A stretch of 64,000 nucleotides of DNA from an uncultured Methylomirabilota bacterium (GTDB lineage Bacteria > Methylomirabilota > Methylomirabilia > Methylomirabilales > 2-02-FULL-66-22). The notes below the pieces were generated by a model. It was not told the origin of the DNA and did no database searches. It saw only the letters and a program-made list of their open reading frames with translations. The position numbers and the translations under genes are program-made. The DNA lies in contig OY970067.1 of NCBI GenBank assembly GCA_963705305.1, forward strand, positions 1,824,001 through 1,888,000. The letters run 5' to 3'. Shown in pieces: positions 1 through 64,000 of this stretch (the stretch's first letter is position 1; the number at the start of each line of letters is the position of its first letter).

Positions 1-713
1 ATCCCGACCAGGACCCACACCTGTTCGAGGTGAGCCCGTCGGTCGGCCGGGCGGTCTCGGCCGCCCGCATCGTCATTTACAACGGCGTCGATTATGATCC
101 GTGGATGACCACACTGCTCGGGGCCGCGCGCGCTGCCGATCGCCAGACGATCGTCGTCGCGGATCTGGTCGGCAGAAAGCCCGGCGACAATCCGCATCTC
201 TGGTACGACCCAGCGACGATGCTGGCGCTGGCCCGAACGCTCACAGGGATCCTGCAGGCGGACGACCCCGGCCACGCGGGGGACTACCGGCAGCGCCTGG
301 CCCGCTTCGAGGACTCCCTGAAGCCCATCCAGGCGAAGATCGCCACGCTCCGCCAGCGGCTGGCGGGCACGCCCGTGACAGCCACGGAGCCGATCTTCGG
401 CTACATGTTCGACGCGCTCGGCATGCAGGTCAGGAATCAGTCCTTCCAGCTTGCGGTGATGAACAACACCGAGCCGAGCGCCTCGGATGTGGCGGCCTTC
501 GAACGGGACCTCAAGACGCACCGAGTCAAGCTGCTGATCTATAACAGCCAGGCCACCGACCCGATCGCCGAGCGGATGCAGACGCTTGCCCACGCGGCGC
601 ACGTCCCCGTCGTCGGGGCCACCGAGACGGAGCCGGCCGGCCAGGACTACCAGCACTGGATGATGAGCGAGTTGACGGCCGTGGACCGGGCACTCCCCCC
701 GCAGGCCCCGTGA
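1..713 (+). CDS. Zn/Mn ABC transporter substrate-binding protein (5' end outside window)
   Basis: Frame begins ...DQDPHLFE; NGVDYDPW and NPHLWYDP motifs of ZnuA/TroA-like proteins; stop overlaps the ATPase start. Confidence 0.9.
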   Translation, partial: PDQDPHLFEVSPSVGRAVSAARIVIYNGVDYDPWMTTLLGAARAADRQTIVVADLVGRKPGDNPHLWYDPATMLALARTLTGILQADDPGHAGDYRQRLARFEDSLKPIQAKIATLRQRLAGTPVTATEPIFGYMFDALGMQVRNQSFQLAVMNNTEPSASDVAAFERDLKTHRVKLLIYNSQATDPIAERMQTLAHAAHVPVVGATETEPAGQDYQHWMMSELTAVDRALPPQAP

Positions 714-1528
714 ACGCGATCGAGTTCCGCGATGTCACGCTGGGGCTGGGCGACCACGTCGTGCTCGCCAGCGTCAACCTGGACATCGCGCCCCGCGAGT
801 TCGTGGGCGTGCTCGGGCCGAACGGGGCCGGCAAGACGACCTTGATGCGCGCCGTCCTGGGCCTCCTGCCGGTCCGCAGTGGCACCATCAGCGTGCTGGG
901 CCGGCCGGCGGCCCGGGGCAATCCCGCCATCGGCTACCTGCCGCAGATCCGCAGCAGCGTCGGGACCCTGCGCCTGAGCGGGTGGGAGTTCGTCGCCGGG
1001 GTTGTGGACGGTCACCGGCTGGGCCTGCCGATCCTGAGCAAGGCGGCCCGCGCGGAGGTCGATCGGACCCTCTCCCTCGTGGGCGCCCGCGAGCTGGCGC
1101 GCCGCCCCTTGGCCGAGACCTCGGGGGGTGAGCGGCAGCGCCTGCTCCTGGCCCAGGCCCTGATCGGCCGGCCGCGGCTCCTCCTGCTGGACGAGCCGCT
1201 GATCAACCTCGACCCCACCCACCAGCACGCGGTGGTGGCGCTGGTGAAATCCCTCCAGGGCGCGCTGGGGATCACCGTCCTGTTCAGCGCCCACGAACTG
1301 AGCCCCCTGCTCGGGGCCCTCGACCGCGTGCTCTACCTCGGGGGGGGCCAGGCGGCGCTGGGCACGGTCGACGAAGTGATCACCGGGCCCGTCTTGTCGC
1401 GCCTCTATGGATCTGAGATTGACGTCGTCCGGCTGAGGGGGGGGATCTTCGTGCTATCCGGCGGCCAGGAGGTGGAACGGGAAGTCCATCGCCACGAGAA
1501 CGGATCGGCGGGGACCCACGGCGGGTAG
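710..1528 (+). CDS. Metal ABC transporter ATP-binding protein
   Basis: Walker A GPNGAGKT, signature SGGERQR, Walker B LLLLDEP, H-loop SAH. Confidence 0.95.
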   Translation: MNAIEFRDVTLGLGDHVVLASVNLDIAPREFVGVLGPNGAGKTTLMRAVLGLLPVRSGTISVLGRPAARGNPAIGYLPQIRSSVGTLRLSGWEFVAGVVDGHRLGLPILSKAARAEVDRTLSLVGARELARRPLAETSGGERQRLLLAQALIGRPRLLLLDEPLINLDPTHQHAVVALVKSLQGALGITVLFSAHELSPLLGALDRVLYLGGGQAALGTVDEVITGPVLSRLYGSEIDVVRLRGGIFVLSGGQEVEREVHRHENGSAGTHGG

Positions 1529-1544
1529 GGAGGTCGACAGGACC

Positions 1545-2372
1545 GTGCTGAGCTATGACTTCATGCAGAATGCCTTCGCGGCGGCGACCATCGTCGCGGT
1601 CGTCTCCGGCCTGGTCGGGTACTTCCTCGTCCTGCGTGGCCAGACCTTCGCCGGGCACGCGCTGGGCCATGTCGGCTTTACGGGCGCCACCGGTGCGGTG
1701 CTCCTCGGCGTCACGCCCCTCTGGGGGCTGGTCCTCATGACGGTGGCGGCCGGCCTCGGCATGGGGATGCTGGGCGAGCGGCTCGCCCAGCGCGACGTCG
1801 CGATCGGCATCGTCCTCGCGTTCTCCCTGGGTCTCGGCCTGCTGTTCCTGCACTTCTACACCGCCTTCGCCACGCAGGCGACCGCCCTGTTGTTCGGCAA
1901 CGTGCTCGCGGTGGATGTCCGCACCGTGTGGCTCCTCCTGGTGCTCGGCGTGCTCAGCGTGGGCGCGCTCGCGGTCATCGCGCGCCCGCTCCTGTTCGCC
2001 AGCCTGCAGCCGGAACTGGCCGAGGCCAAGGGGGTCTCCCTCCGGCTCTACTCCGTCCTGTTCCTGGCCATCGTGGCGGTGGCGACCGCCGAGTGCGCGC
2101 AGATCGTCGGCGTGCTCCTGGTCTTCGCCCTGATGGTAGGCCCGGCCGCGGCCGCCCAGCGCCTGACGACCGGCGTCGGCTGGGGGCTCCTGCTCGCCGC
2201 CGGCCTCGCCCTGTCGGAAGCGTGGGCAGGGATCACCTTGGCGTTTTACACCGACTGGCCCAGCAGTTTCTGGATCACCGCCCTGAGCGCAGGCGTGTAC
2301 CTCGTTGCGACTTTGCCGCGGGTTGGACGGCCCCGCAGCCGCCGCGGCCTGGCTGCGGGCCAGCCTGAGTGA
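1545..2372 (+). CDS. Metal ABC transporter permease (ZnuB/ABC-3 type)
   Basis: Hydrophobic; FAGHALGHVGFTG and LLFGNVL motifs; operon context. Confidence 0.92.
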   Translation: MLSYDFMQNAFAAATIVAVVSGLVGYFLVLRGQTFAGHALGHVGFTGATGAVLLGVTPLWGLVLMTVAAGLGMGMLGERLAQRDVAIGIVLAFSLGLGLLFLHFYTAFATQATALLFGNVLAVDVRTVWLLLVLGVLSVGALAVIARPLLFASLQPELAEAKGVSLRLYSVLFLAIVAVATAECAQIVGVLLVFALMVGPAAAAQRLTTGVGWGLLLAAGLALSEAWAGITLAFYTDWPSSFWITALSAGVYLVATLPRVGRPRSRRGLAAGQPE

Positions 2373-2771
2373 AGTTGTCTCTCGCCCGGTGGCTGGGTCT
2401 GCCGGGTGCGGGAGCGGTGGGCGCAGGCGCCCGGGTGGCCGGCGTGAGGCTCACCCGTGCAAGGGCGCTGTCGGGGCCGCGGCACGGAGCAGGGCTCCCC
2501 TTCGGCCAGGCATTCGCGACGCTCCTCCGGCACCCCAAACGCATGACCTACTCTGGTCCGCTTAACCCCCCTCCATCGTTCTCCGAACGTGAGCGCGATC
2601 CATGTCTCCATTTGGGGTCTGTCCCCCCGGCCCTCCGGCCGTAGCTCCTCCATCGCTGGCTCTGCGGGTATTTCGCGCCAAATACCCCCCACAAGAAACC
2701 TCCGACCTCCTTCATTTCCCCGACGTTGACGGGGACCCAGCCCCGGATGTTGACGCTTAGCGGTGACATTG

Positions 2772-2801
2772 TTGACATGGGGCGTTTCTCTGGAGTATAA
2801 G
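2772..2801 (+). promoter_or_regulatory. Putative sigma70 promoter
   Basis: TTGACA-18 nt-TATAAG upstream of the 2884 ORF. Confidence 0.5.
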
Positions 2802-2832
2802 GGGGCAGGCTGAGAAGGCACGTCAACCATGC

Positions 2833-2871
2833 AAACGCCGGAGGCCACAGGTCTCCGGCGTTTCTTTTTTT
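2833..2871 (+). terminator. Intrinsic terminator/attenuator hairpin in a leader
   Basis: AAACGCCGGAGGCC-ACA-GGTCTCCGGCGTTT stem followed by CTTTTTTT. Confidence 0.7.
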
Positions 2872-2883
2872 GGAGGGTCCCCC

Positions 2884-3297
2884 ATGTCAACATCCCGCGC
2901 CCGCTGCCTCTCCTGCCGTATACCGGAGGACGTATACACGCGCCTCGCGGAGCGCGCCCAGGCTGCCGGCGTTACGCTCTCCGCCTCCGTCGCCGCGGCC
3001 CTTTCCAGCCTTGCTGCTCCCCCCGCGCCAGCGATGACGGGCGGGGCCGCCCTGGAGCCCCCGCGACGGCCGCCGGCCGGGCCCCCTCCAGGACCGGACC
3101 TTGCAGCGGTCGTCAGGGTCCTCGTCAAGGCCGCCTTCGGCGAGGAGACCAGGGTCTTCCTGGACGACGACATCCCCTGCCCGGCGTGTGGCCGGACCGG
3201 GGAGCTCTTCTACGCGCAAAGCGAGCCCGGACCCCGGGGCGAGCCGCCATCCCAAGACCTCTGCTGCCTCACGTGCCACTGGCAAGTGGAGCTCTGA
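2884..3297 (+). CDS. Small protein: ribbon-helix-helix-like N-terminus and C-terminal Zn ribbon
   Basis: LSCRIPEDVYTRLAERAQAAGVTLS resembles CopG/RHH; CPACG...CLTC; GGAGG RBS. Confidence 0.6.
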   Translation: MSTSRARCLSCRIPEDVYTRLAERAQAAGVTLSASVAAALSSLAAPPAPAMTGGAALEPPRRPPAGPPPGPDLAAVVRVLVKAAFGEETRVFLDDDIPCPACGRTGELFYAQSEPGPRGEPPSQDLCCLTCHWQVEL

Positions 3298-3333
3298 GGC
3301 CGCCCCGTGTCGGCCCTCTGAGGGAAGGAGCCC

Positions 3334-3951
3334 ATGCGCGTCATCCTGTACGGCCGGGTCTCCACCAAGAAGGAGCAGGATCCCGAGACGCAGCTCCAGG
3401 ACCTCCGGCGGTTCGCCGCGGCCCGGGGGTTCGAAGTGGTCGGCGAGTACGTGGACGTGGGGGTCTCCGGGGCCAAGGAGCGCCGGCCCGGCCTCGACCA
3501 GGTCATGGCCCTGGCGCGGGCGCGGCGAGTGGACGCCGTCCTGGTGGCGGCCTTCGACCGCTTCGGCCGGTCCCTCCCCCACCTGGTCCGGGCCCTAGAG
3601 GAGTTCCAGCACCTCGGCGTCGGGTTCGTCTCCCTCCGGGAGCAGCTCGACCTGACCAGCCCGAGCGGGCGCGTGATGTTCGCCGTCATCGCCGCCATGG
3701 CGGAGTTCGAGCGCGAGTTGATCCGGGAGCGGATCCAGGCAGGCCTCCGCCGGGCCCGGCTCCAGGGGACCCGGTCGGGCAAGCCGATTGGCCGACCCCG
3801 CCGGGTGTTCCACCGGGACCAAGTCGCCAGCCTCCGGGAGGCCGGCCAGACCCTCCAGGCCATCGCCCGGACGCTGCAGGTCTCCCGCCGCACGGTGGCC
3901 CGGGTCCTCCACGCGGATCGCGCCCAGGCCGTGGCAAAACCCGCATCCTGA
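3334..3951 (+). CDS. Serine recombinase (resolvase/invertase) with C-terminal HTH
   Basis: YGRVST catalytic motif, DRFGRS, AEFERELIRER, GRPR followed by HTH. Confidence 0.95.
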   Translation: MRVILYGRVSTKKEQDPETQLQDLRRFAAARGFEVVGEYVDVGVSGAKERRPGLDQVMALARARRVDAVLVAAFDRFGRSLPHLVRALEEFQHLGVGFVSLREQLDLTSPSGRVMFAVIAAMAEFERELIRERIQAGLRRARLQGTRSGKPIGRPRRVFHRDQVASLREAGQTLQAIARTLQVSRRTVARVLHADRAQAVAKPAS

Positions 3952-4264
3952 CTTTTGCCCAGGCGAGCAAGGAGCAGTTTGTTGGCCGGCTAGGTCGCCC
4001 TCGTCCCAACGTCCTAGGCCTGCAAGATCGTATGGTGGGTCGGGTTCGCTCGCCTCCGCAGTTCGCCCGCTCCCCCCGCTCCCTGTTCCTCGTTGCAGGA
4101 GGGTTCTCCTCTTCGCACACCCGAGACCGGCCCGCCAGGTTCGCCCAGGCTCTCCCATCTCGCCACGGCCCTGCCTGGACTACCCACTTCAAACTCTAGG
4201 CCAAGACCCTCTATGTCCTGTATTCGTAGCTCCCCGTGTCACCGCCCCCCGTGTTACTGCCCAA

Positions 4265-4477
4265 CTAGCCGTTCACCAAAGGTGTTGACGCGCCAGGATA
4301 GTAAACGTGCTACTCCGGGAAAGTATGCAATCATTACCGTGAGCTCCGGCAACCTCCCCCTCGGCTGGAACGCTGCATAAGAATTCTTCCGAAGGTACCG
4401 ATTCCCCTTCTGGCAAGTAAATCGGTCAGTTGTCGACCGATGATGGGCCGGTATCAACACCCTTGGTGAACGGCTAG
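4265..4477. mobile_element. MITE, 213 bp (family A)
   Basis: Terminal IRs CTAGCCGTTCACCAAAGGTGTTGA / TCAACACCCTTGGTGAACGGCTAG; imperfect flanking duplication GTTACTGC(CC)AA. Confidence 0.75.
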
Positions 4478-4583
4478 GTTACTGCAACGGGGCGCGATTC
4501 TGATTGACACCGCGTAAGCCCTTCGCTACGCTCCCGTCAACGATTTTCTCGCCTTTCTTCCCCTAAACTAGGCGCTGACACCC

Positions 4584-5231
4584 ATGAACAAATTCCTAAA
4601 AGACGAACATTGCGAAGCATCGGAGATTCCCGCACTCAAGCCGGTCTTGCAAGGCTGGCTCGAAGCTCAACGGGATTACGCGAAGATGCTCAGGGGTGTT
4701 GATTACTCTTGCCACTACGGTGAGCGACCTTGTATAGGTTTTCTCGCACAAGGCGCTTGGCGCTCAGGCGGGGTAGCGTTAGAAGAGTGGCGCACCGAAA
4801 AGGGTCCCAAGGCCAAACGCCGTCAGGGACGATGCGACCTTTGGATTTTCCGCCATGATAGGTATGAGTTTCATATCGAGGCGAAACACATGTGGCAACC
4901 TGCCACAGTCAAACCCAAGAAGCAACTTAGTTCCATTGAGGCCGCCCTCTCGGATGCAACCAGGGACGCAGCCTCGCTCACCTGCGCCCGCAAAATACAA
5001 CTCGGCATTCTTTTCCTTGCGCCATATTACACACCCACCAAGCAAGCTGGCATGGCAGCACACATTGCAAGCTGGCTCGAAGGTATCTATTCCATACCAC
5101 ATTCCGCCATTGCTTGGGCTTTCCGCAATAGGAAGGGATTAAGCATCAGCAGGGACGAGGAGGAGATCGTCCCCGGACTTGTTCTCATCGCGCGCACAAC
5201 AAAACGACCGAAACGCTTAACCCCCCGATGA
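4584..5231 (+). CDS. Hypothetical protein, PD-(D/E)XK nuclease-like; probable gene cassette
   Basis: GRCDLWI...HIEAKH motif; lower GC; ends within an attC-like site. Confidence 0.6.
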   Translation: MNKFLKDEHCEASEIPALKPVLQGWLEAQRDYAKMLRGVDYSCHYGERPCIGFLAQGAWRSGGVALEEWRTEKGPKAKRRQGRCDLWIFRHDRYEFHIEAKHMWQPATVKPKKQLSSIEAALSDATRDAASLTCARKIQLGILFLAPYYTPTKQAGMAAHIASWLEGIYSIPHSAIAWAFRNRKGLSISRDEEEIVPGLVLIARTTKRPKRLTPR

Positions 5232-5274
5232 AGCCGACTCGCTCCACCTGCGGCTTATCGGCAAGGCGTTGACC
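5215..5274 (+). other. attC-like integron cassette recombination site
   Basis: R'' GCTTAAC, R' GTTGACC, inner arms CCGAT(G)AAGCCG / CGGCTTATCGG with one extrahelical G; 60 bp. Confidence 0.7.
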
Positions 5275-5314
5275 TTCAATCTCTGGGGTGGTTGCGAACA
5301 GTTGGAGGTGCCTT

Positions 5315-6724
5315 ATGGCCGACGACTGGCGGGAGACACTGCTTGGCGCGACGCTTGAAATCGTTTTGCCTACATTGTCTTTCATAAGAGGGGGCTCTGC
5401 TGGCTTTCGCGGGAGCGGACACATAACGTGGGGGATGGATTCAGGAATCCGCGTTATTGCGCACACCGACGGGGCAAACGTCTTGAAGAAAGATATTCTT
5501 CGGGCCGGTGCGGCTCTCGGGCATCTTCTTCCCCATGGGAAATACATATCTGCTTCTGGTCGTACGGAAGATGGATGGGATGTCTCAACTCATCCTGAGT
5601 GGCCGGTTGGTTACTCCATCGGAATAAGCTCACCTCTGGTTCTCTGGGATTTCAAGACTGACGGCCTGGCCCTGACTCGCGAAACCATCCCCCGGGAGCA
5701 CCCTCGGCTGGTTCGAGCGCTTCTTGGCCCCTCGCCAAAAGAGTGGCCCAGGATGACCCACACCGAAATCCATAATGATGGTGAGACATCCTCGGCGTCC
5801 CACCGTGATTGCCTACTGGTGGACTTTAGTTTTGGCAGCCTTTACGCTCGTCAGCGCACGGATAGGTGGTATGAGGTGCAAGTCGAGATCACCGGGACCT
5901 CGCCGCGCTCCGAGGCGCTTGAAATAATTGTGGCTGTCGCCCACGCCTTTGGTTTCGTGCTTGGCCGCCGACAATTCCTGCTGGGGTTTGAAGATTTCGT
6001 GCCAGGTCGAGAGACGCGTCGCTTGTTCGTTGCCGATCGGGAGCCGACCAATGGCTCGATTGCCACGCCTCTTGGGACGAGTTCTGCGTATTTGGCTGAG
6101 GTCGAGAATCTTCTTGGGCGAGCCATAGACTTCTTCCTCACCAAGCAAGGTGAGCGAGTGGCAAAGCACCTTTGGCTCTGTTGGGATGCAGCAGACAATG
6201 CGTTCCCTACTCGACTTGCGGTGGCCAGCATTTGCTTGGAAGGCCTCATCTCGCTCGTTCAACATCAGTCCGAAACAAACAAAGGGAATGAGGTCGGGGG
6301 TGATAGTAGTGACAGCATGGAGGCAGATCTCAAGGCATTGAAGGAATTGTTGAAAACCGCTGAAGACGCAAAGACTCTTACCCCAGAGTTCATTAAACGG
6401 CTTCGAGGTGCGGTTGCGGCATTCAGGAGGGGACGACCATCAGATGTGCTTTGGGACTGGCAACGCAAGGGGCTCTTGGGGGTGACCACAGAAGATATTG
6501 ATGCGTGGAAGAAGACTCGGCACCCAGCGGCACACGGGGCTTTGGTGGCGCCACCGGAAGACAAACAACAACTACAGGACCTGATATCTCGATTCTACCG
6601 GGAAGTCAACTTGATTAACCGGGTAGTCCTTCAGTTGATGGGCTATCGGGGATTGTACGTCGACTATGGCTCCCCAGGCTGGCAAGAGAAAGAGTTCCCG
6701 GCGGCTTTGCCAGTATCCTTATGA
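5315..6724 (+). CDS. ApeA-like HEPN-domain protein (putative RNase, defence)
   Basis: GGAGG RBS before ATG 5315; C-terminal helical domain with SICLEGL and RxxxxH motif (RHPAAH). Confidence 0.65.
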   Translation: MADDWRETLLGATLEIVLPTLSFIRGGSAGFRGSGHITWGMDSGIRVIAHTDGANVLKKDILRAGAALGHLLPHGKYISASGRTEDGWDVSTHPEWPVGYSIGISSPLVLWDFKTDGLALTRETIPREHPRLVRALLGPSPKEWPRMTHTEIHNDGETSSASHRDCLLVDFSFGSLYARQRTDRWYEVQVEITGTSPRSEALEIIVAVAHAFGFVLGRRQFLLGFEDFVPGRETRRLFVADREPTNGSIATPLGTSSAYLAEVENLLGRAIDFFLTKQGERVAKHLWLCWDAADNAFPTRLAVASICLEGLISLVQHQSETNKGNEVGGDSSDSMEADLKALKELLKTAEDAKTLTPEFIKRLRGAVAAFRRGRPSDVLWDWQRKGLLGVTTEDIDAWKKTRHPAAHGALVAPPEDKQQLQDLISRFYREVNLINRVVLQLMGYRGLYVDYGSPGWQEKEFPAALPVSL

Positions 6725-6751
6725 AGGTATGCGTTGAGAGGTTGCGGAAGC

Positions 6752-8409
6752 TGTCAACAAGAATGAGACACTCCGAGTCTCAGTTTAGTGTACAACGGCC
6801 AACCCCAGCTCCGTCGCATTCGCGGGTGCGGAGGGTGAGACCTCCCCATCCAGGGTCCGCCCGGCCAGCGCGCTGCACCACCCCGTCGGGCGCGCCACGC
6901 GCTCGCCGGGCTCCACGGCGCCCAGGGCTTCGTCATGCTCGTCCAGCGTCCGCGGCTTGTTGATCCACACCGCCTGGGGGAGGGCCGGTGGGGTGGGCAG
7001 CCCTCGGACGAACCGCTCCGGGGTGGCTGCGAAGGCCTGCCGCAGGGCTGCCTCCCGCTCGGCGAGGCGCGTCGCGGCCAGGCCGTAATGGACATCGTGC
7101 GGGGTCAGCCAGCCCAAGGCACTGTGATGGTGCATGGTGTTGTACCAGAGGAAGAAGTCGAGCAGGAAGCTCCGCGCGTCCTGGAGCGACCCGAATCGGT
7201 CCGGGAACTCCGGGTGGTACTTCAGGGTTTTGAACTGGCTCTCCGAGAACGGGTTGTCGTTGGAGACGTGCGGCCGATTGTGCGTCTTGCTCACCCCGAG
7301 GTCGGCGAGCAAGAGGGCCACGGACCTGCTGATCATCGCGGAGCCGCGATCCGCGTGGATCGTCAGCTCGCCTTGCGCGATGCCTTGCCGGGCGCAGGTC
7401 TGTTCGATCAGGCGCTGGGCCAAGGTCGCCGACTCCCGGAGCGCCGCCAGCCAGCCCACCACGTACCGGGAGAAGACGTCCAGAATGACGTACAGGTAGA
7501 AGGCGGTCCACTTCGCCGGCCCCTTCAGCGTGGTGATGTCCCAGCTCCAGAGCTGGTTGGGCCCCGTGGCCAACAGTTCCGGCGCCGCGGCCCGGGGATG
7601 CCGCAACTGCCGCCGGCGCTCGTGGACTTGGGCGTTCGCCTTCAGCACCCGGTACATCGTGCGGATCGAGCAGAGATACTTCCCCTCGTCGAGGAGGGTG
7701 GCGTACACCTCGGCTGGCGCCAAGTCGGCAAACCGGTCGTCATTCAGCACAGCCAGGATCTGCTGGCGTTCCTCCGGCGGCAAGGCGCGGGGCGCCCGCC
7801 GGGGTCTTGCCGGACCACGGGGCTTGGGCTGGTGCCAGCGGTAGTACGTGGCCCGCGGGACGGCCAGCGCCTGGCAGACCGGGGCCACGCCCAGGATGAC
7901 GCTGTGTTCCGTGATGAGCGGCATCAGGGCTTCTCGCCGGTTCGTGGGAGCGGGGTCCCCAGGAGCTCCGCCACTTTTTTTTTGGAGTTCCACCAACGCC
8001 TCGGCCCGCTCGGCTCGGGCGGTCTGGCGGCTCACCTCCCGCTCCAGCGTGGCCACCTTGGCGGCCAGGGGGTTCTTGGCCTTCGGGGCCGGTCCCCGCT
8101 GCTTCGGGGTGAGGCCCGCCAGTTCCCCCCGCGCCCGCTGCGCCCGCCAGGTCGTCAAGTGCGAGGAGTACAACCCCTCCCGGCGCAGCAAGGCCCCGAT
8201 CGCCCCGGGCGCCGTGCACGTGTCCGCCTCCCGGAGGATCCTGCGCTTGTACTCAGCCGGGAACCGCCGCCGGCTGGCCTTGGCCACCACCTCGACCTCG
8301 TGCACGCCTGCTCTCGGAACCGCCACATCATTGAAGGCACCCATCGCCCATTTCCTCCCCGCCCTCTACTCTAAACTCCGAAGGGGGGAGTGTCTCATTC
8401 ATATTGGCA
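6752..8409 (-). mobile_element. IS3-family insertion sequence
   Basis: IRs TGTCAACAAGAATGAGACACTCC / TGCCAATATGAATGAGACACTCC; no target duplication seen. Confidence 0.92.
6785..8344 (-). CDS. IS3-family transposase, OrfA and OrfB in one frame
   Basis: LLRREGLYSS (OrfA); WSWDIT, HADRG, DNPFSES (DDE triad); A9G slippery site at 7974-7983. Confidence 0.92.
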   Translation of the reverse strand: MGAFNDVAVPRAGVHEVEVVAKASRRRFPAEYKRRILREADTCTAPGAIGALLRREGLYSSHLTTWRAQRARGELAGLTPKQRGPAPKAKNPLAAKVATLEREVSRQTARAERAEALVELQKKSGGAPGDPAPTNRREALMPLITEHSVILGVAPVCQALAVPRATYYRWHQPKPRGPARPRRAPRALPPEERQQILAVLNDDRFADLAPAEVYATLLDEGKYLCSIRTMYRVLKANAQVHERRRQLRHPRAAAPELLATGPNQLWSWDITTLKGPAKWTAFYLYVILDVFSRYVVGWLAALRESATLAQRLIEQTCARQGIAQGELTIHADRGSAMISRSVALLLADLGVSKTHNRPHVSNDNPFSESQFKTLKYHPEFPDRFGSLQDARSFLLDFFLWYNTMHHHSALGWLTPHDVHYGLAATRLAEREAALRQAFAATPERFVRGLPTPPALPQAVWINKPRTLDEHDEALGAVEPGERVARPTGWCSALAGRTLDGEVSPSAPANATELGLAVVH

Positions 8410-8499
8410 CAGAGGGTGCGCCTTGATCGGCCCTTAGGGCTGTGCGGATATGGCCGTAGTGTTGTCTCTCCTCACCTCTCAAGAAGTGACGCTCTTTCC

Positions 8500-8686
8500 T
8501 TCCAGTGCCCAGATCCGCCCTTTGCGGGGAGCCGTGCGGGACCCGAACTCTGCACCCCCGCCAGCTAATCGTATCGTGCCCGCCAGGACGGGCCCTGCAC
8601 CTCCCGCTTGCTGCCAGCCCCGCAGCCATGAATGCGGGCGCGACTCGGGTGGGCTATTGGCCTGCGAGGTTAGTCGGAGATTAAGG
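8500..8686 (-). mobile_element. Remnant end of an IS1380-related element
   Basis: Minus strand CCTTAATCTCCGACTAACCTCGCAGG... is similar over ~80 nt to the 14744 MITE; terminal 17 nt resemble the IS1380 IR at 58227. Confidence 0.65.
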
Positions 8687-8933
8687 CTCAGTCTTTCCCC
8701 TTGACACGCCCGACCCGTGAGGCGTAGTTTGATTTATGAGCCTCCCGGCTTCACCCTCGCTTTGCGGGAGCGCTCGCCCACACCGTTGCTTAACCGCGTA
8801 GAATGGGCCACACGGCTGGCCCTGAGTGGTTTTCACCAATTCCAGTCACCCGTCAGAGCTACCAGGGCATCCGTCTAGTTTCCCGCCGAGCCGAGAGAAC
8901 TAGTCTCCGCTTGAGACATGAGGGTGTCGCACC

Positions 8934-10598
8934 ATGGCCTACTATATCGAATTGAGACATGTCGGGTTGGGCAGGTATCGCCGTATCACTGGACCTGATC
9001 GGCTTACGGCTGAGTCGAGGGCTCAAATCATACAGGCTGCGTGGGACCGTCAATGGCAACGAGTCCTTGACGCAGACGAGAAGCACGAGGCTCGGGAGCG
9101 GGCGGTACAGGACCGTCAGGACAAGAAAGAGCTTGCGGCAGAGAGGACGGAAGAGGCGCGGGAGGTTCTGAGGGAGGTGGAGGAAATCCTCACCCACGCC
9201 TTGACGGTGGATGATCGCATCAACTGGGAGGCCATAAAGGACCGGGCGAAGTTCTCGAAAGCCAAGCCCAATCCCCCCGCCTCTCTCCCAGTTCCAACGG
9301 AACCCCAGCGGGAAGACGCACAGTTTCAACCTGACCTCTCCATTCTTGATAAGCTTCTGCCGTCCCATCGCGCCCGCAAGGAGCAAGAGGCCAGGAAGGC
9401 CTTCTTTGAGACCCAACATGCATGGAAGAAAGAGCTGGCAAGGGTCACACAAGAGAACGCAAAGGCAAAGGAAGCTTTTGAGCGGGCAAGCATAGAATGG
9501 GAGAAAGAGCGAGACGCCTTCACGGCAGCGCAAGCGAAACAGCATGAGCAGACCGACGCGCACCGCAAGGCCTACGAGAGTGGCGACCCGAGGGCCATTC
9601 AGGACTATTGCGAGTTGGTCCTCTCACGCTCACAATATCCAGACTGGATCACCCCCGCCGTCGAGGCAGAGTACAATTCAAACACCAAGACCTTGATCGT
9701 TGATTACGAGCTTCCAAGCATTGAGTCCCTGCCTCGGTTGAAGGAGGTGCGCTACATACAGAGTCGGGATGAGATCGAAGAAGTGCAGATTCCCGAGAGT
9801 ACAGCGACGAAGCTTTACGATAGCCTCATCTACCAGATAACTCTCCGCTCTGTCCATGAACTCTTTGAGGCAGACACGATAGGGGCGCTTGATTCGATTG
9901 CGTTCAATGGCTTTGTGGACTCCATTGACAAGGGGACAGGCCAGAACATCCGCCCGTGCATCCTCTCCCTCCATGTGCAGAAGTCGGAGTTCCTCAACGT
10001 CACCCTAAGCCAGGTTGAGCCCAAGGCGTGCTTCAAGAATATGAAAGGGGTGGGCAGCTCGAAGCTTCACAGCTTGACGCCTATCGCCCCCATTCTCCAG
10101 ATGGACCGCACAGACAAGCGTTTCGTTGAGGCGCGCTCCGTTGAGGGCACCCTGGACGAGGCCACAAATCTAGCCGCGATAGATTGGGAGGACTTTGAGC
10201 ATCTCATCCGGGAACTGTTCGAGGAGGAGTTCACCAGCTCCGGCGGAGAAGTGAAGATCACACAAGCCAGCAGAGACGGAGGAGTTGACGCGGTGGCGTT
10301 CGATCCCGACCCGATCCGTGGGGGCAAGATCGTCATTCAGGCCAAGCGCTACACCAACACCGTTGGCGTCTCAGCCGTGCGGGACCTGTACGGAACCGTG
10401 ATGAATGAGGGGGCCACAAAAGGCATTCTCGTTACCACGTCCGATTATGGCCCGGATGCGTATTCTTTCGCCAAAGGGAAACCCCTCACACTTCTCAACG
10501 GAGCCAATCTTCTCCACCTTCTGGAGAAGCACGGACACCGTGCGCGTATTGACCTTCAGGAGGCCAAGAAGTCCGGCCATCCCACATCACCAGATTGA
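8934..10598 (+). CDS. Mrr-family (type IV) restriction endonuclease with long coiled-coil N-terminus
   Basis: WEDFEHLI...DGGVD...IVIQAKRY...VRDLYG...GILVTTS (Mrr catalytic domain). Confidence 0.88.
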   Translation: MAYYIELRHVGLGRYRRITGPDRLTAESRAQIIQAAWDRQWQRVLDADEKHEARERAVQDRQDKKELAAERTEEAREVLREVEEILTHALTVDDRINWEAIKDRAKFSKAKPNPPASLPVPTEPQREDAQFQPDLSILDKLLPSHRARKEQEARKAFFETQHAWKKELARVTQENAKAKEAFERASIEWEKERDAFTAAQAKQHEQTDAHRKAYESGDPRAIQDYCELVLSRSQYPDWITPAVEAEYNSNTKTLIVDYELPSIESLPRLKEVRYIQSRDEIEEVQIPESTATKLYDSLIYQITLRSVHELFEADTIGALDSIAFNGFVDSIDKGTGQNIRPCILSLHVQKSEFLNVTLSQVEPKACFKNMKGVGSSKLHSLTPIAPILQMDRTDKRFVEARSVEGTLDEATNLAAIDWEDFEHLIRELFEEEFTSSGGEVKITQASRDGGVDAVAFDPDPIRGGKIVIQAKRYTNTVGVSAVRDLYGTVMNEGATKGILVTTSDYGPDAYSFAKGKPLTLLNGANLLHLLEKHGHRARIDLQEAKKSGHPTSPD

Positions 10599-11088
10599 GA
10601 TCTACTCCATCCAACGCCCGGATTCGTCCTTGATGGGGAGCCGGGCAGGACTCGAACTCGGGTCTTGGGCAATACCCCCTTGCTGACCTCTGCCAAAAGG
10701 TCTCGAACTTCAGATCTTCCCAGCTTCTTGGCCGGAGTGTCAAAATCACCTGATTGTGCCCTTGGCTTTCTCCCCCCTGTGCCGGTCGTTCTTGACATCA
10801 CCGACGGGCAAGCGGTAGCGTTCCCCCAATCTCCCCTACGGTCAGCATGAACTTCCCGCGTAGGCGCACGCTGCAACTCTTGGATCGACTGCGGCGGACC
10901 AGATTCACAAGGGGGAGGATAGGGAGACTTGATGGGGTGTGGATACAATTGGAGGGTCCTCGGGCCCTACCGTTCAACAGCTGCGGGGCGAAGGCTCCAC
11001 TGCTTGCCCCCTCAGATCGGCAAAGAGGATCCTGCTGAGGTCAGCGCCAGGCTCAACCGTATCATCAAGACGGTGGAGGAGTGGGCTG

Positions 11089-12243
11089 ATGCCTGACAGT
11101 TACGGTTCCACGCTCTATCCAAAGGAGTTCGTGGAGAGGTTGCCGAGGCTGAGGCAGCACGAGACGCGGCCATTACTGATGCTCCTCCGCGGCCAACACG
11201 AGAACGCGGCCGGGGAGATCGAGCGCATTGAGCGGTGGTTCCGAGAACTCGACGGTCCGGCAGATCGGAAGGCCGTGCTTGCCGGGAACCTGCGGGGTCT
11301 GAGGGCGATCCAGTTCTGGAGCGGGCTCTACGAGTTGTTGACCTCTCGGATCTTCGTCGAACGGGGATGGAGGGCGCGCTACGAGGTGCCGATCGCGGGT
11401 CTCACGCCGGACTTCACCGTCCCCTACACTGGCGGCGACCACTTCGTTGCCGAAGTGCTGACCGCATTCGAGGAGCGGGAGTATAGCCGTGAGGACGACG
11501 ATCTGCACTATGTGGCCAATGCCCTCGACACGATTCGCCGCCGAACCGGCGTCTTTATCGAAGAAGTCCACTTGCCCAAGACTCGGCCCAGTCTGAAGCG
11601 CTTGCGACAGAGTGTAGCCGCTTGGTTGGACACGTGCCCCGCCGATGGAGCCAGGCTCTCCTTGTCTGACGACCAGGTCGGGCTCTCGATAGTGCTGTCG
11701 TCAGTCAGCACGCGATCGGAGGACTCGCCGATCGTCGAGGGAATCGTCGGGCCAGGTGGCAAGATTTCGACTTACGCCACGATCCGAGACGCACTGCGCG
11801 GCAAGTCGGCGAAGTACGGTTCGGTCAAGGCAACCGGAGTACCCCTGGTGATTTTCGTCTGGGAGGGCGCCTGGACGCACGTTACCCACACCTCGCTAGA
11901 GTGGGCGCTGTGGGGCCGAGATCGCCTCAGATTCTCTCGGACGCCAAAGGGGATTGGTGACGCCGTGTGGGATCGGGAACCCGGCGGACTCTTCGGCTTC
12001 GGCCCGAATGGCAAGAGTGATCCTCAGCACACGAGAATCAGTGCCGTAATGTATTGCGTGAGGGTGTGCAATAAGGGGAATATCTCTGCTGGACTTCGGC
12101 TGTACCATCACCCACACGCGGCCAATCCTTTGCCCCTCAAGGTCTTCGAAGGGATAGCGCAATGCGTTCCCGTCGAGGTCACGCCGAACCGTGTGTCGGC
12201 TCAGTGGGATCGGCAGCCCGGAACCAGCATGTTGCTGCGGTAG
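11089..12243 (+). CDS. Hypothetical protein, PD-(D/E)XK-like
   Basis: GGAGGAG RBS before ATG 11089; LYELL...RYEVP...TPDF...AEV motif. Confidence 0.55.
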   Translation: MPDSYGSTLYPKEFVERLPRLRQHETRPLLMLLRGQHENAAGEIERIERWFRELDGPADRKAVLAGNLRGLRAIQFWSGLYELLTSRIFVERGWRARYEVPIAGLTPDFTVPYTGGDHFVAEVLTAFEEREYSREDDDLHYVANALDTIRRRTGVFIEEVHLPKTRPSLKRLRQSVAAWLDTCPADGARLSLSDDQVGLSIVLSSVSTRSEDSPIVEGIVGPGGKISTYATIRDALRGKSAKYGSVKATGVPLVIFVWEGAWTHVTHTSLEWALWGRDRLRFSRTPKGIGDAVWDREPGGLFGFGPNGKSDPQHTRISAVMYCVRVCNKGNISAGLRLYHHPHAANPLPLKVFEGIAQCVPVEVTPNRVSAQWDRQPGTSMLLR

Positions 12244-12405
12244 TGGGCATCGGTGGTATCGACTCGTCGGAGGTGGGCTAGCTCCTCGCTGAACCGCTGG
12301 TGAGGGCGTCAGGTAACAAGCAAACGCCAACGCGAGCACAGACGCCAAGTCCTGCCCCGAGTTTGAAAGTGGCTAACTGCGAAGCAGCTGGGAGGAGCGC
12401 GTGCG

Positions 12406-13095
12406 ATGAGTGAGGAACACACGGCAGATCAAGTGAAGGCAGAGCACTTGAGCCAACTTGGATTGAGGCTCGGCCCAGTCTTCTCTGAGCTGCAGAGCGA
12501 TGTCGCGTGGCTACAGGTGAAGTGGACCGAGTATCGGGAACTGTACGGAACCTCTCCTGAACGTGTGGGCCTTCTTAACGAGGCCGCCGGTCTCTTCTTC
12601 AAAATCCTCCAGAACACTCTATGGGAGGACGCACTCTTGCATCTGTGCCGCCTCACCGATCCATCAGTGATGAGGGGCAGGCAAAACCTGTCCATCCAGG
12701 CACTACCGGAACTGTGTGAGGATCCCAATCTGCGAGGTGAGGTCGCGGAACTCGTGTCCCGGGCGCTGACAGCGTGTTCCTTTGCGCGGGACTGGCGAAA
12801 TCGACACATCGGCCACAGGGATCGCACCCTAGCTCTCCAGCCCACCAGCAAGCCGTTGACCCCTGGAAGCAGAGCCGATGTATCGGCTGCCATTGCCTCT
12901 GTTCATGAAGTGCTGAACCACATCAGCGAGCGGCTATTGGGTTCGAAATTGGCCGACACGGTCATTGTCCCACCGACTGGTGCTCTCGCTCTGCTTTACC
13001 TGCTCCGTGACGGGCGCGAAGCACAAGCCGCAAAGAAAGAGCGAATCCGTTCCGGGCGGTACTCCGCAGAGGACCTTCAAGATCGCCCGATCTGA
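12406..13095 (+). CDS. HEPN-domain protein (AbiU2-like)
   Basis: GGAGGAG RBS; LCRLTD...NLS and RNRHIGH (Rx4-6H) motifs. Confidence 0.7.
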   Translation: MSEEHTADQVKAEHLSQLGLRLGPVFSELQSDVAWLQVKWTEYRELYGTSPERVGLLNEAAGLFFKILQNTLWEDALLHLCRLTDPSVMRGRQNLSIQALPELCEDPNLRGEVAELVSRALTACSFARDWRNRHIGHRDRTLALQPTSKPLTPGSRADVSAAIASVHEVLNHISERLLGSKLADTVIVPPTGALALLYLLRDGREAQAAKKERIRSGRYSAEDLQDRPI

Positions 13096-13156
13096 GGTGC
13101 TGCCCGATTCTTCTTGACGGTGGGAATAAGCGCGACTATATTATTTGCGATCGCCC

Positions 13157-13836
13157 ATGGAATCATGGATGTTCATATGCTCACGCGAACAGAAGTGCTG
13201 ACCCTGACTGGGCTGACCGGAAAGGCGCTGTCCTGGTACCGGGAGCTGGGGCTGATCCCCAAACCTGTCATCATCCGCCGAGGACGCGGAACGCAAGTCC
13301 TATTCCCCCCAGAGGTGGTTCGCGTGATCAGTGGCGTCCAGGGACTCCAGAAGCTCGGCTATTCTCTGCGCGCGATCCGCGACCGGTTCCAGGACCCCGA
13401 TGTCTATGCCCGGGTACTGGAGCCTACCCCCGAGGAAAAGGCGAGGGCGATCAGCCCGGTATTGGTCCCGGAGAATGAAAGCGCCGGGGAGGGCAGGGTA
13501 GTGCCGGTCAGTGGGATCGAGGTGGAGGTCAAGCGCGGCGAACGGGCATGGGGCCTGGACCGCCTGTACGAGGCTGTCGAGCGCGAGATCGGCAAAGCCA
13601 GCCAGGTCCACGTCGTTCTCCGCCGAGAAGGTGCGCGGGTATTTGCGAAGGTGACGGCCGTCCGCGGGGTAGCGCGCCAGCCACTCACCCGTCCCGCGCC
13701 CCGGCGAGTCGGTACCCCACGAACCATTCGCCGAACCAAAGCCGCCCACCGAGCGCGCGAGGATACGTCTTCGGAGGGTGAGGACCTGCCTGCGGTGATC
13801 CCTCCGAATTCCAGCCGCGCCCCGACCTCCACGTGA
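13157..13836 (+). CDS. MerR-like HTH DNA-binding protein (possible excisionase or regulator)
   Basis: LTRTEVLTLTGLTGKALSWYRELGLIP...GYSLRAIR; start codon uncertain. Confidence 0.65.
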
Positions 13837-13856
13837 GTGTCGGGGCGTTCTTTTTT
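13817..13856 (+). terminator. Intrinsic terminator-like hairpin
   Basis: CGCCCCGAC...GTCGGGGCG stem followed by TTCTTTTTT. Confidence 0.6.
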
Positions 13857-13892
13857 CACAGGAGCGCAGAGGCTCCAGCGCCCTAACGCGGG

Positions 13893-14135
13893 ATGCAGAT
13901 GAACTCCCGAGGAGACTTCGCCACCAGCGACATTCACCTCGCCAGCTACCTGCTCGCCACCGATCACCCGCTGCGCCAGCTCGACGGTGGCCCCGGCCAT
14001 CGTGTCTTCATCTTCGGCGACGTTGCGGCCGATGAGGTGACCGCCTTCTACGCGGGGGTCAAGGTGGACGCGCGGAAGCTGCTCGGGGCGATGCGGGACC
14101 TGAAAGGCCTCCTCGCCCAAGGGCTACGGCGATGA
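13893..14135 (+). CDS. Small protein resembling DUF5659
   Basis: TSDIHLASYL...FIF...FY pattern; overlaps the helicase start (ATGA). Confidence 0.55.
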   Translation: MQMNSRGDFATSDIHLASYLLATDHPLRQLDGGPGHRVFIFGDVAADEVTAFYAGVKVDARKLLGAMRDLKGLLAQGLRR

Positions 14136-15918
14136 CGAGCCGGCCGTCGCAGGCCTCGAAGCCCGTCTGGCACAACCTTGAGGCGGAAGTCGGGGTCCTA
14201 GGGGCCTGCCTGCAGGATGACGAGGCGGCGCGGCAAGCGACTGCCATGCTCTCCCCATCGGACTTATACCGAGATATCCACGGGGAGATCTTTGGGGTGA
14301 TCCAATCCCTCGTCGCGCGAGAGTCCATCGTAAACCTCGTCACCGTCGGCGAGGATCTGGAACGGCGCGGCCGCCTCCAGGCCGTCGGTGGCTCCGCCTA
14401 CCTGGCCGGATTGGTGGACGCGGTCCCGACCTCAGCCCCCCTGGTTCATTACGTTCGCATCGTGCGACGGTACGCGCTCCTGCGGAAATTCTACCAGGTC
14501 TGCCGGGAGGCCGCGAGTGAGGCCCGAACGGGTGCGGATCCTGCTGAAGTGCTCGTGAAACATCTGAGGGTCTTGGAGGAGCTTCGGGCCTCCGTCACCC
14601 CCGAGCCCGAGAGAGATTTGACAATAGGCGCAGATGCGTTCCTCACACCGCCTCCGGAGCTGCCGTGGGACATCGAAAAGGTTCGAGTCCATGACGACCA
14701 CGGCTGGACTGGCGGGGCCCCGAAGTCAATGAAAGGCCTGCTCCCTTAATCTCCGGATAACGTCGCAGGGCAGTAGCGCACCCGTGTGGCGCCCGCAATC
14801 ATGGCCGCGGGGCTGGCTGCCCGCATCGGACCTGGCTGCACCCGATGGGTGGCGCCCCGCAGAGGCGATGGGCACGTTAGCCGGAGATTTGGGTGCTCAG
14901 CCTGGAGGAGGCGCGGGCGTGTGCGACCGGGACGCTTTTCCTCGGGCACTTTCCCACGCAGAAACAGCGGGTCCTGTATGTCAGCGAGGAGGACCGCCAG
15001 GACCGCCTTCACCGTCGGTACCACGCAGCCGTGAAAGGCCGCCCGCCAGACGAGGTGCCCGGGCCAGAGGCCCTGCGCTTCCTCATCAAGGCGGGGGTGA
15101 GACTGGACCTGGAGTCCGGCCGGCAGCTCCTGCGCCGCCACATCGAACTCCACCGGCCGGACGTGGTCTTTCTGGAGCATTTCGATCGCTTGCACGCGGT
15201 GAACCCGAACAAACCCGAGGAGATCAAGCCGCTGCTGAACTTTCTCGACGATCTGCACCGTGAGTTCGGCTGCGTGTTCCGGGTGCAAAAGCACAACCGC
15301 AAGGAGGCGGCCGGACAGAGCCGGCGGAAGGGCGAAATGCTCGCCGGGACCATCGCACAGCACGGGTGGGGGGAGTCGTCGATTTACCTGACCCTGGTGC
15401 GGCGTGGGATCGCCCTTGTCGAGGTGGAGGCCAAAGACGGAGACACCGCTGCGCGGTTTCGCGTGCAGTATCAGGATGGTCGCATGGTCTATGGCGGAGA
15501 AGCGAACAGCGGGGATCGCATGGGGAGGTCCGGGGCGAATCAGGGACGGGTGCTGCGGGCTGTGGCTGACCAGCCTGGAGCCTCTGTTGAGGAACTCGCA
15601 AAGGCGGTGGACATGAGCGACAAGACGATCCGTCGGCACCTAAAGCGGCTCGAAGAGGCGGGCGAAGTGGTTGGACACCAGGAGAGTTCCAAGCAGCCGC
15701 GCCGTTACTGGCCGAACTCCGCAGAGGCACAGGAGAATATGCTTGGACAGCAGCCGGATTGTCCAAGCGACCGAACAGATGCCCAGCTTGAGGGCAGGTG
15801 GGTGGACACGCATGGAAGCACCCCTGAAGGGTGTTCCATGCGTCTGTCCAACCTCCCAGGACGAGGTCATGGGGGCCAGAGCGGCGGCGAGGTCGCGTCT
15901 CGCCAGCATGAGAGCTGA
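14132..15918 (+). pseudogene. DnaB N-terminal domain + RecA-like AAA_25 helicase + C-terminal wHTH, disrupted by a MITE
   Basis: HNLEAEVGVLGACL (DnaB_N); GAPKSMKG Walker A-like; VLYVSEED; removing 14744-14898 restores KGLL-SLEEAR in frame. Confidence 0.85.
14744..14893. mobile_element. IS1380-type MITE, 150 bp
   Basis: IRs CCTTAATCTCCGGATAA / TTAGCCGGAGATTTGGG; 5-bp TSD TGCTC at 14739-43 and 14894-98. Confidence 0.9.
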
Positions 15919-16298
15919 GGTTCTAGCGTGGCCCGCTGTACCCAGCCGTTCCGAATGGTACGAGGCCCAGGATGCTAGGGGGACGGAACAGACAAGAAAG
16001 TGGGGCCGCGCGGCAGGTGCGGCGGAGGCAGATCCCTCCCGCCGATGCCTCCATCCCTCCCGTCCTCGATGACTTCCTGCGTGTAGTCGGCCGGCTCGCG
16101 GGGGAGGCCGTCCTCCGCAAGTACCGAACGGCGGGCGGGCGGTCCGAGCAGGATAGGCAGAGGAGCCCGAAGGGGGACTGCATCCGGGCATCGACTCAGG
16201 AAGGGAACCAGCTCGACCCTCCCATGCCCTCCAGGTCGGCAAATGATTGATTGCCTAGATCCAGATTTTTCGAAATCATTACCAGGGGGCTTGATGGA

Positions 16299-16316
16299 TT
16301 ATTACTTAAGTAATAA
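16299..16316. promoter_or_regulatory. Perfect 18-bp palindrome, probable operator
   Basis: TTATTACTTAAGTAATAA directly upstream of the RHH gene and recombinase. Confidence 0.6.
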
Positions 16317-16340
16317 CTTGTTGATGGAGGTAATATCACC

Positions 16341-16502
16341 ATGGCCATGAAACGGACGTCGCTCCATCTGGATGACCGGGACTTGCGGGCCCTGGACCGG
16401 ATCGCCGAGGCGGAGACCAAGGCGACGGGGATCCGGGTGTCCGCGTCCGGGATCGTCCGGCGGCTCATCAAACAATTCCTCCGCGCGCAGGGCCCGCGGT
16501 AG
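16341..16502 (+). CDS. Ribbon-helix-helix (CopG-like) regulator, 53 aa, not in the ORF track
   Basis: GGAGGT RBS; MAMKRTSLHLDDRDLRALDRIAEAETKATGIRVSASGIVRRLIKQFL. Confidence 0.75.
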   Translation: MAMKRTSLHLDDRDLRALDRIAEAETKATGIRVSASGIVRRLIKQFLRAQGPR

Positions 16503-16542
16503 CGCGGGGCGCGAAGGAGATCTGGTCTCTCGGGAGGTAGGC

Positions 16543-18312
16543 ATGAGATACACCCGAACACCCGCCCAGCCGGACCCCGGCCCCCCCGGGCGCCCCTTCG
16601 CGGGGCTCTGCTTCGCCATCTACGGCCGGAAGTCCACCCTCGACGCCCGGCACGAGGACCACAAGTCCGTGACCCGCCAGGTCGAGCAGGCGACGCGCTA
16701 TGTCGAGGCCCGGGGCGGGGAGGCCCTCCCGGGCCACGTGTACCTCGACGACGAGGTCAGCGGGGCGGAGTTCCGGGCGCGGGCGGGCCTCCTGCGGTTC
16801 CTTGACACCCTGAAAAATGGGAGGGCCTTCAACGCGGTCGTCACGTCCGAGGAGTCCCGCTTCGGCCGGGAGCAGCTCGAAACGGGCTACCTCCTGAAGC
16901 AGATCACTGACGCCGGCGTCCGGGTGTTCTACTACCTCGAAGACCGGGAGGCCCGCCTCGACTCGGCCCTCGACAAGATCATGGCCTCGCTCACGCTCTT
17001 CGGCGCCGAGCTGGAGCGGGAGAAGGCCCGGCAGCGGGCCCGGGATGCCGCCGAGCGGAAGGCCCGCCAGGGCCTCGTCACGGGCGGGGAGCCCTACGGC
17101 TACCAGAATGTCCCCTACCGCGCCGGGCAGGAGGTCCCCCCCGGGGAGCCCCACGACTGCGTGAAGCGTCGGATCCAGCCGGCCGAGGCGGCCATCGTCC
17201 GGGGGATCTTCCGGATGTACGCCGCCGGCTGGGGCATCACCAAGATCGCCAAGACCCTGAACGGCGTCCCGACCTATGCCGCGCAGAGCGCGGAATTCTT
17301 CACCGGCCAGCGGGTGGCCGCCCCCCGGACCGGCTCGTGGGCGCCGACGGCCATCCGGGCTATGCTCCACAGCCCCCTCTACCGCGGGGAGCTCGTCTGG
17401 GGACGGACGACGCACACGGACCGCGACGGCCGGGCCCGGCTCACGGCGCGCCGGCCGGCCCGGGAGTGGCTCCGGCAGCCCGCCCCCGACCTGCAGATCA
17501 TCCCGGACGAGTTGTGGGCCGCCGTCCAGGCCCAGCTCACCCGGCAGGCCGAGAAGTTCGCCCAGCCCGGCGCTGGCCGGGTGGCCGCCCCGGACCTCCG
17601 GCGGGAGGGTCGGTACCTCCTCTCCGGCCTGGCCCAGTGCGGCGTCTGCGGGGGGACCTTCGCCGTGGCGGGGGGCAAGTACCGGCGGTACGGCTGCGCC
17701 CACGCCCTGAAGCGGGGCGTCTGCGACAACCGCCTCTCCCAGCGGGTGGAACTGGTCGAGGAATCCTTCCTCGCCACCCTGGAGCGGGAGGCCCTCCTCA
17801 CCCCCGCGCGGTTCCTGCGGGCGGTCGAGTACGGGGTGGCGCGGGTGCAAGAGGAGCTCGCCGCGCAGCCGGACCGGCGGCCCGCCCTGGAAGAGGAGCG
17901 GGCCACTCTCACCCGGCAAATCGCGCACCTCGTGGCGGCCATCGGCAACGGCCATGGCCCGGCGGCCCTGGTGGCGGAGATCGAGAAGGCCGAAACCCGG
18001 CTCCGGGACATCGAGGGGGAACTCGCCCGCCTGACGGTGCCGCCAGCCCTCGGCGTCCTTGACCTGAAGCGGATCGAGCGGGATGTAGCGCGGGAGCTCG
18101 GCCGCTTTGCCGCCCTCCTCCGTGGCGACGTGCCGCAAGCCCGGCAAGCCCTGAAGCGGCTCCTGGCGGACCGCGTGACGTTCGATCCGGTCGAGCTGGG
18201 AGACGGCACGTGGACGTATGAGTTTCGGGGAGAGTTGACCTACGGGGCGGTCTTACAGGAGGTTGTATCTATGGAAAAAATCCCCCTGGGGACACCATTT
18301 ATATATACGTAA
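16543..18312 (+). CDS. Large serine recombinase (integrase)
   Basis: GGAGGT RBS; IYGRKST catalytic Ser, ESRFGR, recombinase domain (PYGY; W..TAIRAML..PLYRG), LLSGLAQCGVCG Zn ribbon, coiled coil. Confidence 0.95.
   Translation: MRYTRTPAQPDPGPPGRPFAGLCFAIYGRKSTLDARHEDHKSVTRQVEQATRYVEARGGEALPGHVYLDDEVSGAEFRARAGLLRFLDTLKNGRAFNAVVTSEESRFGREQLETGYLLKQITDAGVRVFYYLEDREARLDSALDKIMASLTLFGAELEREKARQRARDAAERKARQGLVTGGEPYGYQNVPYRAGQEVPPGEPHDCVKRRIQPAEAAIVRGIFRMYAAGWGITKIAKTLNGVPTYAAQSAEFFTGQRVAAPRTGSWAPTAIRAMLHSPLYRGELVWGRTTHTDRDGRARLTARRPAREWLRQPAPDLQIIPDELWAAVQAQLTRQAEKFAQPGAGRVAAPDLRREGRYLLSGLAQCGVCGGTFAVAGGKYRRYGCAHALKRGVCDNRLSQRVELVEESFLATLEREALLTPARFLRAVEYGVARVQEELAAQPDRRPALEEERATLTRQIAHLVAAIGNGHGPAALVAEIEKAETRLRDIEGELARLTVPPALGVLDLKRIERDVARELGRFAALLRGDVPQARQALKRLLADRVTFDPVELGDGTWTYEFRGELTYGAVLQEVVSMEKIPLGTPFIYT
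18264..18309 (+). other. att-like site A, inside the recombinase 3' end
   Basis: TGTATCTATGGAAAAAATCCCC-CT-GGGGACACCATTTATATATACG; imperfect palindrome around CT. Confidence 0.75.
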
Positions 18313-18475
18313 GTGTGATTCGGTTTGGATCTGTTCCTTGACGATTTTCCCGCGTTGAACTGACCCCCCATCGAAATCAACTATCCCATTCCTCCGCCTG
18401 CAAGGCTGATCCGGACTCTTGTTCGAGGCGGGCGGGCGCATCCTTGAGTTACGGGGGTGGGGCCCGTATCGTCCG

Positions 18476-21193
18476 TCAGCTTCCCGGGCCCGCAAAGGGC
18501 ATCCGCACGGTGAAGGTACTCCCGCGACCCTCGCCAGGAGACTCCGCCCAGATCCGTCCGCCATGCAGCTCCACCAGCCGCTTGCTCAGGGCGAGACCGA
18601 GGCCGGTGCCCTCCTGGGCCTGGGCGCGGGTGGTCTCGAGCTGGGTGAAGTTCTGGAAGAGCTTCGGGAGGTCCTCCGCCCGGATCCCCACGCCGGTGTC
18701 GGTGACGGCGAGCTCGAGGAACCGCGGGGGGGCAGGGGCGCCGGAGAGCGGGGGTGAGGTGTCTCGCGTGGCTCCCGCCGCCTCGGCGCACGCGCGGGCG
18801 GTGAGGGTGATGGTGCCCCGTTCGGGGGTGAACTTCACCGCGTTGGAGAGAAGGTTGAACAGGATCTGCTTGAAGCGGACGGGGTCGGCCGTGAGTGGGG
18901 GGAGGTCCGGGGCGATGGCGGCCGTGAGGACCTGCCCCTTCTCGCTGGCCAGGCCCCGGGCGATGACGAGGAGGTCCTCCAGAGTCTGGGCCACCGGGAG
19001 GGGCTCGGGCTGGAGGGCGATCTTCCCCGCCTCCACCTTCGCGAGGTCGAGGATGTCGTTGATGAGGGTGAGGAGGTGCTGGCCGCTCCCGTAGATGTGG
19101 CCCAGGTAGCGGCGCTGCTTCTCCGACAGGGCGGCCCCGACCTGCTCCTGGAGGATCTGGGCGAACCCGAGGATCCCGTTCAGGGGGGTCCGGAGCTCGT
19201 GGGACATGTTCGCGAGGAACTCGGACTTGTGCCGGGAGGCCGCCGCCAGCTCGGCCGTGCGGGCAGCGACCCGCTCTTCCAGTTCGGCGGCGTGGCGCTG
19301 GACCTCCGAATACAGCCCCGCGTTCTCGATGGCGATGGCGGCCTGGGTGGCAAACACCCGCAGGAGATTACGCTCGTCGGGGGTGAATTGCTCGCGGGGG
19401 TGCTCGTAGTCGAGCGCCAGGACGCCGATGAGCCGCTCGCGATAGAGAAGCGGTTCCCCCATCACGGCACTGATCTGCTTCCGCGCGAGCACTCGCTGGT
19501 CGGCGTACGGCTCGCCGGGATAGTTGGTCGTGACCACCCCTTCCCGGCGCCGGGCCACCTGCCCGGCGAGGCCGCCCTCCAGCGACTGCGGGGTGTCGGC
19601 CCGCCAAGCTTCGTAGCCGATCCAGGCCTGCGGCACGAGCTGGCCGGTCGCCGCCTCCCACAGGAAGCACGTCCCCGAGGTCGCGCACATGAGGCGGGTC
19701 GCCTGCTCCACAATGAGTTGGAGCAGGCGGGTGAGGTCCAGCTCGTGGGTGAGCTCGGTGCTCACCTCTCGGACGGCTTCGAGCTGCGCCGTACGGGCCC
19801 GGAGCGCCGCCTCGGCTTCCTGGCGTTCGGCGATCTCCTGCCGAGCCGTCTGGTAGAGGCGCACGTTCTCGCTGTAGAGCTGGCTGGCGGCCACGGCCCC
19901 GGCGATCTGGCCAGCGATGCGCTCGGCGAGCCGCACATCCCGGTCGGTATAGGCGTTGGCCTGGCGCGACCGCAGGAGCAGTCCCCCGATGACCCGGCCC
20001 TTCGAGAACAGGGGGACATTGAGAATCGACCGGAAACCTGCCTGGAAGGTCGAGACGAGGCCCGGGAATCTGTCTGCATATGCTCGAAAGTCATCCGTCT
20101 GGATCAGCAGGCTGGCCCCGGTCCGGACCACCTCGGCGTGGCCCGATCCTTCCAGGGGATACTCCTCCGAGGTATTCCGATCCTGGAGGCCCTCGCCTGC
20201 GATGAACGGATTCCGAACAACATTCTTCTCCGTATCGATGTGGCTGATGAGAATGCGGTCGAACGGCAGGACCTTCCGGGCTTCCGCAGCAAAGTTCTCG
20301 TAGACCTCCTCGATATTCAGGGTGGAGCTGATGAGCCGCCCCAGCTCCGCCATGATCGCTTTTTCCTGGGCTAGGCGTCGCGCCTCCTCCTCGCTGTGCC
20401 GGAGTTCCGCCTCGGCCTGCTTGCGGACGGTGATGTCTTCGATGAAACCCTCTAGGCGGAGGAGGTGGTCCACTTCATCGCGCACGGCCCAGACGTGGAG
20501 GAGACCCGGGAACGTGCTGCCGTCCTTGCGTCGATACAGGGTCTCCACGACGATCGGCACACGGCTCTCCGTAATCCTCTTGACGATCTCGGCGCGCTGT
20601 GGCGGGTCCGCGTACAGGTCGGTTGCCACATCATTGATTGCCCGCACGAGTTCTTCCGGAGACTCGTAGCCGAACATGAGGGCGCACGCGGGATTAACGT
20701 CGAGGAGCTTCCCTTCCAGCGTCGATTGGAAGATGCCCAGTACGGCGCGCTGAAAGAACCGGCGATGGCGCTCCTCACCTCCCCGGAACGCCAACTCGGC
20801 CGCCGCCCGCGCTCGGCGGAGGGTGCCGTAAGCGAGCGCCCCCCGGACGGCGTCCCCGAGCCGGGCGAGCCGGTCCTTGAGGAGGTAGTCAGCCGCCCCG
20901 AGCCGCAGGCATTCCAGGGTGACCTCCTCGCTGACGGTCCCGGTGACGATGAGCGTCGGGATGTCCCGGCCCTGCGCGCGCAGGAGCCCCAGCGCGTCCC
21001 GGGCGGTGAAGCCCGGCAGGGTGTAGTCGGCCAGGATGAGGTCCAGGGCGGGGGTGAGGTGCGCGAGGAAATCCGCCTCGGTCTCCACCCACTGCCAGTC
21101 GGGGGCGTACCCGGCTTCCTCGAGATGCCGGACCATCACCGCGGCGTCCGTGGGGCTGTCCTCGAGAATGAGCACCCGGAGCGGAGTGGCCAT
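18476..21193 (-). CDS. Sensor histidine kinase, REC-PAS-GAF-GAF-HisKA-HATPase
   Basis: VLILED, DLILADY; FLANMSHELRTPLN; NLLSNAVKFT, DTGVGI, GTGLGL. Confidence 0.95.
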   Translation of the reverse strand: MATPLRVLILEDSPTDAAVMVRHLEEAGYAPDWQWVETEADFLAHLTPALDLILADYTLPGFTARDALGLLRAQGRDIPTLIVTGTVSEEVTLECLRLGAADYLLKDRLARLGDAVRGALAYGTLRRARAAAELAFRGGEERHRRFFQRAVLGIFQSTLEGKLLDVNPACALMFGYESPEELVRAINDVATDLYADPPQRAEIVKRITESRVPIVVETLYRRKDGSTFPGLLHVWAVRDEVDHLLRLEGFIEDITVRKQAEAELRHSEEEARRLAQEKAIMAELGRLISSTLNIEEVYENFAAEARKVLPFDRILISHIDTEKNVVRNPFIAGEGLQDRNTSEEYPLEGSGHAEVVRTGASLLIQTDDFRAYADRFPGLVSTFQAGFRSILNVPLFSKGRVIGGLLLRSRQANAYTDRDVRLAERIAGQIAGAVAASQLYSENVRLYQTARQEIAERQEAEAALRARTAQLEAVREVSTELTHELDLTRLLQLIVEQATRLMCATSGTCFLWEAATGQLVPQAWIGYEAWRADTPQSLEGGLAGQVARRREGVVTTNYPGEPYADQRVLARKQISAVMGEPLLYRERLIGVLALDYEHPREQFTPDERNLLRVFATQAAIAIENAGLYSEVQRHAAELEERVAARTAELAAASRHKSEFLANMSHELRTPLNGILGFAQILQEQVGAALSEKQRRYLGHIYGSGQHLLTLINDILDLAKVEAGKIALQPEPLPVAQTLEDLLVIARGLASEKGQVLTAAIAPDLPPLTADPVRFKQILFNLLSNAVKFTPERGTITLTARACAEAAGATRDTSPPLSGAPAPPRFLELAVTDTGVGIRAEDLPKLFQNFTQLETTRAQAQEGTGLGLALSKRLVELHGGRIWAESPGEGRGSTFTVRMPFAGPGS

Positions 21194-21258
21194 GGGGGGA
21201 GCCTAGCGGGCCAGCCTCAGGCTGTCAAACAGGCAGCACGTATCGACGGCTCTTTCTG

Positions 21259-22192
21259 TAATCCGGGACGTTGCCAAGCAATTCACGGAGCGGCCGTGAG
21301 CAGTCGCTCCCACCGCGCGCGCTCCACGCGGCCGCGCGCTACCGCCTGGGACACCGCCTGGGGGGAGACCCCGAGGACGGGAGCCCGGGGCCCCGCGGGG
21401 TGCCCGCCCACCGCCACCCAGCGGGAGGCGATGCCGGCCCGGGCGCGCGCCACCGCGCCGGGGCCCCCCCGCCAGGGTGGCCCGCCCCAGACCGCCCTAG
21501 CGGCAGCCCCGGGCCGTGCGGGGCGCCCCCCGGAGGGCGGGTCTGCGGACCGGGGCGGCCGACGCCCCCGCCGGCTGCCGCTGCGCCGCAAACGCCGCCC
21601 GGCCGCGGATCCGCGCATCCCCGCGATCCGCCGCGCGCGGGCGGGGGCCGCACTGCCCAAGGCTGGTCCGCGTGTCTCGCCAGGCCCGGGGGCCCGTTCC
21701 CCCGAGCGCGCTGTGGCCGGTCCAGGGGCAGCGGGCGAGCGTCCGGAGCGCGGGCACGCCGTTCGCGCGGCGCGGGTGGAGGTGCAGGTAGCGGACGCGG
21801 TCCCGGAGGGAGGGCGCCGCCGCCACCACGAGGGCCGTGTCGCGGCTCTGGAAGAGGTGCCCGACCCGCTTCTGGCGGCGGTTGACGGCCCCGGCGGAGC
21901 CGGTCCGGAGGGACCGCATGCTCCGGGGCAGGGGGCGCGTCCCGGTCCGGACCAGGCGGTGGGCGTGGTTCGGGAGGGCCCAGGCGTAGACGGTGAGGGC
22001 CCCCTGCTCCGCCAGGGCGGCGAGGCGGACGAGGAAGTCCGTCCGATCGGTGTCGGCGCGGAAGAGCCTGGTGCGCTCGATCCCGCGCACCCTCACCTGG
22101 TGCAGCGTGTCCGGCGCCTCCAGCCGCGGCTGGCGTGGCCTGATGGAGTTGCGGCTCGCACACCTTGGTTTACTTGGCAACGTCCCGGATTA
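21259..22192 (-). mobile_element. Degenerate RAYT-like (Y1 HUH) transposase element with 20-bp inverted repeats
   Basis: RGIER, PNHAH (HUH), GHLFQSR motifs, frameshifted C-terminus; perfect IR TAATCCGGGACGTTGCCAAG at 21259-78 and 22173-92. Confidence 0.8.
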
Positions 22193-22380
22193 TTCCGCCC
22201 TTCGGTTCCCGGCTCCGGATCAGATGCTGCGCCTGCAAGTGACTGGTGACTCACATTCGCGGAGTCACAGGCGGAGGTAATGCGGGTCGTTTCGTATTCA
22301 AGAAATACACCCGAATGCGCGGATTCCTGAACTACCCCCATGTTTTCCAACAGACGACAAACATGGTCCACCCGCCCTAA

Positions 22381-23319
22381 TTACGGACAGTACTCGTTGC
22401 CATTTCCACTGAGTCTTCTTCCGCCAGCACACTTTATATCGCAGTGAATGTCATTGAGTTTGTAGGTCCATATTTGATTACAAGCCCCACCACCGCCCCA
22501 AAGATCTAGAGAGCTGCCATCATCGCTAATCTTGACCTTGTATGTGTAATCTCTTTCGAGGCCCGGCGCATATAAGCACTGGCCGGGCCAACTGGCTTCC
22601 AAACCATCCAGGGTCAATTCCCCTGGCCCCATGTGCACCCATCCGTTGGCAGAGTGAACCCCGTAATTGAGCTTATTTCCCTGTACATCTATCTCCCAAG
22701 CTCCACAAAGAAACCGCGCGCCGTTAAGTCGGGCGAGCAGCTCTTGCTGCTTCTTTTGTCTCTTTGCCGCAATTCCTGCCGGGCTTGACTCCCAGGCTCG
22801 CTGTTGCTCCTCTTGCTGTCTCTTCACCTGTTCTTCCGCCGCGGCCTGCTTATACGCCTTCAACTTGTAGATTTCGTCCTGGGCGTCGCGGGCGTCGGCG
22901 GGGTGGGTCAGCAGGTAAAGGTTCAGGCTGGCGATGGCGTCGTCATACTGATGCGCTGCCTTCTGGACGATGGCCAGCTTCTCATAGGCCTCCGCCCACC
23001 AGGGAGCGGCCAGCAGCGCCGCTTTGTATTCATCAATGGCTCTGGCGAAGCCGCTGCTTTCGGTCGCTTTCTCCGTGAATGCCTGCGCCATGACGTAGTG
23101 CGCGCGGGCCTCTTCGGGAATCGCCGGCGCCGGACTCATGGTCTGCACAAGCGCGATGATCTTCTCCCGCAGCGCCGTGTCGCCGGGGTTGCTCTGCAGA
23201 TCGGCGACGTATTGGTTGAGCGTCTGCTGCGGGTCAGCCGTCTGCGCCCGCGCCGGAATGGCGACCGCGCATAACAGCGGGAAAAGCATAATTCCCAGAA
23301 GAATCGTTCTTGTCTTCAT
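22381..23319 (-). CDS. Secreted TPR-repeat protein with Cys-containing C-terminal domain
   Basis: Signal peptide ending ARA-Q; AIDEYKAALLAAPWWAEAY TPR-like. Confidence 0.75.
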   Translation of the reverse strand: MKTRTILLGIMLFPLLCAVAIPARAQTADPQQTLNQYVADLQSNPGDTALREKIIALVQTMSPAPAIPEEARAHYVMAQAFTEKATESSGFARAIDEYKAALLAAPWWAEAYEKLAIVQKAAHQYDDAIASLNLYLLTHPADARDAQDEIYKLKAYKQAAAEEQVKRQQEEQQRAWESSPAGIAAKRQKKQQELLARLNGARFLCGAWEIDVQGNKLNYGVHSANGWVHMGPGELTLDGLEASWPGQCLYAPGLERDYTYKVKISDDGSSLDLWGGGGACNQIWTYKLNDIHCDIKCAGGRRLSGNGNEYCP

Positions 23320-23387
23320 GGTTTGTCACTCCTTGGTACAGCATTTTTCGATTGGGCACGGGGGGAGGGCCGCGCAGGCGTTGCGGG

Positions 23388-25723
23388 CTATGGCTGCGCC
23401 GGGCGCATGGCGTTATGGACCGGGAACACGGAGGCCAGATGGCGGGCGTGGTCCAGGATCTCGTCGACGTATGTGCTGTCAGGGGCCAGGCTCTTGGCCA
23501 TTTCCATCTCCCTGACCTCGGTGGCGTAGTTTCCCCACGCTTCAGAGAGCAGAGCGTTGCCGACCAGCATCTCCACGGTCTTATTAACCAGTGCATAATA
23601 GTGTAGACATTAGGCGGCCGCCGCATACTTGGTCGTGGGGGCCTGGAAGAAGGACCGGACGATCAGAGGGGAGTGCTGGAGGTGCCGGAGGTGCGAGCGC
23701 ACCGCCCGCTGCAGGTCGGCGGGGCCGGTGAGGGCCATCCGGCCGATCCCGTTGTTCTTGAGATCGTTCCAGACCCACTCGTCGGGGTTTAGTTCGGGCG
23801 CGTAGGGCGGGAGGCGAAAGAGCTGAATCCGGGGCGCCACGGAGGCGACGAACTTCTCGACGCGCTTCGCCCTGTGGGCCGGGTGCCCGTCCACGATGAC
23901 GAAGAGGACGCCGGGGACATCGTGGAGGAGGCGCTTGAGGAACGCGATGAACACCTTCGCGCCCACCCGGCCCTTGGTCGCCATGAACCGGAGTTCCCCC
24001 CGCGGGGAGACGGCCGAGAGCCGGGTCAGGCCGAAGCGGGCCCCGGTGGTCGAGACGATGGGGGTCTGGCCGCGGGGCGCCCAGGGGGTCCCCGCGTGGG
24101 CATCCGAGCGGATCCCGGCCTCGTTGCCAAAGAAGAGGCGCGCGTGCTGGCGCTGGGCGGCCGCCGCGATCTGGGGGTACTCCTCCTGGAGCCACCGCTC
24201 GACCTGGGCCGGGTCCTGCTGGTAGGTCCGCCACAGGGGGCGCTGGGCGCTCAGCCCGAGCTGGCCGAGGAGCCGACTCACGGAGCTGCGGCTGAGGGGA
24301 ATGCCGAACCGGTCCCGGATGAGCGTCGCCACCAGCGAGGCCGTCCAGAGGGCGAAGAGGAAGTGGAGTTGCTGCGGGCTCTTCCCGGTCACCGTGTCGT
24401 AGAGCCAGCGGAGGGCCTTCCCGTCCAGCTTCGGCGGCCGGCCCCCCCGCTTGCGGGCATCCAGGGCGTGCCAGCCGTACACGGCTTGGCGGGACACCCC
24501 GAAGACCCGCGCCACCACTTCGGGGCTCTCCCCGCCCTGGATTTGGGTCACGGCGCGGGTGCGCAGTTCGGTGAGCATCCGGTGATCGAGGCGGCGGGCA
24601 TCATTAAGTCGCATACCGGTTTCACAGCATCCCTAGCGATGTATGTCAATACTATTATGCACAGATTAGTAACATCGTGCCCAGGGGCTTTGAAGTTCGC
24701 CGACATCACGGCCAGGGCCAGGTCCCAATTGGCGATGACCTTGTTGCCGGGGTCGAGTTGGCCGGCGCGTTTGGCGGAATCGCTGGCCGTGGCTGCGTCA
24801 CCCATCATCAGGGCCGCCAGGCCGTGGTAGAGCCACTGCATGGCCCGGTCCTTGTCTTCCTGCTCCTTTTGCTGGCGACCCTTCAGAATGTCCTGCGCCA
24901 GCAGCAGGCCGTTGCGCACCAGAGGGTCGTCGGGGCGCTGCAACTGCGCCTGCTTGAAGTACGCGACCGCATCCTGGGCGTCCTGGACGCTGAACGTCGG
25001 CCGCATCAGCGCCTGGAAGCCTTTGTTGTAGTTGGCGTTCTGGAAGGTGGCCGGGTCAATCTGGGCCGGGAAGACGCGCTCCTCGCCCCGCACGACGTGC
25101 GGATCCAGCGTGATCGGTTTGTCCGGGTCCAGGCCCAGGCAGCGGAGATCGACCACGGCGGATCCCAAGTTGCCCCACTGGCATCCCGGATCCTTCGCCG
25201 TTTGCACGCCGCTCGAACTGGGAGCGTCCTTCAGGCCGAGGGCGCCCGTGCCCGTATCGCCGAGGCCCTTGAGCCCGAGGGTGTTCCCGGTCTCGGCCCC
25301 CTCCAGGCCAAGCTCGCCCGCGATGCCCTTCATGTCGCGCAGCGCCTCCTGCTTGCTTTGCTCGAACTCCGCCTGCCGGCGCTGAGCCTCCTCGGCCTCC
25401 TGCCGCTGGCGCTCGGCCTCCTGCCGCCGCAGCTCCTCTTCCTGGCGCTGGCGTTGGGCCTCCTGCCGCTGGCGCTCGGCTTCGTCGTCAATGGAGGGCG
25501 ACGCGGGAGGCCCTGTACTTCGGCCGCCCCAGTTCGGGCCGGGCGCGCAGCTCATGCTCCCTGAATTCGGGACGCCGCCGCACGCGGAGCACCAGGCCGC
25601 ATACGCCCGCCACCACGCCCCCCCAAAGCCGGCCGGCGGGCTGCTACAGTTCTGCGCCGCGGCCAGCGAAGGCAGCAGCACCGCCACCCCGAGCAAAGCG
25701 GCCACACCGAGGAGCCGTTTCAT
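23388..25723 (-). pseudogene. Secreted coiled-coil/TPR protein interrupted by IS630
   Basis: Signal peptide MKRLLG...AAAQ; removing the IS joins HDVTN to KTVEMLVGNALL in frame. Confidence 0.8.
23587..24666 (-). mobile_element. IS630-family insertion sequence (transposase 23610-24614)
   Basis: IRs ACCAGTGCATAATAGTGTAGACAT / ATGTCAATACTATTATGCACAGAT, TA duplication; FGNEAG, VDGHPAH, PPYAPELNPDE; first catalytic Asp appears as Asn. Confidence 0.93.
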
Positions 25724-25894
25724 GGTCGCCTCCCAGCGCGAAGGCACCTATGATTACCTGGGTCCACATATAGCAAACGGCAGGCCGCTCCGCAAGCTTA
25801 TGGAGACAGACAGTACGCCCCGAGGAACAGGTCTGGACGCCTGTTTGCAAGCGGAGACTGCTCCGGACTGACCATAAACGACTGTCAACGGATC

Positions 25895-26551
25895 GTGGGG
25901 GAACTACGGAAGCTGGGCATCGCGGTGGCCAAATCCACGGTCGAGAACTATCGCATCCGCCCGCGCCGGCCGCCCTCCCCGTCGTGGCGAGCCTTCCTGA
26001 AGGCTCACCTCTCGGAGATCGTCGCGCTGGACTTTTTCACGGCCCCGACGGTCAACTTCCGGGTGCTCTTTGTGCCCATCGTGCTGGCGCATGACCGCCG
26101 GCGGATTCTCCATTTCACTGTGACCGCGCATCCAACCGCCCACTGGACCGCCCAGCAGCTGGTCGAGGCCTTCCCCTGGCGTACGGCCCCCCGGTACCTG
26201 CTCCGGGATCGCGATGGGGTGTATGGCCAGACCTTTCAGCAGCGCGTGGCGGGCTTGGGCCTGGCGCAAGTGCTCACCCCGCCGCGGAGTCCCTGGCAGA
26301 ATCCGTTTGCGGAGCGCCTCATCGGGAGCATTCGATGGGAGTGTCTGGACCACGTGATCGTCTGCAGCGAAGAGCATCTCCGCCGCATCCTCGCGCGATA
26401 CGTCGATTATTATCACCGCTGGCGGACGCCCTTGTCATTGGCCATGGATGCTCCCGACCGGCGCCCGGTGCAGCGGCCGGATCAGGGTGCCATCATCGCG
26501 GTGCCGGAAGTGGGTGGGTTGCATTACCACTACGAACGGAGGGCTGCGTGA
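25895..26551 (+). pseudogene. 5'-truncated integrase-core (rve/DDE) transposase
   Basis: ALDFF, LLRDRD, PWQNPFAERLIGS; no N-terminal HTH region. Confidence 0.8.
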
Positions 26552-26771
26552 GGGCCGACGTGCGATGAGTTTTCGGGAGGGACACTCAGCGGAGGAAACG
26601 AGCTTGCCGGCGGGTTTGGTCGGGGTTCATTACAACGGCCAGGAGTTCCTGCGTGGGGGCGACGTTCTAGTGAGGCTTCCAGGCAGGGAGGCCAGATAGT
26701 ATCTTGTGTACTATCTTTATGTTCGGTATTTTGGGTGTCCGCTGAGCTACCCCGCGGCCAGACCCATGACA

Positions 26772-28076
26772 TTAAGTTTCAAGATTAACACCCTTGGTCT
26801 CCGGTGTCCGGAGAATCGCGATGATCGCCATTACCGCGTAGACCATCACCAGAAGCCCGATATAGATATAGGCCTCGCGGACGCCGTAGGCGCGCAGGAG
26901 CAACCCGGCAACAATCGGGATCAGTCCCCCGCCGTACACCTGCGAGATTTGATAAGCCAGGCTCGCGCCTGAGGCGCGATAGCGCGTCGGGAAATTCTCC
27001 GTATAAAAGGTCGGAATCGCGCCGTAGCCAAAGCCGAACACGAAGCCGAAGCCGATGATCTCCGCAACCATGGCGAGGATGAAACTGCCGGTATTGACGA
27101 GAGAGAAATACGGAATCGCGAAGACCAGGAATACGACGGCGGCGATCAACAGGATCGTCCGGCGATTGATGAGATCCGCGAGCAGCGAGCCGATGATCAT
27201 GAACACCAACATGAAAGCTGCGGCGATCAGTCCGATCTTCTCGGGCGCGTCGCCGGTGAAGCCGACCGCCTTCATGTAACTGGTGCCGAACACGAAGTAG
27301 AGGAAGAAGCAGCCACCGAACATTGCATTCACCAGGGAGGTGCGCAGAATGGTCAGCGGCATCTCGCGCCATACCTGCCGCGCTGGGTGTTCGAGAATCG
27401 CGTTCTGTGCCTTGTGCTGATCGAACACAAAGCTGTCCATGGTGCGCGTGCGGATGACAATGCCGACGATCGCCACCAAGAAGCCGGCGTAGAAGAAGAT
27501 GCGCCAGCCCCAGGCAATAAAGTTCTGCGGCGTCATCAGCGACTTGACGAAGATCACCGAGCCGAAGCCGAGCAGCAGCCCGATCGGGATTGCGAAACCG
27601 ACCCAAGCACCCCAGAAAGCGCGGTGCTTTGAACGCGCTGCCTGTTCGACCACCCAGGTTGACGCGGTGCCAAACTCGGCGCCGAAACTGATACCCTGCA
27701 TCAACCGAAAGAGGATCAGCAGCGCCGCCGCGCTGGCGCCGATGCTCTCATAGGTCGGCGTAAGTCCGATCAGCAGCGTACTGACGCCCATCAGCACCAG
27801 CGCATAGACCATCGCGTCCCTGCGCCCTCGCCGGTCGGCGAGATGGCCAAAGATATAAGCGCCAACCGGGCGAATGATGATGCCAAGACCATAGACGCCT
27901 ATCGCCGCTGCGAGCGCCGCAAGAGCCGGCAGCTTGAAGAAGATGCCGCCCCAGACGGTCGCCGCAATCACACCGGTGACCAGATAATCGTATTGTTCGA
28001 TCACCGAGCCGATAATGCTCGCCAGTGCGATTTTATATATCTGTTTACTGGTCGGAGTTGCGACTGCCTCGTTCAT
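26772..28076 (-). CDS. MFS transporter (metabolite:H+ symporter family)
   Basis: IEQYD, RPVGAYIFGHLADRRGRR, FRLMQGISFGAE, ENFPTRYRASG, PETKG. Confidence 0.93.
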   Translation of the reverse strand: MNEAVATPTSKQIYKIALASIIGSVIEQYDYLVTGVIAATVWGGIFFKLPALAALAAAIGVYGLGIIIRPVGAYIFGHLADRRGRRDAMVYALVLMGVSTLLIGLTPTYESIGASAAALLILFRLMQGISFGAEFGTASTWVVEQAARSKHRAFWGAWVGFAIPIGLLLGFGSVIFVKSLMTPQNFIAWGWRIFFYAGFLVAIVGIVIRTRTMDSFVFDQHKAQNAILEHPARQVWREMPLTILRTSLVNAMFGGCFFLYFVFGTSYMKAVGFTGDAPEKIGLIAAAFMLVFMIIGSLLADLINRRTILLIAAVVFLVFAIPYFSLVNTGSFILAMVAEIIGFGFVFGFGYGAIPTFYTENFPTRYRASGASLAYQISQVYGGGLIPIVAGLLLRAYGVREAYIYIGLLVMVYAVMAIIAILRTPETKGVNLET

Positions 28077-28505
28077 TTTCTTTCCTCCGTTTCAAACCTT
28101 TTCACGAAATTGTGATGGGAAAGATCGTAGGAGAATCCGTCCCACCACCGACCATCCCCGCACGGCCTGTGCGTGCGGCGCAGCGCGGGGGCCTTAACCG
28201 GATAGGAAGTTGGAAACCGACCTCGGCGGGACGCCGGGCCGGACGAGGCGGAGCGGCCACGGGGCGGCCGAACCGAGGGGAGAACCCGCGAAGACCTCAA
28301 TACGGCAGGGACGGTACCACCGGCGGGCTGGGGGTGTCAAGGAGGGAAATCACGGGGAACAGGAATACGTTCGGTAGCACGCGGCGCGCCTGTCCCTCCT
28401 GAAAACCCCATCCTGCCGGACCTCACGCCGCTCGCCGTTCATAATGGCGATCTAAGCCGCCGGAACCTCGTGTTTCTAAAGGCGTATGATGCCTGCGATG
28501 TCAAG

Positions 28506-28530
28506 TGTACAAAAGCCTTCGGGTCCCCCT
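28506..28530 (+). other. att-like site B, left half (split by IS110)
   Basis: TGTACAAAAGCCTTCGGGTCCCC-CT; rejoins 30053 to give TCCCC-CT-GGGGACACCA. Confidence 0.75.
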
Positions 28531-28544
28531 TATATTCTCTTCGA

Positions 28545-28770
28545 GGGAAATGAGAGTACGTCGAGTATTCTGGCTCCCCCGACGAGACAGGATCCGGAGT
28601 TCGCTGGTTGAGGACCGGAGTCCCCCCATCCCGGGCGAGGATCATCCCCAGACCGTCCCCTCCAGCGACTATACGGCGTCAGGTTCAATGGGAAGTCGTC
28701 CCTCTCGAGGACCGATATAAGGCCAACCCGCCGTTCCGGACTCCGGGATCCGCTGACGGGAGAAGTGAGG
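28545..28770 (+). ncRNA. Putative IS110 bridge RNA (ends approximate)
   Basis: Target guides GTCCCCC (28620-26) and TCCCCAG (28645-51); donor guides GGAAGTC (28691-97) and ATATAAG (28715-21). Confidence 0.8.
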
Positions 28771-28777
28771 ACAGGCG

Positions 28778-29995
28778 ATGCGGTGCTACATCGGGGTGGA
28801 CTGGGCCGATACGGCGCATGCGATCAGGGTGGAGGACACACAGGGGGCCCGGGTGCTCGAGCGGGTCGTCCCTCACACGGCCGAGGGGCTCGCCGAGTGG
28901 GGGCGCTGGCTGGATGAGCGGCGGGCGAGCGGGGCGGAACTCTGGGCGGCCATCGAGCGGCCGGACGGGCGGGTGGTGGACTTCCCCCTGGATCACGGGG
29001 GGCGCGTGTTCCCGATCAACCCCAAGGCCCTGGACCGGGCGCGGGACCGCTACCGGATGAACGCCTCCAAGAGCGACCCCTTCGACGCCCACGTGCTGGC
29101 GGCCTTCCTCCGCACGGATCACCCTCATCTGCATGCCCTGCAGCCGAGCTCGGAGGCCGCCCAGGAGCTCAAGCTCCTCACACGGGACTCTGCGCGCCTC
29201 GTGCGCGACCAGACCCGCCTCGTGAATCAGCTCACGGCTACGCTGAAAGAGTACTACCCCCGGGCCCTGGAGGTCTGTGGCGACGTCCCCACCAAGCGGG
29301 CGGCGGCTTTCCTTCGCGCCTACCCGACCCCCGCGGCCTTGGCGGCGCTCGCCCGGGCCAAGTGGCTCCGATTCGCCACCCTGCATCGCTGGAACGCCGA
29401 GCCGGCGGCCGCCCTCTGGGAACTGTTCCGTCACCCGCAGCTGCCCGTGCCGGAGCACGTGGTGCGCGCCAAGCGCCGCCTCGTCCTCGTGCTGCTCCGG
29501 CCGCTCGAGACCGTCGTCCAGGCCGTGGACGACTCCCGCAAGGCGGTGATGGAGTTCTTCGCGCCGCTGCCGGCGGCGGCGTGGGCCACCACCCTGCCGG
29601 CCAGCCAGGGGACGCTGGTCCCCACGATCTGGGCCGAGCTCGGTGATGCGGCCAGCCGCTGGGTGTCCTGGCAGCACCTCCAGGGGCACAGCGGGGTGGT
29701 CCCGGTGACCCGATCCAGCGGCAAGTCCCACGCGGTCTGCTTTCGCTTCGCGTGCAACCTCCACCTCCGTCGGGCCCTCCAGCAATTCGCCTTCTGCTCG
29801 CTCAAGTCCAGCGAGTGGGCGCGGGCCTACTACGATCAGCAGCGGGCGCGCGGCCATCGGCACCAGGCCGCGCTCCGCGCCCTCGCAGCAAAGTGGGTGA
29901 AGATCCTCTTCGTGCTCTGGACCCGGCAGATCGCCTATGACGAGAACTACCATCTCGCCATGAGGACGCGCCAACAGTTGCGGCAGGCAGCATGA
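28778..29995 (+). CDS. IS110-family DEDD recombinase
   Basis: GVDWA, AIE, KSDPFDA (DEDD); SGVVPVTRSSG serine motif. Confidence 0.95.
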   Translation: MRCYIGVDWADTAHAIRVEDTQGARVLERVVPHTAEGLAEWGRWLDERRASGAELWAAIERPDGRVVDFPLDHGGRVFPINPKALDRARDRYRMNASKSDPFDAHVLAAFLRTDHPHLHALQPSSEAAQELKLLTRDSARLVRDQTRLVNQLTATLKEYYPRALEVCGDVPTKRAAAFLRAYPTPAALAALARAKWLRFATLHRWNAEPAAALWELFRHPQLPVPEHVVRAKRRLVLVLLRPLETVVQAVDDSRKAVMEFFAPLPAAAWATTLPASQGTLVPTIWAELGDAASRWVSWQHLQGHSGVVPVTRSSGKSHAVCFRFACNLHLRRALQQFAFCSLKSSEWARAYYDQQRARGHRHQAALRALAAKWVKILFVLWTRQIAYDENYHLAMRTRQQLRQAA

Positions 29996-30050
29996 GCATC
30001 TTTCTAAAGGCAATACTACTCCGTGCTCTTGACAAGGGGTCATAGGAAGT

Positions 30051-30075
30051 CTGGGGACACCATTTATATATACGT
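30051..30075 (+). other. att-like site B, right half
   Basis: CTGGGGACACCATTTATATATACGT is identical (25 bp) to 18286-18310. Confidence 0.85.
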
Positions 30076-30847
30076 TCCACGCCGGGAAGTCCGCCCTCGA
30101 TACCGTAAGACATCCGTTCCGGAAAAGTACCCTACTCCTGAGCGATGGTGCCTCGCAGGTGCACGACGACCTCACCCTGATACGGGTAGCTGCGGGAGGA
30201 GAAGTCGTTTCGGGTGCAGCCCGCTGTGTACCCTGGCCGAGTACCTGTGGCTCCTGAAAATACGTAATCAGCTTCCCGGGTGCTCTTTCTCTCACTCTGG
30301 ACCCAGCGGCCTGCCGCGACGAATTCCGTGTGTGACCACAGGACCTGTTGCATGATGCCCATCGGGCCTGCCCGGCGCGCCGTTGCGGGTGGGATGGTCC
30401 GCGCGCGGAATGGTCTCCACCGCGACACCGGGCCGCGGCGGCACCCCGTGTCGGTAACGATGGAGTCGTCGAAAGGTCGGCGGACCAGCCTCCCCTTCGG
30501 GAAGCACACGGCCGGCTTTCCCATTTTCCTGGGAACCCCTTTCGGCGTGGTATGGGGCCCTGTCCCAGCCGCGCTTTTGGGGTAGCCCCTGCACTTGGAG
30601 CGGCCGGAGGAAAGAGACCGACGAGGAGGATATACACCTCCGACGCAGCAGGTTGAGCGCGGGGCGAGCCCAAAGCGGCAGGCACAAAAAAGCCTTCGGC
30701 TCGCGAGAGCCGGAGGTCTCGTCCTCGACAGCCGCCTCATCGCCGTGGTCAGCTGTATGGATGCCCATGCCGCACTCTGTGGCGGGAATCACGGTGAGGT
30801 TGGCGATGGGCCCGTCAATGGTCGTCTTGAGTCCGCGAGTCCCCGCG

Positions 30848-31024
30848 CTACGACGGCATGTGCAGGATGCGCACCGGCATCGCCCGCTCGGCGCAGTCGC
30901 AGTGCCCCACGCACACGATCTGCCCCACGTGGCAGGGGCACTCCACTTTCGGATCCGACGTCTTTCCACACGCGCAGTCCCGGTTCTTCACGGACGCCCG
31001 GTCGGACTTGTTTCCGTACTGCAT
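30848..31024 (-). CDS. Small Cys-rich protein, 58 aa
   Basis: AAGGAGGAG RBS; MQYGNKSDRASVKNRDCACGKTSDPKVECPCHVGQIVCVGHCDCAERAMPVRILHMPS. Confidence 0.45.
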   Translation of the reverse strand: MQYGNKSDRASVKNRDCACGKTSDPKVECPCHVGQIVCVGHCDCAERAMPVRILHMPS

Positions 31025-31427
31025 CACTCCTCCTTGGCACGTGCTTCCAAGCTCGCTTCGGCCTTTCACTGCGGTCGGCAAATGGTTCAAGACCGGTGCC
31101 AGGAGACGCGCAGAACGATTGCAGGTGGCCGAGACGAGGAAAGTCCAGTTAATGTGGCGGTTTGAGAGTCCGTGCTTCCCGACGTGTGTAGCCGCAATCC
31201 CCCACCAGGGCCATGGGCGTGAGATGCTTTGTCTCAGCGAAAGGCGCAGCATAGGTCGCTGCTGCCGGAGTATCGCTCCACTGCGCGCAAAAATTGCCGT
31301 CCGCAAAAATTCTCTTCGGCGTGCGCTCCGTTTTCGGGAAGCACATGTGTCTACACCCGCGAGCCGAATGCGTGATACCATGCCGCCATTGTATCGCAGC
31401 ACCTCACCCGTACAGGGAAGGACGGAG

Positions 31428-32762
31428 ATGACTCTCGACGAAGTGAAGCGTTCCGTCTATGCGGCCATTGACCAGCGTGCCGACGAGATCATTGCCATGG
31501 GCGAGCGGATCCGGCAGCATCCCGAGCTCGGCTTCAAGGAGGTCCAGACCGCGCGCCTGGTCGAGGAGACCTTCACAAACCTCGGCCTCCCACCGCGGAC
31601 CGGGCTCGCCATCACCGGGGTTCGGGCGGAGCTCCCCGGGGGAGCGGGGCCGGGGCCGAGCGTCGCCCTGCTCGGCGAGCTCGACGCCTTGGTCGTGGAC
31701 GGCCATCCCGACCGGGACCCGGCCACCGGGGCGGCGCACGCCTGCGGGCACAACGCCCAGATCGCCGCGCTCCTCGGGGCGGCCATGGGCCTCGTCGCCA
31801 GCGGCGCGGCGGCCCACCTGGCCGGGCGCGTCGTCCTCTTCGCCGTGCCGGCCGAGGAGTACGGCGACATCGCCTGGCGCCTCGCGGAACGCCAGGCGGG
31901 GCGCCTCGAGTTCCTCGGCGGCAAGCCCGAGCTCCTGCGCCTCGGCCAGTTCGACGATGTGGACCTGGCCGTGATGATCCACACGACCTCCCGCCCGGAA
32001 GAGGGCCAGGTCGGGGTCCCGGAGTCCAACAACGGCTGCGTGGTCAAGACCATCCGCTACATCGGCCGACCCGCGCACGCGGGGGGCGCGCCCCACTTGG
32101 GCGTCAACGCGCTGTATGCGGCCCAGATCGCGCTCGCGGCCATCAATGCCCTCCGAGAGACCTTCCGGGACGAGGACAGCATCCGCATCCACCCGATCAT
32201 CACGGCGGGCGGTTCCCAGGTGAACGTGATCCCGGCCGACGTCCGCCTGGAGACGTACGTCCGGGGTAAGACGGTGCAGGCCATCCTGGAGGCGGACCGC
32301 AAGGTGGACCGGGCCCTCCGGGCGGGGGCGCTGGCCCTGGGGGCCACGGTCGAGATCGAGACCTGGCCCGGCTACCTGCCGGTCGCCAATGATCCGCTCC
32401 TCCGGGAACACTTCCGCCGGCTCGCGGTGTCCCTCGTCGGGGCGGAGCACGTCCGCACTCTCGGGCACCGGGCGGGCTCGACCGACCTGGGCGACCTGTC
32501 CCACGTCATGCCCACGCTCCATCCCTACATCGGCGGGGCCGCGGGCGCCGGGCACGGGGCCGACTACCGGATCGTCGACCCGGCACTAGCGTACGTCACG
32601 AACGCCAAGTTGCTCGCCGGCATGGCCGTTGACCTGCTCGGGGATGGGGCCCGACGGGCCCGCGAGGTCGTGGCCCAGGCCAAACCGCAGATGACCCGGG
32701 CAGAGTACCTCGTGTTTCAACGCGGGATCACGCGGCGGGAGACGTACGAAGGGGGATCGTAG
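31428..32762 (+). CDS. M20-family amidohydrolase
   Basis: HPELGFKE, GELDAL, HACGHN, PAEE, GSTDLG. Confidence 0.93.
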   Translation: MTLDEVKRSVYAAIDQRADEIIAMGERIRQHPELGFKEVQTARLVEETFTNLGLPPRTGLAITGVRAELPGGAGPGPSVALLGELDALVVDGHPDRDPATGAAHACGHNAQIAALLGAAMGLVASGAAAHLAGRVVLFAVPAEEYGDIAWRLAERQAGRLEFLGGKPELLRLGQFDDVDLAVMIHTTSRPEEGQVGVPESNNGCVVKTIRYIGRPAHAGGAPHLGVNALYAAQIALAAINALRETFRDEDSIRIHPIITAGGSQVNVIPADVRLETYVRGKTVQAILEADRKVDRALRAGALALGATVEIETWPGYLPVANDPLLREHFRRLAVSLVGAEHVRTLGHRAGSTDLGDLSHVMPTLHPYIGGAAGAGHGADYRIVDPALAYVTNAKLLAGMAVDLLGDGARRAREVVAQAKPQMTRAEYLVFQRGITRRETYEGGS

Positions 32763-32826
32763 ATGACCATACCCACAACGCGGGTGCCAGTTGCTCAAGG
32801 AGAACCCTTGTAGGTACTCGTCGGAC

Positions 32827-32873
32827 CGTATATGTAAAGCGCATCCCCCTGGGGACACCACCGTGCCTGCAAC
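32827..32873 (+). other. att-like site C
   Basis: CGTATATGTAAAGCGCATCCCC-CT-GGGGACACCACCGTGCCTGCAAC; left arm mirrors the right arm of A and B. Confidence 0.8.
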
Positions 32874-33303
32874 ATGCTGCCCTCGGCCCCTTCTGTCCGC
32901 AAACACGGGCGACGGCCATAATAGTGGTCGCACCGCGTGGCACAGCATCTCACCACATCGCCGGTCTTGGAGAGCGCGGGAGTCCCCGATGACAGAGCGC
33001 GCTAGTGTCCCGAGTTGGAAGTTCGGTAACGAATTCGCCGGCCCACCAGGCCACCCCGGTAGGCCTTGGATTTGCTGGAGGATTTATAACCCGAGACACC
33101 AGGTTCCGCACACCAGGGTATGATTTCCATCCAGCTTCAGTAAGGAACAAAGGGCATTGTGGGAGCCGGGCTGAATGGCCGACTCAGACCGGAAGGCGCT
33201 GCAGGGCAAATTGGCGCAGCCCGGGTGCGACTCAGGGATCTCGAGCGCAAGGCGGCGGAGACGTGAGCCTGAATCAAAACGCTGCGTGGCTGAGTCAGAC
33301 GAG

Positions 33304-33332
33304 TTGCATTGTAGTTACACTGTCGGTATACT
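33304..33332 (+). promoter_or_regulatory. Promoter of the brnTA pair, probably leaderless
   Basis: TTGCAT-17 nt-TATACT, 6 nt before ATG 33339; TGTAGTTACA near-palindrome in the spacer. Confidence 0.65.
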
Positions 33333-33338
33333 TGTTTC

Positions 33339-33635
33339 ATGCCAGGGCTGCGAATCGAGTGGGACGAGTCCAAGAATCGTGCGAACGTGCGCAAGCACAA
33401 GATCTCTTTCCAGGAGGCGGCGACGATCTTCTATGATGAACGGGCGCTGCTCCTGGCAGACCCTGACCATTCCGAGGAGGAAGACCGGTTCATTCTGCTC
33501 GGACTCAGCGCCACGCTCCGGCTGCTGGTCGTCTGCCACTGCTACCGGCGCCGCGACGCGTCCATTCGAATCATCTCAGCGCGGAAGGCCACGAAGCCGG
33601 AGGCGGCGGTCTACGCGGACAGGTGGGGCCCATGA
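33339..33635 (+). CDS. brnT: BrnT-family toxin
   Basis: EWDESKNRANVRKHKISF...HSEEEDRF...IRIISARKAT. Confidence 0.92.
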   Translation: MPGLRIEWDESKNRANVRKHKISFQEAATIFYDERALLLADPDHSEEEDRFILLGLSATLRLLVVCHCYRRRDASIRIISARKATKPEAAVYADRWGP

Positions 33636-33850
33636 GAAAGCAGTATGATTTCAGCAAGGCGACCCGGAACCCCTATACGGCGCAGCTCAAGCGGCAGGTC
33701 ACGATCCGACTGGACGAGCCGACCATCCGCTACTTCAAACAGTTGGCCGAGGAGACTGGCGTCCGGTACCAGACCCTGATCAACCTTTACCTTCGGGACT
33801 GTGCGGCCTCGGGCCGCAAGTTGGCCCTGACCTGGAAGCCGGCGGCGTAA
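33632..33850 (+). CDS. brnA: BrnA-family antitoxin
   Basis: MRKQYDFS...VTIRLD...YFK...YQTLINLYL; ATGA overlap with the toxin. Confidence 0.9.
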   Translation: MRKQYDFSKATRNPYTAQLKRQVTIRLDEPTIRYFKQLAEETGVRYQTLINLYLRDCAASGRKLALTWKPAA

Positions 33851-33862
33851 TCTGGCGCCCGC

Positions 33863-33882
33863 GGGTCCCCCCGGGGACACCA
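33863..33882 (+). other. att-like site D (degenerate)
   Basis: GGGTCCCC-CC-GGGGACACCA, 12 nt after the brnA stop. Confidence 0.5.
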
Positions 33883-34123
33883 TAACCACCCCTGCTCGAC
33901 TCCTCGCGCTCTTCCGGTGTGTTTGATCCCCCTTGGAGCGTGATCCTGATAGTGGTGTTTCGCACCGAACGCCCCGCCTTGCACAATTCACTCGGCCGCC
34001 ACCTCCCCGGCACCACGGTCGGCCGATCAAGCTCGTGGCCGAGTTATCAGGCTTTTCGGGCAACCGCCCCCCTTGCTCTTACGACGCCGAGTTCTCCGCC
34101 GGTGACCAAGGATGATCTCCCGT

Positions 34124-34151
34124 TTGCCTTGATAGCATTCTGTGCTATCAT
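34124..34151 (+). promoter_or_regulatory. hicAB promoter and operator
   Basis: TGATAGCA-5 nt-TGCTATCA inverted repeat overlapping TTGCCT...TATCAT, 6 nt before ATG. Confidence 0.65.
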
Positions 34152-34157
34152 ACTCTC

Positions 34158-34412
34158 ATGACGACCAGGCAGCGACGGACGCTGCGAGCGGTGTCTGCTG
34201 TTCCGACTCGCACCAATCTGCGCTTCTCGGATGTCGCCGGCTTGATCGTCGCCCTGGGCGGCGAGGTCCGGGAGGGCGCCGCCTCGCGCGTGGTGTTCGA
34301 GTTGAAGGGAAGGCGTCTCTACCTGCATCGGCCACACCCCGTGCACGAGGCGAAGCGGTATCAGGTGGAAGAGGTGCGCGAGTTCCTGCCCGCGCTGGAG
34401 ATCCAGCCATGA
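34158..34412 (+). CDS. hicA: HicA-family toxin
   Basis: LIVALGGEVREGAASRV...LHRPHP...KRYQV. Confidence 0.9.
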   Translation: MTTRQRRTLRAVSAVPTRTNLRFSDVAGLIVALGGEVREGAASRVVFELKGRRLYLHRPHPVHEAKRYQVEEVREFLPALEIQP

Positions 34413-34738
34413 CGAACACCATGACGTATAAAGGCTACACTGCCCGGGTCGAGTACGATCCGCGGGACGAGATTTTCGTTGGCCGTGTTCTTGGGATCGA
34501 GGATCGCATCACATTTCAGGGCGCGACGGTCGCCAAGCTGCGTCGTGACTTTCACGCGGCAATTGATCACTACTTGGCCGACTGTGCCGCGCGCGGCCGG
34601 ACCCCGCAGAAGTCCTATTCGGGAAAGATCCTTCTCCGTGTGGCCCCCGAGATTCACGCCCGCGCCGCCATGATCGCCGAAGAGCAGGGCAAGAGCCTGA
34701 ACCAGTGGGCCGCGGAGGTCTTGGCCCGCGCCAACTGA
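34409..34738 (+). CDS. hicB: HicB-family antitoxin
   Basis: YKGYTARVEYD...ITFQG...YSGKILLRV...SLNQW. Confidence 0.92.
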   Translation: MTNTMTYKGYTARVEYDPRDEIFVGRVLGIEDRITFQGATVAKLRRDFHAAIDHYLADCAARGRTPQKSYSGKILLRVAPEIHARAAMIAEEQGKSLNQWAAEVLARAN

Positions 34739-34994
34739 AGCGGGCCGACCACCCGCGACTGCAGTTGGCTGAGAGGCAGGTACCCGCTAGCAGCCCCCGA
34801 TCAACCCTCCCTCCGCAACTGCACGACGTCCGGCCGCAAGTTGATCTTTGTCGGGAAGGCCGTAGTGTAGTCCGCAGGAAGCTGCCGTCCTATGAATGGA
34901 CGCGCAGACAACCGATCCCCGCCATTCCAATGACATCGATCAATCACCGCTTTTCCTGTCGTCATTGCGACATCACCAGACCCTCGATGGCAAA

Positions 34995-35042
34995 TGTCCA
35001 CGCAGGGTTGGGTCCCTTTGGGGACACCACCCCGCCCGCTAC
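34995..35042 (+). other. att-like site E (degenerate)
   Basis: TGTCCACGCAGGGTTGGGTCCCT-TT-GGGGACACCACCCCGCCCGCTAC; left arm like B, right arm like C. Confidence 0.55.
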
Positions 35043-35811
35043 TCCAGCCGGAGCTCTCGCACGCTTGTAGCCCAACTGGTTCCCGTCAGGGCGTCATCCG
35101 GGCAGATTGATTCGGGCCGCCCGGCCCGCCTTGGTAATCTGGTCAGCCACCCCCCTCAGGCACCGGGGCCGCCCGGTCAAGCCCCTGGCCGAACTCTCAG
35201 ACTCTTCGACGCGCGTCCCCTATCCATCCGCAATTCCGGAGAGAATGCGCAAGCCGTTGCCCGGCCGGATCAGTCAATTTAGTTTCAGAACTGCGCTGCG
35301 TCCCGGGCCATAAGTCTATTAAGTCTACTACGTCCCCTTGTATGGGCGGCCCCTGTGCTACTGGGTCGGAGGGCGTTTGCGGTTGACAGCCCGAGAGCCC
35401 GGCGATACTGTTCCACCGGCGGTTCGCCCGACTTCTCTCTTGCTATCCGGGGCGCGTTATGCGGAAACCATCTAAGCGTAGTTCAGCGGCACGATGCCAG
35501 CAACAAAAACGATCAGCGCCACTGATGGCTGTTTGCGACCCACAGCCGTCATAGACACTTTCAGTAGGCGGCCAATCACCTTATCGGTTCGCAAGGGGAT
35601 CAGCGTACTCATGATGCGCGAGATGGTTTTGACCGGTAGGTCTTGCAACTCACCGGTGCTAGATCCACGCTCCTTCCGGAAGGAGAGGGTCAGGGTGAGG
35701 AGGGACGATGCGCCGGCATCGGGAACGCACAGCGCCCGGTTCTTTTCTGGAGGCGGCAGACACGACCTGTTTTCGTACCATGAAACCGCTTAGCACGGAG
35801 GGGCTTCCCCG

Positions 35812-36654
35812 ATGGCGATCATCGATTCCCAGGTCCACGTCTATGAGGCGAACACGCCGAAACGGCCCTGGCACAGTGTGCCGAACTGGCCCGCTCACGT
35901 CACGGGTGACGAGATGGTGGCGGCGATGGACAAGGTCGGCGTCGACGGCGCGATCTTCATCTCCGCCTTTTCCATGTACCGGTACGACGCCAGCTACGCG
36001 GTGGAAGTGCAACGGGCCCACCCCGGCCGGTTCGCGCTCGTCAAGCCGGTCGATCCGGATAACCCGGCGGTGGCCGATGTCATCGCCGACTGGAAGAAGA
36101 CACCGGGCACGGTCGGCATCCGCATCATTATGACGAAGGAGGCGGGGCACGACCCGAACGACCCGGGCATCGACCGAATCCTGCGCGGAGCCGTTCGGCA
36201 CGACTTTCCGGTCAACATACTGTGCTGGGGTAACCTGAACGCGGGTGCTGCGCTGATCGACCGCTACCCCGACACGCGATTCATCATCGACCATCTGGGC
36301 ATCATGCAGCCCCGCACGCCGCCCGCCCCGCCCCAGCCTTGGGGCGACCTGCCGAAGGTGCTGGAGCTCGCCAAGCGCCCGAACGCGGTGATCAAGGTGA
36401 GCGGCGCCTGCACGCTGTCTCGGGAGCCGTATCCCTTCCCGGACATCTGGGACCCGCTCGCCCGCGTGTTCGACGCCTGGGGTTTCGACCGCTGCCTGTG
36501 GGGCACCGACTGGACCCGCGCCTTCGCGGTCGTCAACTACGAACAGGCCGTCGAGCCCTTCCGCCAGACCGACCGCCTGAGCGACAGCGAACGGGCGATG
36601 CTGATGGGCGGCGCCTGCGCCAAGGTCTACGGCTGGTCGCCGAAGAAAGGCTAG
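35812..36654 (+). CDS. Amidohydrolase family 2 protein
   Basis: IIDSQVH, IIDHLG, IKVSG, LWGTDW. Confidence 0.92.
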   Translation: MAIIDSQVHVYEANTPKRPWHSVPNWPAHVTGDEMVAAMDKVGVDGAIFISAFSMYRYDASYAVEVQRAHPGRFALVKPVDPDNPAVADVIADWKKTPGTVGIRIIMTKEAGHDPNDPGIDRILRGAVRHDFPVNILCWGNLNAGAALIDRYPDTRFIIDHLGIMQPRTPPAPPQPWGDLPKVLELAKRPNAVIKVSGACTLSREPYPFPDIWDPLARVFDAWGFDRCLWGTDWTRAFAVVNYEQAVEPFRQTDRLSDSERAMLMGGACAKVYGWSPKKG

Positions 36655-36791
36655 GTACTTCACCGCCCCATCAACCCACGCAAGAAACCCCGCCGCGTTC
36701 ACGACCAAGGGCAGCTTTGGTGAAACATTGCCAGCGGCGGATCATGGCCGAAATTAGCCACTCATAACAGTGTCTTCTGGGCGCGAGTGCC

Positions 36792-36855
36792 ACCGAACAA
36801 CGGCTTGCAGGACGACGCGCCGCAAGGGGGGGGCGCCTGAAGCCGGACGTTATCC
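36792..36855 (+). other. attC-like site
   Basis: R'' ACCGAAC, arms CGGCTT(G)CAGG / CCTGAAGCCG, R' GTTATCC. Confidence 0.75.
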
Positions 36856-36858
36856 GCA

Positions 36859-37569
36859 TTGGCGGGGACAGGTGTGTACGAACTCGATGAGGTAGTCCCC
36901 TGGGGACGGTCGTTCGGGGAGTACTGCCAGATGTTCGCCCTGGGCGATGTGGATCCGCAGGCGCGCATCCTCGGGTGTGCGGACGGGCCGGCGAGTTTCA
37001 ATGCGGAAGCGACGCGCCGTGGGCGCACCGTCGTCTCGTGCGATCCGCTGTACCGGTATGACGCGGCGTCCATCCGCGGCCGGATCGCCGCGACGTATGA
37101 CGTCGTCCTCGCCCAGACGCGCGCGAACCGGGCCGGGTTCGTGTGGGATACGTTCGCGTCGGTCGAGGAGCTGGGGGCCGCCCGGATGGCGGCCATGCGG
37201 ACCTTTCTCCAGGACTTCGACGCGGGCAAGGCGCAGGGGCGCTATGTGGAGGCCGCGCTGCCGACGCTGCCGTTTGCGGATCGATCCTTCGACCTCGCCG
37301 TGTGCTCCCACTTCTTGTTCCTGTACACCGAACAGCTGAGCGCGGCGTTCCACTGCGCGGCCATGCGCGAGCTCTGCCGCATCGCCGGGGAAGTGAGGGT
37401 GTTCCCGCTCCTGGCACTGGACGGCACCGAGTCGCGCCACGTCGAGGCGGTGGCGCGGTGCGTCGAGGCCGCGGGATTCGGGATGTCGATCGAGCCGGTT
37501 CCCTACGAGTTTCAGCGGGGTGGCAATCGGATGATGCGAGTCCATCGGCCGGCCTCGGCGCGGGGATGA
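36859..37569 (+). CDS. Class I SAM-dependent methyltransferase, gene cassette (start uncertain)
   Basis: ILGCADGPASF, LPFADRSFDLAVCSHFLF; bounded by attC-like sites. Confidence 0.85.
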   Translation: MAGTGVYELDEVVPWGRSFGEYCQMFALGDVDPQARILGCADGPASFNAEATRRGRTVVSCDPLYRYDAASIRGRIAATYDVVLAQTRANRAGFVWDTFASVEELGAARMAAMRTFLQDFDAGKAQGRYVEAALPTLPFADRSFDLAVCSHFLFLYTEQLSAAFHCAAMRELCRIAGEVRVFPLLALDGTESRHVEAVARCVEAAGFGMSIEPVPYEFQRGGNRMMRVHRPASARG

Positions 37570-37623
37570 CAATTGCATCGAGCAGCCTCGCTTCGCGCGC
37601 AGTTCATGCGCCAGGCGTTAAAG
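37564..37623 (+). other. attC-like site
   Basis: R'' GGATGAC (6/7 complement of the upstream GTTATCC), arms GCAT(C)GAGCAGC / GCAGTTCATGC, R' GTTAAAG. Confidence 0.7.
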
Positions 37624-37668
37624 CCCTCACGCCAGCACGCTCCTCTCCTCCCAGTGGGCAGATTCGCC

Positions 37669-37869
37669 CTACCCGCTACACAAAGGTGTTGAAGATTCGC
37701 TTGTCAATAGGCGCGATTCCTCTGTGGTTACAGCGCATTCCGTCCTTTTCGGATTGAGCTGACATCGAGGAAGATTTCTTCCCCGACAAGGCGTTCCGAT
37801 TCGGTCAACCAATTCATGCCGTTACTAGCGAAACGCCGACCGTTATCAACACCTTTGTGTAACGGCTAG
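37669..37869. mobile_element. MITE, 201 bp (family A)
   Basis: IRs CTACCCGCTACACAAAGGTGTTGA / TCAACACCTTTGTGTAACGGCTAG; 9-bp TSD AGATTCGCC. Confidence 0.88.
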
Positions 37870-38249
37870 AGATTCGCCCTTGATGGGGAGCCACATCAGA
37901 CTCGAACCCGTTACGTACACCGCCCCCCTCCCGTCCCCCCAGGGGGGAGAGCGGGGGGGACCGATCCGGCCGCCGGCAGGAGAAAGAAACAGGAGGGCCG
38001 CAAGTACTCGCGTTCATTTTGCACCTTGACTTTGCCCTCCGATAAAGGGTACGGTCATTCTGCTTGAAAGGCGCTCCCCGGCGACTCCTTCTGACGGCGG
38101 CGATGCCGGATGCAGAAATCATGGTGTGCGAACCCGTGGGCCCTGTGGGGACGGTGATCCCCAGAGGGCCGATGTGTTTCGGGACCGCGCAATCGGTGAG
38201 CGAGACGTAGCGTACGTATCCAACGTCCCCTTTCACGGAGGAGGCTGCT

Positions 38250-38603
38250 ATGGCTCGAAGCCCAAGCAGGAGACCGGCCAAACGAGAAGCACCGAAACGC
38301 CAGAGCAAGAGGGCGCGTGCCGCCAAACCAAGTGCTCTCCGCAAGCCTTCGGTATCGGAGCGCCTGGATGCGCTCGAAGCTCGAGTAGGCAAGCTGGTTA
38401 AGCATTTGGCCGATATACAGCGCCAGCCTGGGCCGGAGGGTCGAAGAGGACCAGCGGGCGCCGCAGGACCCCAGGGGCTGCCAGGGCCCAGAGGCGACCG
38501 AGGCGAGGTCGGTCCGATCGGTGCATCTGGACCGAAGGGTGACCCGGGCCCGCAAGGCCCACCCCGACCCCCTGCTCAGGTGTCAGCGGCCACCCTATAC
38601 TGA
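38250..38603 (+). pseudogene. Collagen-like (Gly-X-Y) protein, 3' end cut by IS21
   Basis: [58 protein letters not shown]21 begins at 38581. Confidence 0.7.
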
Positions 38604-38760
38604 GCCACCGGGGTCGGGGATACTGAGCCACCCAGGGTCGGGCATACTGAGCCACCTCGGGTCGCCTGATACTGAGCCACCCCAGCAGGCCGCCGGGTCC
38701 CTTGCGCTTCGCAGCCACATGGGGGCTTGCTCTCCGGGAACCCCAACCCGGAGGTGCCCC

Positions 38761-40333
38761 ATGGCTGGACGGAGGTGCGAGGTGACCGATGTACGCGAAG
38801 TGCTCCGCCGGCTCCGCCTCGGAGAGCCGGCCCGCCGGATCGCCCGCGAACTCGGGCTCAGTCGGAACACCGTGGCCGGCTACCACCGCTGGGCGCGGCA
38901 GCACGGCCTGCTCACCGGCGAACTGCCCGACGCGGCCGCGCTGGCCACGCTGCTCCACCCGCCGGAGCGCGCCCAGCCCCGGCTCGAGCAGTCCGGCGTG
39001 GCCCCGTTCCGCGCGCAGGTGGTGGCGTGGCGCCAGCAGGGTGTGGAGGGCCAGGCGATCTTCCAGCTCCTCGTCGAACAGCATGGCTTCACCGGGAGCT
39101 ACTCCGCCGTGAAGCGCTTCCTCCGCCGCCTGGAGCCGCCGACCCCGCGGGCCACGGTCCGGGTGGAGACGCCCCCGGGGGAGGAAGCGCAGGTCGACTT
39201 CGGCGCGGCGGGCCAGTTCTTCGATCCCGACCAGGGCCGCCTCCGCCGCGCCTGGGCGTTCGTGATGACGTTGGCCTTCAGCCGCCACCAGGTCCGTGGA
39301 GTTCGTCTTCGACCAGACCGTGACCACCTGGTGCCGCTGCCACCGCGCCGCCTTCGAGTGGTTCCAGGGGGTGACGCGCCGGGTGGTGCTCGATAACCTG
39401 AAGGCCGCCATCGTCCACGCGGCCCTCTACGACCCGGAGGTCCAGCGCGTCTACCGAGAGTGCGCCGAGCACTACGGCTTCCTCATCGCGCCCTGTCGGG
39501 TGCGGACCCCCGAGCACAAGGGCAAGGTCGAGCAGGGGGGCGTCCACTACGTGAAGCGCAATTGCCTCGCCGGCCAGGCCTTCCGCGACCTCCACCACGC
39601 GAACCAGCACGGCCTCCGCTGGTGCCTGGAGACCGCCGGGAGGCGCCGCCACGGCACGATCAAGCAGCAGCCCCTGGTGGCCTTCGAGACGGTCGAGCGG
39701 GCCGCGCTCCTCCCGCTCCCGGCGACCCCGTGGGCGCCGGTGACCTGGAAGCAGGCGAAGCTGCACCCCGACTGCCACGTCGTCTTCGCTGGCGCCTACT
39801 ACTCGGCGCCCTTCCGCCTGATCGGGCAGCGGCTCTGGGTGCGGGCCACGGCCACCCAGGTGCAGCTCTTCCACGAGCACGCCCTGGTCGCCACGCACCT
39901 CGCGGCCCGCCCCGGGCAGCGGCGCACACTCCACGACCACCTCCCCCCGGACAAGGTCCACTTCCTGCTGCAGACGCCGCTCTGGTGCCAGCAGCGGGCC
40001 GCCGACATCGGCCCGACCTGCGCCGCGTTCATCGCCGCCCTGCTGGGGGAGCGGCCCCTCGATCGGCTGCGGACCGCCCAGGGCGTTCTCCGGTTGGCGC
40101 CGCGCTACGGCGCGGCGCGCCTCGAGGCCGCCTGTGCCCGGGCGCTCGCGGTCGGCGAGATCCGGTATGCCACGGTGAAGACCATCCTGGCCGCGGGCCT
40201 CGATCGGCAGCCGCTGCTCGAGTTGGGGCTGGCGCCTCCGCCGCCCCCTGCCGCACCGCCCCCGCGGCATGCGCGCCCCTGGACCGACTTCTTCCCCGAC
40301 CCCGGTGGCGAAGGAGGTCCCCCATGGAACTGA
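38761..40333 (+). pseudogene. istA: IS21 transposase IstA, frameshift near 39291
   Basis: HTH; PGEEAQVDFG; VLDNLKA; KGKVE; split over two frames. Confidence 0.9.
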
Positions 40334-41117
40334 CGCACCAGCTCACCCCGATGCTCCGCACGCTCCGGCTCTCCGGGATCCTGGAGACCCTGGAGGTGCG
40401 CAACCACCAGGCGATCGAGAGCCGCGCCTCGTTCGTCGAGTTCCTGACCCTGCTCCTGCACGACGAGGTGGAGCGGCGGGCCCAGTCCGCCCTCCGGCTC
40501 CGCCTCCGCCGCGCGGCCTTCGATCCTGGCAAGACGCTCGAGGGCTTCGACTTCGGCTTCAACCCAAAGTTGAACAAGGCCCAGGTCTTCGACCTCGCCA
40601 CCTGCCAGTTCGTCGCACGGCACGAGAACGTGTTGATCTACGGCCCGACCGGCGTGGGCAAGAGCCACCTGTCGCAAGCCCTGGCGCACGAGGCGTGCCG
40701 CCGCGGGTACGAGGTCCTCTTCGTGTCCACCGGGAAGCTGCTGGCCCCCTGGCCGGCGGCCGGGCCGACGGCACGCTCGCCCACCGGCTGGCCAAGTACC
40801 TGCGGCCCGATGTGCTCGTCCTGGATGACTTCGGGCTGAAGGCCCTCCGGGCCCCCGGCCCCGAGGACCTCTACGACATCATCCACGAGCGGTACGAGCG
40901 CGCGTCCATCGTGCTCACGAGCAACCGGGCCGTGAGCGAGTGGCCGGAGATCTTCGGCGAGCCGCTCCTGGCCTCCGCGGCCTTGGATCGGCTGACCCAC
41001 CGGGCCCACTTCGTGGAGATCACGGGGGCCAGCTACCGGGCCGAGCAGACCAAGCAGCAGCTCGCGGCCCAGCGGCGCAGTAAGCCGTCACCGAAGCAGG
41101 AGGCACGCCCAGCGTAA
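40324..41117 (+). pseudogene. istB: IS21 ATPase IstB, frameshift near 40747
   Basis: GPTGVGKSHL, VLVLDDFG, TSNR, LDRL; split over two frames. Confidence 0.9.
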
Positions 41118-41213
41118 AGGTCCGGACAACCCACTTGCGAGGGACCCGGCTACGTCCTTCGCTGGCTCACCATGGGGTGACCCTGAGTGGCTCTCAATGG
41201 CCGGCCGTTGACA

Positions 41214-41575
41214 CAAAATGCGACATCAAGATTCTGGGGCGGACGACGGAAGCGGCCGAACGTTTTCACCGAGCACGGGGCCATCATGGCGGCAAACGTC
41301 CTGAACAGCAGCCGGGCCATTGATGTGAGCGTCTTTGTGGTCCGAGCGTTCGTGCGGCTGCGAGAGATGGCGGTCGTGAATCAGGAAGTTGCCAGGAGGC
41401 TGGACGAGCTGGACCGGAAGGCTGCGGGCCACGACAAAGCCATCCGCTCGCTGGTCCAGACCATTCGCCAGCTTATGGCGCCCGCCGATAAGGGGCGCCG
41501 GTCCATCGGCTTCCGGGTGGAGGAGGGGCGGCCGCCGTACGGGAAGCCTCGGCGGGTCGGAGTGGGACGGAAGAC
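41214..41575 (+). pseudogene. 5'-truncated ORF6N-domain protein
   Basis: GGRRKRPNVFTEHGAIMAANVLNS...VVRAFVRLR...IGF; paralogue of 41707. Confidence 0.8.
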
Positions 41576-42440
41576 TAAATTATCAAGGCCTGACCCCAGG
41601 CGATTTGGTGTAAGGATAATAAGGAAGCAACGTCCCCTAAGTTTGGGGTGGGGGGCGGAGGAGAGCAACGGGGCCACGGAGAAACGGCGCGTTTCGGAGA
41701 GGGCGAATGCCTGAGGGCAGAAGTAGTATCCAGGCTGCTGCTCGTCGAGTGGAGGAGATGATCGTCGTCGTCCGTGGCGAACGCGTGATACTGGACCACG
41801 ATCTGGCACAGCTCTATGACGTCACCACCAAGGCCTTGAACCAGGCGGTGAAGCGGAACCCCGGGCGCTTCCCTGTTGACTTTCTGTTTCGGCTCACGTT
41901 TCAAGAGGTTGCCGACCTACAATCACAGTCTGGAACCTCAGGTGCAAGGGGGAACCGGTCACAAATTGTGACCGGTTCCGAGAAGCACCGAAATCCACGG
42001 TTCCTTCCGTATGCCTTCACAGAACATGGCGCGCTCATGGCGGCGAATGTTCTGCGGAGTCCGCGGGCCGTGGAGATGAGCGTGTTCGTGGTCCGTGCCT
42101 TCGTCCGTCTGCGCCAGTCGCTCGCCGGTCATGCCGACCTGGCCCGCCGGCTTGGCGAAATGGAGAAGCGCTACGATGCGCAGTTCAAAATCGTCTTCGA
42201 TGCCATCCGGCAGCTCATGGCATCACCCGAGAAGCTGCGGCGCTCCATCGGCTTCCGAGTGGAGGAGAGACGGCCGCCATACGGGAAGCCTCGGCGGGTC
42301 GGAGTGGGGCGGTAAAGCAAATTATCAAGGCCTGGCGCCAGGCGATTTGGAACAAGGATAATAAGGAAGCAACGTCCCCTAAGTTGGGGGTGGGAGGGCG
42401 GAGGAGGGCAACGGGGCAGCGGAGGAGAGGAGATACGGAG
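41497..42440 (+). repeat. ~200-bp direct repeat (about 41497-41695 and 42238-42440)
   Basis: Shared TCCATCGGCTTCCG...AAATTATCAAGGCCTG...AAGGATAATAAGGAAGCAACGTCCCCTAAGTT. Confidence 0.85.
41707..42315 (+). CDS. ORF6N-domain DNA-binding protein
   Basis: RGERVILDHDLAQLYDV...LNQAVKRN..RFP.DF; PYAFTEHGA. Confidence 0.9.
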   Translation: MPEGRSSIQAAARRVEEMIVVVRGERVILDHDLAQLYDVTTKALNQAVKRNPGRFPVDFLFRLTFQEVADLQSQSGTSGARGNRSQIVTGSEKHRNPRFLPYAFTEHGALMAANVLRSPRAVEMSVFVVRAFVRLRQSLAGHADLARRLGEMEKRYDAQFKIVFDAIRQLMASPEKLRRSIGFRVEERRPPYGKPRRVGVGR

Positions 42441-42860
42441 ACTGAGCATTGATGGGGGTACTCCGACACCCCGGTTCTCCGGTTCACCGTTTCCCGTCGT
42501 GACAATCTTGGCGTGAGGCTCAGAGGTTTTTCCGGTAGCTGATCGCTGACCTCTGATCTCTGACCTTTGGCCTGCTGGCTTGGAACGGCGGATCTGGAGA
42601 GGGGGAGGCAGGTTCACGCAAAGCCGCCAAGGGCGCGAAGGAGACCAGTCCCTGGCTGGAGGCTGACCCCTGACTTCTGACTACTGACCTCTGTCTTTCC
42701 CGGAGGAGAGAACGGTGGAGGAGCCGGAAGAACGTCGGCGTCACCACTCCGAACGTCACTCCGCATTCGAGCCGATGCCGGGACATTCCTAGCCGACCCA
42801 ATCGCCGATTCTCGTCCGAGGATCGGCGATTGTCTTCTCATTGATAGGAGTCGCCTCTCC

Positions 42861-45552
42861 GTGGCGCGAGCAGGCCCCCAAGACTCCGAGTGGCGCACCC
42901 GCAAGCGCCTGATCGACCCCAGACTGCGCGCTGCCGGCTGGCGGGTGGTGAAGTTTGACCCCACCCACCCGTTCGGCAAGTCCGATGCCCTCGCTGTCGA
43001 GGAGTTCCCCACCGACAACGGCCCCGCTGACTACGCCCTCTGCGTGGACGGCCGGCTCCTCGGCGTCGTCGAGGCCAAGAAGCTCACCCTCGGCCCGCAG
43101 AATGCCCTGACCCAAGCCGAGCGCTATTCCCGCGGGGCCACGGCGAGCCCCCTCGACTTCAGCGGTTTTCACGTTCCTTTCCTCTATGCCACAAACGGCG
43201 AGGTTCTCTGGCACCACGACGTGCGGCATCCCCAGAGCCGCTCGCGCCGGATCGCCCATTTCCACACCCCGGACGCCCTGCGCGAACTGCTTGCCCGCGA
43301 CACCGAGGCGGCCTGTGACCAGCTGCTCCTGACCCCGAACAACCATCCCCGCCTCCGCCCCTACCAGGGCGAGGCGAACGCCGCCATCGAGCAGGCTCTC
43401 GCCGATCGGAAACGGCACATGCTGGTCGCCATGGCCACGGGGACCGGCAAGACGTTCACGATGGTGAACGAGGTCTACCGCCTGATGAAGGCCGGCGTGG
43501 CCCGGCGGGTCCTCTTCCTGGTGGACCGGCGGGCCCTGGCGGCCCAGGCGGCGCGCGAGTTCGCCTCCTTCGAGGCCGAGCCGGGGAAGAAATTCACCGC
43601 CATCTACGAGGTGTACAGCCAGCGGTTCCGGCGGGAAGACGTTCGAGGGCGAGCCGTTCGACCCCAACGTCCTGCCGGTCTCGTATCTCACGGCGCCTCA
43701 GGCGAGCCACGCCTTCGTCTACATCAGCACCATCCAGCGGATGACCATCAACCTCTTCGGCCGGGCCGCGGCTTTCCCGGCCGGGGACGAGGAAGACGAG
43801 CCGGACGCCGACCGCCTGGACGTCCCCATCCATGCCTTCGACCTCGTCATCGCCGACGAGTGCCACCGGGGCTACACCGCCGCCGAGGTGGCCGTCTGGC
43901 GGAATACCCTGGAGCACTTCGACGCGGTGAAGATCGGCCTCACGGCGACCCCCGCTGCCCACACCACCAGCTACTTCACCAACCTCGTGTTCCGCTACGA
44001 GTACGAGCGGGCCGTGGGGGAAGGGTACCTGGTGGACTACGACGCCGTAGCCGTCCGGTCGGATGTCCGGATGCACGGGCTCTTCCTACCGGAGGGGCAG
44101 CAGGTCGGGATGGTGGACCCCGCCACGGGGGCGGAGCAGCTCGACCTCCTGGAGGCGGAGCGGCAGTACGACACGACCGACATCGAGCGCGGGGTGACCG
44201 CCCCGGACTCCAACCGGAAGATCCTGGAAGAGGTGCGGAGCTACGCCCGCGCCCACGAGGCAGAGTACGGCCGGTTCCCCAAGACGCTGATTTTCGCCGT
44301 TCACGACCTGCCCCACACCTCGCACGCCGACCAGCTTGTGGACCTCGCCCGGGACGTCTTCGGCCAGGGCGACAGCTTCGTCCAGAAGATCACCGGCCGG
44401 GTGGACCGCCCCCTCCAGCGCATCCGGGAGTTCCGCAACCGGAAACTGCCGGCCGTGGTCGTGACCGTGGACATGCTCTCGACGGGCGTGGACATCCCCG
44501 ACCTGGAGTTCATCGTCCTCCTCCGGCCGGTGAAATCGCGCATCCTCTTCGAGCAGATGCTGGGGCGGGGGACGCGCAAGGGCGAGCACTTCCCCGACAA
44601 GACCCACTTCACCGTCTTCGACTGCCTGGGTGGGTCGCTTCTGGAGTACTTCCGCAAAGTGACGGGCATCACCGCCGAGCTGCCCCTCAAAGAGACCCGG
44701 GCGATCGCGGAGCTCATCGAGGACATCTGGCAGAACCGGGACCGGGACTACAACACCCGCTGCCTGGTGAAGCGCTTCCACCGGATTGCCAAAGCCATGT
44801 CGGGGGACGCCCGGGACCTCTTCGCCCGGTTCGTCCCGCAGGGCGATCTCGGCGCCTTCGCCGCCGAGCTGCCCGCGCGCCTCACCCGGGAGTTCTCCGA
44901 CACCATGGCGATCCTGCGCGATCCCGACTTCCAGAAGCTGTTGGAGGATTACCCCCGGCAGGCACGGCCGTTCGTCGTGGCCTACGAGGCCCAGGACACC
45001 GTGGACAGCACCCGGCTGGTCCGCGGCCCCGATGGGACAGAGTACAAGCCCGACGATTACCTGGCGGCCTTCGCCCGCTTTGTGGCGGAGAACGCCGACG
45101 AGATCGCCGCCCTTCGGATCCTCCTGACCGCTCCCCGCGACTGGAACCCGCAGGCCCTCACGGAGCTGCGCAAGCGCCTGCTGGAGTCGTCGCGCCACTT
45201 TACCGAGGCCAGCCTCCAGCGGGCGCACGAGCTGCACTACCGGAAGGCGCTGGTGGACATCATCTCGATGGTCAAGCACGCGGCCCGGGAGGACGAGCCG
45301 CTCTTCACTGCGGGGGAGCGGGTCCAGCGGGCCTTTCTGCGGGTGACCGCCGGCCGGACGTTCACGGCGGAGCAGCAGGAGTGGCTGGACCGGATCCGGG
45401 TGCACCTGGTAGAGAACCTGTCCATCGAGCAGCAGGACTTCGACGATCTTCCCGTCTTCAGCCGGCACGGCGGCTGGGGCCGGGCCAACGGGGCGTTCAC
45501 TGACAGCCTGCCGGCGCTGCTGCGCGGGCTGAACGAGGCCATCGCGGCATGA
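42861..45552 (+). CDS. hsdR: Type I restriction subunit HsdR, with an apparent +1 frameshift at ~43641
   Basis: ADY...VEAK nuclease, MATGTGKT, LVDR, DECHR, TATP, QMLGRGTR; split over the 42861 and 43741 ORFs. Confidence 0.92.
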
Positions 45553-46970
45553 GCAACGTCGTCCAAAAACTCTGGGGCTTCTGCCATACCCTCCGGCACG
45601 ATGGGATCGACCACGGAGACTACATCGAGCAGATCACGTATCTTCTCTTCATCAAGATGGCCGACGAGCGGGGCGTGGCCCTGCCGAAGGACACCGACTG
45701 GAGCAGCCTGACCAAACGGGCCGGGACGGACCTATCCGAGCATTATCAAGATGCGTTGCGGAGGCTCGGTAAGCAGGGGGGCATCCTGGGCGACATCTTC
45801 GCCGACGCCCAGTCCCGCTTCAACAACCCGGTCAACCTCAAGAAGCTTGTCACCCTGGTGGACGAGACCGAGTGGACGGCCCTGGAGGTGGACGTGAAGG
45901 CGGCAGCCTTCGAGGGGCTACTGGAGAAGGCGGCCAGTGAGGGCAAGAAGGGCGCGGGCCAGTATTTCACCCCCCGGATCCTGATCCAGACCATCGTCCG
46001 GTGTATGCGGCCCGATCCCCGGCCCCGGCGCGACTTCACCATCTGCGACCCCGCCTGCGGCACCGGCGGCTTCCTGGTGGCAGCGTACGAGTGGCTGATG
46101 GCGCAGACAAAAGGCGCGCTGGAGCGGGATGTCTGGAAGCGCGTGCGGAAGAGCACCTACTACGGCCAGGACCTCGTGGCCCGGCCTCGCCGCCTGGCCC
46201 TCATGAACCTTTTCCTCCACGGGCTGGAGCCGACGATCCACCTGGGAGACGCCATCTACGAGGCGCCGCGCTCGGAATGGTTCGATGTGGTGATGACCAA
46301 TCCCCCCTTCGGGACCAAGGGGGCGAATCAGGCGCCCGTCCGCGAGGACTTCACTGTCGCCACCTCGAACAAGCAGCTCAACTTCGTCCAGCATGTCCTG
46401 ACCCTCCTCAAGCCCGGCGGCCGGGCCGCCATCGTCCTGCCCGACAATTGCCTCTTCGCCGACCAGGCGGGCGAGGTCTTCAAGATCGTGGCCGAGGACT
46501 GCAACCTCCACACGATCCTCCGCCTCCCACGGGGCACCTTCACCCCCTATAGCCCCGGCGTGAAGGCCAACGTCGCCTTCTTCACCAAGGGCTATCCCAC
46601 CGAGACCGTCTGGATCTACGACGCCCGGACCAACGTCCCGGGGATCACCAAAAAGGATCGTCCCCTCGCCGAGTTCCACTTCGCCGAGTTCGAGAAGTGC
46701 TACGGGGCCGACCCCAACGGAGGACCGAAGCGGAAGCCTAGCGCTTCCAAGGAAGACCGTTGGCGCTCGTTCGGTATCGCCGAGGTCAAGGGGCGCGGCT
46801 TCAAGCTGGACAGTTTCAAGTGGCTGAAAGAGGAATCCCTAGAAGACCCCGACGACCTTCCCGAGCCCGAAGAACTCGCCACCGACGCCATCAGCGAGCT
46901 GGAGGCCGCGGTGGAAGAGCTGAATAAGGTGCTGGTCCTGCTGGAGAACGGGAACGGGGGCCAGGCATGA
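45549..46970 (+). CDS. hsdM: Type I methyltransferase subunit HsdM
   Basis: GQYFTPR, DPACGTGG, NPPF. Confidence 0.96.
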   Translation: MSNVVQKLWGFCHTLRHDGIDHGDYIEQITYLLFIKMADERGVALPKDTDWSSLTKRAGTDLSEHYQDALRRLGKQGGILGDIFADAQSRFNNPVNLKKLVTLVDETEWTALEVDVKAAAFEGLLEKAASEGKKGAGQYFTPRILIQTIVRCMRPDPRPRRDFTICDPACGTGGFLVAAYEWLMAQTKGALERDVWKRVRKSTYYGQDLVARPRRLALMNLFLHGLEPTIHLGDAIYEAPRSEWFDVVMTNPPFGTKGANQAPVREDFTVATSNKQLNFVQHVLTLLKPGGRAAIVLPDNCLFADQAGEVFKIVAEDCNLHTILRLPRGTFTPYSPGVKANVAFFTKGYPTETVWIYDARTNVPGITKKDRPLAEFHFAEFEKCYGADPNGGPKRKPSASKEDRWRSFGIAEVKGRGFKLDSFKWLKEESLEDPDDLPEPEELATDAISELEAAVEELNKVLVLLENGNGGQA

Positions 46971-48553
46971 TGGCCATCACCGCAACAAAGCCCGATTTGC
47001 CCATTGAAGATTCATTGGATGTTGAGGAACTGCCTGAGGGGTGGTGCCTTGTCAGGCTGCCCGATGTTTGCGCCATCAATATGGGTCAGTCACCTCCAGG
47101 GAGAACCTATAACGAGAGGAGGGATGGCTTGCCCTTCTTTCAGGGCAAGGCGGATTTTGGGCCCCTTCATCCAACGGCTCGTAAGTGGTGTTCAGCACCA
47201 TCAAAGACTGCTCGCCCAGGCGACATCCTTATTTCAATTCGGGCACCTGTAGGTCCGACCAACATCGCCGATCAGACCTGCGCAATCGGCCGGGGTCTTT
47301 CTGCGTTGAGCCCGCTAGGCGGAATTCCCAGTCTCTTCATACTTTACGCTCTTCGGTTACAGGAAAAAGCCCTTGCCGAGCAAGGAACCGGCTCCACGTT
47401 TACAGCGATCACACGAGATCACCTAGAAGCCATTAGACTCAGGCTACCTCCTCTGGCCGAGCAGAAGCGGATTGTGGCAAAGGTAGAGGAGTTGCTCGCA
47501 CGCGTGAACGCCGGACGCGAGCGGCTGGCACGTGTCCCTGCCATCCTCAAACGCTTCCGCCAATCCGTCCTCGCCGCCGCCTGCTCGGGTCGCCTTACAT
47601 CAGACTGGCGCGACCAAGGGATCGGACAAGAGACAGAATTGAATAGGCGCCAAGCGGTGCTCAGAGAGCAACTCAATTACCGTGGAGGCGATACAAGGGG
47701 TGGAAATCGTAGCGCAAACAGAAAGGCTGGATCAGAATCTACCGAAGAGTCAATCGGCATCGATGTTAGCAATCTGCCTGAATTGCCCCGTGGGTGGATC
47801 TGGGTGTCACTTGATGCCCTTATCGCATATGGGCCGCAGAACGGCCTATATAAGCCAGCCTCAGACTATGGTGACGGTGTGCCTATTGTCAGGATCGAGA
47901 ATTACCAGGACGACTTTATCCAACCACGCAGCTCCCTCTTAAGGCTCCGCGCCAGCAGTGATGAGAGGTCCTTATACGGTCTCGAGTCTGGAGATTTGTT
48001 GGTAAATAGGGTGAATAGCCCAACACATCTCGGCAAGTCCATAGTCGTTCCTCAGAGTATTTGTCCGGCGGTTTTCGAGTCAAATATGATGAGGATTCGC
48101 GTGTCCGGGGCGGTAATGGCCGAGTGGTTGCATATGTATCTACGCAGTGATGACGGGCGTGCCAGATTGATAGCCGACGCGAAATGGGCCGTCAATCAGG
48201 CGAGTATTAACCAGACAGATGTCCGAAGTACCCCGGTACCGATTCCTTCAGTGGATGAACAACGTGAGGCAGTAAGGAGAACCAAGTCGCTCTTAAATTC
48301 AACTGAGAGAATTGCAAATCGAGTGACGGTAGCAACGTCATACGTGGAAAAAATGAGGCAAGGGATCCTGGCCGGGGCATTCCAGGGCGATTTGGTCCCG
48401 ACCGAGGCCGACTTGGCCCGTGCCGAAGGCCGCCCCTATGAATCCGCGTCTTGTCTCCTTGCGCGGATTCGCTCTGCCCGAACTGCGGAATCCTCGCAGA
48501 TGTCAAGGGCCAGTGATCTGGGGAATTCACGCAACCGCAGGGACGGAATGTGA
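46967..48553 (+). CDS. hsdS: Type I specificity subunit HsdS
   Basis: LPEGW and LPRGW repeats, PPLAEQKRIV, two target-recognition domains. Confidence 0.95.
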   Translation: MMAITATKPDLPIEDSLDVEELPEGWCLVRLPDVCAINMGQSPPGRTYNERRDGLPFFQGKADFGPLHPTARKWCSAPSKTARPGDILISIRAPVGPTNIADQTCAIGRGLSALSPLGGIPSLFILYALRLQEKALAEQGTGSTFTAITRDHLEAIRLRLPPLAEQKRIVAKVEELLARVNAGRERLARVPAILKRFRQSVLAAACSGRLTSDWRDQGIGQETELNRRQAVLREQLNYRGGDTRGGNRSANRKAGSESTEESIGIDVSNLPELPRGWIWVSLDALIAYGPQNGLYKPASDYGDGVPIVRIENYQDDFIQPRSSLLRLRASSDERSLYGLESGDLLVNRVNSPTHLGKSIVVPQSICPAVFESNMMRIRVSGAVMAEWLHMYLRSDDGRARLIADAKWAVNQASINQTDVRSTPVPIPSVDEQREAVRRTKSLLNSTERIANRVTVATSYVEKMRQGILAGAFQGDLVPTEADLARAEGRPYESASCLLARIRSARTAESSQMSRASDLGNSRNRRDGM

Positions 48554-49146
48554 TGACGGCAATTCGCTCGCCAATGAGCGCCGGAGGTGGTTGGCGGTTG
48601 ATTTCCCTGTATTCAAACTACCTGAATCTCGTGCGCCAGAATTTCGAGGAAAACAGGGCATTCGAAGCTATAACCATCTCCTGCATCTGCCTGGACGTCC
48701 TTCTTCATCAGATGGTCGATGGACTGGAGACAAATCACAAAGCGCAACTGGAGCCCGACCAGATTGAATGTATCCGTGGGATCAAGGCGAGGGCTCTGAC
48801 TGCAGGCCAGATTATCAAAGTTCTTGATGAGAGCAAGGTGCTCGATCGACGTCTTCTGAAAGCACTGAACAAATTGAATGAAATCCGGAATCTTCTGGTC
48901 CATCCAACCAAGGGCGATGGTCTTAAGGACGATGCAATTATTCCTCTTGCCGGACACTACAAGACGGAGCACATAGAATATGCTCGCAAAGTGTACCGGC
49001 TACTGTGCCACATTGTTGATGTGGCAGGCGGTAGCTCCCCTCGAAAAGATGACCGATACAAGGGGAGCTTCAGTCGGTCACTCGCACGGATGCAGCGGCA
49101 GAGGCGGGAAGCCTGTACTGAATTGCGGAAACGAAACAAAACCTAA
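48550..49146 (+). CDS. HEPN-like protein coupled to hsdS
   Basis: FEAITI...LD, TAGQII, LNEIRNLLVH (RxxxxH); start overlaps the hsdS stop. Confidence 0.6.
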   Translation: MMTAIRSPMSAGGGWRLISLYSNYLNLVRQNFEENRAFEAITISCICLDVLLHQMVDGLETNHKAQLEPDQIECIRGIKARALTAGQIIKVLDESKVLDRRLLKALNKLNEIRNLLVHPTKGDGLKDDAIIPLAGHYKTEHIEYARKVYRLLCHIVDVAGGSSPRKDDRYKGSFSRSLARMQRQRREACTELRKRNKT

Positions 49147-49665
49147 GCACACTGAAAGAGGGACAGAGATAGAACAAAAAAGAGTCGTCCGAGGGACCCG
49201 TGCAGGAAGAGATGGGGACACGGACGCTCTTTTTCTGAAGGCCAACTGTGTGGTTGTCGGCTGAGCCAAGATGGCCAATCTCGCGGCCATTGCGCCCATC
49301 AGGGACGCGCTCAAAGTAATTGGGGACACTGCATTCTTATTAACTGGCAGGGCTCCTCGACCATGCTTCGAAACGCGGGGCTGGCGCACCCCGGGCGGCC
49401 CCTCGCCGTGATCCGCGAAGCGGCCCGCCGGGGGGCCGCGCATGCCCGGAAGTGGGGCCGCCTCCTCGGAGGCTAAGCGAGGCGAAGTAAATTGGAGCGT
49501 CCCGTATTCCATTGACGTGGGACGATTTCACGATCGATTACATCAAACCGCATAGCAAGGGCGGTCGAAGTCAACTAGAGAACGCGTTTTTAGTGTGCCG
49601 AGAGCGCAACTCCAAGAAAGGAAATTGGCGAAAGAAAAGGACTTCGAATTGATGGAGGGTGTCAC

Positions 49666-52212
49666 GTGTCTCCGGGAGATAAGCATTACGAGAACGAAGT
49701 GCGGGAGGCCATCGAGCGACTACTTTCGACCGGCATCAAAGAATTCACCGAGATTCTCAAAGCCCTCGGCGGAGCCGATCCGAAGCTCGTTCGTCAACTG
49801 CTGGACGAGATTGGGAATCGTCCGATCCTTGAACCTGTTTCATCCATCGATTCGTTTCGAGCCCGACGCCTCACCGCCGCGTTACCGTTGAAACTGCCAG
49901 CCCCCAATCCGATGGTCAGCCAGTGGTGGTTCACACTGGATACGGTATCCTTTCTGTCGAAAGATGTTTGGGAATTCGCCGGACATCAGCCTGCAGCATT
50001 TCTCGGCGCACCATCAGTTGCCTTCCATTACGCGCACTGCTACAACACACCTACAACCGTCCTCGACATCGACCCGGATGTTCTTCGCGCATTGGAACTT
50101 CCCGCTTCCGGAACGAAGCAAATATACGACGCGTCCTGCCCGATCCCGGAGGGTTTAGGGGGGAAACATTCGGTCGTCCTTGTGGATCCTCCCTGGTACA
50201 ACAGGGAGGTCCAACTCTTTATTGCGCGGGCACGGGAACTCCTTTTTCCCCAAGGATTTATCCTTTGCGTGTTGCCTTCTCGCCTAACCAGGGCGGGAGT
50301 TGTGGCTGATCGTAGTGAACTGCTCGCTCGACTTCTTGCCGCTCATTTCGAAATCGCGGCGTTGGACTCAGATTGCGTTGACTCTACTGTGCCAGAATTT
50401 GAATCCTGCGCATACTCCTCCATTCCGGGCTTTACTGGCAAGTCCTGGCGCCGGGGTGATCTGCTAGTACTCCGAGTGTCCGCAGAGTCTACCCTCACGG
50501 CAGGCCCAGTGTCTCCGTTCAGGATCGAGATCTTCTCCAGGGTTCCAGGGCGTCGTCGCTATTTCCTTGCGCCTGATCGGGTGACCGCCAAGATGCCGTC
50601 GTTTGTGGAGCAGGTGGCATCTTTTGAAACCACAGTCAGCATGCGAACGCCATCAATTGAGGCTGTCGCCGTCTGGGGCTCCAACAAGAAGGGTGTTCAG
50701 GTCCGTGACGCTGGGCTTGCGCGGCGCATTCTAGAACTCTGGCAATCAGGTAAGTCGATCAAAGAAGCCCTCAGCACCCTGGAGTCATCAGGGCCCCTCG
50801 ACCGAGAGGTCGAGGTCTTTGCGGGCGCGCTCGGCCTGTGGAGTGACGACGAGCAATCAACGAGGCGGCGTGGACCAGACGAGTTGGAGGCCCAAAGACA
50901 CAATACTCTTTCAGACGTAGCCGCGCATCCTACCGCACGGCAACACGAGTATGAGTCCGACGGGTTTCGCATATCCTTTCAGAGAGACAGGGACCGGATA
51001 TTGTGGTCGCATTCCCTGAGGCGATTGGCAAACAAGACCCAGCTGTTTCCAGTCAGGAGCGACGACCATCTTCGACGCCGGCTTGCGCACACAATCGAGG
51101 TTATGCAACTTGCGACAACCATCGCTGCCGCGTTCGGGCTCGACCATCAATTGACTGAAGCTGGCGCACTGGCTCACGATCTCGGGCACGCACCGTTTGG
51201 GCATGCTGGGGAGCACGCCATTGATGCCGTGCTGAATGAGATAAACCCGCATCTGAACGGATTCAACCACTACGAGCATGGGGTGGACGTGGTCCGGTGG
51301 CTTGAGGACGTTTATCAATCTCCTGGAGCTGGCGGCTTCCCAGGTCTCAATCTGACTTTCGAAGTGATTGAGTGTATTTTCAAACATACCTACTTTCGAG
51401 GGGACGAGAAGTTGGGCCAGCGCTGGCTTTCCACGAGAACAAAGCATGAAGACCTTGCGAATGACTTATCCTGTCATATGGAGGGCCAGGCGGTACGAAT
51501 TGCCGACAAAGTGTCGTATTTCATTTCTGACCTTGAGGACGGCATACGTAACGGCATCATTGATCTTCCGGCTTTGATGGAATGCAAGTTCTTTCATCGG
51601 CCGCCAATTGACCTGATACCGAGCCATCACGAGTCGCTGTACGAACGCTTCATTTCACAGAGAAGGGCTGTTTTAAAGGTCATAATGGAGGATATCCTGA
51701 CAGCCACAGACAGGAGGATCGCGAGGTTCAAGAGCCTCAGTGATCTGCGGTCCGACAATTCGTATGTCGTGGTGTACTCAGACGGCCTGGCAGAAGACAT
51801 ATCGGAGGTATGGCGGAATTTACAGGTTGGCATCTTGCATAGGGATGCGGGCGTGGTCGCGGCGAATAATCGCGCGGCGAAGGTTGTGAGTGATCTCCTC
51901 CTTGTGTATGCCGTTGCGCCGCATCTTGTTGAGGAGCGGTTCAGAAGGATGCATGCACGTTTGCAGGATTCCGACTACATGAAATGGTACGTTGCACAGA
52001 TCGGTCCACACGTAGCACTATCTAAGCGCCGCGTGAGCACGATTGCGTATGAATATGCGATCGGCGGGCAACTGCAGTCTCAGAGCGAGAATTGGCTAAT
52101 CCCGACGAAGGACCTTATCCAGGCGAAGGATTACGTGGCGAGTCTGACAGACACGCGAGCGCTATCTGAACATCGCACTCATTGCGGAACCCTCTGGGAG
52201 TCCGGGGACTAG
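49666..52212 (+). CDS. Fusion of a SAM-dependent methyltransferase-like domain and an HD-family dGTPase
   Basis: N-terminal FLGAPS, VLDID, VDPPW; C-terminal FQRDRDRI, RRLANKTQ, RLAHTIEV, HDLGHAPFGHAGE, ADKVSY..SDLEDG, DYVASLTD. Confidence 0.9.
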   Translation: MSPGDKHYENEVREAIERLLSTGIKEFTEILKALGGADPKLVRQLLDEIGNRPILEPVSSIDSFRARRLTAALPLKLPAPNPMVSQWWFTLDTVSFLSKDVWEFAGHQPAAFLGAPSVAFHYAHCYNTPTTVLDIDPDVLRALELPASGTKQIYDASCPIPEGLGGKHSVVLVDPPWYNREVQLFIARARELLFPQGFILCVLPSRLTRAGVVADRSELLARLLAAHFEIAALDSDCVDSTVPEFESCAYSSIPGFTGKSWRRGDLLVLRVSAESTLTAGPVSPFRIEIFSRVPGRRRYFLAPDRVTAKMPSFVEQVASFETTVSMRTPSIEAVAVWGSNKKGVQVRDAGLARRILELWQSGKSIKEALSTLESSGPLDREVEVFAGALGLWSDDEQSTRRRGPDELEAQRHNTLSDVAAHPTARQHEYESDGFRISFQRDRDRILWSHSLRRLANKTQLFPVRSDDHLRRRLAHTIEVMQLATTIAAAFGLDHQLTEAGALAHDLGHAPFGHAGEHAIDAVLNEINPHLNGFNHYEHGVDVVRWLEDVYQSPGAGGFPGLNLTFEVIECIFKHTYFRGDEKLGQRWLSTRTKHEDLANDLSCHMEGQAVRIADKVSYFISDLEDGIRNGIIDLPALMECKFFHRPPIDLIPSHHESLYERFISQRRAVLKVIMEDILTATDRRIARFKSLSDLRSDNSYVVVYSDGLAEDISEVWRNLQVGILHRDAGVVAANNRAAKVVSDLLLVYAVAPHLVEERFRRMHARLQDSDYMKWYVAQIGPHVALSKRRVSTIAYEYAIGGQLQSQSENWLIPTKDLIQAKDYVASLTDTRALSEHRTHCGTLWESGD

Positions 52213-52326
52213 GAATCAGGTACCGGATAGTATGCCGGGAATACCATGGGACTAAAAAAGGTACCGGACGGTATGCCGTGGATACTCTGGAACTCGCCGG
52301 TGGAAGTCCGGCCCCGGGAGCGGGCA

Positions 52327-54269
52327 GCGCGCCCGGGTAGCTCGAGGGAGGTGCGAGGGGTAACCCAAGGCATCGAGTTCCCTGACGAGCGCGTCCGACG
52401 GACGTGCGCAACCTCGCAGGCCGTAGCGTGCAGCGAACCCAGGGGTAGCCTCGTTAACTTCAGTGAGGGCGTCGACTCCGTTGTCCGGGGAGGAAGACCG
52501 GTGCTTGGGTGACCACCGCGGCTGTCGGGTCATCTGAGGCCCTCCGGGGTAGCAGGGATGGCATGCGGGGACAGCTTCAGAGGGCACCACGGGAGAGCCT
52601 GGCCAGTGGCCCACAGGAGGCCAACCGGGGCGTATAAGGCACCGCCGAAGTCGCCGCCGGGCTGCCCAGGCAGTCGGAGCGGCCCACAGTACCGCCAGCA
52701 CCCGACGGACAACACAACCGTTGGGGAGGGAAGGGGCCGTGCTCTCACCACGCTTCCCACGGCGGGACGCGAGGAGGATTGCTGTGAGGCTTGAACCTCC
52801 AGAAGCAGTGCGCACCCTCCAGCGGAAGCTTTACTGCAAGGCCAAGTCGGAGCCCACCTTCCGGTTCTACCTCCTCTACGACAAGGTCTATCGGGCGGAC
52901 CTCCTGGGTCACGCCTGGGCCTTGGTGCGCGCGAACGGGGGCGCCGCCGGTGTGGATGGCGTCACCATCGCCGCCGTCGAGGCGGACGGGGTCGGTCCGT
53001 TCCTCGCGCGTCTGGCCGAGGAACTCCGGACGCACACCTACCGAACCGATCCCATCCGGCGTGTAATGATCCCCAAGCGGAAGGGCGGGGAGCGGCCCCT
53101 CGGCATCCCCACCGTGCGGGACCGAGTAGTCCAAGCGGCCACCGTCTTGGTCCTGGAGCCGATCTTCGAGGCGGACTTCCAGCCGTGCTCCTACGGCTTC
53201 CGGCCGAAGAAGGACGCGCACCAGGCCCTGGCGGAGATCTCCCGCACGCTCGCGCAGGGCTACACGCAGGTGCTCGACGCCGACCTCACGGCCTACTTCG
53301 ACTCGATTCCGCACGGCCAACTCCTGGCGGCGGTGGCGCGCCGCGTGACGGACCGGGCCATCCTCCGGCTCTGCACGCAGTGGCTTCGCGCCCCGGTGGT
53401 GGTCGAGCGGGACGACGGGAAGCGGGAGACGCGAGGCGGCAAGCGGACTCGCCGCGGGACGCCACAGGGTGGGGTGATCTCCCCGCTGCTCGCGAACGTG
53501 TACCTCCACGCCTTCGATAGGGCGTGGCGAGCGGGCGGGCTGGAGCGTCGCTGGCAGGCCCGGCTCATCCGGTACGCCGATGACTTCGTGGTGTGCTGTC
53601 GGGCGAAGGCGGCCCAGGTGCAGGCGGTCGTGGCGGAGCAGCTCCAGGCGCTCGGGCTGACGCTGAATCCGGCGAAGACCCGATGCCTGGATGCGCACCA
53701 GCAGGCCTTCACCTTCCTCGGGTTCACGGTGCGGCTCGTGCGGAGCCCACGGACAGGGCGCCTGTTTCCTCTGATCCGTCCCTCCGCCGCTGCCCGCCAG
53801 CAGCTCCGGGACCGGGTAAAGGCCCTCACCGGCCGCGACCACCTGGCGCTGCCGACCCCGACGCTCATCACGGCGGTCAATCAGGTCGTCCGCGGATGGG
53901 CGGGGTACTTCCATTTCCAACACTGCACGCGCGACTTCAGCGCTCTACGGTGGTTCATCGAGGAACGGGTCCGGACGTACCTGCGGCGCAAGCACCGCCA
54001 TCGGACGCGAGCGTACCAGGCGCTCCCGTGCACTGTGCTCTACGGGCGTCTGGGGCTCTACCGGTTGCCCGTGCGGGCGCCCTGGACCCCTCCGACGCAT
54101 GCCGGGCGGTGAAGGTGACCGGAGAGCCGGATGCGGGCAAACCGCACGTCCGGTTCGATGAGGGGGCGCTGGGGCTCGAGCAGGGTCGGGCTCGTGAGGC
54201 ACCGCCAGACGAAAGGGGCGGGAACAGCTAGGCGCGACCTACCCTCGAATAGCCAGTGCTCTACTCTAC
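52327..54269 (+). mobile_element. Group II intron (5' end uncertain)
   Basis: GCGCG start; domain V GAGCCGGATGCGGGCAAACCGCACGTCCGGTTC at 54124-56; domain VI ending CTCTAC; RT ORF. Confidence 0.9.
52784..54112 (+). CDS. ltrA: Group II intron reverse transcriptase/maturase without an endonuclease domain
   Basis: GAAGVDG, RPLGIP..RDR, SYGFRP, GTPQGGVISPLLAN, RYADD, FLGF, domain X RGWAGYF. Confidence 0.95.
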   Translation: MRLEPPEAVRTLQRKLYCKAKSEPTFRFYLLYDKVYRADLLGHAWALVRANGGAAGVDGVTIAAVEADGVGPFLARLAEELRTHTYRTDPIRRVMIPKRKGGERPLGIPTVRDRVVQAATVLVLEPIFEADFQPCSYGFRPKKDAHQALAEISRTLAQGYTQVLDADLTAYFDSIPHGQLLAAVARRVTDRAILRLCTQWLRAPVVVERDDGKRETRGGKRTRRGTPQGGVISPLLANVYLHAFDRAWRAGGLERRWQARLIRYADDFVVCCRAKAAQVQAVVAEQLQALGLTLNPAKTRCLDAHQQAFTFLGFTVRLVRSPRTGRLFPLIRPSAAARQQLRDRVKALTGRDHLALPTPTLITAVNQVVRGWAGYFHFQHCTRDFSALRWFIEERVRTYLRRKHRHRTRAYQALPCTVLYGRLGLYRLPVRAPWTPPTHAGR

Positions 54270-55261
54270 CCCTTTGGTCGCTAACTGCTTGAATTCCTTG
54301 AGAGGCGGTTTCGATTCTTGGCAGATTGTGGGTCTGGCGAGGACGGTGAAGAGGGATCGGACAGCATGCCGTGGATACGCTGGAACTCGCCGGTGGAAGT
54401 CCGGCCTCGGGAGTGGGCGTGCTCCCCGCGCCGCCCAGTTCCTGGGGGACGTTGTTGACTCAGTGGACTTGCCGACTGAGCGGAGGCGCCGAAAACTGCT
54501 GTCGGCCGTGCTTCGCATAATCAGGTGAGGGCTATCCCAAGCTCCTGAAGGCTCCCGATGACGCGCAGGCAGTTCTCGACGAGCTGGAACGCCTCACGGT
54601 GGTGGCACTGGCCGGGGAGGGGCGCTGTCTCCTGGGGCACCCGGGCAATAATTCCAGGGGACGTTGTTGACTCAGTGGACTTGCCCATCGAGGAAAAAGA
54701 TACCGACGCGATGCCAGTTCCTTGGACCTGGCGTCTCAGGGACGCTGGTCATGAGGCGCGGAGAGAGCCAGGCAGGTACGAATGTGGGTCTGTAAAAAGG
54801 GTACTGGACACTTTTGGGTCGCTAATTGCTTGAATTCCTTGAGGAGCGGCTTCAATTCTTGACCAAGGATGTGTTTGGCGAGGACGTTGAAAAGGGTGCC
54901 GGACAGCGTGCCGCAATTACGGGACGATGCTGCTTTACTTGTATTACGGTCTAATTTCCCAGGCCGGCGCCTCGGGCCGCGCCGCCCGGGCGGGGATCGC
55001 CTATATCTGAGTGGAGCGCCTCGGTCATCCCTGGCGGCCCCTCGCCGCGGTCTTGGGGATCTGCCGCGCCATGGCCTACCTGGGGGTGCGGGGCGGTGCA
55101 GAGGTTGGAGCGGAATCGCCCCCCGTGTCGCCAGGGCAAGGCGACGTAGATTGCAATGTCCCGCACTTCATCCGGAGAATGCCGGAGATACAGAACCCGC
55201 GGTCCAGAGGAGAAGGCTCGCCTGAGCTCGCAAGATAAGGCTGCAGGTGTGAGGGAGTGAA

Positions 55262-56221
55262 ATGGCCAAAATCTTTGGTGGCAGGTGGAAGGTCAGGGAG
55301 GACTTAGAGACCGGCGGACAAGCGCATGTATATATCGTCCAGGATTCACGTGGAGAGGGGAGCGATCTGTACGTCCTAAAAAGATTGAAGAACCATAATC
55401 GGCTCAGCCGATTTGAGAAAGAAGTAAAAGCCGGAATGAAGCTCAAGCATCCCGGAATTGCGCCGATCGTGGCTTACTCGCTTTCCGAGCCATCGTACTA
55501 CGTCACGAATTACTATCGAGGCGGAACACTGACGAAAAGAGTTGAGGCTGGCGTGATGGCATCGCTTGATGCGCTTGTCCTTTTCGTTGAATTGTGCCAG
55601 ATCGTCCACTATGCACACTCGCAGGGGATCTTTCATCGAGACTTGAAGCCGGACAACATCGTTTTCGACGAAGATGATAACCCTATTATTATAGACTTTG
55701 GTCTGTGCTATTTCACGGATGAGGATAACCGACTGACGGAAACAATGGAGCAGGTAGGGTCCCGATTCTACATGGCTCCGGAAATGGAGAGGGGACGGTT
55801 GACAGAGGTGACTTCGGCGGTCGACTCATACTCACTCGGGAAGGTGCTTTATTTCATGCTAACCGGAAGGCACATTGCCAGAGAGGCATTCGCAGATCTT
55901 TCCGCCATCACTAGTGCTGCTCAATTGGAGTATGTGTCGGAGAGGATCCTAGCGCAGACCATAGTCGAAGATCCCGCCCGAAGACTTACGCCCGAGAAAT
56001 TAATCCCCATTGTTGAGACTGTATACAGGCTGATCGCAGAGCACTTCTATCCCGGCATTCAAGGTTCTTTATGCAGGTATTGCGGTGAAGGGACATATGG
56101 GCAAGGGATTGAGACGGTAATGCGCTTGCACGAGCCCGGGGTTGAACACTCGGTGACGTTCGATGCTTACATCTGTGGAAGATGCGGAAATGTCCAGTGG
56201 TTCCGACGGCAGAGGGGGTAG
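55262..56221 (+). CDS. Hanks-type Ser/Thr protein kinase with C-terminal Zn ribbon
   Basis: GGQAHVY, VLK, HRDLKPDN, DFG, YMAPE; CRYC...CGRC. Confidence 0.93.
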   Translation: MAKIFGGRWKVREDLETGGQAHVYIVQDSRGEGSDLYVLKRLKNHNRLSRFEKEVKAGMKLKHPGIAPIVAYSLSEPSYYVTNYYRGGTLTKRVEAGVMASLDALVLFVELCQIVHYAHSQGIFHRDLKPDNIVFDEDDNPIIIDFGLCYFTDEDNRLTETMEQVGSRFYMAPEMERGRLTEVTSAVDSYSLGKVLYFMLTGRHIAREAFADLSAITSAAQLEYVSERILAQTIVEDPARRLTPEKLIPIVETVYRLIAEHFYPGIQGSLCRYCGEGTYGQGIETVMRLHEPGVEHSVTFDAYICGRCGNVQWFRRQRG

Positions 56222-56477
56222 GGAGGAACGGAGTAATGCTGTGAATGGAACTGGACAGTATGCCGTGGATACTCTGGAACTCGCCGGTGGAAGTCCGGCC
56301 CCGGGAGCGGACTTCGTCGTGAGCCCAGCCGAATAGCAACGCGCGGTGGGCCATCCGGCCTTCATGGCATCCTATGCCGCCCGACGGCGGGTTCGGCGAA
56401 GAATGGGAGCCATACCCTCTTTAAATCACGAGGCTACGCCATATATGGTGCGCGTACCTTTTTTGCGGGAGCTAATC

Positions 56478-57977
56478 ATGCTTAATGAACAACAACGCCA
56501 GCGGGCATTGACGGCACTGCATCAATACCAAGAAGCGCGGAACCTTGTGCAAGAGGATGAGACGCTGGACCAACAACGCATGGCGCTGATCGAGAGCGAT
56601 TTAAGGCCGTTAGTTCAGTCCTACCTTGGAGGTGCCACCGAACTGTCTGAATTCAAATCGAGAATTGACAGCCTAAACAAGCTTAATCCTTTTTGGGGCT
56701 TCAAGGGTATCAAGGGCCAAATGTTCTTTAACATGGTGGTGAACGTAGCCGATAACCCGAAAGAATGCGATCAGGAAATCAAGTCTGCGGTTGCCCTGCC
56801 CACTAACGAGCAGATTGCCTCCAGTCGCATAAAAACCTTTGCCAGCTACGTGCAGCGACTTGGCGAGCAATGGGTGAGTGCTGGCAATACCCGATATGGT
56901 TGCCCGAAGCTCGGCAGTATCCCCTTTTTCCTCTCCTACTTCTGGCAGATCCAGAATCGCGACACCTGGCCCGTGTACTACACTAATACAAACGCATTTT
57001 TTATTGATGATACACGCTCCGGCTTAGCGTTCGTATCTGCGGCCTTCCACGCGGAGCGGGAAAGGCCCCTGACAGGCAATGGGCCGGGGCCACGTAACAG
57101 GAATTCATGCGTTTGTATTAGCAGTATCAATGCCATGGTAGACCTGAACCTTTGGCAACCCTCTGGTGAAATGGCCGAGGACTACTTGGCGTACAAGCGA
57201 CTGCATGAAGATTTGGGCCGGCTATTTGCCTCGGAGACCGGCCGTGGCTTTCAGCTCTACGATGTCGAGCACGTTTTCTGGTTCAAAGCCGGTAATCCGT
57301 ACGGGGCTGCACGGGCCGAAGAAGGGCGCGCTGCCAGCCACGACCTTGGAGCGCAGGCAAGCACAGGCGCGACCGATGACTCGAGTCGACTTCCTGAAAG
57401 CTATGTTCCGTCAATCGTGGCCATTCTTCCGCGCATCGCGCGGCATGAAGCTGGTCTTGAAGACCTCGCCAGGCAATCGGGCACAACCCTGGAGCGTGCG
57501 TTCGAGAAGTATATCGATGCGGCGTTGACCATGCTTGGCTATGAGACGAAGTTGCTGGGGCAGGGTCAAGGGCGCGTTCCGGACGGAGTAGCCGTGGCCT
57601 TGGACGACAGCTATGCGATTCTGTGGGACGGCAAGATTCGCCGCGGCGGGTACAGCATGGGGACGGATGATCGCACGATCCGCGAGTACATCTCGACTCA
57701 AAGCCGGGAACTGAAGCGGCGACGCTCGCTCAGGAATATCTACTATGTTGTCATCTCGAGCACATTTGTCGATGATTTCGACGAGTCTATTAGGTCTATT
57801 AAGATGGAAACCGACGTAAACGAGGTTGTATTGGTCGAAGCGGATGCCTTGGTTGCCATGGTCGATGCGAAACTGCGATCGCCTCTTCAAATATCTCTTG
57901 GCCCTGACGGCCTGTAGCGGCTATTCAGTTCAAGTGGAATTGTCAGCGCAAGTACCGTTATTGAGCAGTTGGTCTAG
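56478..57977 (+). pseudogene. Restriction endonuclease-like PD-(D/E)XK protein with an in-frame MITE and a probable premature TAG at 57915
   Basis: AFEK...LGY...VPDG...LWDGK motif; frame stays open after the TAG (RLFSSSGIV...) to 57977. Confidence 0.65.
56986..57118. mobile_element. MITE, 133 bp, TA duplication (IS630/Tc1-like)
   Basis: IR ATACAAACGCAT / ATGCGTTTGTAT; TA at 56984-85 and 57119-20. Confidence 0.85.
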
Positions 57978-58226
57978 GCCGATCTAGGTCGTAAATCGCG
58001 CGGGGGGGGCGAAAGCAGGAGAGGTGCGCAATAAAAGTACCGGACAGCGTGCCGTGGATACCCTGGAACTCGCCGATGGAAGTCCGGCCTTGGGAGCGGG
58101 CTTCGTCGTGAGCTCAGCCGAACGGCAGCGCGCCTGGGCAATCCACCCCTTCTGGCATCCTATGTTCCCCGGCGGCGGGGTCGGTCAAGAATTGAAACCT
58201 TGCCCTCGTCAAGTCACGAGGTGACG

Positions 58227-59746
58227 CCCTAATCTCCGGCTAAGAAGTTGAGGGGGATCGCGAATCACGCAGCGGCCCGCAGTGCGCGCGGCCCGCGGGG
58301 TTGGCATCGGCCTTGCTTGGTTTCACCCAGTGGGTGCAAACACCACAAGGAGGAGAGCGATGCCCGACACCTCGCCCCGGTTGCCGTTCGAGATCGATGA
58401 CGCGATCGACCCCACGCTGGTCACGGGCCGGGCCGGGGTCCCGCTCGTGATCGAGCTGTTCCGCCAGCTCGGGGTGGCCCAGGCCGTCGACACCCACGTT
58501 GCGGTCAAGCAGCGGCAGCGCGGATTACCCCCCTCGCAGCTCGTGGAGAGTCTCGTCGCGTTGTGGACGAGCGGCGGGGACCGCTGCCAGGACCTCACGA
58601 CGCTCCGGGAGGATCAGGCCCTGGCCACGCTGCTCGGCTACCCCCTGCCGGCCGCGACCACGGTCCGGGACTTCCTCGAGGCCTTCCACGTGGAGGACGG
58701 GCCGCTCTGGGTGGCCGGGCCCGCGGCCACGGTCCCCCTGGAGTCCGCCCCCTTGGCGGGCCTCGGACAGGCGAACCGGACGCTGGTCGCGGGCGTCCAG
58801 CGCGGGGCCCGGGCGGCGACGGCCACCCTGGATGTGGACGCGACGCTCGTCGAGAGCCACAAGGACGCGGCGACCGTGGCCTACGACGGGACCCGGGGCT
58901 ACCAGCCCGTCGTGGTCCTCTGGGCCGAGCACGATGTCATCGTGCACGACCAGTTCCGCGATGGCCAGGTGCCCGCCGGGTGCGGCAACGTGCGCGTCCT
59001 CGAACAGGCGGTGGCCAACTTGCCCCAGGGCGTGGACCGCATCTCCCTGCGGGCCGACAGCGCCCTCTACGAGACGGAGGTCCTCCGCTGGTGCGAGGAG
59101 AAGAAAATCGCCTACGCGATTAGCGCCGATATGTCCGCGCAGCTCCAGGCCGAGATCCGGCGCCTCCCCGCGGCCGCCTGGCAGCTCGAGCGGGAGGAGC
59201 CCGAGGCGATCCGGGCCTGGGCCGAAGTCCCCTACGTCCCCGAGGATGGCGATCACCGGAAGGCGCGGCCGTGCGTTCGCCGCTACCTCGCGGTGCGTAT
59301 CCAGCGACGCCAGGGGAGCCTCTTCGCCGACGGGAGTAGCGTGCAGTACTTCGCCGTGGTCACCAATCGGCCGGAGGATGGGCTCACGATCCTCCGGTGG
59401 CACCGGGAGAAAGCAGGGACCATCGAGCACACCCATCACGTCCTCAAGACCGAGCTGGCGGCCGCCGCGCTGCCCAGTGGGAAGTTCGGGGCGAACGCCG
59501 CCTGGTTCCGGCTGAACGTGCTCACCTACAACCTGCTCACCGCGCTCAAGCGGTTGACCTTACCCGGAGATCTCCGGACCGCCCGGCCGAAGCGTCTCCG
59601 GTTCCTGCTGTTCAACACCGTCGGGAAGGTCGTCGCGCATGCCCGACGGACGCTCTTGCGGCTCTCGGGCGCCCTGCAGCACGCCTTGCTCGTCCGGGCG
59701 CGGCGCAAGATCGCCCGGCTGGCCACCGCTTAGCCGGAGATTAGGG
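58227..59746 (+). mobile_element. IS1380-family insertion sequence (transposase 58360-59733)
   Basis: Perfect IR CCCTAATCTCCGGCTAAG; TLDVDAT, LRADSA, IEH..HVLK, PSGKFGANAAW; no TSD seen. Confidence 0.93.
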
Positions 59747-59830
59747 TTAGGCACCAAATGGTGTCCGGTACCTTTTTCGTACCTTTTTTAGGGCTTGCGA
59801 GCCCGCGAATGGGCAGAAGGAGGATGGGAC

Positions 59831-61033
59831 ATGGGAAAGACCTGTCGTATAGCGGCTCTTATGATTCTAGTTTTGGGGATTTCGCTGCCCTCGTTCGGGG
59901 CGCAGGGGAGCGGTGTCGGCAACCCGATCAAAGTGGGAAATCTCATCACCCTGACTGGGCCGAACTCAAGCCCTGGGATCGGCATCCAGCGGGGGATGAC
60001 GCTCGCAGTCGAGGAAATCAATAAGGCGGGTGGAATTCAAGGGCGCAAGATTGAGCTCATCAGCCGGGACACCCAAGGGGATCCGACGAAAGCTGTGAAT
60101 GCGGCCCTGGAGCTGATCAACAATGAGAAGGTGGAATTCATTGTCGGTCCCACGAACTCGGGCGAGGGGATGGCAACTACCTCGCTGATCTCGCGCCACA
60201 AACAGGTTCTGAGTATAGTGATCGGGGCGGCGGATGAATTGATTGATGCCGAGAAGTATCCCTACGCCTTCCGGATTTTCCCATCCAATTCCCAGTGGAT
60301 CGGTGCGGCGAACGATTACCTCGTGAATATCTTGAAGGCCAAGAAGATCGGTCTCCTGGGGGACACAACGGGCTATGGGACGGCATCGGTGAACTTAGCC
60401 GAGCGAATGCTCAAAGAGCGTGGGATAGACGTCGTTTACCGGGGCCTCGTGGAACCAACCCAAGCCGACGTGCTCGCCGATGTACGCAAAGCCCGAAGTT
60501 CGGGGGCCGAGGCGATGGACGTTTGGACGAATGCGACCGGCCTGATTGCCCGATTCCTGAACGGACGGGCCGAGTTGGGTTGGAGCGCCCCGTTTGCTGG
60601 TCATCCGTCCTTGGCTCATGCCCAGACGAAAGCCCTGCTTGCAAAGCCGGACAACTGGAAAGACGTGTACCAGGTTGGCTACCGATCCATGAGCTACGAC
60701 GAGGCCGGCACGTTGCCGGAGAGCACACAGAAGCTGCTGACACTTCTGAGGGAAGCGGGTGCGCCCATCGGCGACACCCCTCTGTTCTTTATTGCTTCCG
60801 GATACGATACGGTCCATCTCATTCGCTATGGAATGGAGGGAGCCGGCTCGAGCAAAGCAGACGACGTGCGGCGGTTCCTGAACTCCGGCAAGACATTTCC
60901 AGGGACCTGGTGTAGGTGCACGTATTCCCCAACCAACCATAACGGCTTCGCCACAGCCAACGTCGTGATGAACCGCGCCGATTCATTCCGGAGTGACGGA
61001 ACCTATGCCCTTGCCCCCGGCTACGGGAAGTAG
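59831..61033 (+). CDS. ABC substrate-binding protein, branched-chain amino acid type
   Basis: Signal peptide; IKVG...LTG...AVEEINKAGGIQGRKIEL..RDTQGDP. Confidence 0.9.
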   Translation: MGKTCRIAALMILVLGISLPSFGAQGSGVGNPIKVGNLITLTGPNSSPGIGIQRGMTLAVEEINKAGGIQGRKIELISRDTQGDPTKAVNAALELINNEKVEFIVGPTNSGEGMATTSLISRHKQVLSIVIGAADELIDAEKYPYAFRIFPSNSQWIGAANDYLVNILKAKKIGLLGDTTGYGTASVNLAERMLKERGIDVVYRGLVEPTQADVLADVRKARSSGAEAMDVWTNATGLIARFLNGRAELGWSAPFAGHPSLAHAQTKALLAKPDNWKDVYQVGYRSMSYDEAGTLPESTQKLLTLLREAGAPIGDTPLFFIASGYDTVHLIRYGMEGAGSSKADDVRRFLNSGKTFPGTWCRCTYSPTNHNGFATANVVMNRADSFRSDGTYALAPGYGK

Positions 61034-61312
61034 TCGCCGAGGAGAGGTCCCGGACAGCATGCCGTGGATACGCTGGAACTCGCCGGTGGAAGTCCGGCCT
61101 TGGGAGCGGGCTTCGGGCGTGTGTCGCATAATCAGATGAGGGCTATCCGATGCTCCTGAAGCCCCCCGATGACAAGCAGGCGGTTCTCGAAGAGCTGGAA
61201 CGTCTCGCGGTGGCGGCGCCTCCCCGGAAGCGGGACTGTCTCCTGGCGGACCTGGGCAAGGCGACGTAAATTGCAGCGCGCTTTCTTCCAAGCGAGGCAA
61301 ACGAGGGATTTC

Positions 61313-61783
61313 ATGCGCCGAGCAACAGGAGCAAGGAATCAACAGACGGCCCGGGCCGGGGAGTATTTTGTCGCGGCGGAGTTGTCCCGGAGGGGGGCCT
61401 ATGCAGTTACATTTGCGGGTAACATGCCGCGAATCGACGTTCTCGCCAGCAATCTGGACATCTCTCGTACAGTGAGACTCCAAGTGAAGACACGGAAGGC
61501 AGGTTCTTGGCAAACCTCGATCGATGAGGGGAGGAGATGCCGAAGAACACAGAACAATACTGAATTCTGGGTCTTTGTCGATTTGGTTGATCCTCCGTCT
61601 TCCCCAGACTATTACGTTGTGCCCGCTTGGTGGATCCGACGCAACATTTTTCAGGCCCACCAGGCATATCTTGCGCGACATGGCGGTGTCCGCGCGGTCA
61701 GCCCTTCGTCGAAGCACCACAGCATCACGCTAGGCCGCATTCGCCAGTGGGAAGATCGGTGGGATTTACTGGGAATATTCTGA
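61313..61783 (+). CDS. Small PD-(D/E)XK endonuclease
   Basis: AGEYFVAAELSRRG...IDVLA...LQVK. Confidence 0.8.
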   Translation: MRRATGARNQQTARAGEYFVAAELSRRGAYAVTFAGNMPRIDVLASNLDISRTVRLQVKTRKAGSWQTSIDEGRRCRRTQNNTEFWVFVDLVDPPSSPDYYVVPAWWIRRNIFQAHQAYLARHGGVRAVSPSSKHHSITLGRIRQWEDRWDLLGIF

Positions 61784-62725
61784 AGTCTGGCAGGTTCTGG
61801 GGGACGTTGTTGACTCAGTGGACTTGCCAATCAAGGGAGGTTATCGGAAGGCAGGGTGTGGAGATGCGGGGTCTCGCCGCTAGTCCGTCCCCGGGAAAGA
61901 CACCGAGGGGACGTTGTAACATTAATTACCTTGTTCGATGCCGGGGCGCTATGTCCACGAGTTGAGGATCTCCGGCGCCAAAGGCGGCGGGTAGGGATAG
62001 CGCACACGAAGGGAGAAAGACCATCCGGCAGAAGGCAGCGGACAGGCGATGAAAGGCCGGAGGCAGGGGCCGAGCACCGCGAGCCGGGCGGCGGGGCTGC
62101 CGAAGAATTGAAGCGGCCACGCCCCCTGCGTGTTTACTTCCCCCTGGTTCTGGCACCGCTCGCACCGGGCCGCATGGGTCACGACCGCCATATCAGCGCT
62201 CCCCCATCCAGAGCCACATGGGGTCACCCAGCAGAGCCGGTCGGGGGTTGTCCAGACTGAGCCACCCCAATGGTCGAACGGACAGCACTGGCGGCTTCTG
62301 GCGGTTTGTGTTATCTTCTTTAGGGTTGAGCGTGTGCCACGTCCAATCCTGAGCTTCGTGGGCCCCACGTCTCTCTTGGGCGATCCGCGGCGGCTCAGTG
62401 TGGGTGATCCAGGCAACCCTCCCTACGCGACCATTGACACGCATGGATCGCGCAGCACTGCTGGCCTGGTCCAATGCCTGCCCGCGTGCTCGCGACACCT
62501 CGATCTGGTTGTGCCCGTTTGGAGCTACACCAAGTACGGAGACCTTGCGAGCGTGGTCCCGGACCAGGTCCTCGCGCGGGCGGGACCGTACTATTCCCCG
62601 GGCATTCCTCAACAGCCGATTTCGTTGTCCCGCGGGCCAGGAAACACAAGCTGAGAAGGCGAAAGGAGCGATTGACGAAAGGTGTCATCGGTCACGGGTT
62701 CGTTTTGTCCAACAAGGAGGATTCG

Positions 62726-64000
62726 ATGAAACACGTCAGGTGTGTATTCGCAATCGCCTTCGCAGTCCTGATGTTTCTCTGTGTCATGCCTCCGTCCAGC
62801 TCTGCAGCGGATAACGTACTGCGAATCGGATACGATGCCTCGGATTTGATCGATCTTCACCCACATTTTGCCCAGGCGACGCAAGACAGAGCTGCGGTCC
62901 AATTGTTCTTCAACGGTCTCGTCCGCTACAAACCCGGGGACATCTCCCAATTCCAGCCAGACTTGGCCCAAAGCTGGTCGGTCTCGAAAGACGGGCGCAC
63001 CTGGACGTTTCACCTTCGCCGGGGGGTCATGGTTCACCCCTGGAATAATCATCCGGGGTATGAGCTGACCTCCGAGGATGTGGTCTATTCCTATCAATCG
63101 GCTGCCAATCCGGCTAAGTCCTCCAGGGCCGCTGAGTATGCAGGCATGACCTTCAAGGCCGACGGACCGTACACGGTCCGGGTGATCCTGGACAAGCCGG
63201 TGTCGGAACAACTCTTTCTCCCCAAGGTCGCTGCCTATTCCGCCGGGTTCGTCATTCCGAAGAAGCCCGCAGAAGAGATGGGGGAGGATTTTCGAAAGCA
63301 CCCCGTCGGAACGGGGCCCTTTATTTTCAAGGAGTATGTTCCCAAGCAGAAACTGGTAGCCGTAAGAAATGACAAGTACTTCCGAGGAGCTCCGAAGCTT
63401 GCAGGAGTAGAGCTGTACTATATGCCGGACCAGAGCAGTCGGAACTTCGCCCTGATGAACAAGGAGCTTGATGCGATTGAGGGCCCGCCCTCCCAGCCTT
63501 GGGTGGACGAGATGCACAAGGTCGCGGGGGTAACGGTGGACATCTTTGGACCAGGGGAGCAGGGAGATCTCCATTTCAACATGACGAAGCCCCCCCTGAA
63601 TGACATCAGAGTGCGGCGTGCTATCTCGTATGCCATCTCCCGCGATGAAGTTGTGGCGACGATCGGCGCATCCATCGGGACACCAGCCTATACCCAGACG
63701 CAGCGGCCTCAAGGGGGGTGGATGACAGCCGAGGAGCTGAAACAGCAAGGTCAAAAGGATAAGAAAGACTACCTGTATGCACGGGATCAGAAGAAGGCAA
63801 AAGCGCTTCTGGCGGCAGCCGGCTTCCCCAACGGCCTGACGCTGGAATTCTTCCAGACGGAGCGCGGGGAGTACATGATCCCCATGCAGAATATCCAGGC
63901 CCAGCTCAGGGAGGTGGGGATCACCCTGAAGTTTGATATGGTCGATCATACCACCTGGCACCAGAAGATTCGTGCGAACGAGTGCGCACTGGTGCTCTAC
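62726..64000 (+). CDS. ABC substrate-binding protein, family 5 (peptide/nickel); runs off the window, not in the ORF track
   Basis: AAGGAGG RBS; MKHVRCVFAIAF signal peptide; LFFNGLV, PDLAQSWSVSKDGRTWTFHLR, PVGTGPF. Confidence 0.9.
   Translation, partial: MKHVRCVFAIAFAVLMFLCVMPPSSSAADNVLRIGYDASDLIDLHPHFAQATQDRAAVQLFFNGLVRYKPGDISQFQPDLAQSWSVSKDGRTWTFHLRRGVMVHPWNNHPGYELTSEDVVYSYQSAANPAKSSRAAEYAGMTFKADGPYTVRVILDKPVSEQLFLPKVAAYSAGFVIPKKPAEEMGEDFRKHPVGTGPFIFKEYVPKQKLVAVRNDKYFRGAPKLAGVELYYMPDQSSRNFALMNKELDAIEGPPSQPWVDEMHKVAGVTVDIFGPGEQGDLHFNMTKPPLNDIRVRRAISYAISRDEVVATIGASIGTPAYTQTQRPQGGWMTAEELKQQGQKDKKDYLYARDQKKAKALLAAAGFPNGLTLEFFQTERGEYMIPMQNIQAQLREVGITLKFDMVDHTTWHQKIRANECALVLY

Follow-up and report, generated by a model that had tools for sequence, protein, structure and literature searches.

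Islands that accrete at tRNA genes are classically built by tyrosine integrases (CIME/ICESt3-type): an intact tRNA gene stands at one end, repeats of its 3′ end bound the units, distal units are decayed but the one next to the tRNA gene is complete, and the content is hypervariable among relatives. In staphylococci, the large serine recombinases (LSRs) of SCCmec and composite SCC (CcrAB/CcrC) place their cassettes at the 3′ end of a single conserved gene, and short direct repeats bound the cassettes of SCC arrays, some of which have no recombinase genes. Serine recombinases can also be small, as is the enzyme of phage phiRSM1.

Excerpts of McMurdie et al. 2011 (PMC3146451) describe the ssrA islands of Dehalococcoides (DsiB/DsiA), which are LSR islands standing in tandem at the tmRNA gene. 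The parts of Ghinet et al. 2011 (PMC3218068) that treat serine recombinases at tRNA genes place them at tRNA-Leu for Mycobacterium AICEs and at tRNA-Ser for phiRSM1, and call such cases rare. In streptococcal ICEs inserted in rumA, attR lies within the serine integrase gene, according to the relevant section of PMC4701971.

Here we analyzed 64,000 nucleotides of contig OY970067.1 from an uncultured Methylomirabilota bacterium (the window). The original prediction, made from the sequence of the window, had proposed an unnamed integron-like platform in which one LSR accumulates or shuffles cassettes lying to its right, between five att-like sites (A to E). We find that the core of these sites is the 3′ end of a tRNA-Glu(UUC) gene located outside the window.

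Results

The repeated core is the 3′ end of tRNA-Glu(UUC)

A motif search of the window located the core TCCCYNNGGGGACACCA exactly at 18281, 32844, 33866 and 35013; one more copy, site B, is interrupted by an IS110 element, and a match with two mismatches at 60352 is unrelated. The five sites of the original prediction are thereby recovered. Shuffled sequence gave a mean of 0.69 core matches, with five or more in none of 100 shuffles. In the 5.65-Mb genome, the 17-nt form of the core occurs at four places, all of them in the array, which rules out a REP-like dispersed repeat and agrees with the earlier claim that the motif belongs with the integrase. The 10-mer GGGGACACCA has 28 genomic copies, five of them inside a 16.7-kb part of the array; the 19 copies beyond tRNA-derived contexts compare with about 24 expected from base composition by our own arithmetic.

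ARAGORN detected no tRNA gene within the window. The sole UUC tRNA-Glu gene of the genome, intact at genome positions 1820499-1820576 and ending in ...ATCCCGCTGGGGACACCA, lies beyond the window edge (Table 1), so that the origin of the core was invisible to the original prediction. When the 3′ half of this tRNA was searched over 80 kb, only the gene itself, A, the right half of B, C, D and E rose above noise, and no such site was found inside element 1, the segment between the tRNA gene and A. Sites A to E all lie on the plus strand, downstream of the tRNA gene and co-oriented with it, each with about 10-19 nt of tRNA identity. The cores are spaced by 21,721 bp (tRNA to A), 11,765 bp (A to B), 2,798 bp (B to C), 1,022 bp (C to D) and 1,147 bp (D to E), and the array spans 38.5 kb downstream of tRNA-Glu.

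Table 1. Features of the tRNA-Glu array, in window coordinates
Feature	Position	Strand	Description
Intact tRNA-Glu(UUC)	-3501..-3424		3.4 kb left of window; 21,721 bp left of site A; putative attL of element 1
Element 1, right-hand 18.3 kb	1..18312	+	Whole element 21.7 kb; left end outside window
Small serine recombinase, resolvase/invertase type	3334..3951	+	205 aa; Resolvase 2.6e-45 and HTH_7 (Pfam)
MerR-type HTH protein	13114..13836	+	MerR_1 1.3e-6 (Pfam); no PHROG match
Large serine recombinase (LSR)	16543..18312	+	589 aa from ATG at 16543
Site A, putative attR of element 1	18264..18309	+	P arm (integrase 3′ end), displaced tRNA tail TGGGGACACCA, arm TTTATATATACGT of next segment
Segment A-B	18310..28505		Integrase-less, 11.8 kb (Pfam)
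Hybrid histidine kinase, segment A-B	18476-21193	-	
IS630-type DDE_3 transposase, segment A-B	23610-24614	-	
MFS transporter, segment A-B	26772-28076	-	
Site B, left half	28506..28529	+	...TGTACAAAAGCCTTCGGGTCCCCC
IS110-family element	28530..30052	+	Transposase 28778-29995; DEDD_Tnp_IS110 PF01548 2.3e-30, Transposase_20 PF02371 4.1e-10
Site B, right half	30053..30075	+	TGGGGACACCA and TTTATATATACG; identical to A right half
Segment B-C	30076..32826		2.8 kb between cores; M20-family peptidase 30858-32762, plus strand (Pfam)
Site C	32827..32873	+	Element-type left arm CCGTATATGTAAAGCGCATCCCCC, tRNA tail, GC-rich right arm
brnT/brnA toxin-antitoxin pair	33339..33850	+	BrnT_toxin 1.4e-28, BrnA_antitoxin 4.4e-8 (Pfam)
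Site D	33858..33882	+	GGGTCCCCC-C-GGGGACACCA; central dinucleotide CC, not CT
Candidate decayed extra site D2	33917..33957	+	Weak; by eye within pairwise alignment with relative G006
hicA/hicB pair, segment D-E (1.1 kb)	34158..34738	+	HicB 1.1e-20; HicA 8.7e-5, below Pfam cut-off
Site E	34995..35042	+	GGGTCCCTT-T-GGGGACACCA; outermost copy found; central dinucleotide TT

Arms and centres of the sites

Judged by their sequences, the sites look like serine-integrase attachment sites with arms exchanged at a central point, and the 12 sites that we aligned have one layout in common. The right arm TTTATATATACGT is common to A and B and is mirrored by the left arms of A and C, and a left GGGTCCC is common to B, D and E; the arm classes that had been proposed for these sites are upheld, and the proposed exchange at a central point fits them. 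The right arm said to be shared by C and E does match at 9 of 13 positions by eye, which is weak evidence in GC-rich DNA. Site A occupies the 3′-terminal codons of the integrase gene, the stop codon of which is at 18310-18312. The 13-mer TTTATATATACGT has four copies in the genome, every one at such a site, and A, B and genome position 1618019 have the same 24-bp right half, composed of TGGGGACACCA and TTTATATATACGT, with divergence starting right after it. The left arm of B recurs at genome position 4780300 (minus strand) and in a relative, G005, followed in both places by an inverted tRNA T-arm.

The left arm of C matches the reverse complement of the B/A right half at 17 of 24 positions, including 11 of the outer 13 nt; random pairs gave 6.6 ± 2.3 matches of 24, and none of 20,000 reached 17. 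The dyad of the attP inferred for element 1 (the left arm of A compared with the arm that follows the tRNA gene) is modest, with 13 of 24 matches (p = 0.007). There is no outer dyad in the left arms of B, D and E, which have 2, 5 and 0 matches in the outer 13 nt, respectively. These comparisons may point to the imperfect dyad symmetry around a 2-bp crossover that is typical of the short att sites (about 40-50 bp) of LSRs, with the centre placed from the sequences.

Element 1 and its recombinase

Element 1 encodes Fur and OprB (left of the window), ZnuABC, the small resolvase, an IS3 transposase, Mrr, AbiU2, the MerR-type HTH protein, a DnaB_N and AAA_25 helicase-like pair and the LSR (Pfam, PHROGs). 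Its left third (Fur, OprB and ZnuABC) has a GC content of 0.69-0.73 and a native-looking composition, and the element may be composite. PHROGs searches with 19 proteins left the unnamed ORFs without an assigned function and detected no structural genes of phages.

The LSR contains, in order, the domains Resolvase (PF00239, 2.6e-17), Recombinase (PF07508, 5.8e-20) and Zn_ribbon_recom (PF13408, 6.4e-9), and it matches the phrog_95 integrase at 4.5e-74. By tblastn and a PF07508 scan, it is the only intact full-length LSR of its type in the genome. Residues Y27, R29 and S31 of its catalytic region do not vary among 35 aligned homologues, and S31 is, from its position, the probable nucleophile. No smaller partner adjoins the LSR, the small serine recombinase being 12.6 kb away; at one homologous locus (L056), a 49%-identical homologue of the small resolvase is directly upstream of the LSR homologue, forming an adjacent pair. 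The MerR-type protein is a candidate directionality factor or regulator. Two public sequencing runs cover the stretch in part (26% and 7% of sampled words), as low-coverage contigs; on 15500-35400 they gave short pieces and no joint at any of the sites, at a depth too low to reveal circles or empty sites.

Segments without an integrase

No serine or tyrosine recombinase was found between the sites, as the original prediction had stated, although DDE and IS110 transposases are present. A tblastn search with 35 homologues detected no LSR remnants in the integrase-less segments (best E = 0.029), and there is no tyrosine integrase in the 38.5 kb between the tRNA gene and E; of the 26 PF00589 matches in the genome, the nearest are at 1601250 and 2078716. 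Segment A-B has, in addition to the genes in Table 1, a weak TPR match and an rve_3 fragment (Pfam), and brnT/brnA are the only recognized genes of the 1.0-kb segment C-D. Segment B-C is flanked by a matched pair of element-type arms, yet it has no integrase. The predicted splitting of B by IS110 was confirmed by Pfam and by the ends of the element, which we placed by comparison with copies in two relatives (G010 and G020): it interrupts the site exactly at the centre, between ...GGGTCCCCC and TGGGGACACCA... A genome search found no second copy of this element.

Relatives of the genus

The sequence immediately 3′ of tRNA-Glu differs in all six same-genus genomes examined, in line with the earlier expectation that content at these junctions varies. 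In one of these relatives, G006, the hicAB block lies 190 bp after an intact tRNA-Glu gene and is 80.6% identical over 602 bp (blastn). Site D thus holds the position that the tRNA end has in G006, which suggests that D is a displaced tRNA end. The homology covers the genes and leaves the flanking sites outside. Between tRNA-Glu and hicAB in G006 there is an aligned decayed site, the counterpart of D2, composed of a degenerate tRNA-Glu 3′ fragment and a CTTATATATACG arm. In 40 relatives, the sequence beyond E showed no synteny with tRNA-Glu, matching only dispersed repeats and, in G007, the end of one contig; E is a provisional outer limit of the array.

Integrase homologues at tRNA genes

Sequence comparison links the integrase family to tRNA genes. 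Ten metagenome loci contain a close homologue (55-62% identity) including the integrase 3′ end, and in seven of them the integrase gene ends in tRNA-Glu-like sequence. The orientation is direct in five (L037, L042, L047 and L051 with TGGGGACGCCA; L048 with the GGGGCCACCA variant) and inverted in two, of which L038 has a tRNA-Glu(UUC) that is intact and L049 a fragment of the T-arm; in the other three (L039, L040 and L046), tRNA-Glu sequence is not at the integrase end. At 37-39% identity, the homologues in L030 and L057 adjoin an intact tRNA-Glu(UUC) gene. In L057, which represents a complete element of 4.5 kb, both junctions are present and share CCCCGTGGGGACGCCA, and the inverted TTATATCGG arms of this element independently suggest a centre at the same tRNA position as in the array.

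Within the same phylum (31-44% identity), an intact convergent tRNA gene overlaps or abuts the stop codon at 12 of the 22 loci that include the integrase C-terminus, the tRNAs being Arg-CCU (5), Glu-CUC (4), Glu-UUC (2) and Met (1). The protein tails of the 35 homologues part ways right after ...PLG or PSG, that is, at the core, and the left arm of A, made of the last codons of the LSR, is conserved in homologues. The cargo is variable, since the other 16 genes of element 1 do not recur beside close LSR homologues, save for a weak 30-residue match to orf92 (L046). A profile search of genome contigs with the homologue alignment returned only seven distant loci, at 25-43% identity.

Discussion

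We conclude that integrative elements have probably accumulated here one after another, in tandem, at the 3′ end of the genome's one tRNA-Glu(UUC) gene, and that the repeats are apparently ends of this gene left at each insertion by a serine integrase. The LSR would recognize an attP of about 48 bp carried on its element, with an outer dyad (GTAT[A/C]TAT at -22..-15 and ATATATAC at +15..+22) and an inner quasi-palindrome (TCCCCC-TGGGGA), and attB would be the T-stem/acceptor-stem junction of the tRNA. Cutting at the central dinucleotide CT (tRNA nt 67-68) and exchange of arms would let the P′ arm of the element, which starts with TGGGGACACCA, rebuild the tRNA (attL), and would put the 11-nt displaced tRNA tail behind the P arm at the far end (attR); in the clade of this integrase, the P arm would be the last codons of the integrase gene itself. 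New arrivals would enter at the rebuilt tRNA and shift earlier elements outward. The segment from the tRNA to A would then be the complete 21.7-kb newest element, with the only intact integrase, and A-B, B-C, C-D (brnTA) and D-E (hicAB) would be ever older remnants, the oldest having shrunk by deletion to scarcely more than self-stabilizing toxin-antitoxin pairs.

Tandem accretion at one attB had been named in the original prediction as the more conservative alternative, and it matches the arrangement. The unnamed integron-like platform that the prediction favoured finds no support, the layout being of a known kind, and the integrase, there taken as the platform gene for cassettes to its right, would belong to the newest, tRNA-proximal element on its left.

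Several considerations count against accretion, among them the modest dyad of the attP of element 1, the native-looking left third of that element and the three close homologues without tRNA-Glu sequence at the integrase end. Stacking needs insertion at a tRNA whose right flank is already the element arm TTTATATATACGT, and canonical serine integrases (phiC31/Bxb1-type) are known to recombine attP only with attB. Also, the full-length matched arms of the integrase-less segment B-C are not predicted by plain decay. Such arms around a unit in which no integrase remnant is detectable would suit a different reading, namely that the integrase-less segments are non-autonomous units with working attL and attR, mobilizable in cis or in trans, and that the single integrase excises, reorders or carries them. 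The idea of accumulating or shuffling cassettes would then hold in a known, SCC-like form, accretion-mobilization. The identity of the right halves at A, B and genome position 1618019, lost immediately beyond them, looks like half-site selection, and excerpts of PMC3146451 propose that integrase-less units between target repeats in Dehalococcoides are cis-mobilizable. We nevertheless regard this reading as unlikely: the insertion sequence physically breaks B, the left arms of B, D and E are without the outer dyad, and the homology with G006 stops short of the flanking sites, so that the shared hicAB is not one cassette with the same ends. Moreover, a mismatch of the central dinucleotide blocks productive exchange by serine recombinases, and the CC of D and the TT of E differ from the CT of the other sites, which also speaks against the integron-like platform.

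It is very improbable that the repeats derive from other enzymes, such as tyrosine integrases since lost, with the LSR end at A being coincidental or a secondary capture. Elements of that kind seem to have used tRNA-Glu as well, since tRNA-Glu fragments with 31 nt of tRNA identity occur at genome positions 930813 and 1618019, long fragments being the usual signature of tyrosine integrases, and a decayed tRNA-Glu fragment lies beside a tyrosine integrase at 1601250-1601738. By contrast, the repeats of the array are, like those of serine systems, short (11-18 nt) and apparently dyad-centred, conserved LSR codons form the left arm of A, adjacency of integrase and tRNA recurs among close and distant homologues, and tyrosine integrases are absent from the 38.5 kb of the array. 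Finally, chance or a REP/MITE-like repeat spread without recombination is refuted, for although GGGGACACCA outside tRNA-derived contexts is about as frequent in the genome as base composition predicts, the 17-nt core is confined to the array, no shuffle reached the observed count and every copy lies downstream of its source tRNA in the same orientation.

Accretion at tRNA-Glu shares with SCC- and ssrA-type arrays an LSR, the 3′ end of a single-copy essential gene as target and recombinase-less units with the same repeat; we liken the locus to DsiB/CcrB-type arrays by layout and published descriptions. The excerpts on the Dehalococcoides islands (PMC3146451) report tandem islands after one small essential RNA gene with short direct repeats of its 3′ end, insertion in the T-arm region by an LSR, and some units without an integration module, to which the proposal of cis-mobilization by accretion applies. 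The target there is tmRNA, with a 20-bp repeat, and the integrase is beside attL with a small serine recombinase partner, whereas here the putative target is tRNA-Glu(UUC), with a repeat of 11-18 nt, the integrase is at the far end with its last codons serving as the putative P arm, and the resolvase is remote. SCC uses a protein gene (rlmH/orfX) and a two-recombinase system in another phylum, whereas the present array is at a tRNA gene and has no drug resistance. Mycobacterium AICEs and phiRSM1 also integrate at a tRNA gene by a serine recombinase, but with another tRNA and host lineage; the tandem array and the putative attP inside the integrase gene are features of the present locus, in comparison with the relevant parts of PMC3218068. 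As in the rumA ICEs (relevant section of PMC4701971), the site is in the 3′ end of a serine integrase gene and the gene end is altered on integration, although rumA is a protein-gene target and the change of tail here is small (the last 4 residues when integrated, against a predicted 25 when excised).

Classical tRNA islands resemble the array in having the tRNA at one end, direct repeats, distal decay and variable content; they differ in their tyrosine recombinase, in contrast to the serine enzyme, the shorter repeats and the apparent dyad sites around a putative 2-bp crossover seen here. The likeness to integrons is superficial: one recombinase gene is followed by co-oriented short sites between small gene units, two of which are single toxin-antitoxin pairs, as in chromosomal superintegrons. 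Integrons, however, have an IntI-type tyrosine recombinase, and the array has no PF00589 match; they have attC hairpins, whereas these sites are tRNA 3′ ends; and their integrase is a platform gene, whereas this one reads into the first site, which marks the end of the element that carries it. Unlike integron cassettes, the units of the array are 1 to 12 kb long and have IS elements inside.

A rather improbable reading is that the LSR belongs to a large, apparently undescribed serine-integrase family of Methylomirabilota-like bacteria and neighbouring soil phyla, which would land at the tRNA T-stem/acceptor-stem junction in either orientation and carry the att site in its own last codons. Because this junction is quasi-palindromic, members could dock either way round. 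Full-text literature searches turned up neither this family nor any serine integrase that uses tRNA-Glu; TIGER/Islander (PMC12424338) may hold such calls. Bolder extensions are that integrase-less segments with intact half-sites might still be mobilizable in cis or in trans and so form a working cassette store, and that integration, by swapping the C-terminal tail of the LSR, might make protease sensitivity differ between the free and the integrated element; the predicted excised form ends in ...RVALAA, matching the last four residues of the tmRNA tag of this genome.

The locus thus becomes annotatable as an ordinary tRNA-Glu island hotspot, with one element that is probably live and four fossils. 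The relevant parts of PMC3218068 state that tRNA genes are rarely used by serine integrases, and serine-integrase prophages favour protein genes (PMC13626063); by contrast, 12 of the 22 homologues from the phylum lie against a tRNA gene (Arg, Glu or Met), and 7 of 10 close ones end in tRNA-Glu-like sequence. Since tRNA 3′ ends are conserved across many species, such integrases, if active, might provide landing-pad-free integration tools for hard-to-engineer bacteria. If active, this enzyme would also be a clean case of a serine integrase that reads a structured-RNA gene as a dyad site.

Results

The repeated core TCCCY-NN-GGGGACACCA has four exact copies in the window (see the table), a count reached in none of 100 shuffled sequences (mean 0.69 matches), and a fifth copy, at site B, is interrupted. 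The core repeat of the original prediction is thus real, and the arm classes it had assigned to the five sites, A to E, are all present as described. The 17-nt form is limited to the same four places in the whole 5.65-Mb genome; the 10-mer GGGGACACCA has 28 copies, five of them within 16.7 kb at the array.

Features of the array and related sequences (window coordinates unless marked genome; core, start of exact match; distance, bp from the tRNA's own core copy; centre, central dinucleotide)
Feature	Coordinates	Core	Distance	Centre
tRNA-Glu(UUC)	genome 1820499-1820576 (+)			CT
Small resolvase	3334-3951
DnaB N-terminal-domain ORF	14132-14749
AAA_25 ORF	14893-15918
Integrase, 589 aa	16543-18312 (+)
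Site A	18264-18309	18281	21,721	CT
Site B	28506-28529/30053-30075	halves at 28529 and 30053	33,486	CT
IS110-family element	28530-30052
Site C	32827-32873	32844	36,284	CT
Site D	33858-33882	33866	37,306	CC
Site E	34995-35042	35013	38,453	TT
Repeat, ~125 bp	35350-35475
Repeat, ~200-270 bp	37624-37900
tRNA-Glu 3' fragments	genome 930813 (+), 1553398 (-), 1618019 (-), about 1601890-1602380 (-)
Third integrase-family remnant (weak)	genome 1556797-1557003
Second copy of B left arm	genome 4780300 (-)

ARAGORN detected no tRNA in the 64 kb of the window; run on the whole genome, it placed a tRNA-Glu(UUC), the sole UUC copy, 3.4 kb to the left, ending ...ATCCCGCTGGGGACACCA. The core thus comprises the T-stem/acceptor-stem junction, acceptor 3' strand, discriminator base and CCA of this gene. 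All five sites lie downstream of the tRNA in its orientation, and a search with the tRNA 3' half over 80 kb returned only the gene and these sites above noise. Further tRNA-Glu 3' fragments lie outside the window (loci L002-L004). In two of them, 31 nt match the tRNA and element-type arms come next; a decayed one adjoins both a tyrosine integrase (genome 1601250-1601738) and what remains of a second integrase of the same family, a C-terminal piece with 67% identity. The fragments elsewhere in the genome suggest repeated invasions and later rearrangement.

Alignment of 12 sites with dyad counts showed that they are built alike: the outer motif is AT-rich (GTAT[A/C]TAT at -22 to -15, ATATATAC at +15 to +22), and an inner TCCCCC and TGGGGA stand on either side of the centre. 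This centre lies between nt 67 and 68 of the tRNA, the exact T-stem/acceptor-stem boundary, and from the symmetry we infer that crossover occurs there. TCCC(G/C)C resembles the complement of GGGGAC, so that the tRNA-like half is direct in some family members, as in the array, and inverted in others, as in loci L038 and L057 and in most phylum-level loci.

The ORF ending at 18312 carries resolvase, Recombinase and zinc-ribbon domains, making it a large serine recombinase, the genome's only full-length protein of this type; no tyrosine integrase was found from the tRNA to site E. Site A is formed by the integrase's own last codons (...M E K I P L G T P F I Y T stop). The arm that flanks the tRNA on its right (CGTAAAGATACAC...) is an inverted copy of the one to the left of the A core (...TGTATCTATGG...), the two being equidistant from the centre (13/24 matches, p=0.007), and we read the tRNA as attL and site A as attR of one 21.7-kb element, element 1. 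Its genes, from the tRNA to A, encode Fur, an OprB porin and ZnuABC; a small resolvase and an IS3 transposase; an Mrr nuclease and an AbiU2 protein; and a MerR-type protein, a DnaB_N/AAA_25 helicase-like pair and the integrase. Because the GC content of the Fur-OprB-Znu part is native-like, element 1 may be composite. The helicase-like ORFs are 143 bp apart, the AAA_25 match of the second starting at profile position 48; they may be two separate genes or a single one interrupted by a frameshift.

Read in the integrase frame, the arm right of the tRNA (L001 4565-4654) encodes LGTPRKDTRKILSALGLRVPFRGRVALAA and a stop. The excised form of the integrase is predicted to be 21 residues longer, with ALAA at its end, as in the final four residues of the genome's tmRNA tag ANSELALAA; the integrated form ends in FIYT. 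The predicted excised tail in L057 (490-590) ends ...WLRAA and the observed tail in L049 ...TRGAA. The likeness to the tmRNA tag could be chance in an Ala-rich proteome.

We read the array as follows. An element would insert at the tRNA, its P' arm rebuilding the gene while its P arm and the displaced 11-nt tail are left at its far end, so that each later arrival would push earlier elements outward. Site A would then consist of the P arm of element 1, the tail and the P' arm of the next unit. In a relative of the same genus (G006), 190 bp separate the intact tRNA-Glu from a downstream hicAB block (80.6% identity over 602 bp), and this gap holds a decayed piece of tRNA bearing a CTTATATATACG arm, which aligns to window ~33917-33957. 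Site D therefore marks the position of the G006 tRNA end, and the 37 kb from the tRNA to D is extra in the window genome; this gives the order of events outside support. The sequence directly after tRNA-Glu differs in all six genus relatives examined. At 3.4 kb past tRNA-Glu in G006 (L075 3486-3562), a site has element-type arms on both sides (CGTATATATAAGTGGTATCCCCC to the left of the centre, TGGGGACACCC AGTAAATATACG to the right) with no integrase between; this is another integrase-less unit bounded by such sites.

No integrase remnant was detectable in the four distal segments, A-B to D-E. The B-C unit (2.8 kb) encodes an M20 peptidase and has arms that are near-perfect mirror images (17/24; 11/13 over the outer 13 nt). 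C-D contains only brnTA and D-E only hicAB; toxin-antitoxin pairs would survive in shrunken islands, as their addictive nature predicts. Just outside site E lie two repeats, probably small dispersed mobile ones: that near 37.6-37.9 kb recurs at six further places in the genome (93-100% identity), and that near 35.35-35.48 kb in several genus relatives (77-87%).

Could the integrase-less segments instead be cassettes, movable in cis or in trans? We consider this improbable, and keep it live because the B-C segment, although it lacks an integrase, retains full, matched arms, and because A, B and genome 1618019 share an identical 24-bp right half, with divergence starting immediately past it, both of which fit retained function better than decay. 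Against it, the D and E centres are mismatched (CC, TT), an IS element interrupts site B, and the outer dyad is missing from the B, D and E left arms. Accretion has a difficulty of its own: textbook serine integrases recombine attP with attB only, and stacking needs them to insert at a tRNA that an element arm already follows, which speaks against that reading.

The IS110-family element is present once in the window genome. Its ends, set by the copies in two relatives (G010 and G020), place the insertion at the exact centre of site B, between ...GGGTCCCCC and TGGGGACACCA.... To the left of the G010 copy (L083, G010:C39) stands ...ATCCCCC and to its right TGGGGAATCGAACCC...; the G020 copy (L082, G020:C1), read on its left side only, follows ...GAATCCCGC. 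The element therefore seems to target the tRNA-Glu-type att core (TCCC[C/G]C before, TGGGGA after), recalling those IS1111 elements that target integron attC sites. The B left arm, of the GGGTCCC type common to B, D and E, recurs once more in the genome and in the relative G005, with an inverted tRNA T-arm after it in both cases; we take this arm to be the P arm of an element of the inverted class.

The strongest evidence is the link between integrase and tRNA genes across the family. In the integrase clade (homologues 50-70% identical), the tails of 35 aligned homologues part ways right after a conserved ...PLG or PSG, that is, at the core. Among 26 metagenome loci fetched, 10 with 55-62% identity include the 3' end of the integrase gene. 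In five of these the integrase closes with a direct tRNA 3' end (TGGGGACGCCA in L037, L042, L047 and L051; the variant GGGGCCACCA in L048); in L038 the integrase runs into an intact opposite-strand tRNA-Glu(UUC) and in L049 into an inverted T-arm fragment, and three (L039, L040, L046) end otherwise, with no tRNA-Glu-like end. Intact tRNA-Glu(UUC) also abuts the distant homologues in L030 (Rokubacteria MAG, 37%) and L057 (39%), and lies 8.3 kb downstream of the integrase in L031. L057 is a complete 4.5-kb element with both junctions, which have CCCCGTGGGGACGCCA in common, and its inverted TTATATCGG arms centre on the same tRNA position as in the array.

A search of 251 genomes of the phylum gave 30 loci, 22 once the window's own locus and seven lacking a C-terminal match were left out. 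At 12 of the 22 (31-44% identity; within L089-L116), an intact tRNA, always convergent, overlaps or abuts the integrase stop (Arg-CCU, 5; Glu-CUC, 4; Glu-UUC, 2; Met-CAU, 1). Inverted tRNA-Glu-like fragments occur at two further loci, and the other eight have no tRNA or tRNA-like sequence at the integrase end. Apart from a weak 30-residue match (orf92 in L046), no other element 1 gene lies beside the close homologues; the integrase and its site therefore form a module attached to variable cargo. In L056 (40% identical homologue), a small resolvase (7436-8008), 49% identical to that in the window, immediately precedes the large serine recombinase (8339-9952), a paired layout known from CcrA/CcrB and DsiA/DsiB.

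Discussion

The integron-like platform first proposed for this locus is unsupported, as the core is a tRNA-Glu 3' end, with islands probably stacked there; the conservative alternative offered with it, tandem island accretion at one attB, was the right one. Judged from sequence, the locus is a set of serine-integrase islands stacked at a small-RNA gene, a kind already known. SCCmec composite islands are one obvious analogue. The closest described system is the Dehalococcoides ssrA islands, in which tandem units follow the tmRNA gene, a 20-bp repeat of its 3' end marks their boundaries and insertion is placed in the T-loop region (PMC3146451). Their integrase, DsiB, is a large serine recombinase of the CcrB-like type that has a small partner, DsiA, and units without the integration module were proposed to be cis-mobilisable through accretion (PMC3146451).

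Ghinet et al. describe integration into tRNA genes by serine recombinases as rare, listing eight elements of Mycobacterium in tRNA-Leu and, in tRNA-Ser, phage phiRSM1 (PMC3218068), and a 2026 survey reports that serine-integrase proviruses prefer protein genes (PMC13626063). Streptococcal ICEs in rumA have attR inside the serine integrase gene (PMC4701971). Full-text searches of the literature turned up no paper that describes this integrase family or any serine integrase at tRNA-Glu. The particulars here are the tRNA-Glu target, the att site in the integrase's last codons, and a quasi-palindromic tRNA junction apparently used in both orientations across a sizeable family of soil bacteria. The locus itself is ordinary; the link of the integrase family to tRNA genes is under-described and testable.

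Follow-up and report, generated by a model that had tools for sequence, protein, structure and literature searches.

An IS110-family element in the 64,000-nucleotide stretch of Methylomirabilota DNA analysed here (the window) is very probably an RNA-guided, IS621-like insertion sequence set to tRNA-Glu-derived attachment sites. This explanation, which as a whole we hold with considerable confidence, supports the interpretation given in a first-pass annotation made from the letters alone, namely that the bridge RNA of the element appears programmed for a recombinase att site. The observations that carry it are the anatomy of the element, a conserved RNA structure, the matching of guides to flanks and a recurrent class of target.

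In the mechanism that we propose, the left non-coding end would encode a two-arm bridge RNA, whose donor loop (GGAAGTC and ATATAAG) would pair with the joined ends of the element, GGAAGT-CT-TATAT, and whose target loop (GTCCCCC and TCCCCAG) would pair with GTCCCC-CT-GGGGA, the near-palindromic sequence where the T-stem of tRNA-Glu meets its acceptor stem. Integrating elements that use tRNA-Glu would copy this junction sequence at their own borders, and the window would hold a co-oriented row of such border copies downstream of a real tRNA-Glu gene, at least some of which would be linked with a large serine recombinase. The RNA-guided recombinase would have put the circular element into the CT at the centre of one copy, site B. 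The lineage would have kept its guide pair through about 20% protein divergence, inserting repeatedly in such copies and not in intact tRNA genes.

Anatomy of the IS110 element

The element and its parts are as follows.

28529..28530 (+): left copy of the CT core
28531..30050 (+): IS110-family insertion sequence of 1,520 bp, its ends set by termini conserved in relatives (TATAT.. and ..CATAGGAAGT)
28531..28536 (+): TATATT, -10 half of the putative circle-junction promoter and also the right donor
28778..29995 (+): DEDD/Tnp recombinase of 405 aa (PF01548, 2.3e-30; PF02371, 4.1e-10)
29996..30050 (+): right end of 55 nt, with the -35 TTGACA at 30029-34 and the terminus GGAAGT at 30045-50
30051..30052 (+): right copy of the CT core

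The element sits exactly at the CT core of site B, where it had been placed at the outset, with CT at 28529-30 and again at 30051-52, and excising it in silico restores ...GGGTCCCC-CT-GGGGACACCATTTATATATACGT. The span first assigned to it, 28506-30075, does contain the element but extends into flanking sequence. A search of the whole genome at the DNA level returned only the self-match, giving a copy number of 1.

A non-coding left end of 247 nt lies upstream of the gene and the 55-nt right end follows it, with the same CT core on both sides. The recombinase has an N-terminal DEDD RuvC-like domain with four acidic residues and a C-terminal Tnp domain; D8, E60, D100 and D103 of the former and S314-G315 of the latter, opposite the SG of IS621, align with the catalytic residues of that enzyme (chain 8wt6_A), whose roles we take from PMC11208158.

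Joined in a circle, the ends would read TTGACA, 16 nt, CT and TATATT. The sequence therefore permits the TTGACA-18-TATATT junction that had been proposed, which agrees with the promoter model, a -35 in the right end and a -10 in the left end, set out in PMC11208160, and from which transcription would start. The right-end TTGAC and the donor guides are kept in 11 of 11 aligned right ends. Because the right end is shorter here than in relatives (55 nt versus 127-182 nt) and the promoter spacing is 18 rather than 17, the window copy may be weak or inactive. Contigs assembled from RNA libraries cover the left end, coverage that is no proof of transcription. The four sequencing runs compared, all of them as assembled contigs, contained no circle or empty-site joint, a result that speaks neither for nor against circles or empty sites.

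A predicted two-arm RNA with four guides

The left end contains two arms, each with a pair of guide loops.

28601..28668 (+): target-binding arm, with lower helices 28601-07/28662-68 and 28610-16/28655-59 and apical stem 28628-31/28639-42 (RNAalifold, pair counts)
28617..28627 (+): left target guide loop, GGAGTCCCCCC, which includes GTCCCCC
28643..28651 (+): right target guide loop, CATCCCCAG, in which TCCCCAG is the reverse complement of CT+GGGGA
28672..28735 (+): donor-binding arm, with helices 28672-76/28731-35, 28682-85/28725-28 and 28698-701/28709-12
28686..28697 (+): left donor guide loop, CAATGGGAAGTC, with a match to the terminus of the right end (GGAAGT) and one further C
28713..28724 (+): right donor guide loop, CGATATAAGGCC, in which ATATAAG is the reverse complement of CT+TATAT

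The four 7-mers from which a bridge RNA was first proposed are all in place, each occurring once in the 247-nt left end: GTCCCCC at 28620-28626, TCCCCAG at 28645-28651, GGAAGTC at 28691-28697 and ATATAAG at 28715-28721. Their joint occurrence there has an expectation of 6.5e-8 from base composition, and first-order Markov simulations yielded all four in 1 of 200,000 sequences. The loops are complementary both to the target flanks and to the joined ends of the element: the left target guide loop and the left flank, CGGGTCCCCCT, agree at 8 of 11 positions, with an unbroken run of 7, and the right target guide agrees with the right flank at 7 of 7.

The consensus structure that RNAalifold gives for 15 relatives has all four guides in two large internal loops, bearing out the predicted target-loop/donor-loop layout. 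Across the 15 left ends, 98.6% of cells are paired and compensatory changes occur in 8 of 29 pairs, values that none of 500 shuffled controls equalled; slid controls had 22-49% of cells paired. A possible further closing helix (GGAGY/RCTCC) was left out of the pair counts, the alignment being out of register there. The family consensus thus keeps the guides out of stems, as the first-pass annotation anticipated, but the single-sequence fold buries one of them: the left target guide pairs with a G-rich apical hairpin (unpaired probability 0.02-0.13), at a minimum free energy of -59.5 kcal/mol versus -53.1 with the family helices enforced. The 250-nt fold has a z of 0.5.

Donor guides are conserved among relatives and target guides vary, following the flanks of each element. 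Left guides agree with their cognate flanks at 7.2 of 10 positions (n=17) versus 3.9 of 10 for non-cognate flanks (n=216); the corresponding values for right guides are 6.8 of 7 (n=11) and 2.6 of 7 (n=78). Rfam offered no meaningful family for the left end, either with the whole window at the gathering threshold or with 28400-30200 searched at E<=10.

As described in PMC11208160 and PMC11208158, IS621 of E. coli likewise has a DEDD RuvC-like and Tnp-serine recombinase, a left-end RNA with a target loop and a donor loop, a 5′ guide in top-strand sense and a 3′ guide as complement in each loop, a CT core, and a -35 in the right end with a -10 in the left end. It differs in its protein, which is only weakly similar (phmmer E 5.8e-7; 405 aa here versus a 328-residue chain), and in its target, which is REP, where here it is a tRNA-Glu-derived repeat. 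In addition, the right target guide here comprises the core plus 5 nt, and the final position of the left target guide is C where the core has T (CC versus CT), a mismatch. On sequence grounds, the protein domains, the end layout, the left-end RNA and the guide matches support assignment to the IS110 family, IS110 group, as an IS621-like element, and by homology to IS621 its catalysis would be RNA-guided.

Target sites and their link to tRNA-Glu

Several related sites lie in the window, all on the same strand.

16372..18312 (+): large serine recombinase of 646 aa (Resolvase, Recombinase and Zn_ribbon_recom)
18280..18310 (+): site A, unoccupied, within the final codons of this recombinase gene
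28491..28528 (+): left arm of site B, reading ..VKCTKAFGSP, left over from the 3′ end of a gene for a large serine recombinase
30053..30075 (+): right arm of site B, a tRNA-Glu 3′ end (GGGGACACCA) plus trailer TTTATATATACGT
32843..32861 (+): site C, unoccupied, with a left arm (VYVKRIPLGTP) similar to the recombinase end at site A
33865..33883 (+): further co-oriented site, GTCCCC-CC-GGGGACACCA
35012..35030 (+): site D, GGGTCCC-TT-TGGGGACACCA, its left arm similar to the sequence left of the IS copy in metagenome locus L026

The sequence AATCCCCCTGGGGACACCA matches the 3′ end of the genome's own tRNA-Glu(ttc) at 18 of 19 positions; with the tRNA-Glu of three congeners the agreement is complete, 19 of 19. 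All six copies of GGGACACCA in the window are on the + strand, co-oriented with the tRNA gene; within the window itself ARAGORN finds 0 tRNA genes. Sites A (18280) and C (32843), earlier described as near-matching unoccupied targets, are so: both read ATCCCC-CT-GGGGA, 12 of 13 positions in common with GTCCCC-CT-GGGGA, and both are empty.

Two types of arm are combined in site B. Its left arm is similar to the C-termini ..CTKAGVAPTGFEP of recombinase homologues and 90% identical over 40 nt to 4780300-4780339(-) of its own genome, a counterpart that joins a reverse-complement T-arm; the tRNA-like fragment at genome 4780300 has no Rfam or ARAGORN match. The right flank, CTGGGGACACCATTTATATATACGT, shares 25 identical nt with site A (18286-18310), and this 25-mer recurs at 1618019(-) of the genome and in metagenome locus L020.

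Recombinase gene-end remnants stand at sites B and C, and site A lies within the end of the intact gene. Among 19 loci of distant homologues of this recombinase, 10 have an intact tRNA at the 3′ end of the gene (6 Glu, 4 Arg) and another five a tRNA 3′ fragment. In these homologues recombinase and tRNA are convergent, whereas the recombinase of the window is co-directional. The sequence GTCCCC-CT-GGGGAC is symmetric, homology between arms starts or stops at CT, and arms switch partner exactly at CT, although exchange by the IS itself would look alike. Gene adjacency and arm swapping suggest that the repeat may serve as an att site for the serine recombinase, which would then cross over at the same CT. 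When integrative elements accrete in tandem at tRNA 3′ ends, co-oriented tRNA 3′ copies mark the segment borders, and at the att sites of large serine recombinases the end of the recombinase gene can overlap the site, with dyad symmetry around a non-palindromic central dinucleotide. Co-oriented tRNA-end copies are likewise present here, as is the overlap of a gene end with site A, and the symmetry about CT may be a further parallel. Of the earlier proposal that the IS independently marks the repeat as a conserved functional site, IS targeting shows conservation and recurrence, but not function as an att site.

A pattern scan for identical target guides returned 9 metagenome loci and one same-genus genome (G019). 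These same-guide elements, in sub-lineages 80-83% identical in DNA, occupy 9 distinct sites. All nine lie in tRNA-Glu-end-like or T-arm-like sequence, 6 of 6 with both flanks included, and the same-guide homologues are not in unrelated sequence, in agreement with the specialisation on the att-like repeat suggested at first. The sites of the window, L020 and L021 read ..CT-G/CGGGACACCA.. and those of L026, L028 and G019 read ..CT-GGGGA(A/T)TCGAACCC... The elements in L020 and L028 are 100% identical and lie in two different sites, that in L028 being the same 13-mer as in sites A and C. No intact tRNA gene was present at occupied sites or, by ARAGORN, at rebuilt empty sites (0). A serine recombinase was not found within the flanking sequence of 8 of the 9 occupied sites, nor did a Pfam search find a recombinase beside the sites in G016, G017, G019, L021, L022, L025 and L028; scans of viral_contigs for the guide pattern, the right junction and the recombinase gave 0 each.

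Alternative readings and implications

The element might have no preference for att sites, a possibility that we regard as real but rather unlikely. Its guides would then accept any GTCCCC-CT-GGGGA-like 13-mer by the same mechanism, and the association would be a selection filter, insertions in genes and real tRNA having been lost. Many other targets exist, because only 5 of the 41 sites in the genome within one mismatch of the target are att-like (all five empty) and the two empty exact 13-mers (2548583, 2676533) lie in coding-like DNA; no rebuilt or occupied site is an intact tRNA gene, and IS110 elements occupy harmless repeats such as REP (PMC11208160). Enrichment in att-like sites could come from purging of gene insertions, not preference. 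This reading sits less easily with 6 of 6 fully flanked sites being att-like versus about 12% expected from the own-genome census (a rough comparison, across different genomes), with the retention of the guide pair across 80%-identical lineages, and with left guides such as those in L020 and L028 that lengthen the match into tRNA-end sequence (GGTGTCCCCCT).

It is improbable that site B was never an empty site (..GCCTTCGGGTCCCC-CT-GGGGACACCATTTATATATACGT) and that its flanks come from two sites, joined by recombination between element copies or another rearrangement. The natural partner of the left arm elsewhere is a reverse-complement T-arm (4780295(-)), and in site B this arm meets a forward tRNA end, the partner changing exactly at the insertion point; yet in site D, where no IS is present, a similar left arm also adjoins a forward tRNA end, tandem accretion at one tRNA predicts junctions between the end of one element and the start of the next, and the genome has neither a second IS copy nor the reciprocal junction. 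We give very little credence to the repeat being a REP-like palindrome or terminator with no tie to tRNA or site-specific recombinases. An inverted repeat of 6 bp forms its core, palindromes at several of the occupied sites are longer (L020, TGGTGTCCC..GGGACACCA; G019, TCGAATCCC..GGGATTCGA) and REP hairpins are preferred by IS110 relatives, but the repeat agrees with the 3′ end of tRNA-Glu at 18-19 of 19 positions, discriminator and CCA included, and its copies lie co-oriented downstream of tRNA-Glu. One copy, moreover, lies in the last codons of a recombinase gene whose homologues adjoin tRNA ends, and CTGGGGACACCA has 8 copies in 5.6 Mb, well below a REP family.

The reading of an RNA-guided element set to tRNA-Glu-derived sites has partial precedents. 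ISPpu10 and ISPpu9 (Pseudomonas putida, IS110 family) also occupy one conserved palindromic intergenic repeat, in which a stem-loop is reported to add specificity, but that target is REP (bioRxiv 10.64898/2026.03.19.712850; PMC12288879). IS1111 relatives target attC, as the first-pass annotation had said and as PMC11187229 states: the IS1111-family elements ISKpn4 and ISPst6 (integron attC) and IS4321/IS5075 (Tn21 inverted repeats) are RNA-guided DEDD systems whose target is the recombination site of another element. They differ in that their guide RNA lies downstream of the gene and their inverted repeats are subterminal, and in targeting integron or transposon sites, not tRNA-derived island borders. 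Our literature searches brought up no tRNA-Glu-derived target class for the IS621-like group.

The palindromic tRNA-Glu end is copied at island borders, and the element therefore appears to live in the docking sites of other elements. A bolder version, which we put forward tentatively and consider unlikely as it stands, is that this IS110 lineage specialises in living in the att sites of tRNA-Glu-targeting integrative elements, its 13-nt target being the inner core common to attB, attP and their junctions. It would insert at the crossover CT of the serine recombinase and, since IS110 elements excise without a scar, would reversibly lock islands in place, the same islands carrying it from host to host.

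For tool builders, the family provides a natural set of guides with their targets, in which the right guide is 7 nt long and the target, a palindrome, is used in both orientations. For the biology of the family, the bridge RNA would be naturally set to the acceptor/T-stem junction of tRNA-Glu, a sequence found in nearly every bacterium, and the element is in practice found only in the harmless copies left by integrating islands. If the link to recombinase sites is true, the theme of one element targeting the recombination site of another would widen from integrons and Tn21 to tRNA-anchored islands, and the system would provide a simple model for how an RNA-guided element chooses safe, widespread landing pads.

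The insertion sequence at site B

The window's IS110-family insertion sequence sits at the CT core of site B, as the first-pass annotation proposed, with a CT on either side and with its ends set by termini kept in relatives (left TATAT.., right ..CATAGGAAGT).

28531–30050, + strand: IS110-family element, 1,520 bp, termini conserved in relatives
28529–30 and 30051–52: copies of the CT core flanking the element
28778–29995, + strand: IS110-family recombinase ORF, 405 aa (Pfam PF01548 at 2.3e-30, PF02371 at 4.1e-10)

Deleting the element and one CT yields ..AAAGCCTTCGGGTCCCC-CT-GGGGACACCATTTATATATACGT, of which the 25 nt rightward from the CT are identical to site A (18286–18310). A search of solved structures with the 405-aa protein matched only the ISCro4 (E 2e-7) and IS621 (E 6e-7) transposases, and the alignment places D8, E60, D100, D103 and S314–G315 opposite the IS621 residues that PMC11208158 identifies as the DEDD motif and as the catalytic serine and its neighbouring glycine. 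The non-coding ends measure 247 nt (left) and 55 nt (right). Joined in a circle they would read TTGACA-N18-TATATT; the 18-nt spacing claimed for this junction is found in the window's ends, and the closest relatives have the hexamers 17 nt apart. A DNA search found no second copy in the whole 5.65-Mb genome. Given its 55-nt right end, 18-nt promoter spacing and single copy, the window copy is possibly sluggish. The left flank of site B (28473–28483) and the element's shortened right end (30001–30011) share an 11-mer, TTTCTAAAGGC; it is in this part of the right end that the window copy departs from its 92–96% identical relatives. The element carries every sequence-level IS110-group feature that could be checked, and we infer that its mode of action would be IS621-like.

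Bridge RNA and guides

The four 7-mers previously read as target guides (GTCCCCC, 28620–28626; TCCCCAG, 28645–28651) and donor guides (GGAAGTC, 28691–28697; ATATAAG, 28715–28721) are all present, each once in the left end. Their joint occurrence in 247 nt of such composition has a chance expectation of 6.5e-8, and one of 200,000 first-order Markov simulated sequences held all four.

Scanning by protein, with each species represented by a single genome, yielded relatives at 15 loci (39–71% identity). Their aligned left ends share a fixed scaffold: GAGGACC, 11 variable nt, ATCC..GGAT C, 7–8 variable nt and GACnGTCCC, followed by GGTTCAATAGGAAGTn GTCC..GGAC CGATATAAGGC and AACC. The RNAalifold consensus of 15 sequences (the window, 11 of the 15 relative loci and three metagenome copies) has two arms, each with a lower helix, a large internal loop and an apical stem, and the four loop strands hold the four 7-mers, bearing out the claim that the guides lie in two internal loops. 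Fetched loci were omitted from this alignment for an unalignable 5′ part (L008, L010), excessive divergence (L017, L018), duplication of included rows (L023, L026, L027), an element the same as that of L020 (L028) or a cut or interrupted sequence (L024, L025). Standard pairs fill 98.6% of the 434 cells of the consensus structure, and 8 of its 29 pairs show changes on both sides. The observed values were reached by 0 of 500 shuffles for four of five measures and by 2 of 500 for the fifth; with pair partners slid by 1–3 columns, 22–49% of cells were still paired.

Burial of the guides in stems, the outcome that would count against this layout, is absent from the family consensus but does appear for the left target guide when the window RNA is folded alone. 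There, the C-rich guide pairs with a G-rich apical hairpin (unpaired probability 0.02–0.13), with a minimum free energy of −59.5 kcal/mol against −53.1 kcal/mol when the family helices are enforced, and the 250-nt window fold does not outdo shuffled sequences (z = 0.5). We regard this pairing as a caveat rather than a refutation, because relatives with other guides cannot conserve it. A further helix, CCGGAGT/ACTCCGG (28594–28600 with 28744–28750), would close both arms; by eye, relatives have counterparts (GGAGC/GCTCC, AGAGC/GCTCT and similar) where the alignment is out of register.

Across relatives, the donor-loop sequences and right-end terminus are kept, whereas the target-loop sequences differ and track each element's own flanks. 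The left guide matches the last 10 nt of its cognate left flank at 7.2/10 positions (n = 17), against 3.9/10 for non-cognate pairs, defined as those with differing guides (n = 216); the right guide matches the core plus 5 nt at 6.8/7 (n = 11) against 2.6/7 (n = 78). The fit improves one base out of register at L011 and L012. In the window, left guide GGAGTCCCCCC agrees with CGGGTCCCCCT in 8 of its 11 bases; the final base of the guide is C against the core T, and related L020, L024, L025 and L028 have CT there. The guide strand sense is consistent with the published model of PMC11208160. The nearest relatives with other guides (L005–L007, L011, L015; the L005 protein is nearest, at 71% identity) all target CCCTCACCC..-CT-CTCCC, apparently a GC-rich palindromic repeat in the host genomes.

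Among sequencing runs, X1, which may come from the source sample, has contigs that include pieces identical to the window, the right junction among them, and X2 and X20 contigs join an L026-type left arm to the element's left end. Assembled contigs of RNA library X20 are restricted to 28521–28751, which is a weak hint, not evidence, that the left end is transcribed.

Same-guide copies and tRNA-Glu ends

The window's target-loop pattern matched nine metagenome loci, one of 250 other phylum genomes (congener G019) and no viral contigs. With L021 and L023 the same in sequence, and L026 and L027 one locus with a single flank difference, these make nine distinct occupied sites including the window's, six with both flanks known. 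Left flanks terminate in (G/A/T)TCCC(C/G)-CT or TCCCCC-CT. Right flanks fall into two classes: CT-GGGGACACCATTTATATATACGT (window and L020, with the same 25-mer) or CT-CGGGACACCACGCAAGTATACC (L021), and CT-GGGGA(A/T)TCGAACCC.. (L026, L028, G019), the reverse complement of a T-arm. The element thus accepts the target in either orientation with respect to the tRNA-like sequence, as the near-palindrome TCCCC-CT-GGGGA permits. All six doubly flanked sites are tRNA-end- or T-arm-like, so that at these sites homologues with the same guides do not sit in unrelated sequence. The rebuilt empty sites (seven records from five distinct sites) include no intact tRNA genes, and ARAGORN found no tRNA within the 18 kb surrounding the G019 copy.

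These copies form three sub-lineages: the window, G019 and L026 (92–96% DNA identity), with L022 and L027 having near-identical left ends; L021 (83% DNA, 80% protein identity); and L020 with L028 (80.5% DNA, 81.7% protein identity). The elements of the last two are 100% identical at different sites, indicating recent transposition, and that of L028 has inserted in the 13-mer which sites A and C share, ATCCCC-CT-GGGGA. The L024 copy, whose RNA is broken by unrelated sequence past the target arm with no donor arm after it, is probably broken.

In the genome that carries it, the 13-mer target, its CT kept invariant, is matched at 41 sites when up to one mismatch is allowed; the reversed control is matched at 11. 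All 41 are unoccupied; two are exact, in coding-like DNA, and five are att-like. Empty att-like near-targets include GTCCCC-CT-GGGGGCACCATTTATATATACGC at 4791711 (−) and, at 1557047 (−), an A-like arm, CT and GGGGACACG; at the latter, the other strand carries the remains of a recombinase (tblastn E 8e-9).

3.4 kb left of the window, + strand: tRNA-Glu(ttc) gene, 3′ end ..GGGTTCGAATCCCGCTGGGGACACCA

Sites A and C (AATCCCCCTGGGGACACCA) agree with the end of this gene at 18 of 19 positions, and with the native tRNA-Glu gene in three congeners at all 19. The six copies of GGGACACCA in the window (18289, 30054, 32852, 33874, 35021 and 63677) are all on the + strand, with none on the − strand, and CTGGGGACACCA occurs eight times in the genome, against 0–3 times in 20 congeners. 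The trailer TTTATATATACGT recurs at sites A and B, at 1618019 (−) in the genome and at L020, and nearly so at 4791711 (−); true tRNA-Glu genes have a different trailer in each congener and none has this one, so the trailer moves with mobile DNA. The first-pass observation is confirmed, and its interpretation, that the IS specialises on the att repeat or its tRNA source, is supported.

Serine recombinase, site B and the island

16372–18312, + strand: large serine recombinase, 646 aa, ending ..VVSMEKIPLGTPFIYT*, with site A in its final codons

To the left of this gene lie integrative-element-type genes (Mrr nuclease, AbiU2, DnaB-N domain, AAA_25/HTH protein). Homologues at E ≤ 1e-30 occur in 47 of 251 phylum genomes (tally including G075). 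At ten of the 19 homologue loci retrieved, the 3′ end of the recombinase gene adjoins or overlaps that of an intact tRNA (six Glu, four Arg-CCT); at five it meets a 3′ fragment of a tRNA, and four have nothing tRNA-like (one cut by a contig end, one with a truncated match). These homologues converge on the tRNA; the window's recombinase is co-directional. The surrounding DNA examined at the other eight occupied sites yielded no recombinase. At one congener site (G018) a tyrosine integrase is close by, so more than one integrase kind may use the tRNA-Glu end.

A fragment of a similar recombinase gene at 1602010–1602308 (−) has the same DNA as site A up to ..ATCCCCCTGG and diverges beyond; in 1601900–1602310 (−), this C-terminal fragment continues into AGTCATACG and then ACGTATATATAAATGGT, a 17-mer that is the exact reverse complement of ACCATTTATATATACGT in the shared right arm. 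The left arm of site B (..VKCTKAFGSP) resembles the C-termini ..CTKAGVAPTGFEP of recombinase homologues and is 90% identical to 4780300–4780339 (−), which runs into a reverse-complement T-arm; that of site C reads VYVKRIPLGTP.

Left-arm homologies stop at CT and the shared right arm starts there. Such a switch fits crossing-over by a serine recombinase at this dinucleotide; an exchange through the IS would leave the same pattern. Site B itself has a recombinase-end arm on one side of the CT and a forward tRNA end on the other. Its formation by rearrangement through the IS is unlikely, since a comparable junction exists at site D without any IS. Tandem accretion at one tRNA, in which an element's end would meet the next element's start, predicts such junctions.

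Defence-type cargo lies between sites (8934–15918, 42861–46970: Mrr-like nuclease, AbiU2, type I restriction R and M), and the window also carries HicB (34142–34738), IstB (39460–40839), rve transposases and a 95-nt repeat present five times (52263–61259). Rfam has two group II intron matches in that region, at 52294–52431 and 54122–54269; several such introns or fragments stand there in series. The tRNA-Glu gene is separated from the first island genes by a Fur-family regulator, an OprB porin and ZnuABC (genome 1820577–1826372; window 30–2372); either this zinc-uptake cluster belongs to the cargo or the island begins, on its left, somewhere other than the tRNA.

Among the papers listed in literature searches, none linked IS110 or bridge RNA to tRNA-Glu, those returned on IS110 elements together with attachment sites, serine recombinases and tRNA were unrelated, and the target-sequence file (file 5) of the PMC11208160 supplements has no occurrence of TCCCCCTGGGG or CCCCTGGGGA; the target class is the aspect absent from that literature. 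The closest parallel is the IS1111 group, which, according to PMC11187229, targets the attC sites of integrons and the inverted repeats of Tn21. The element's target is both apt and recurrent.
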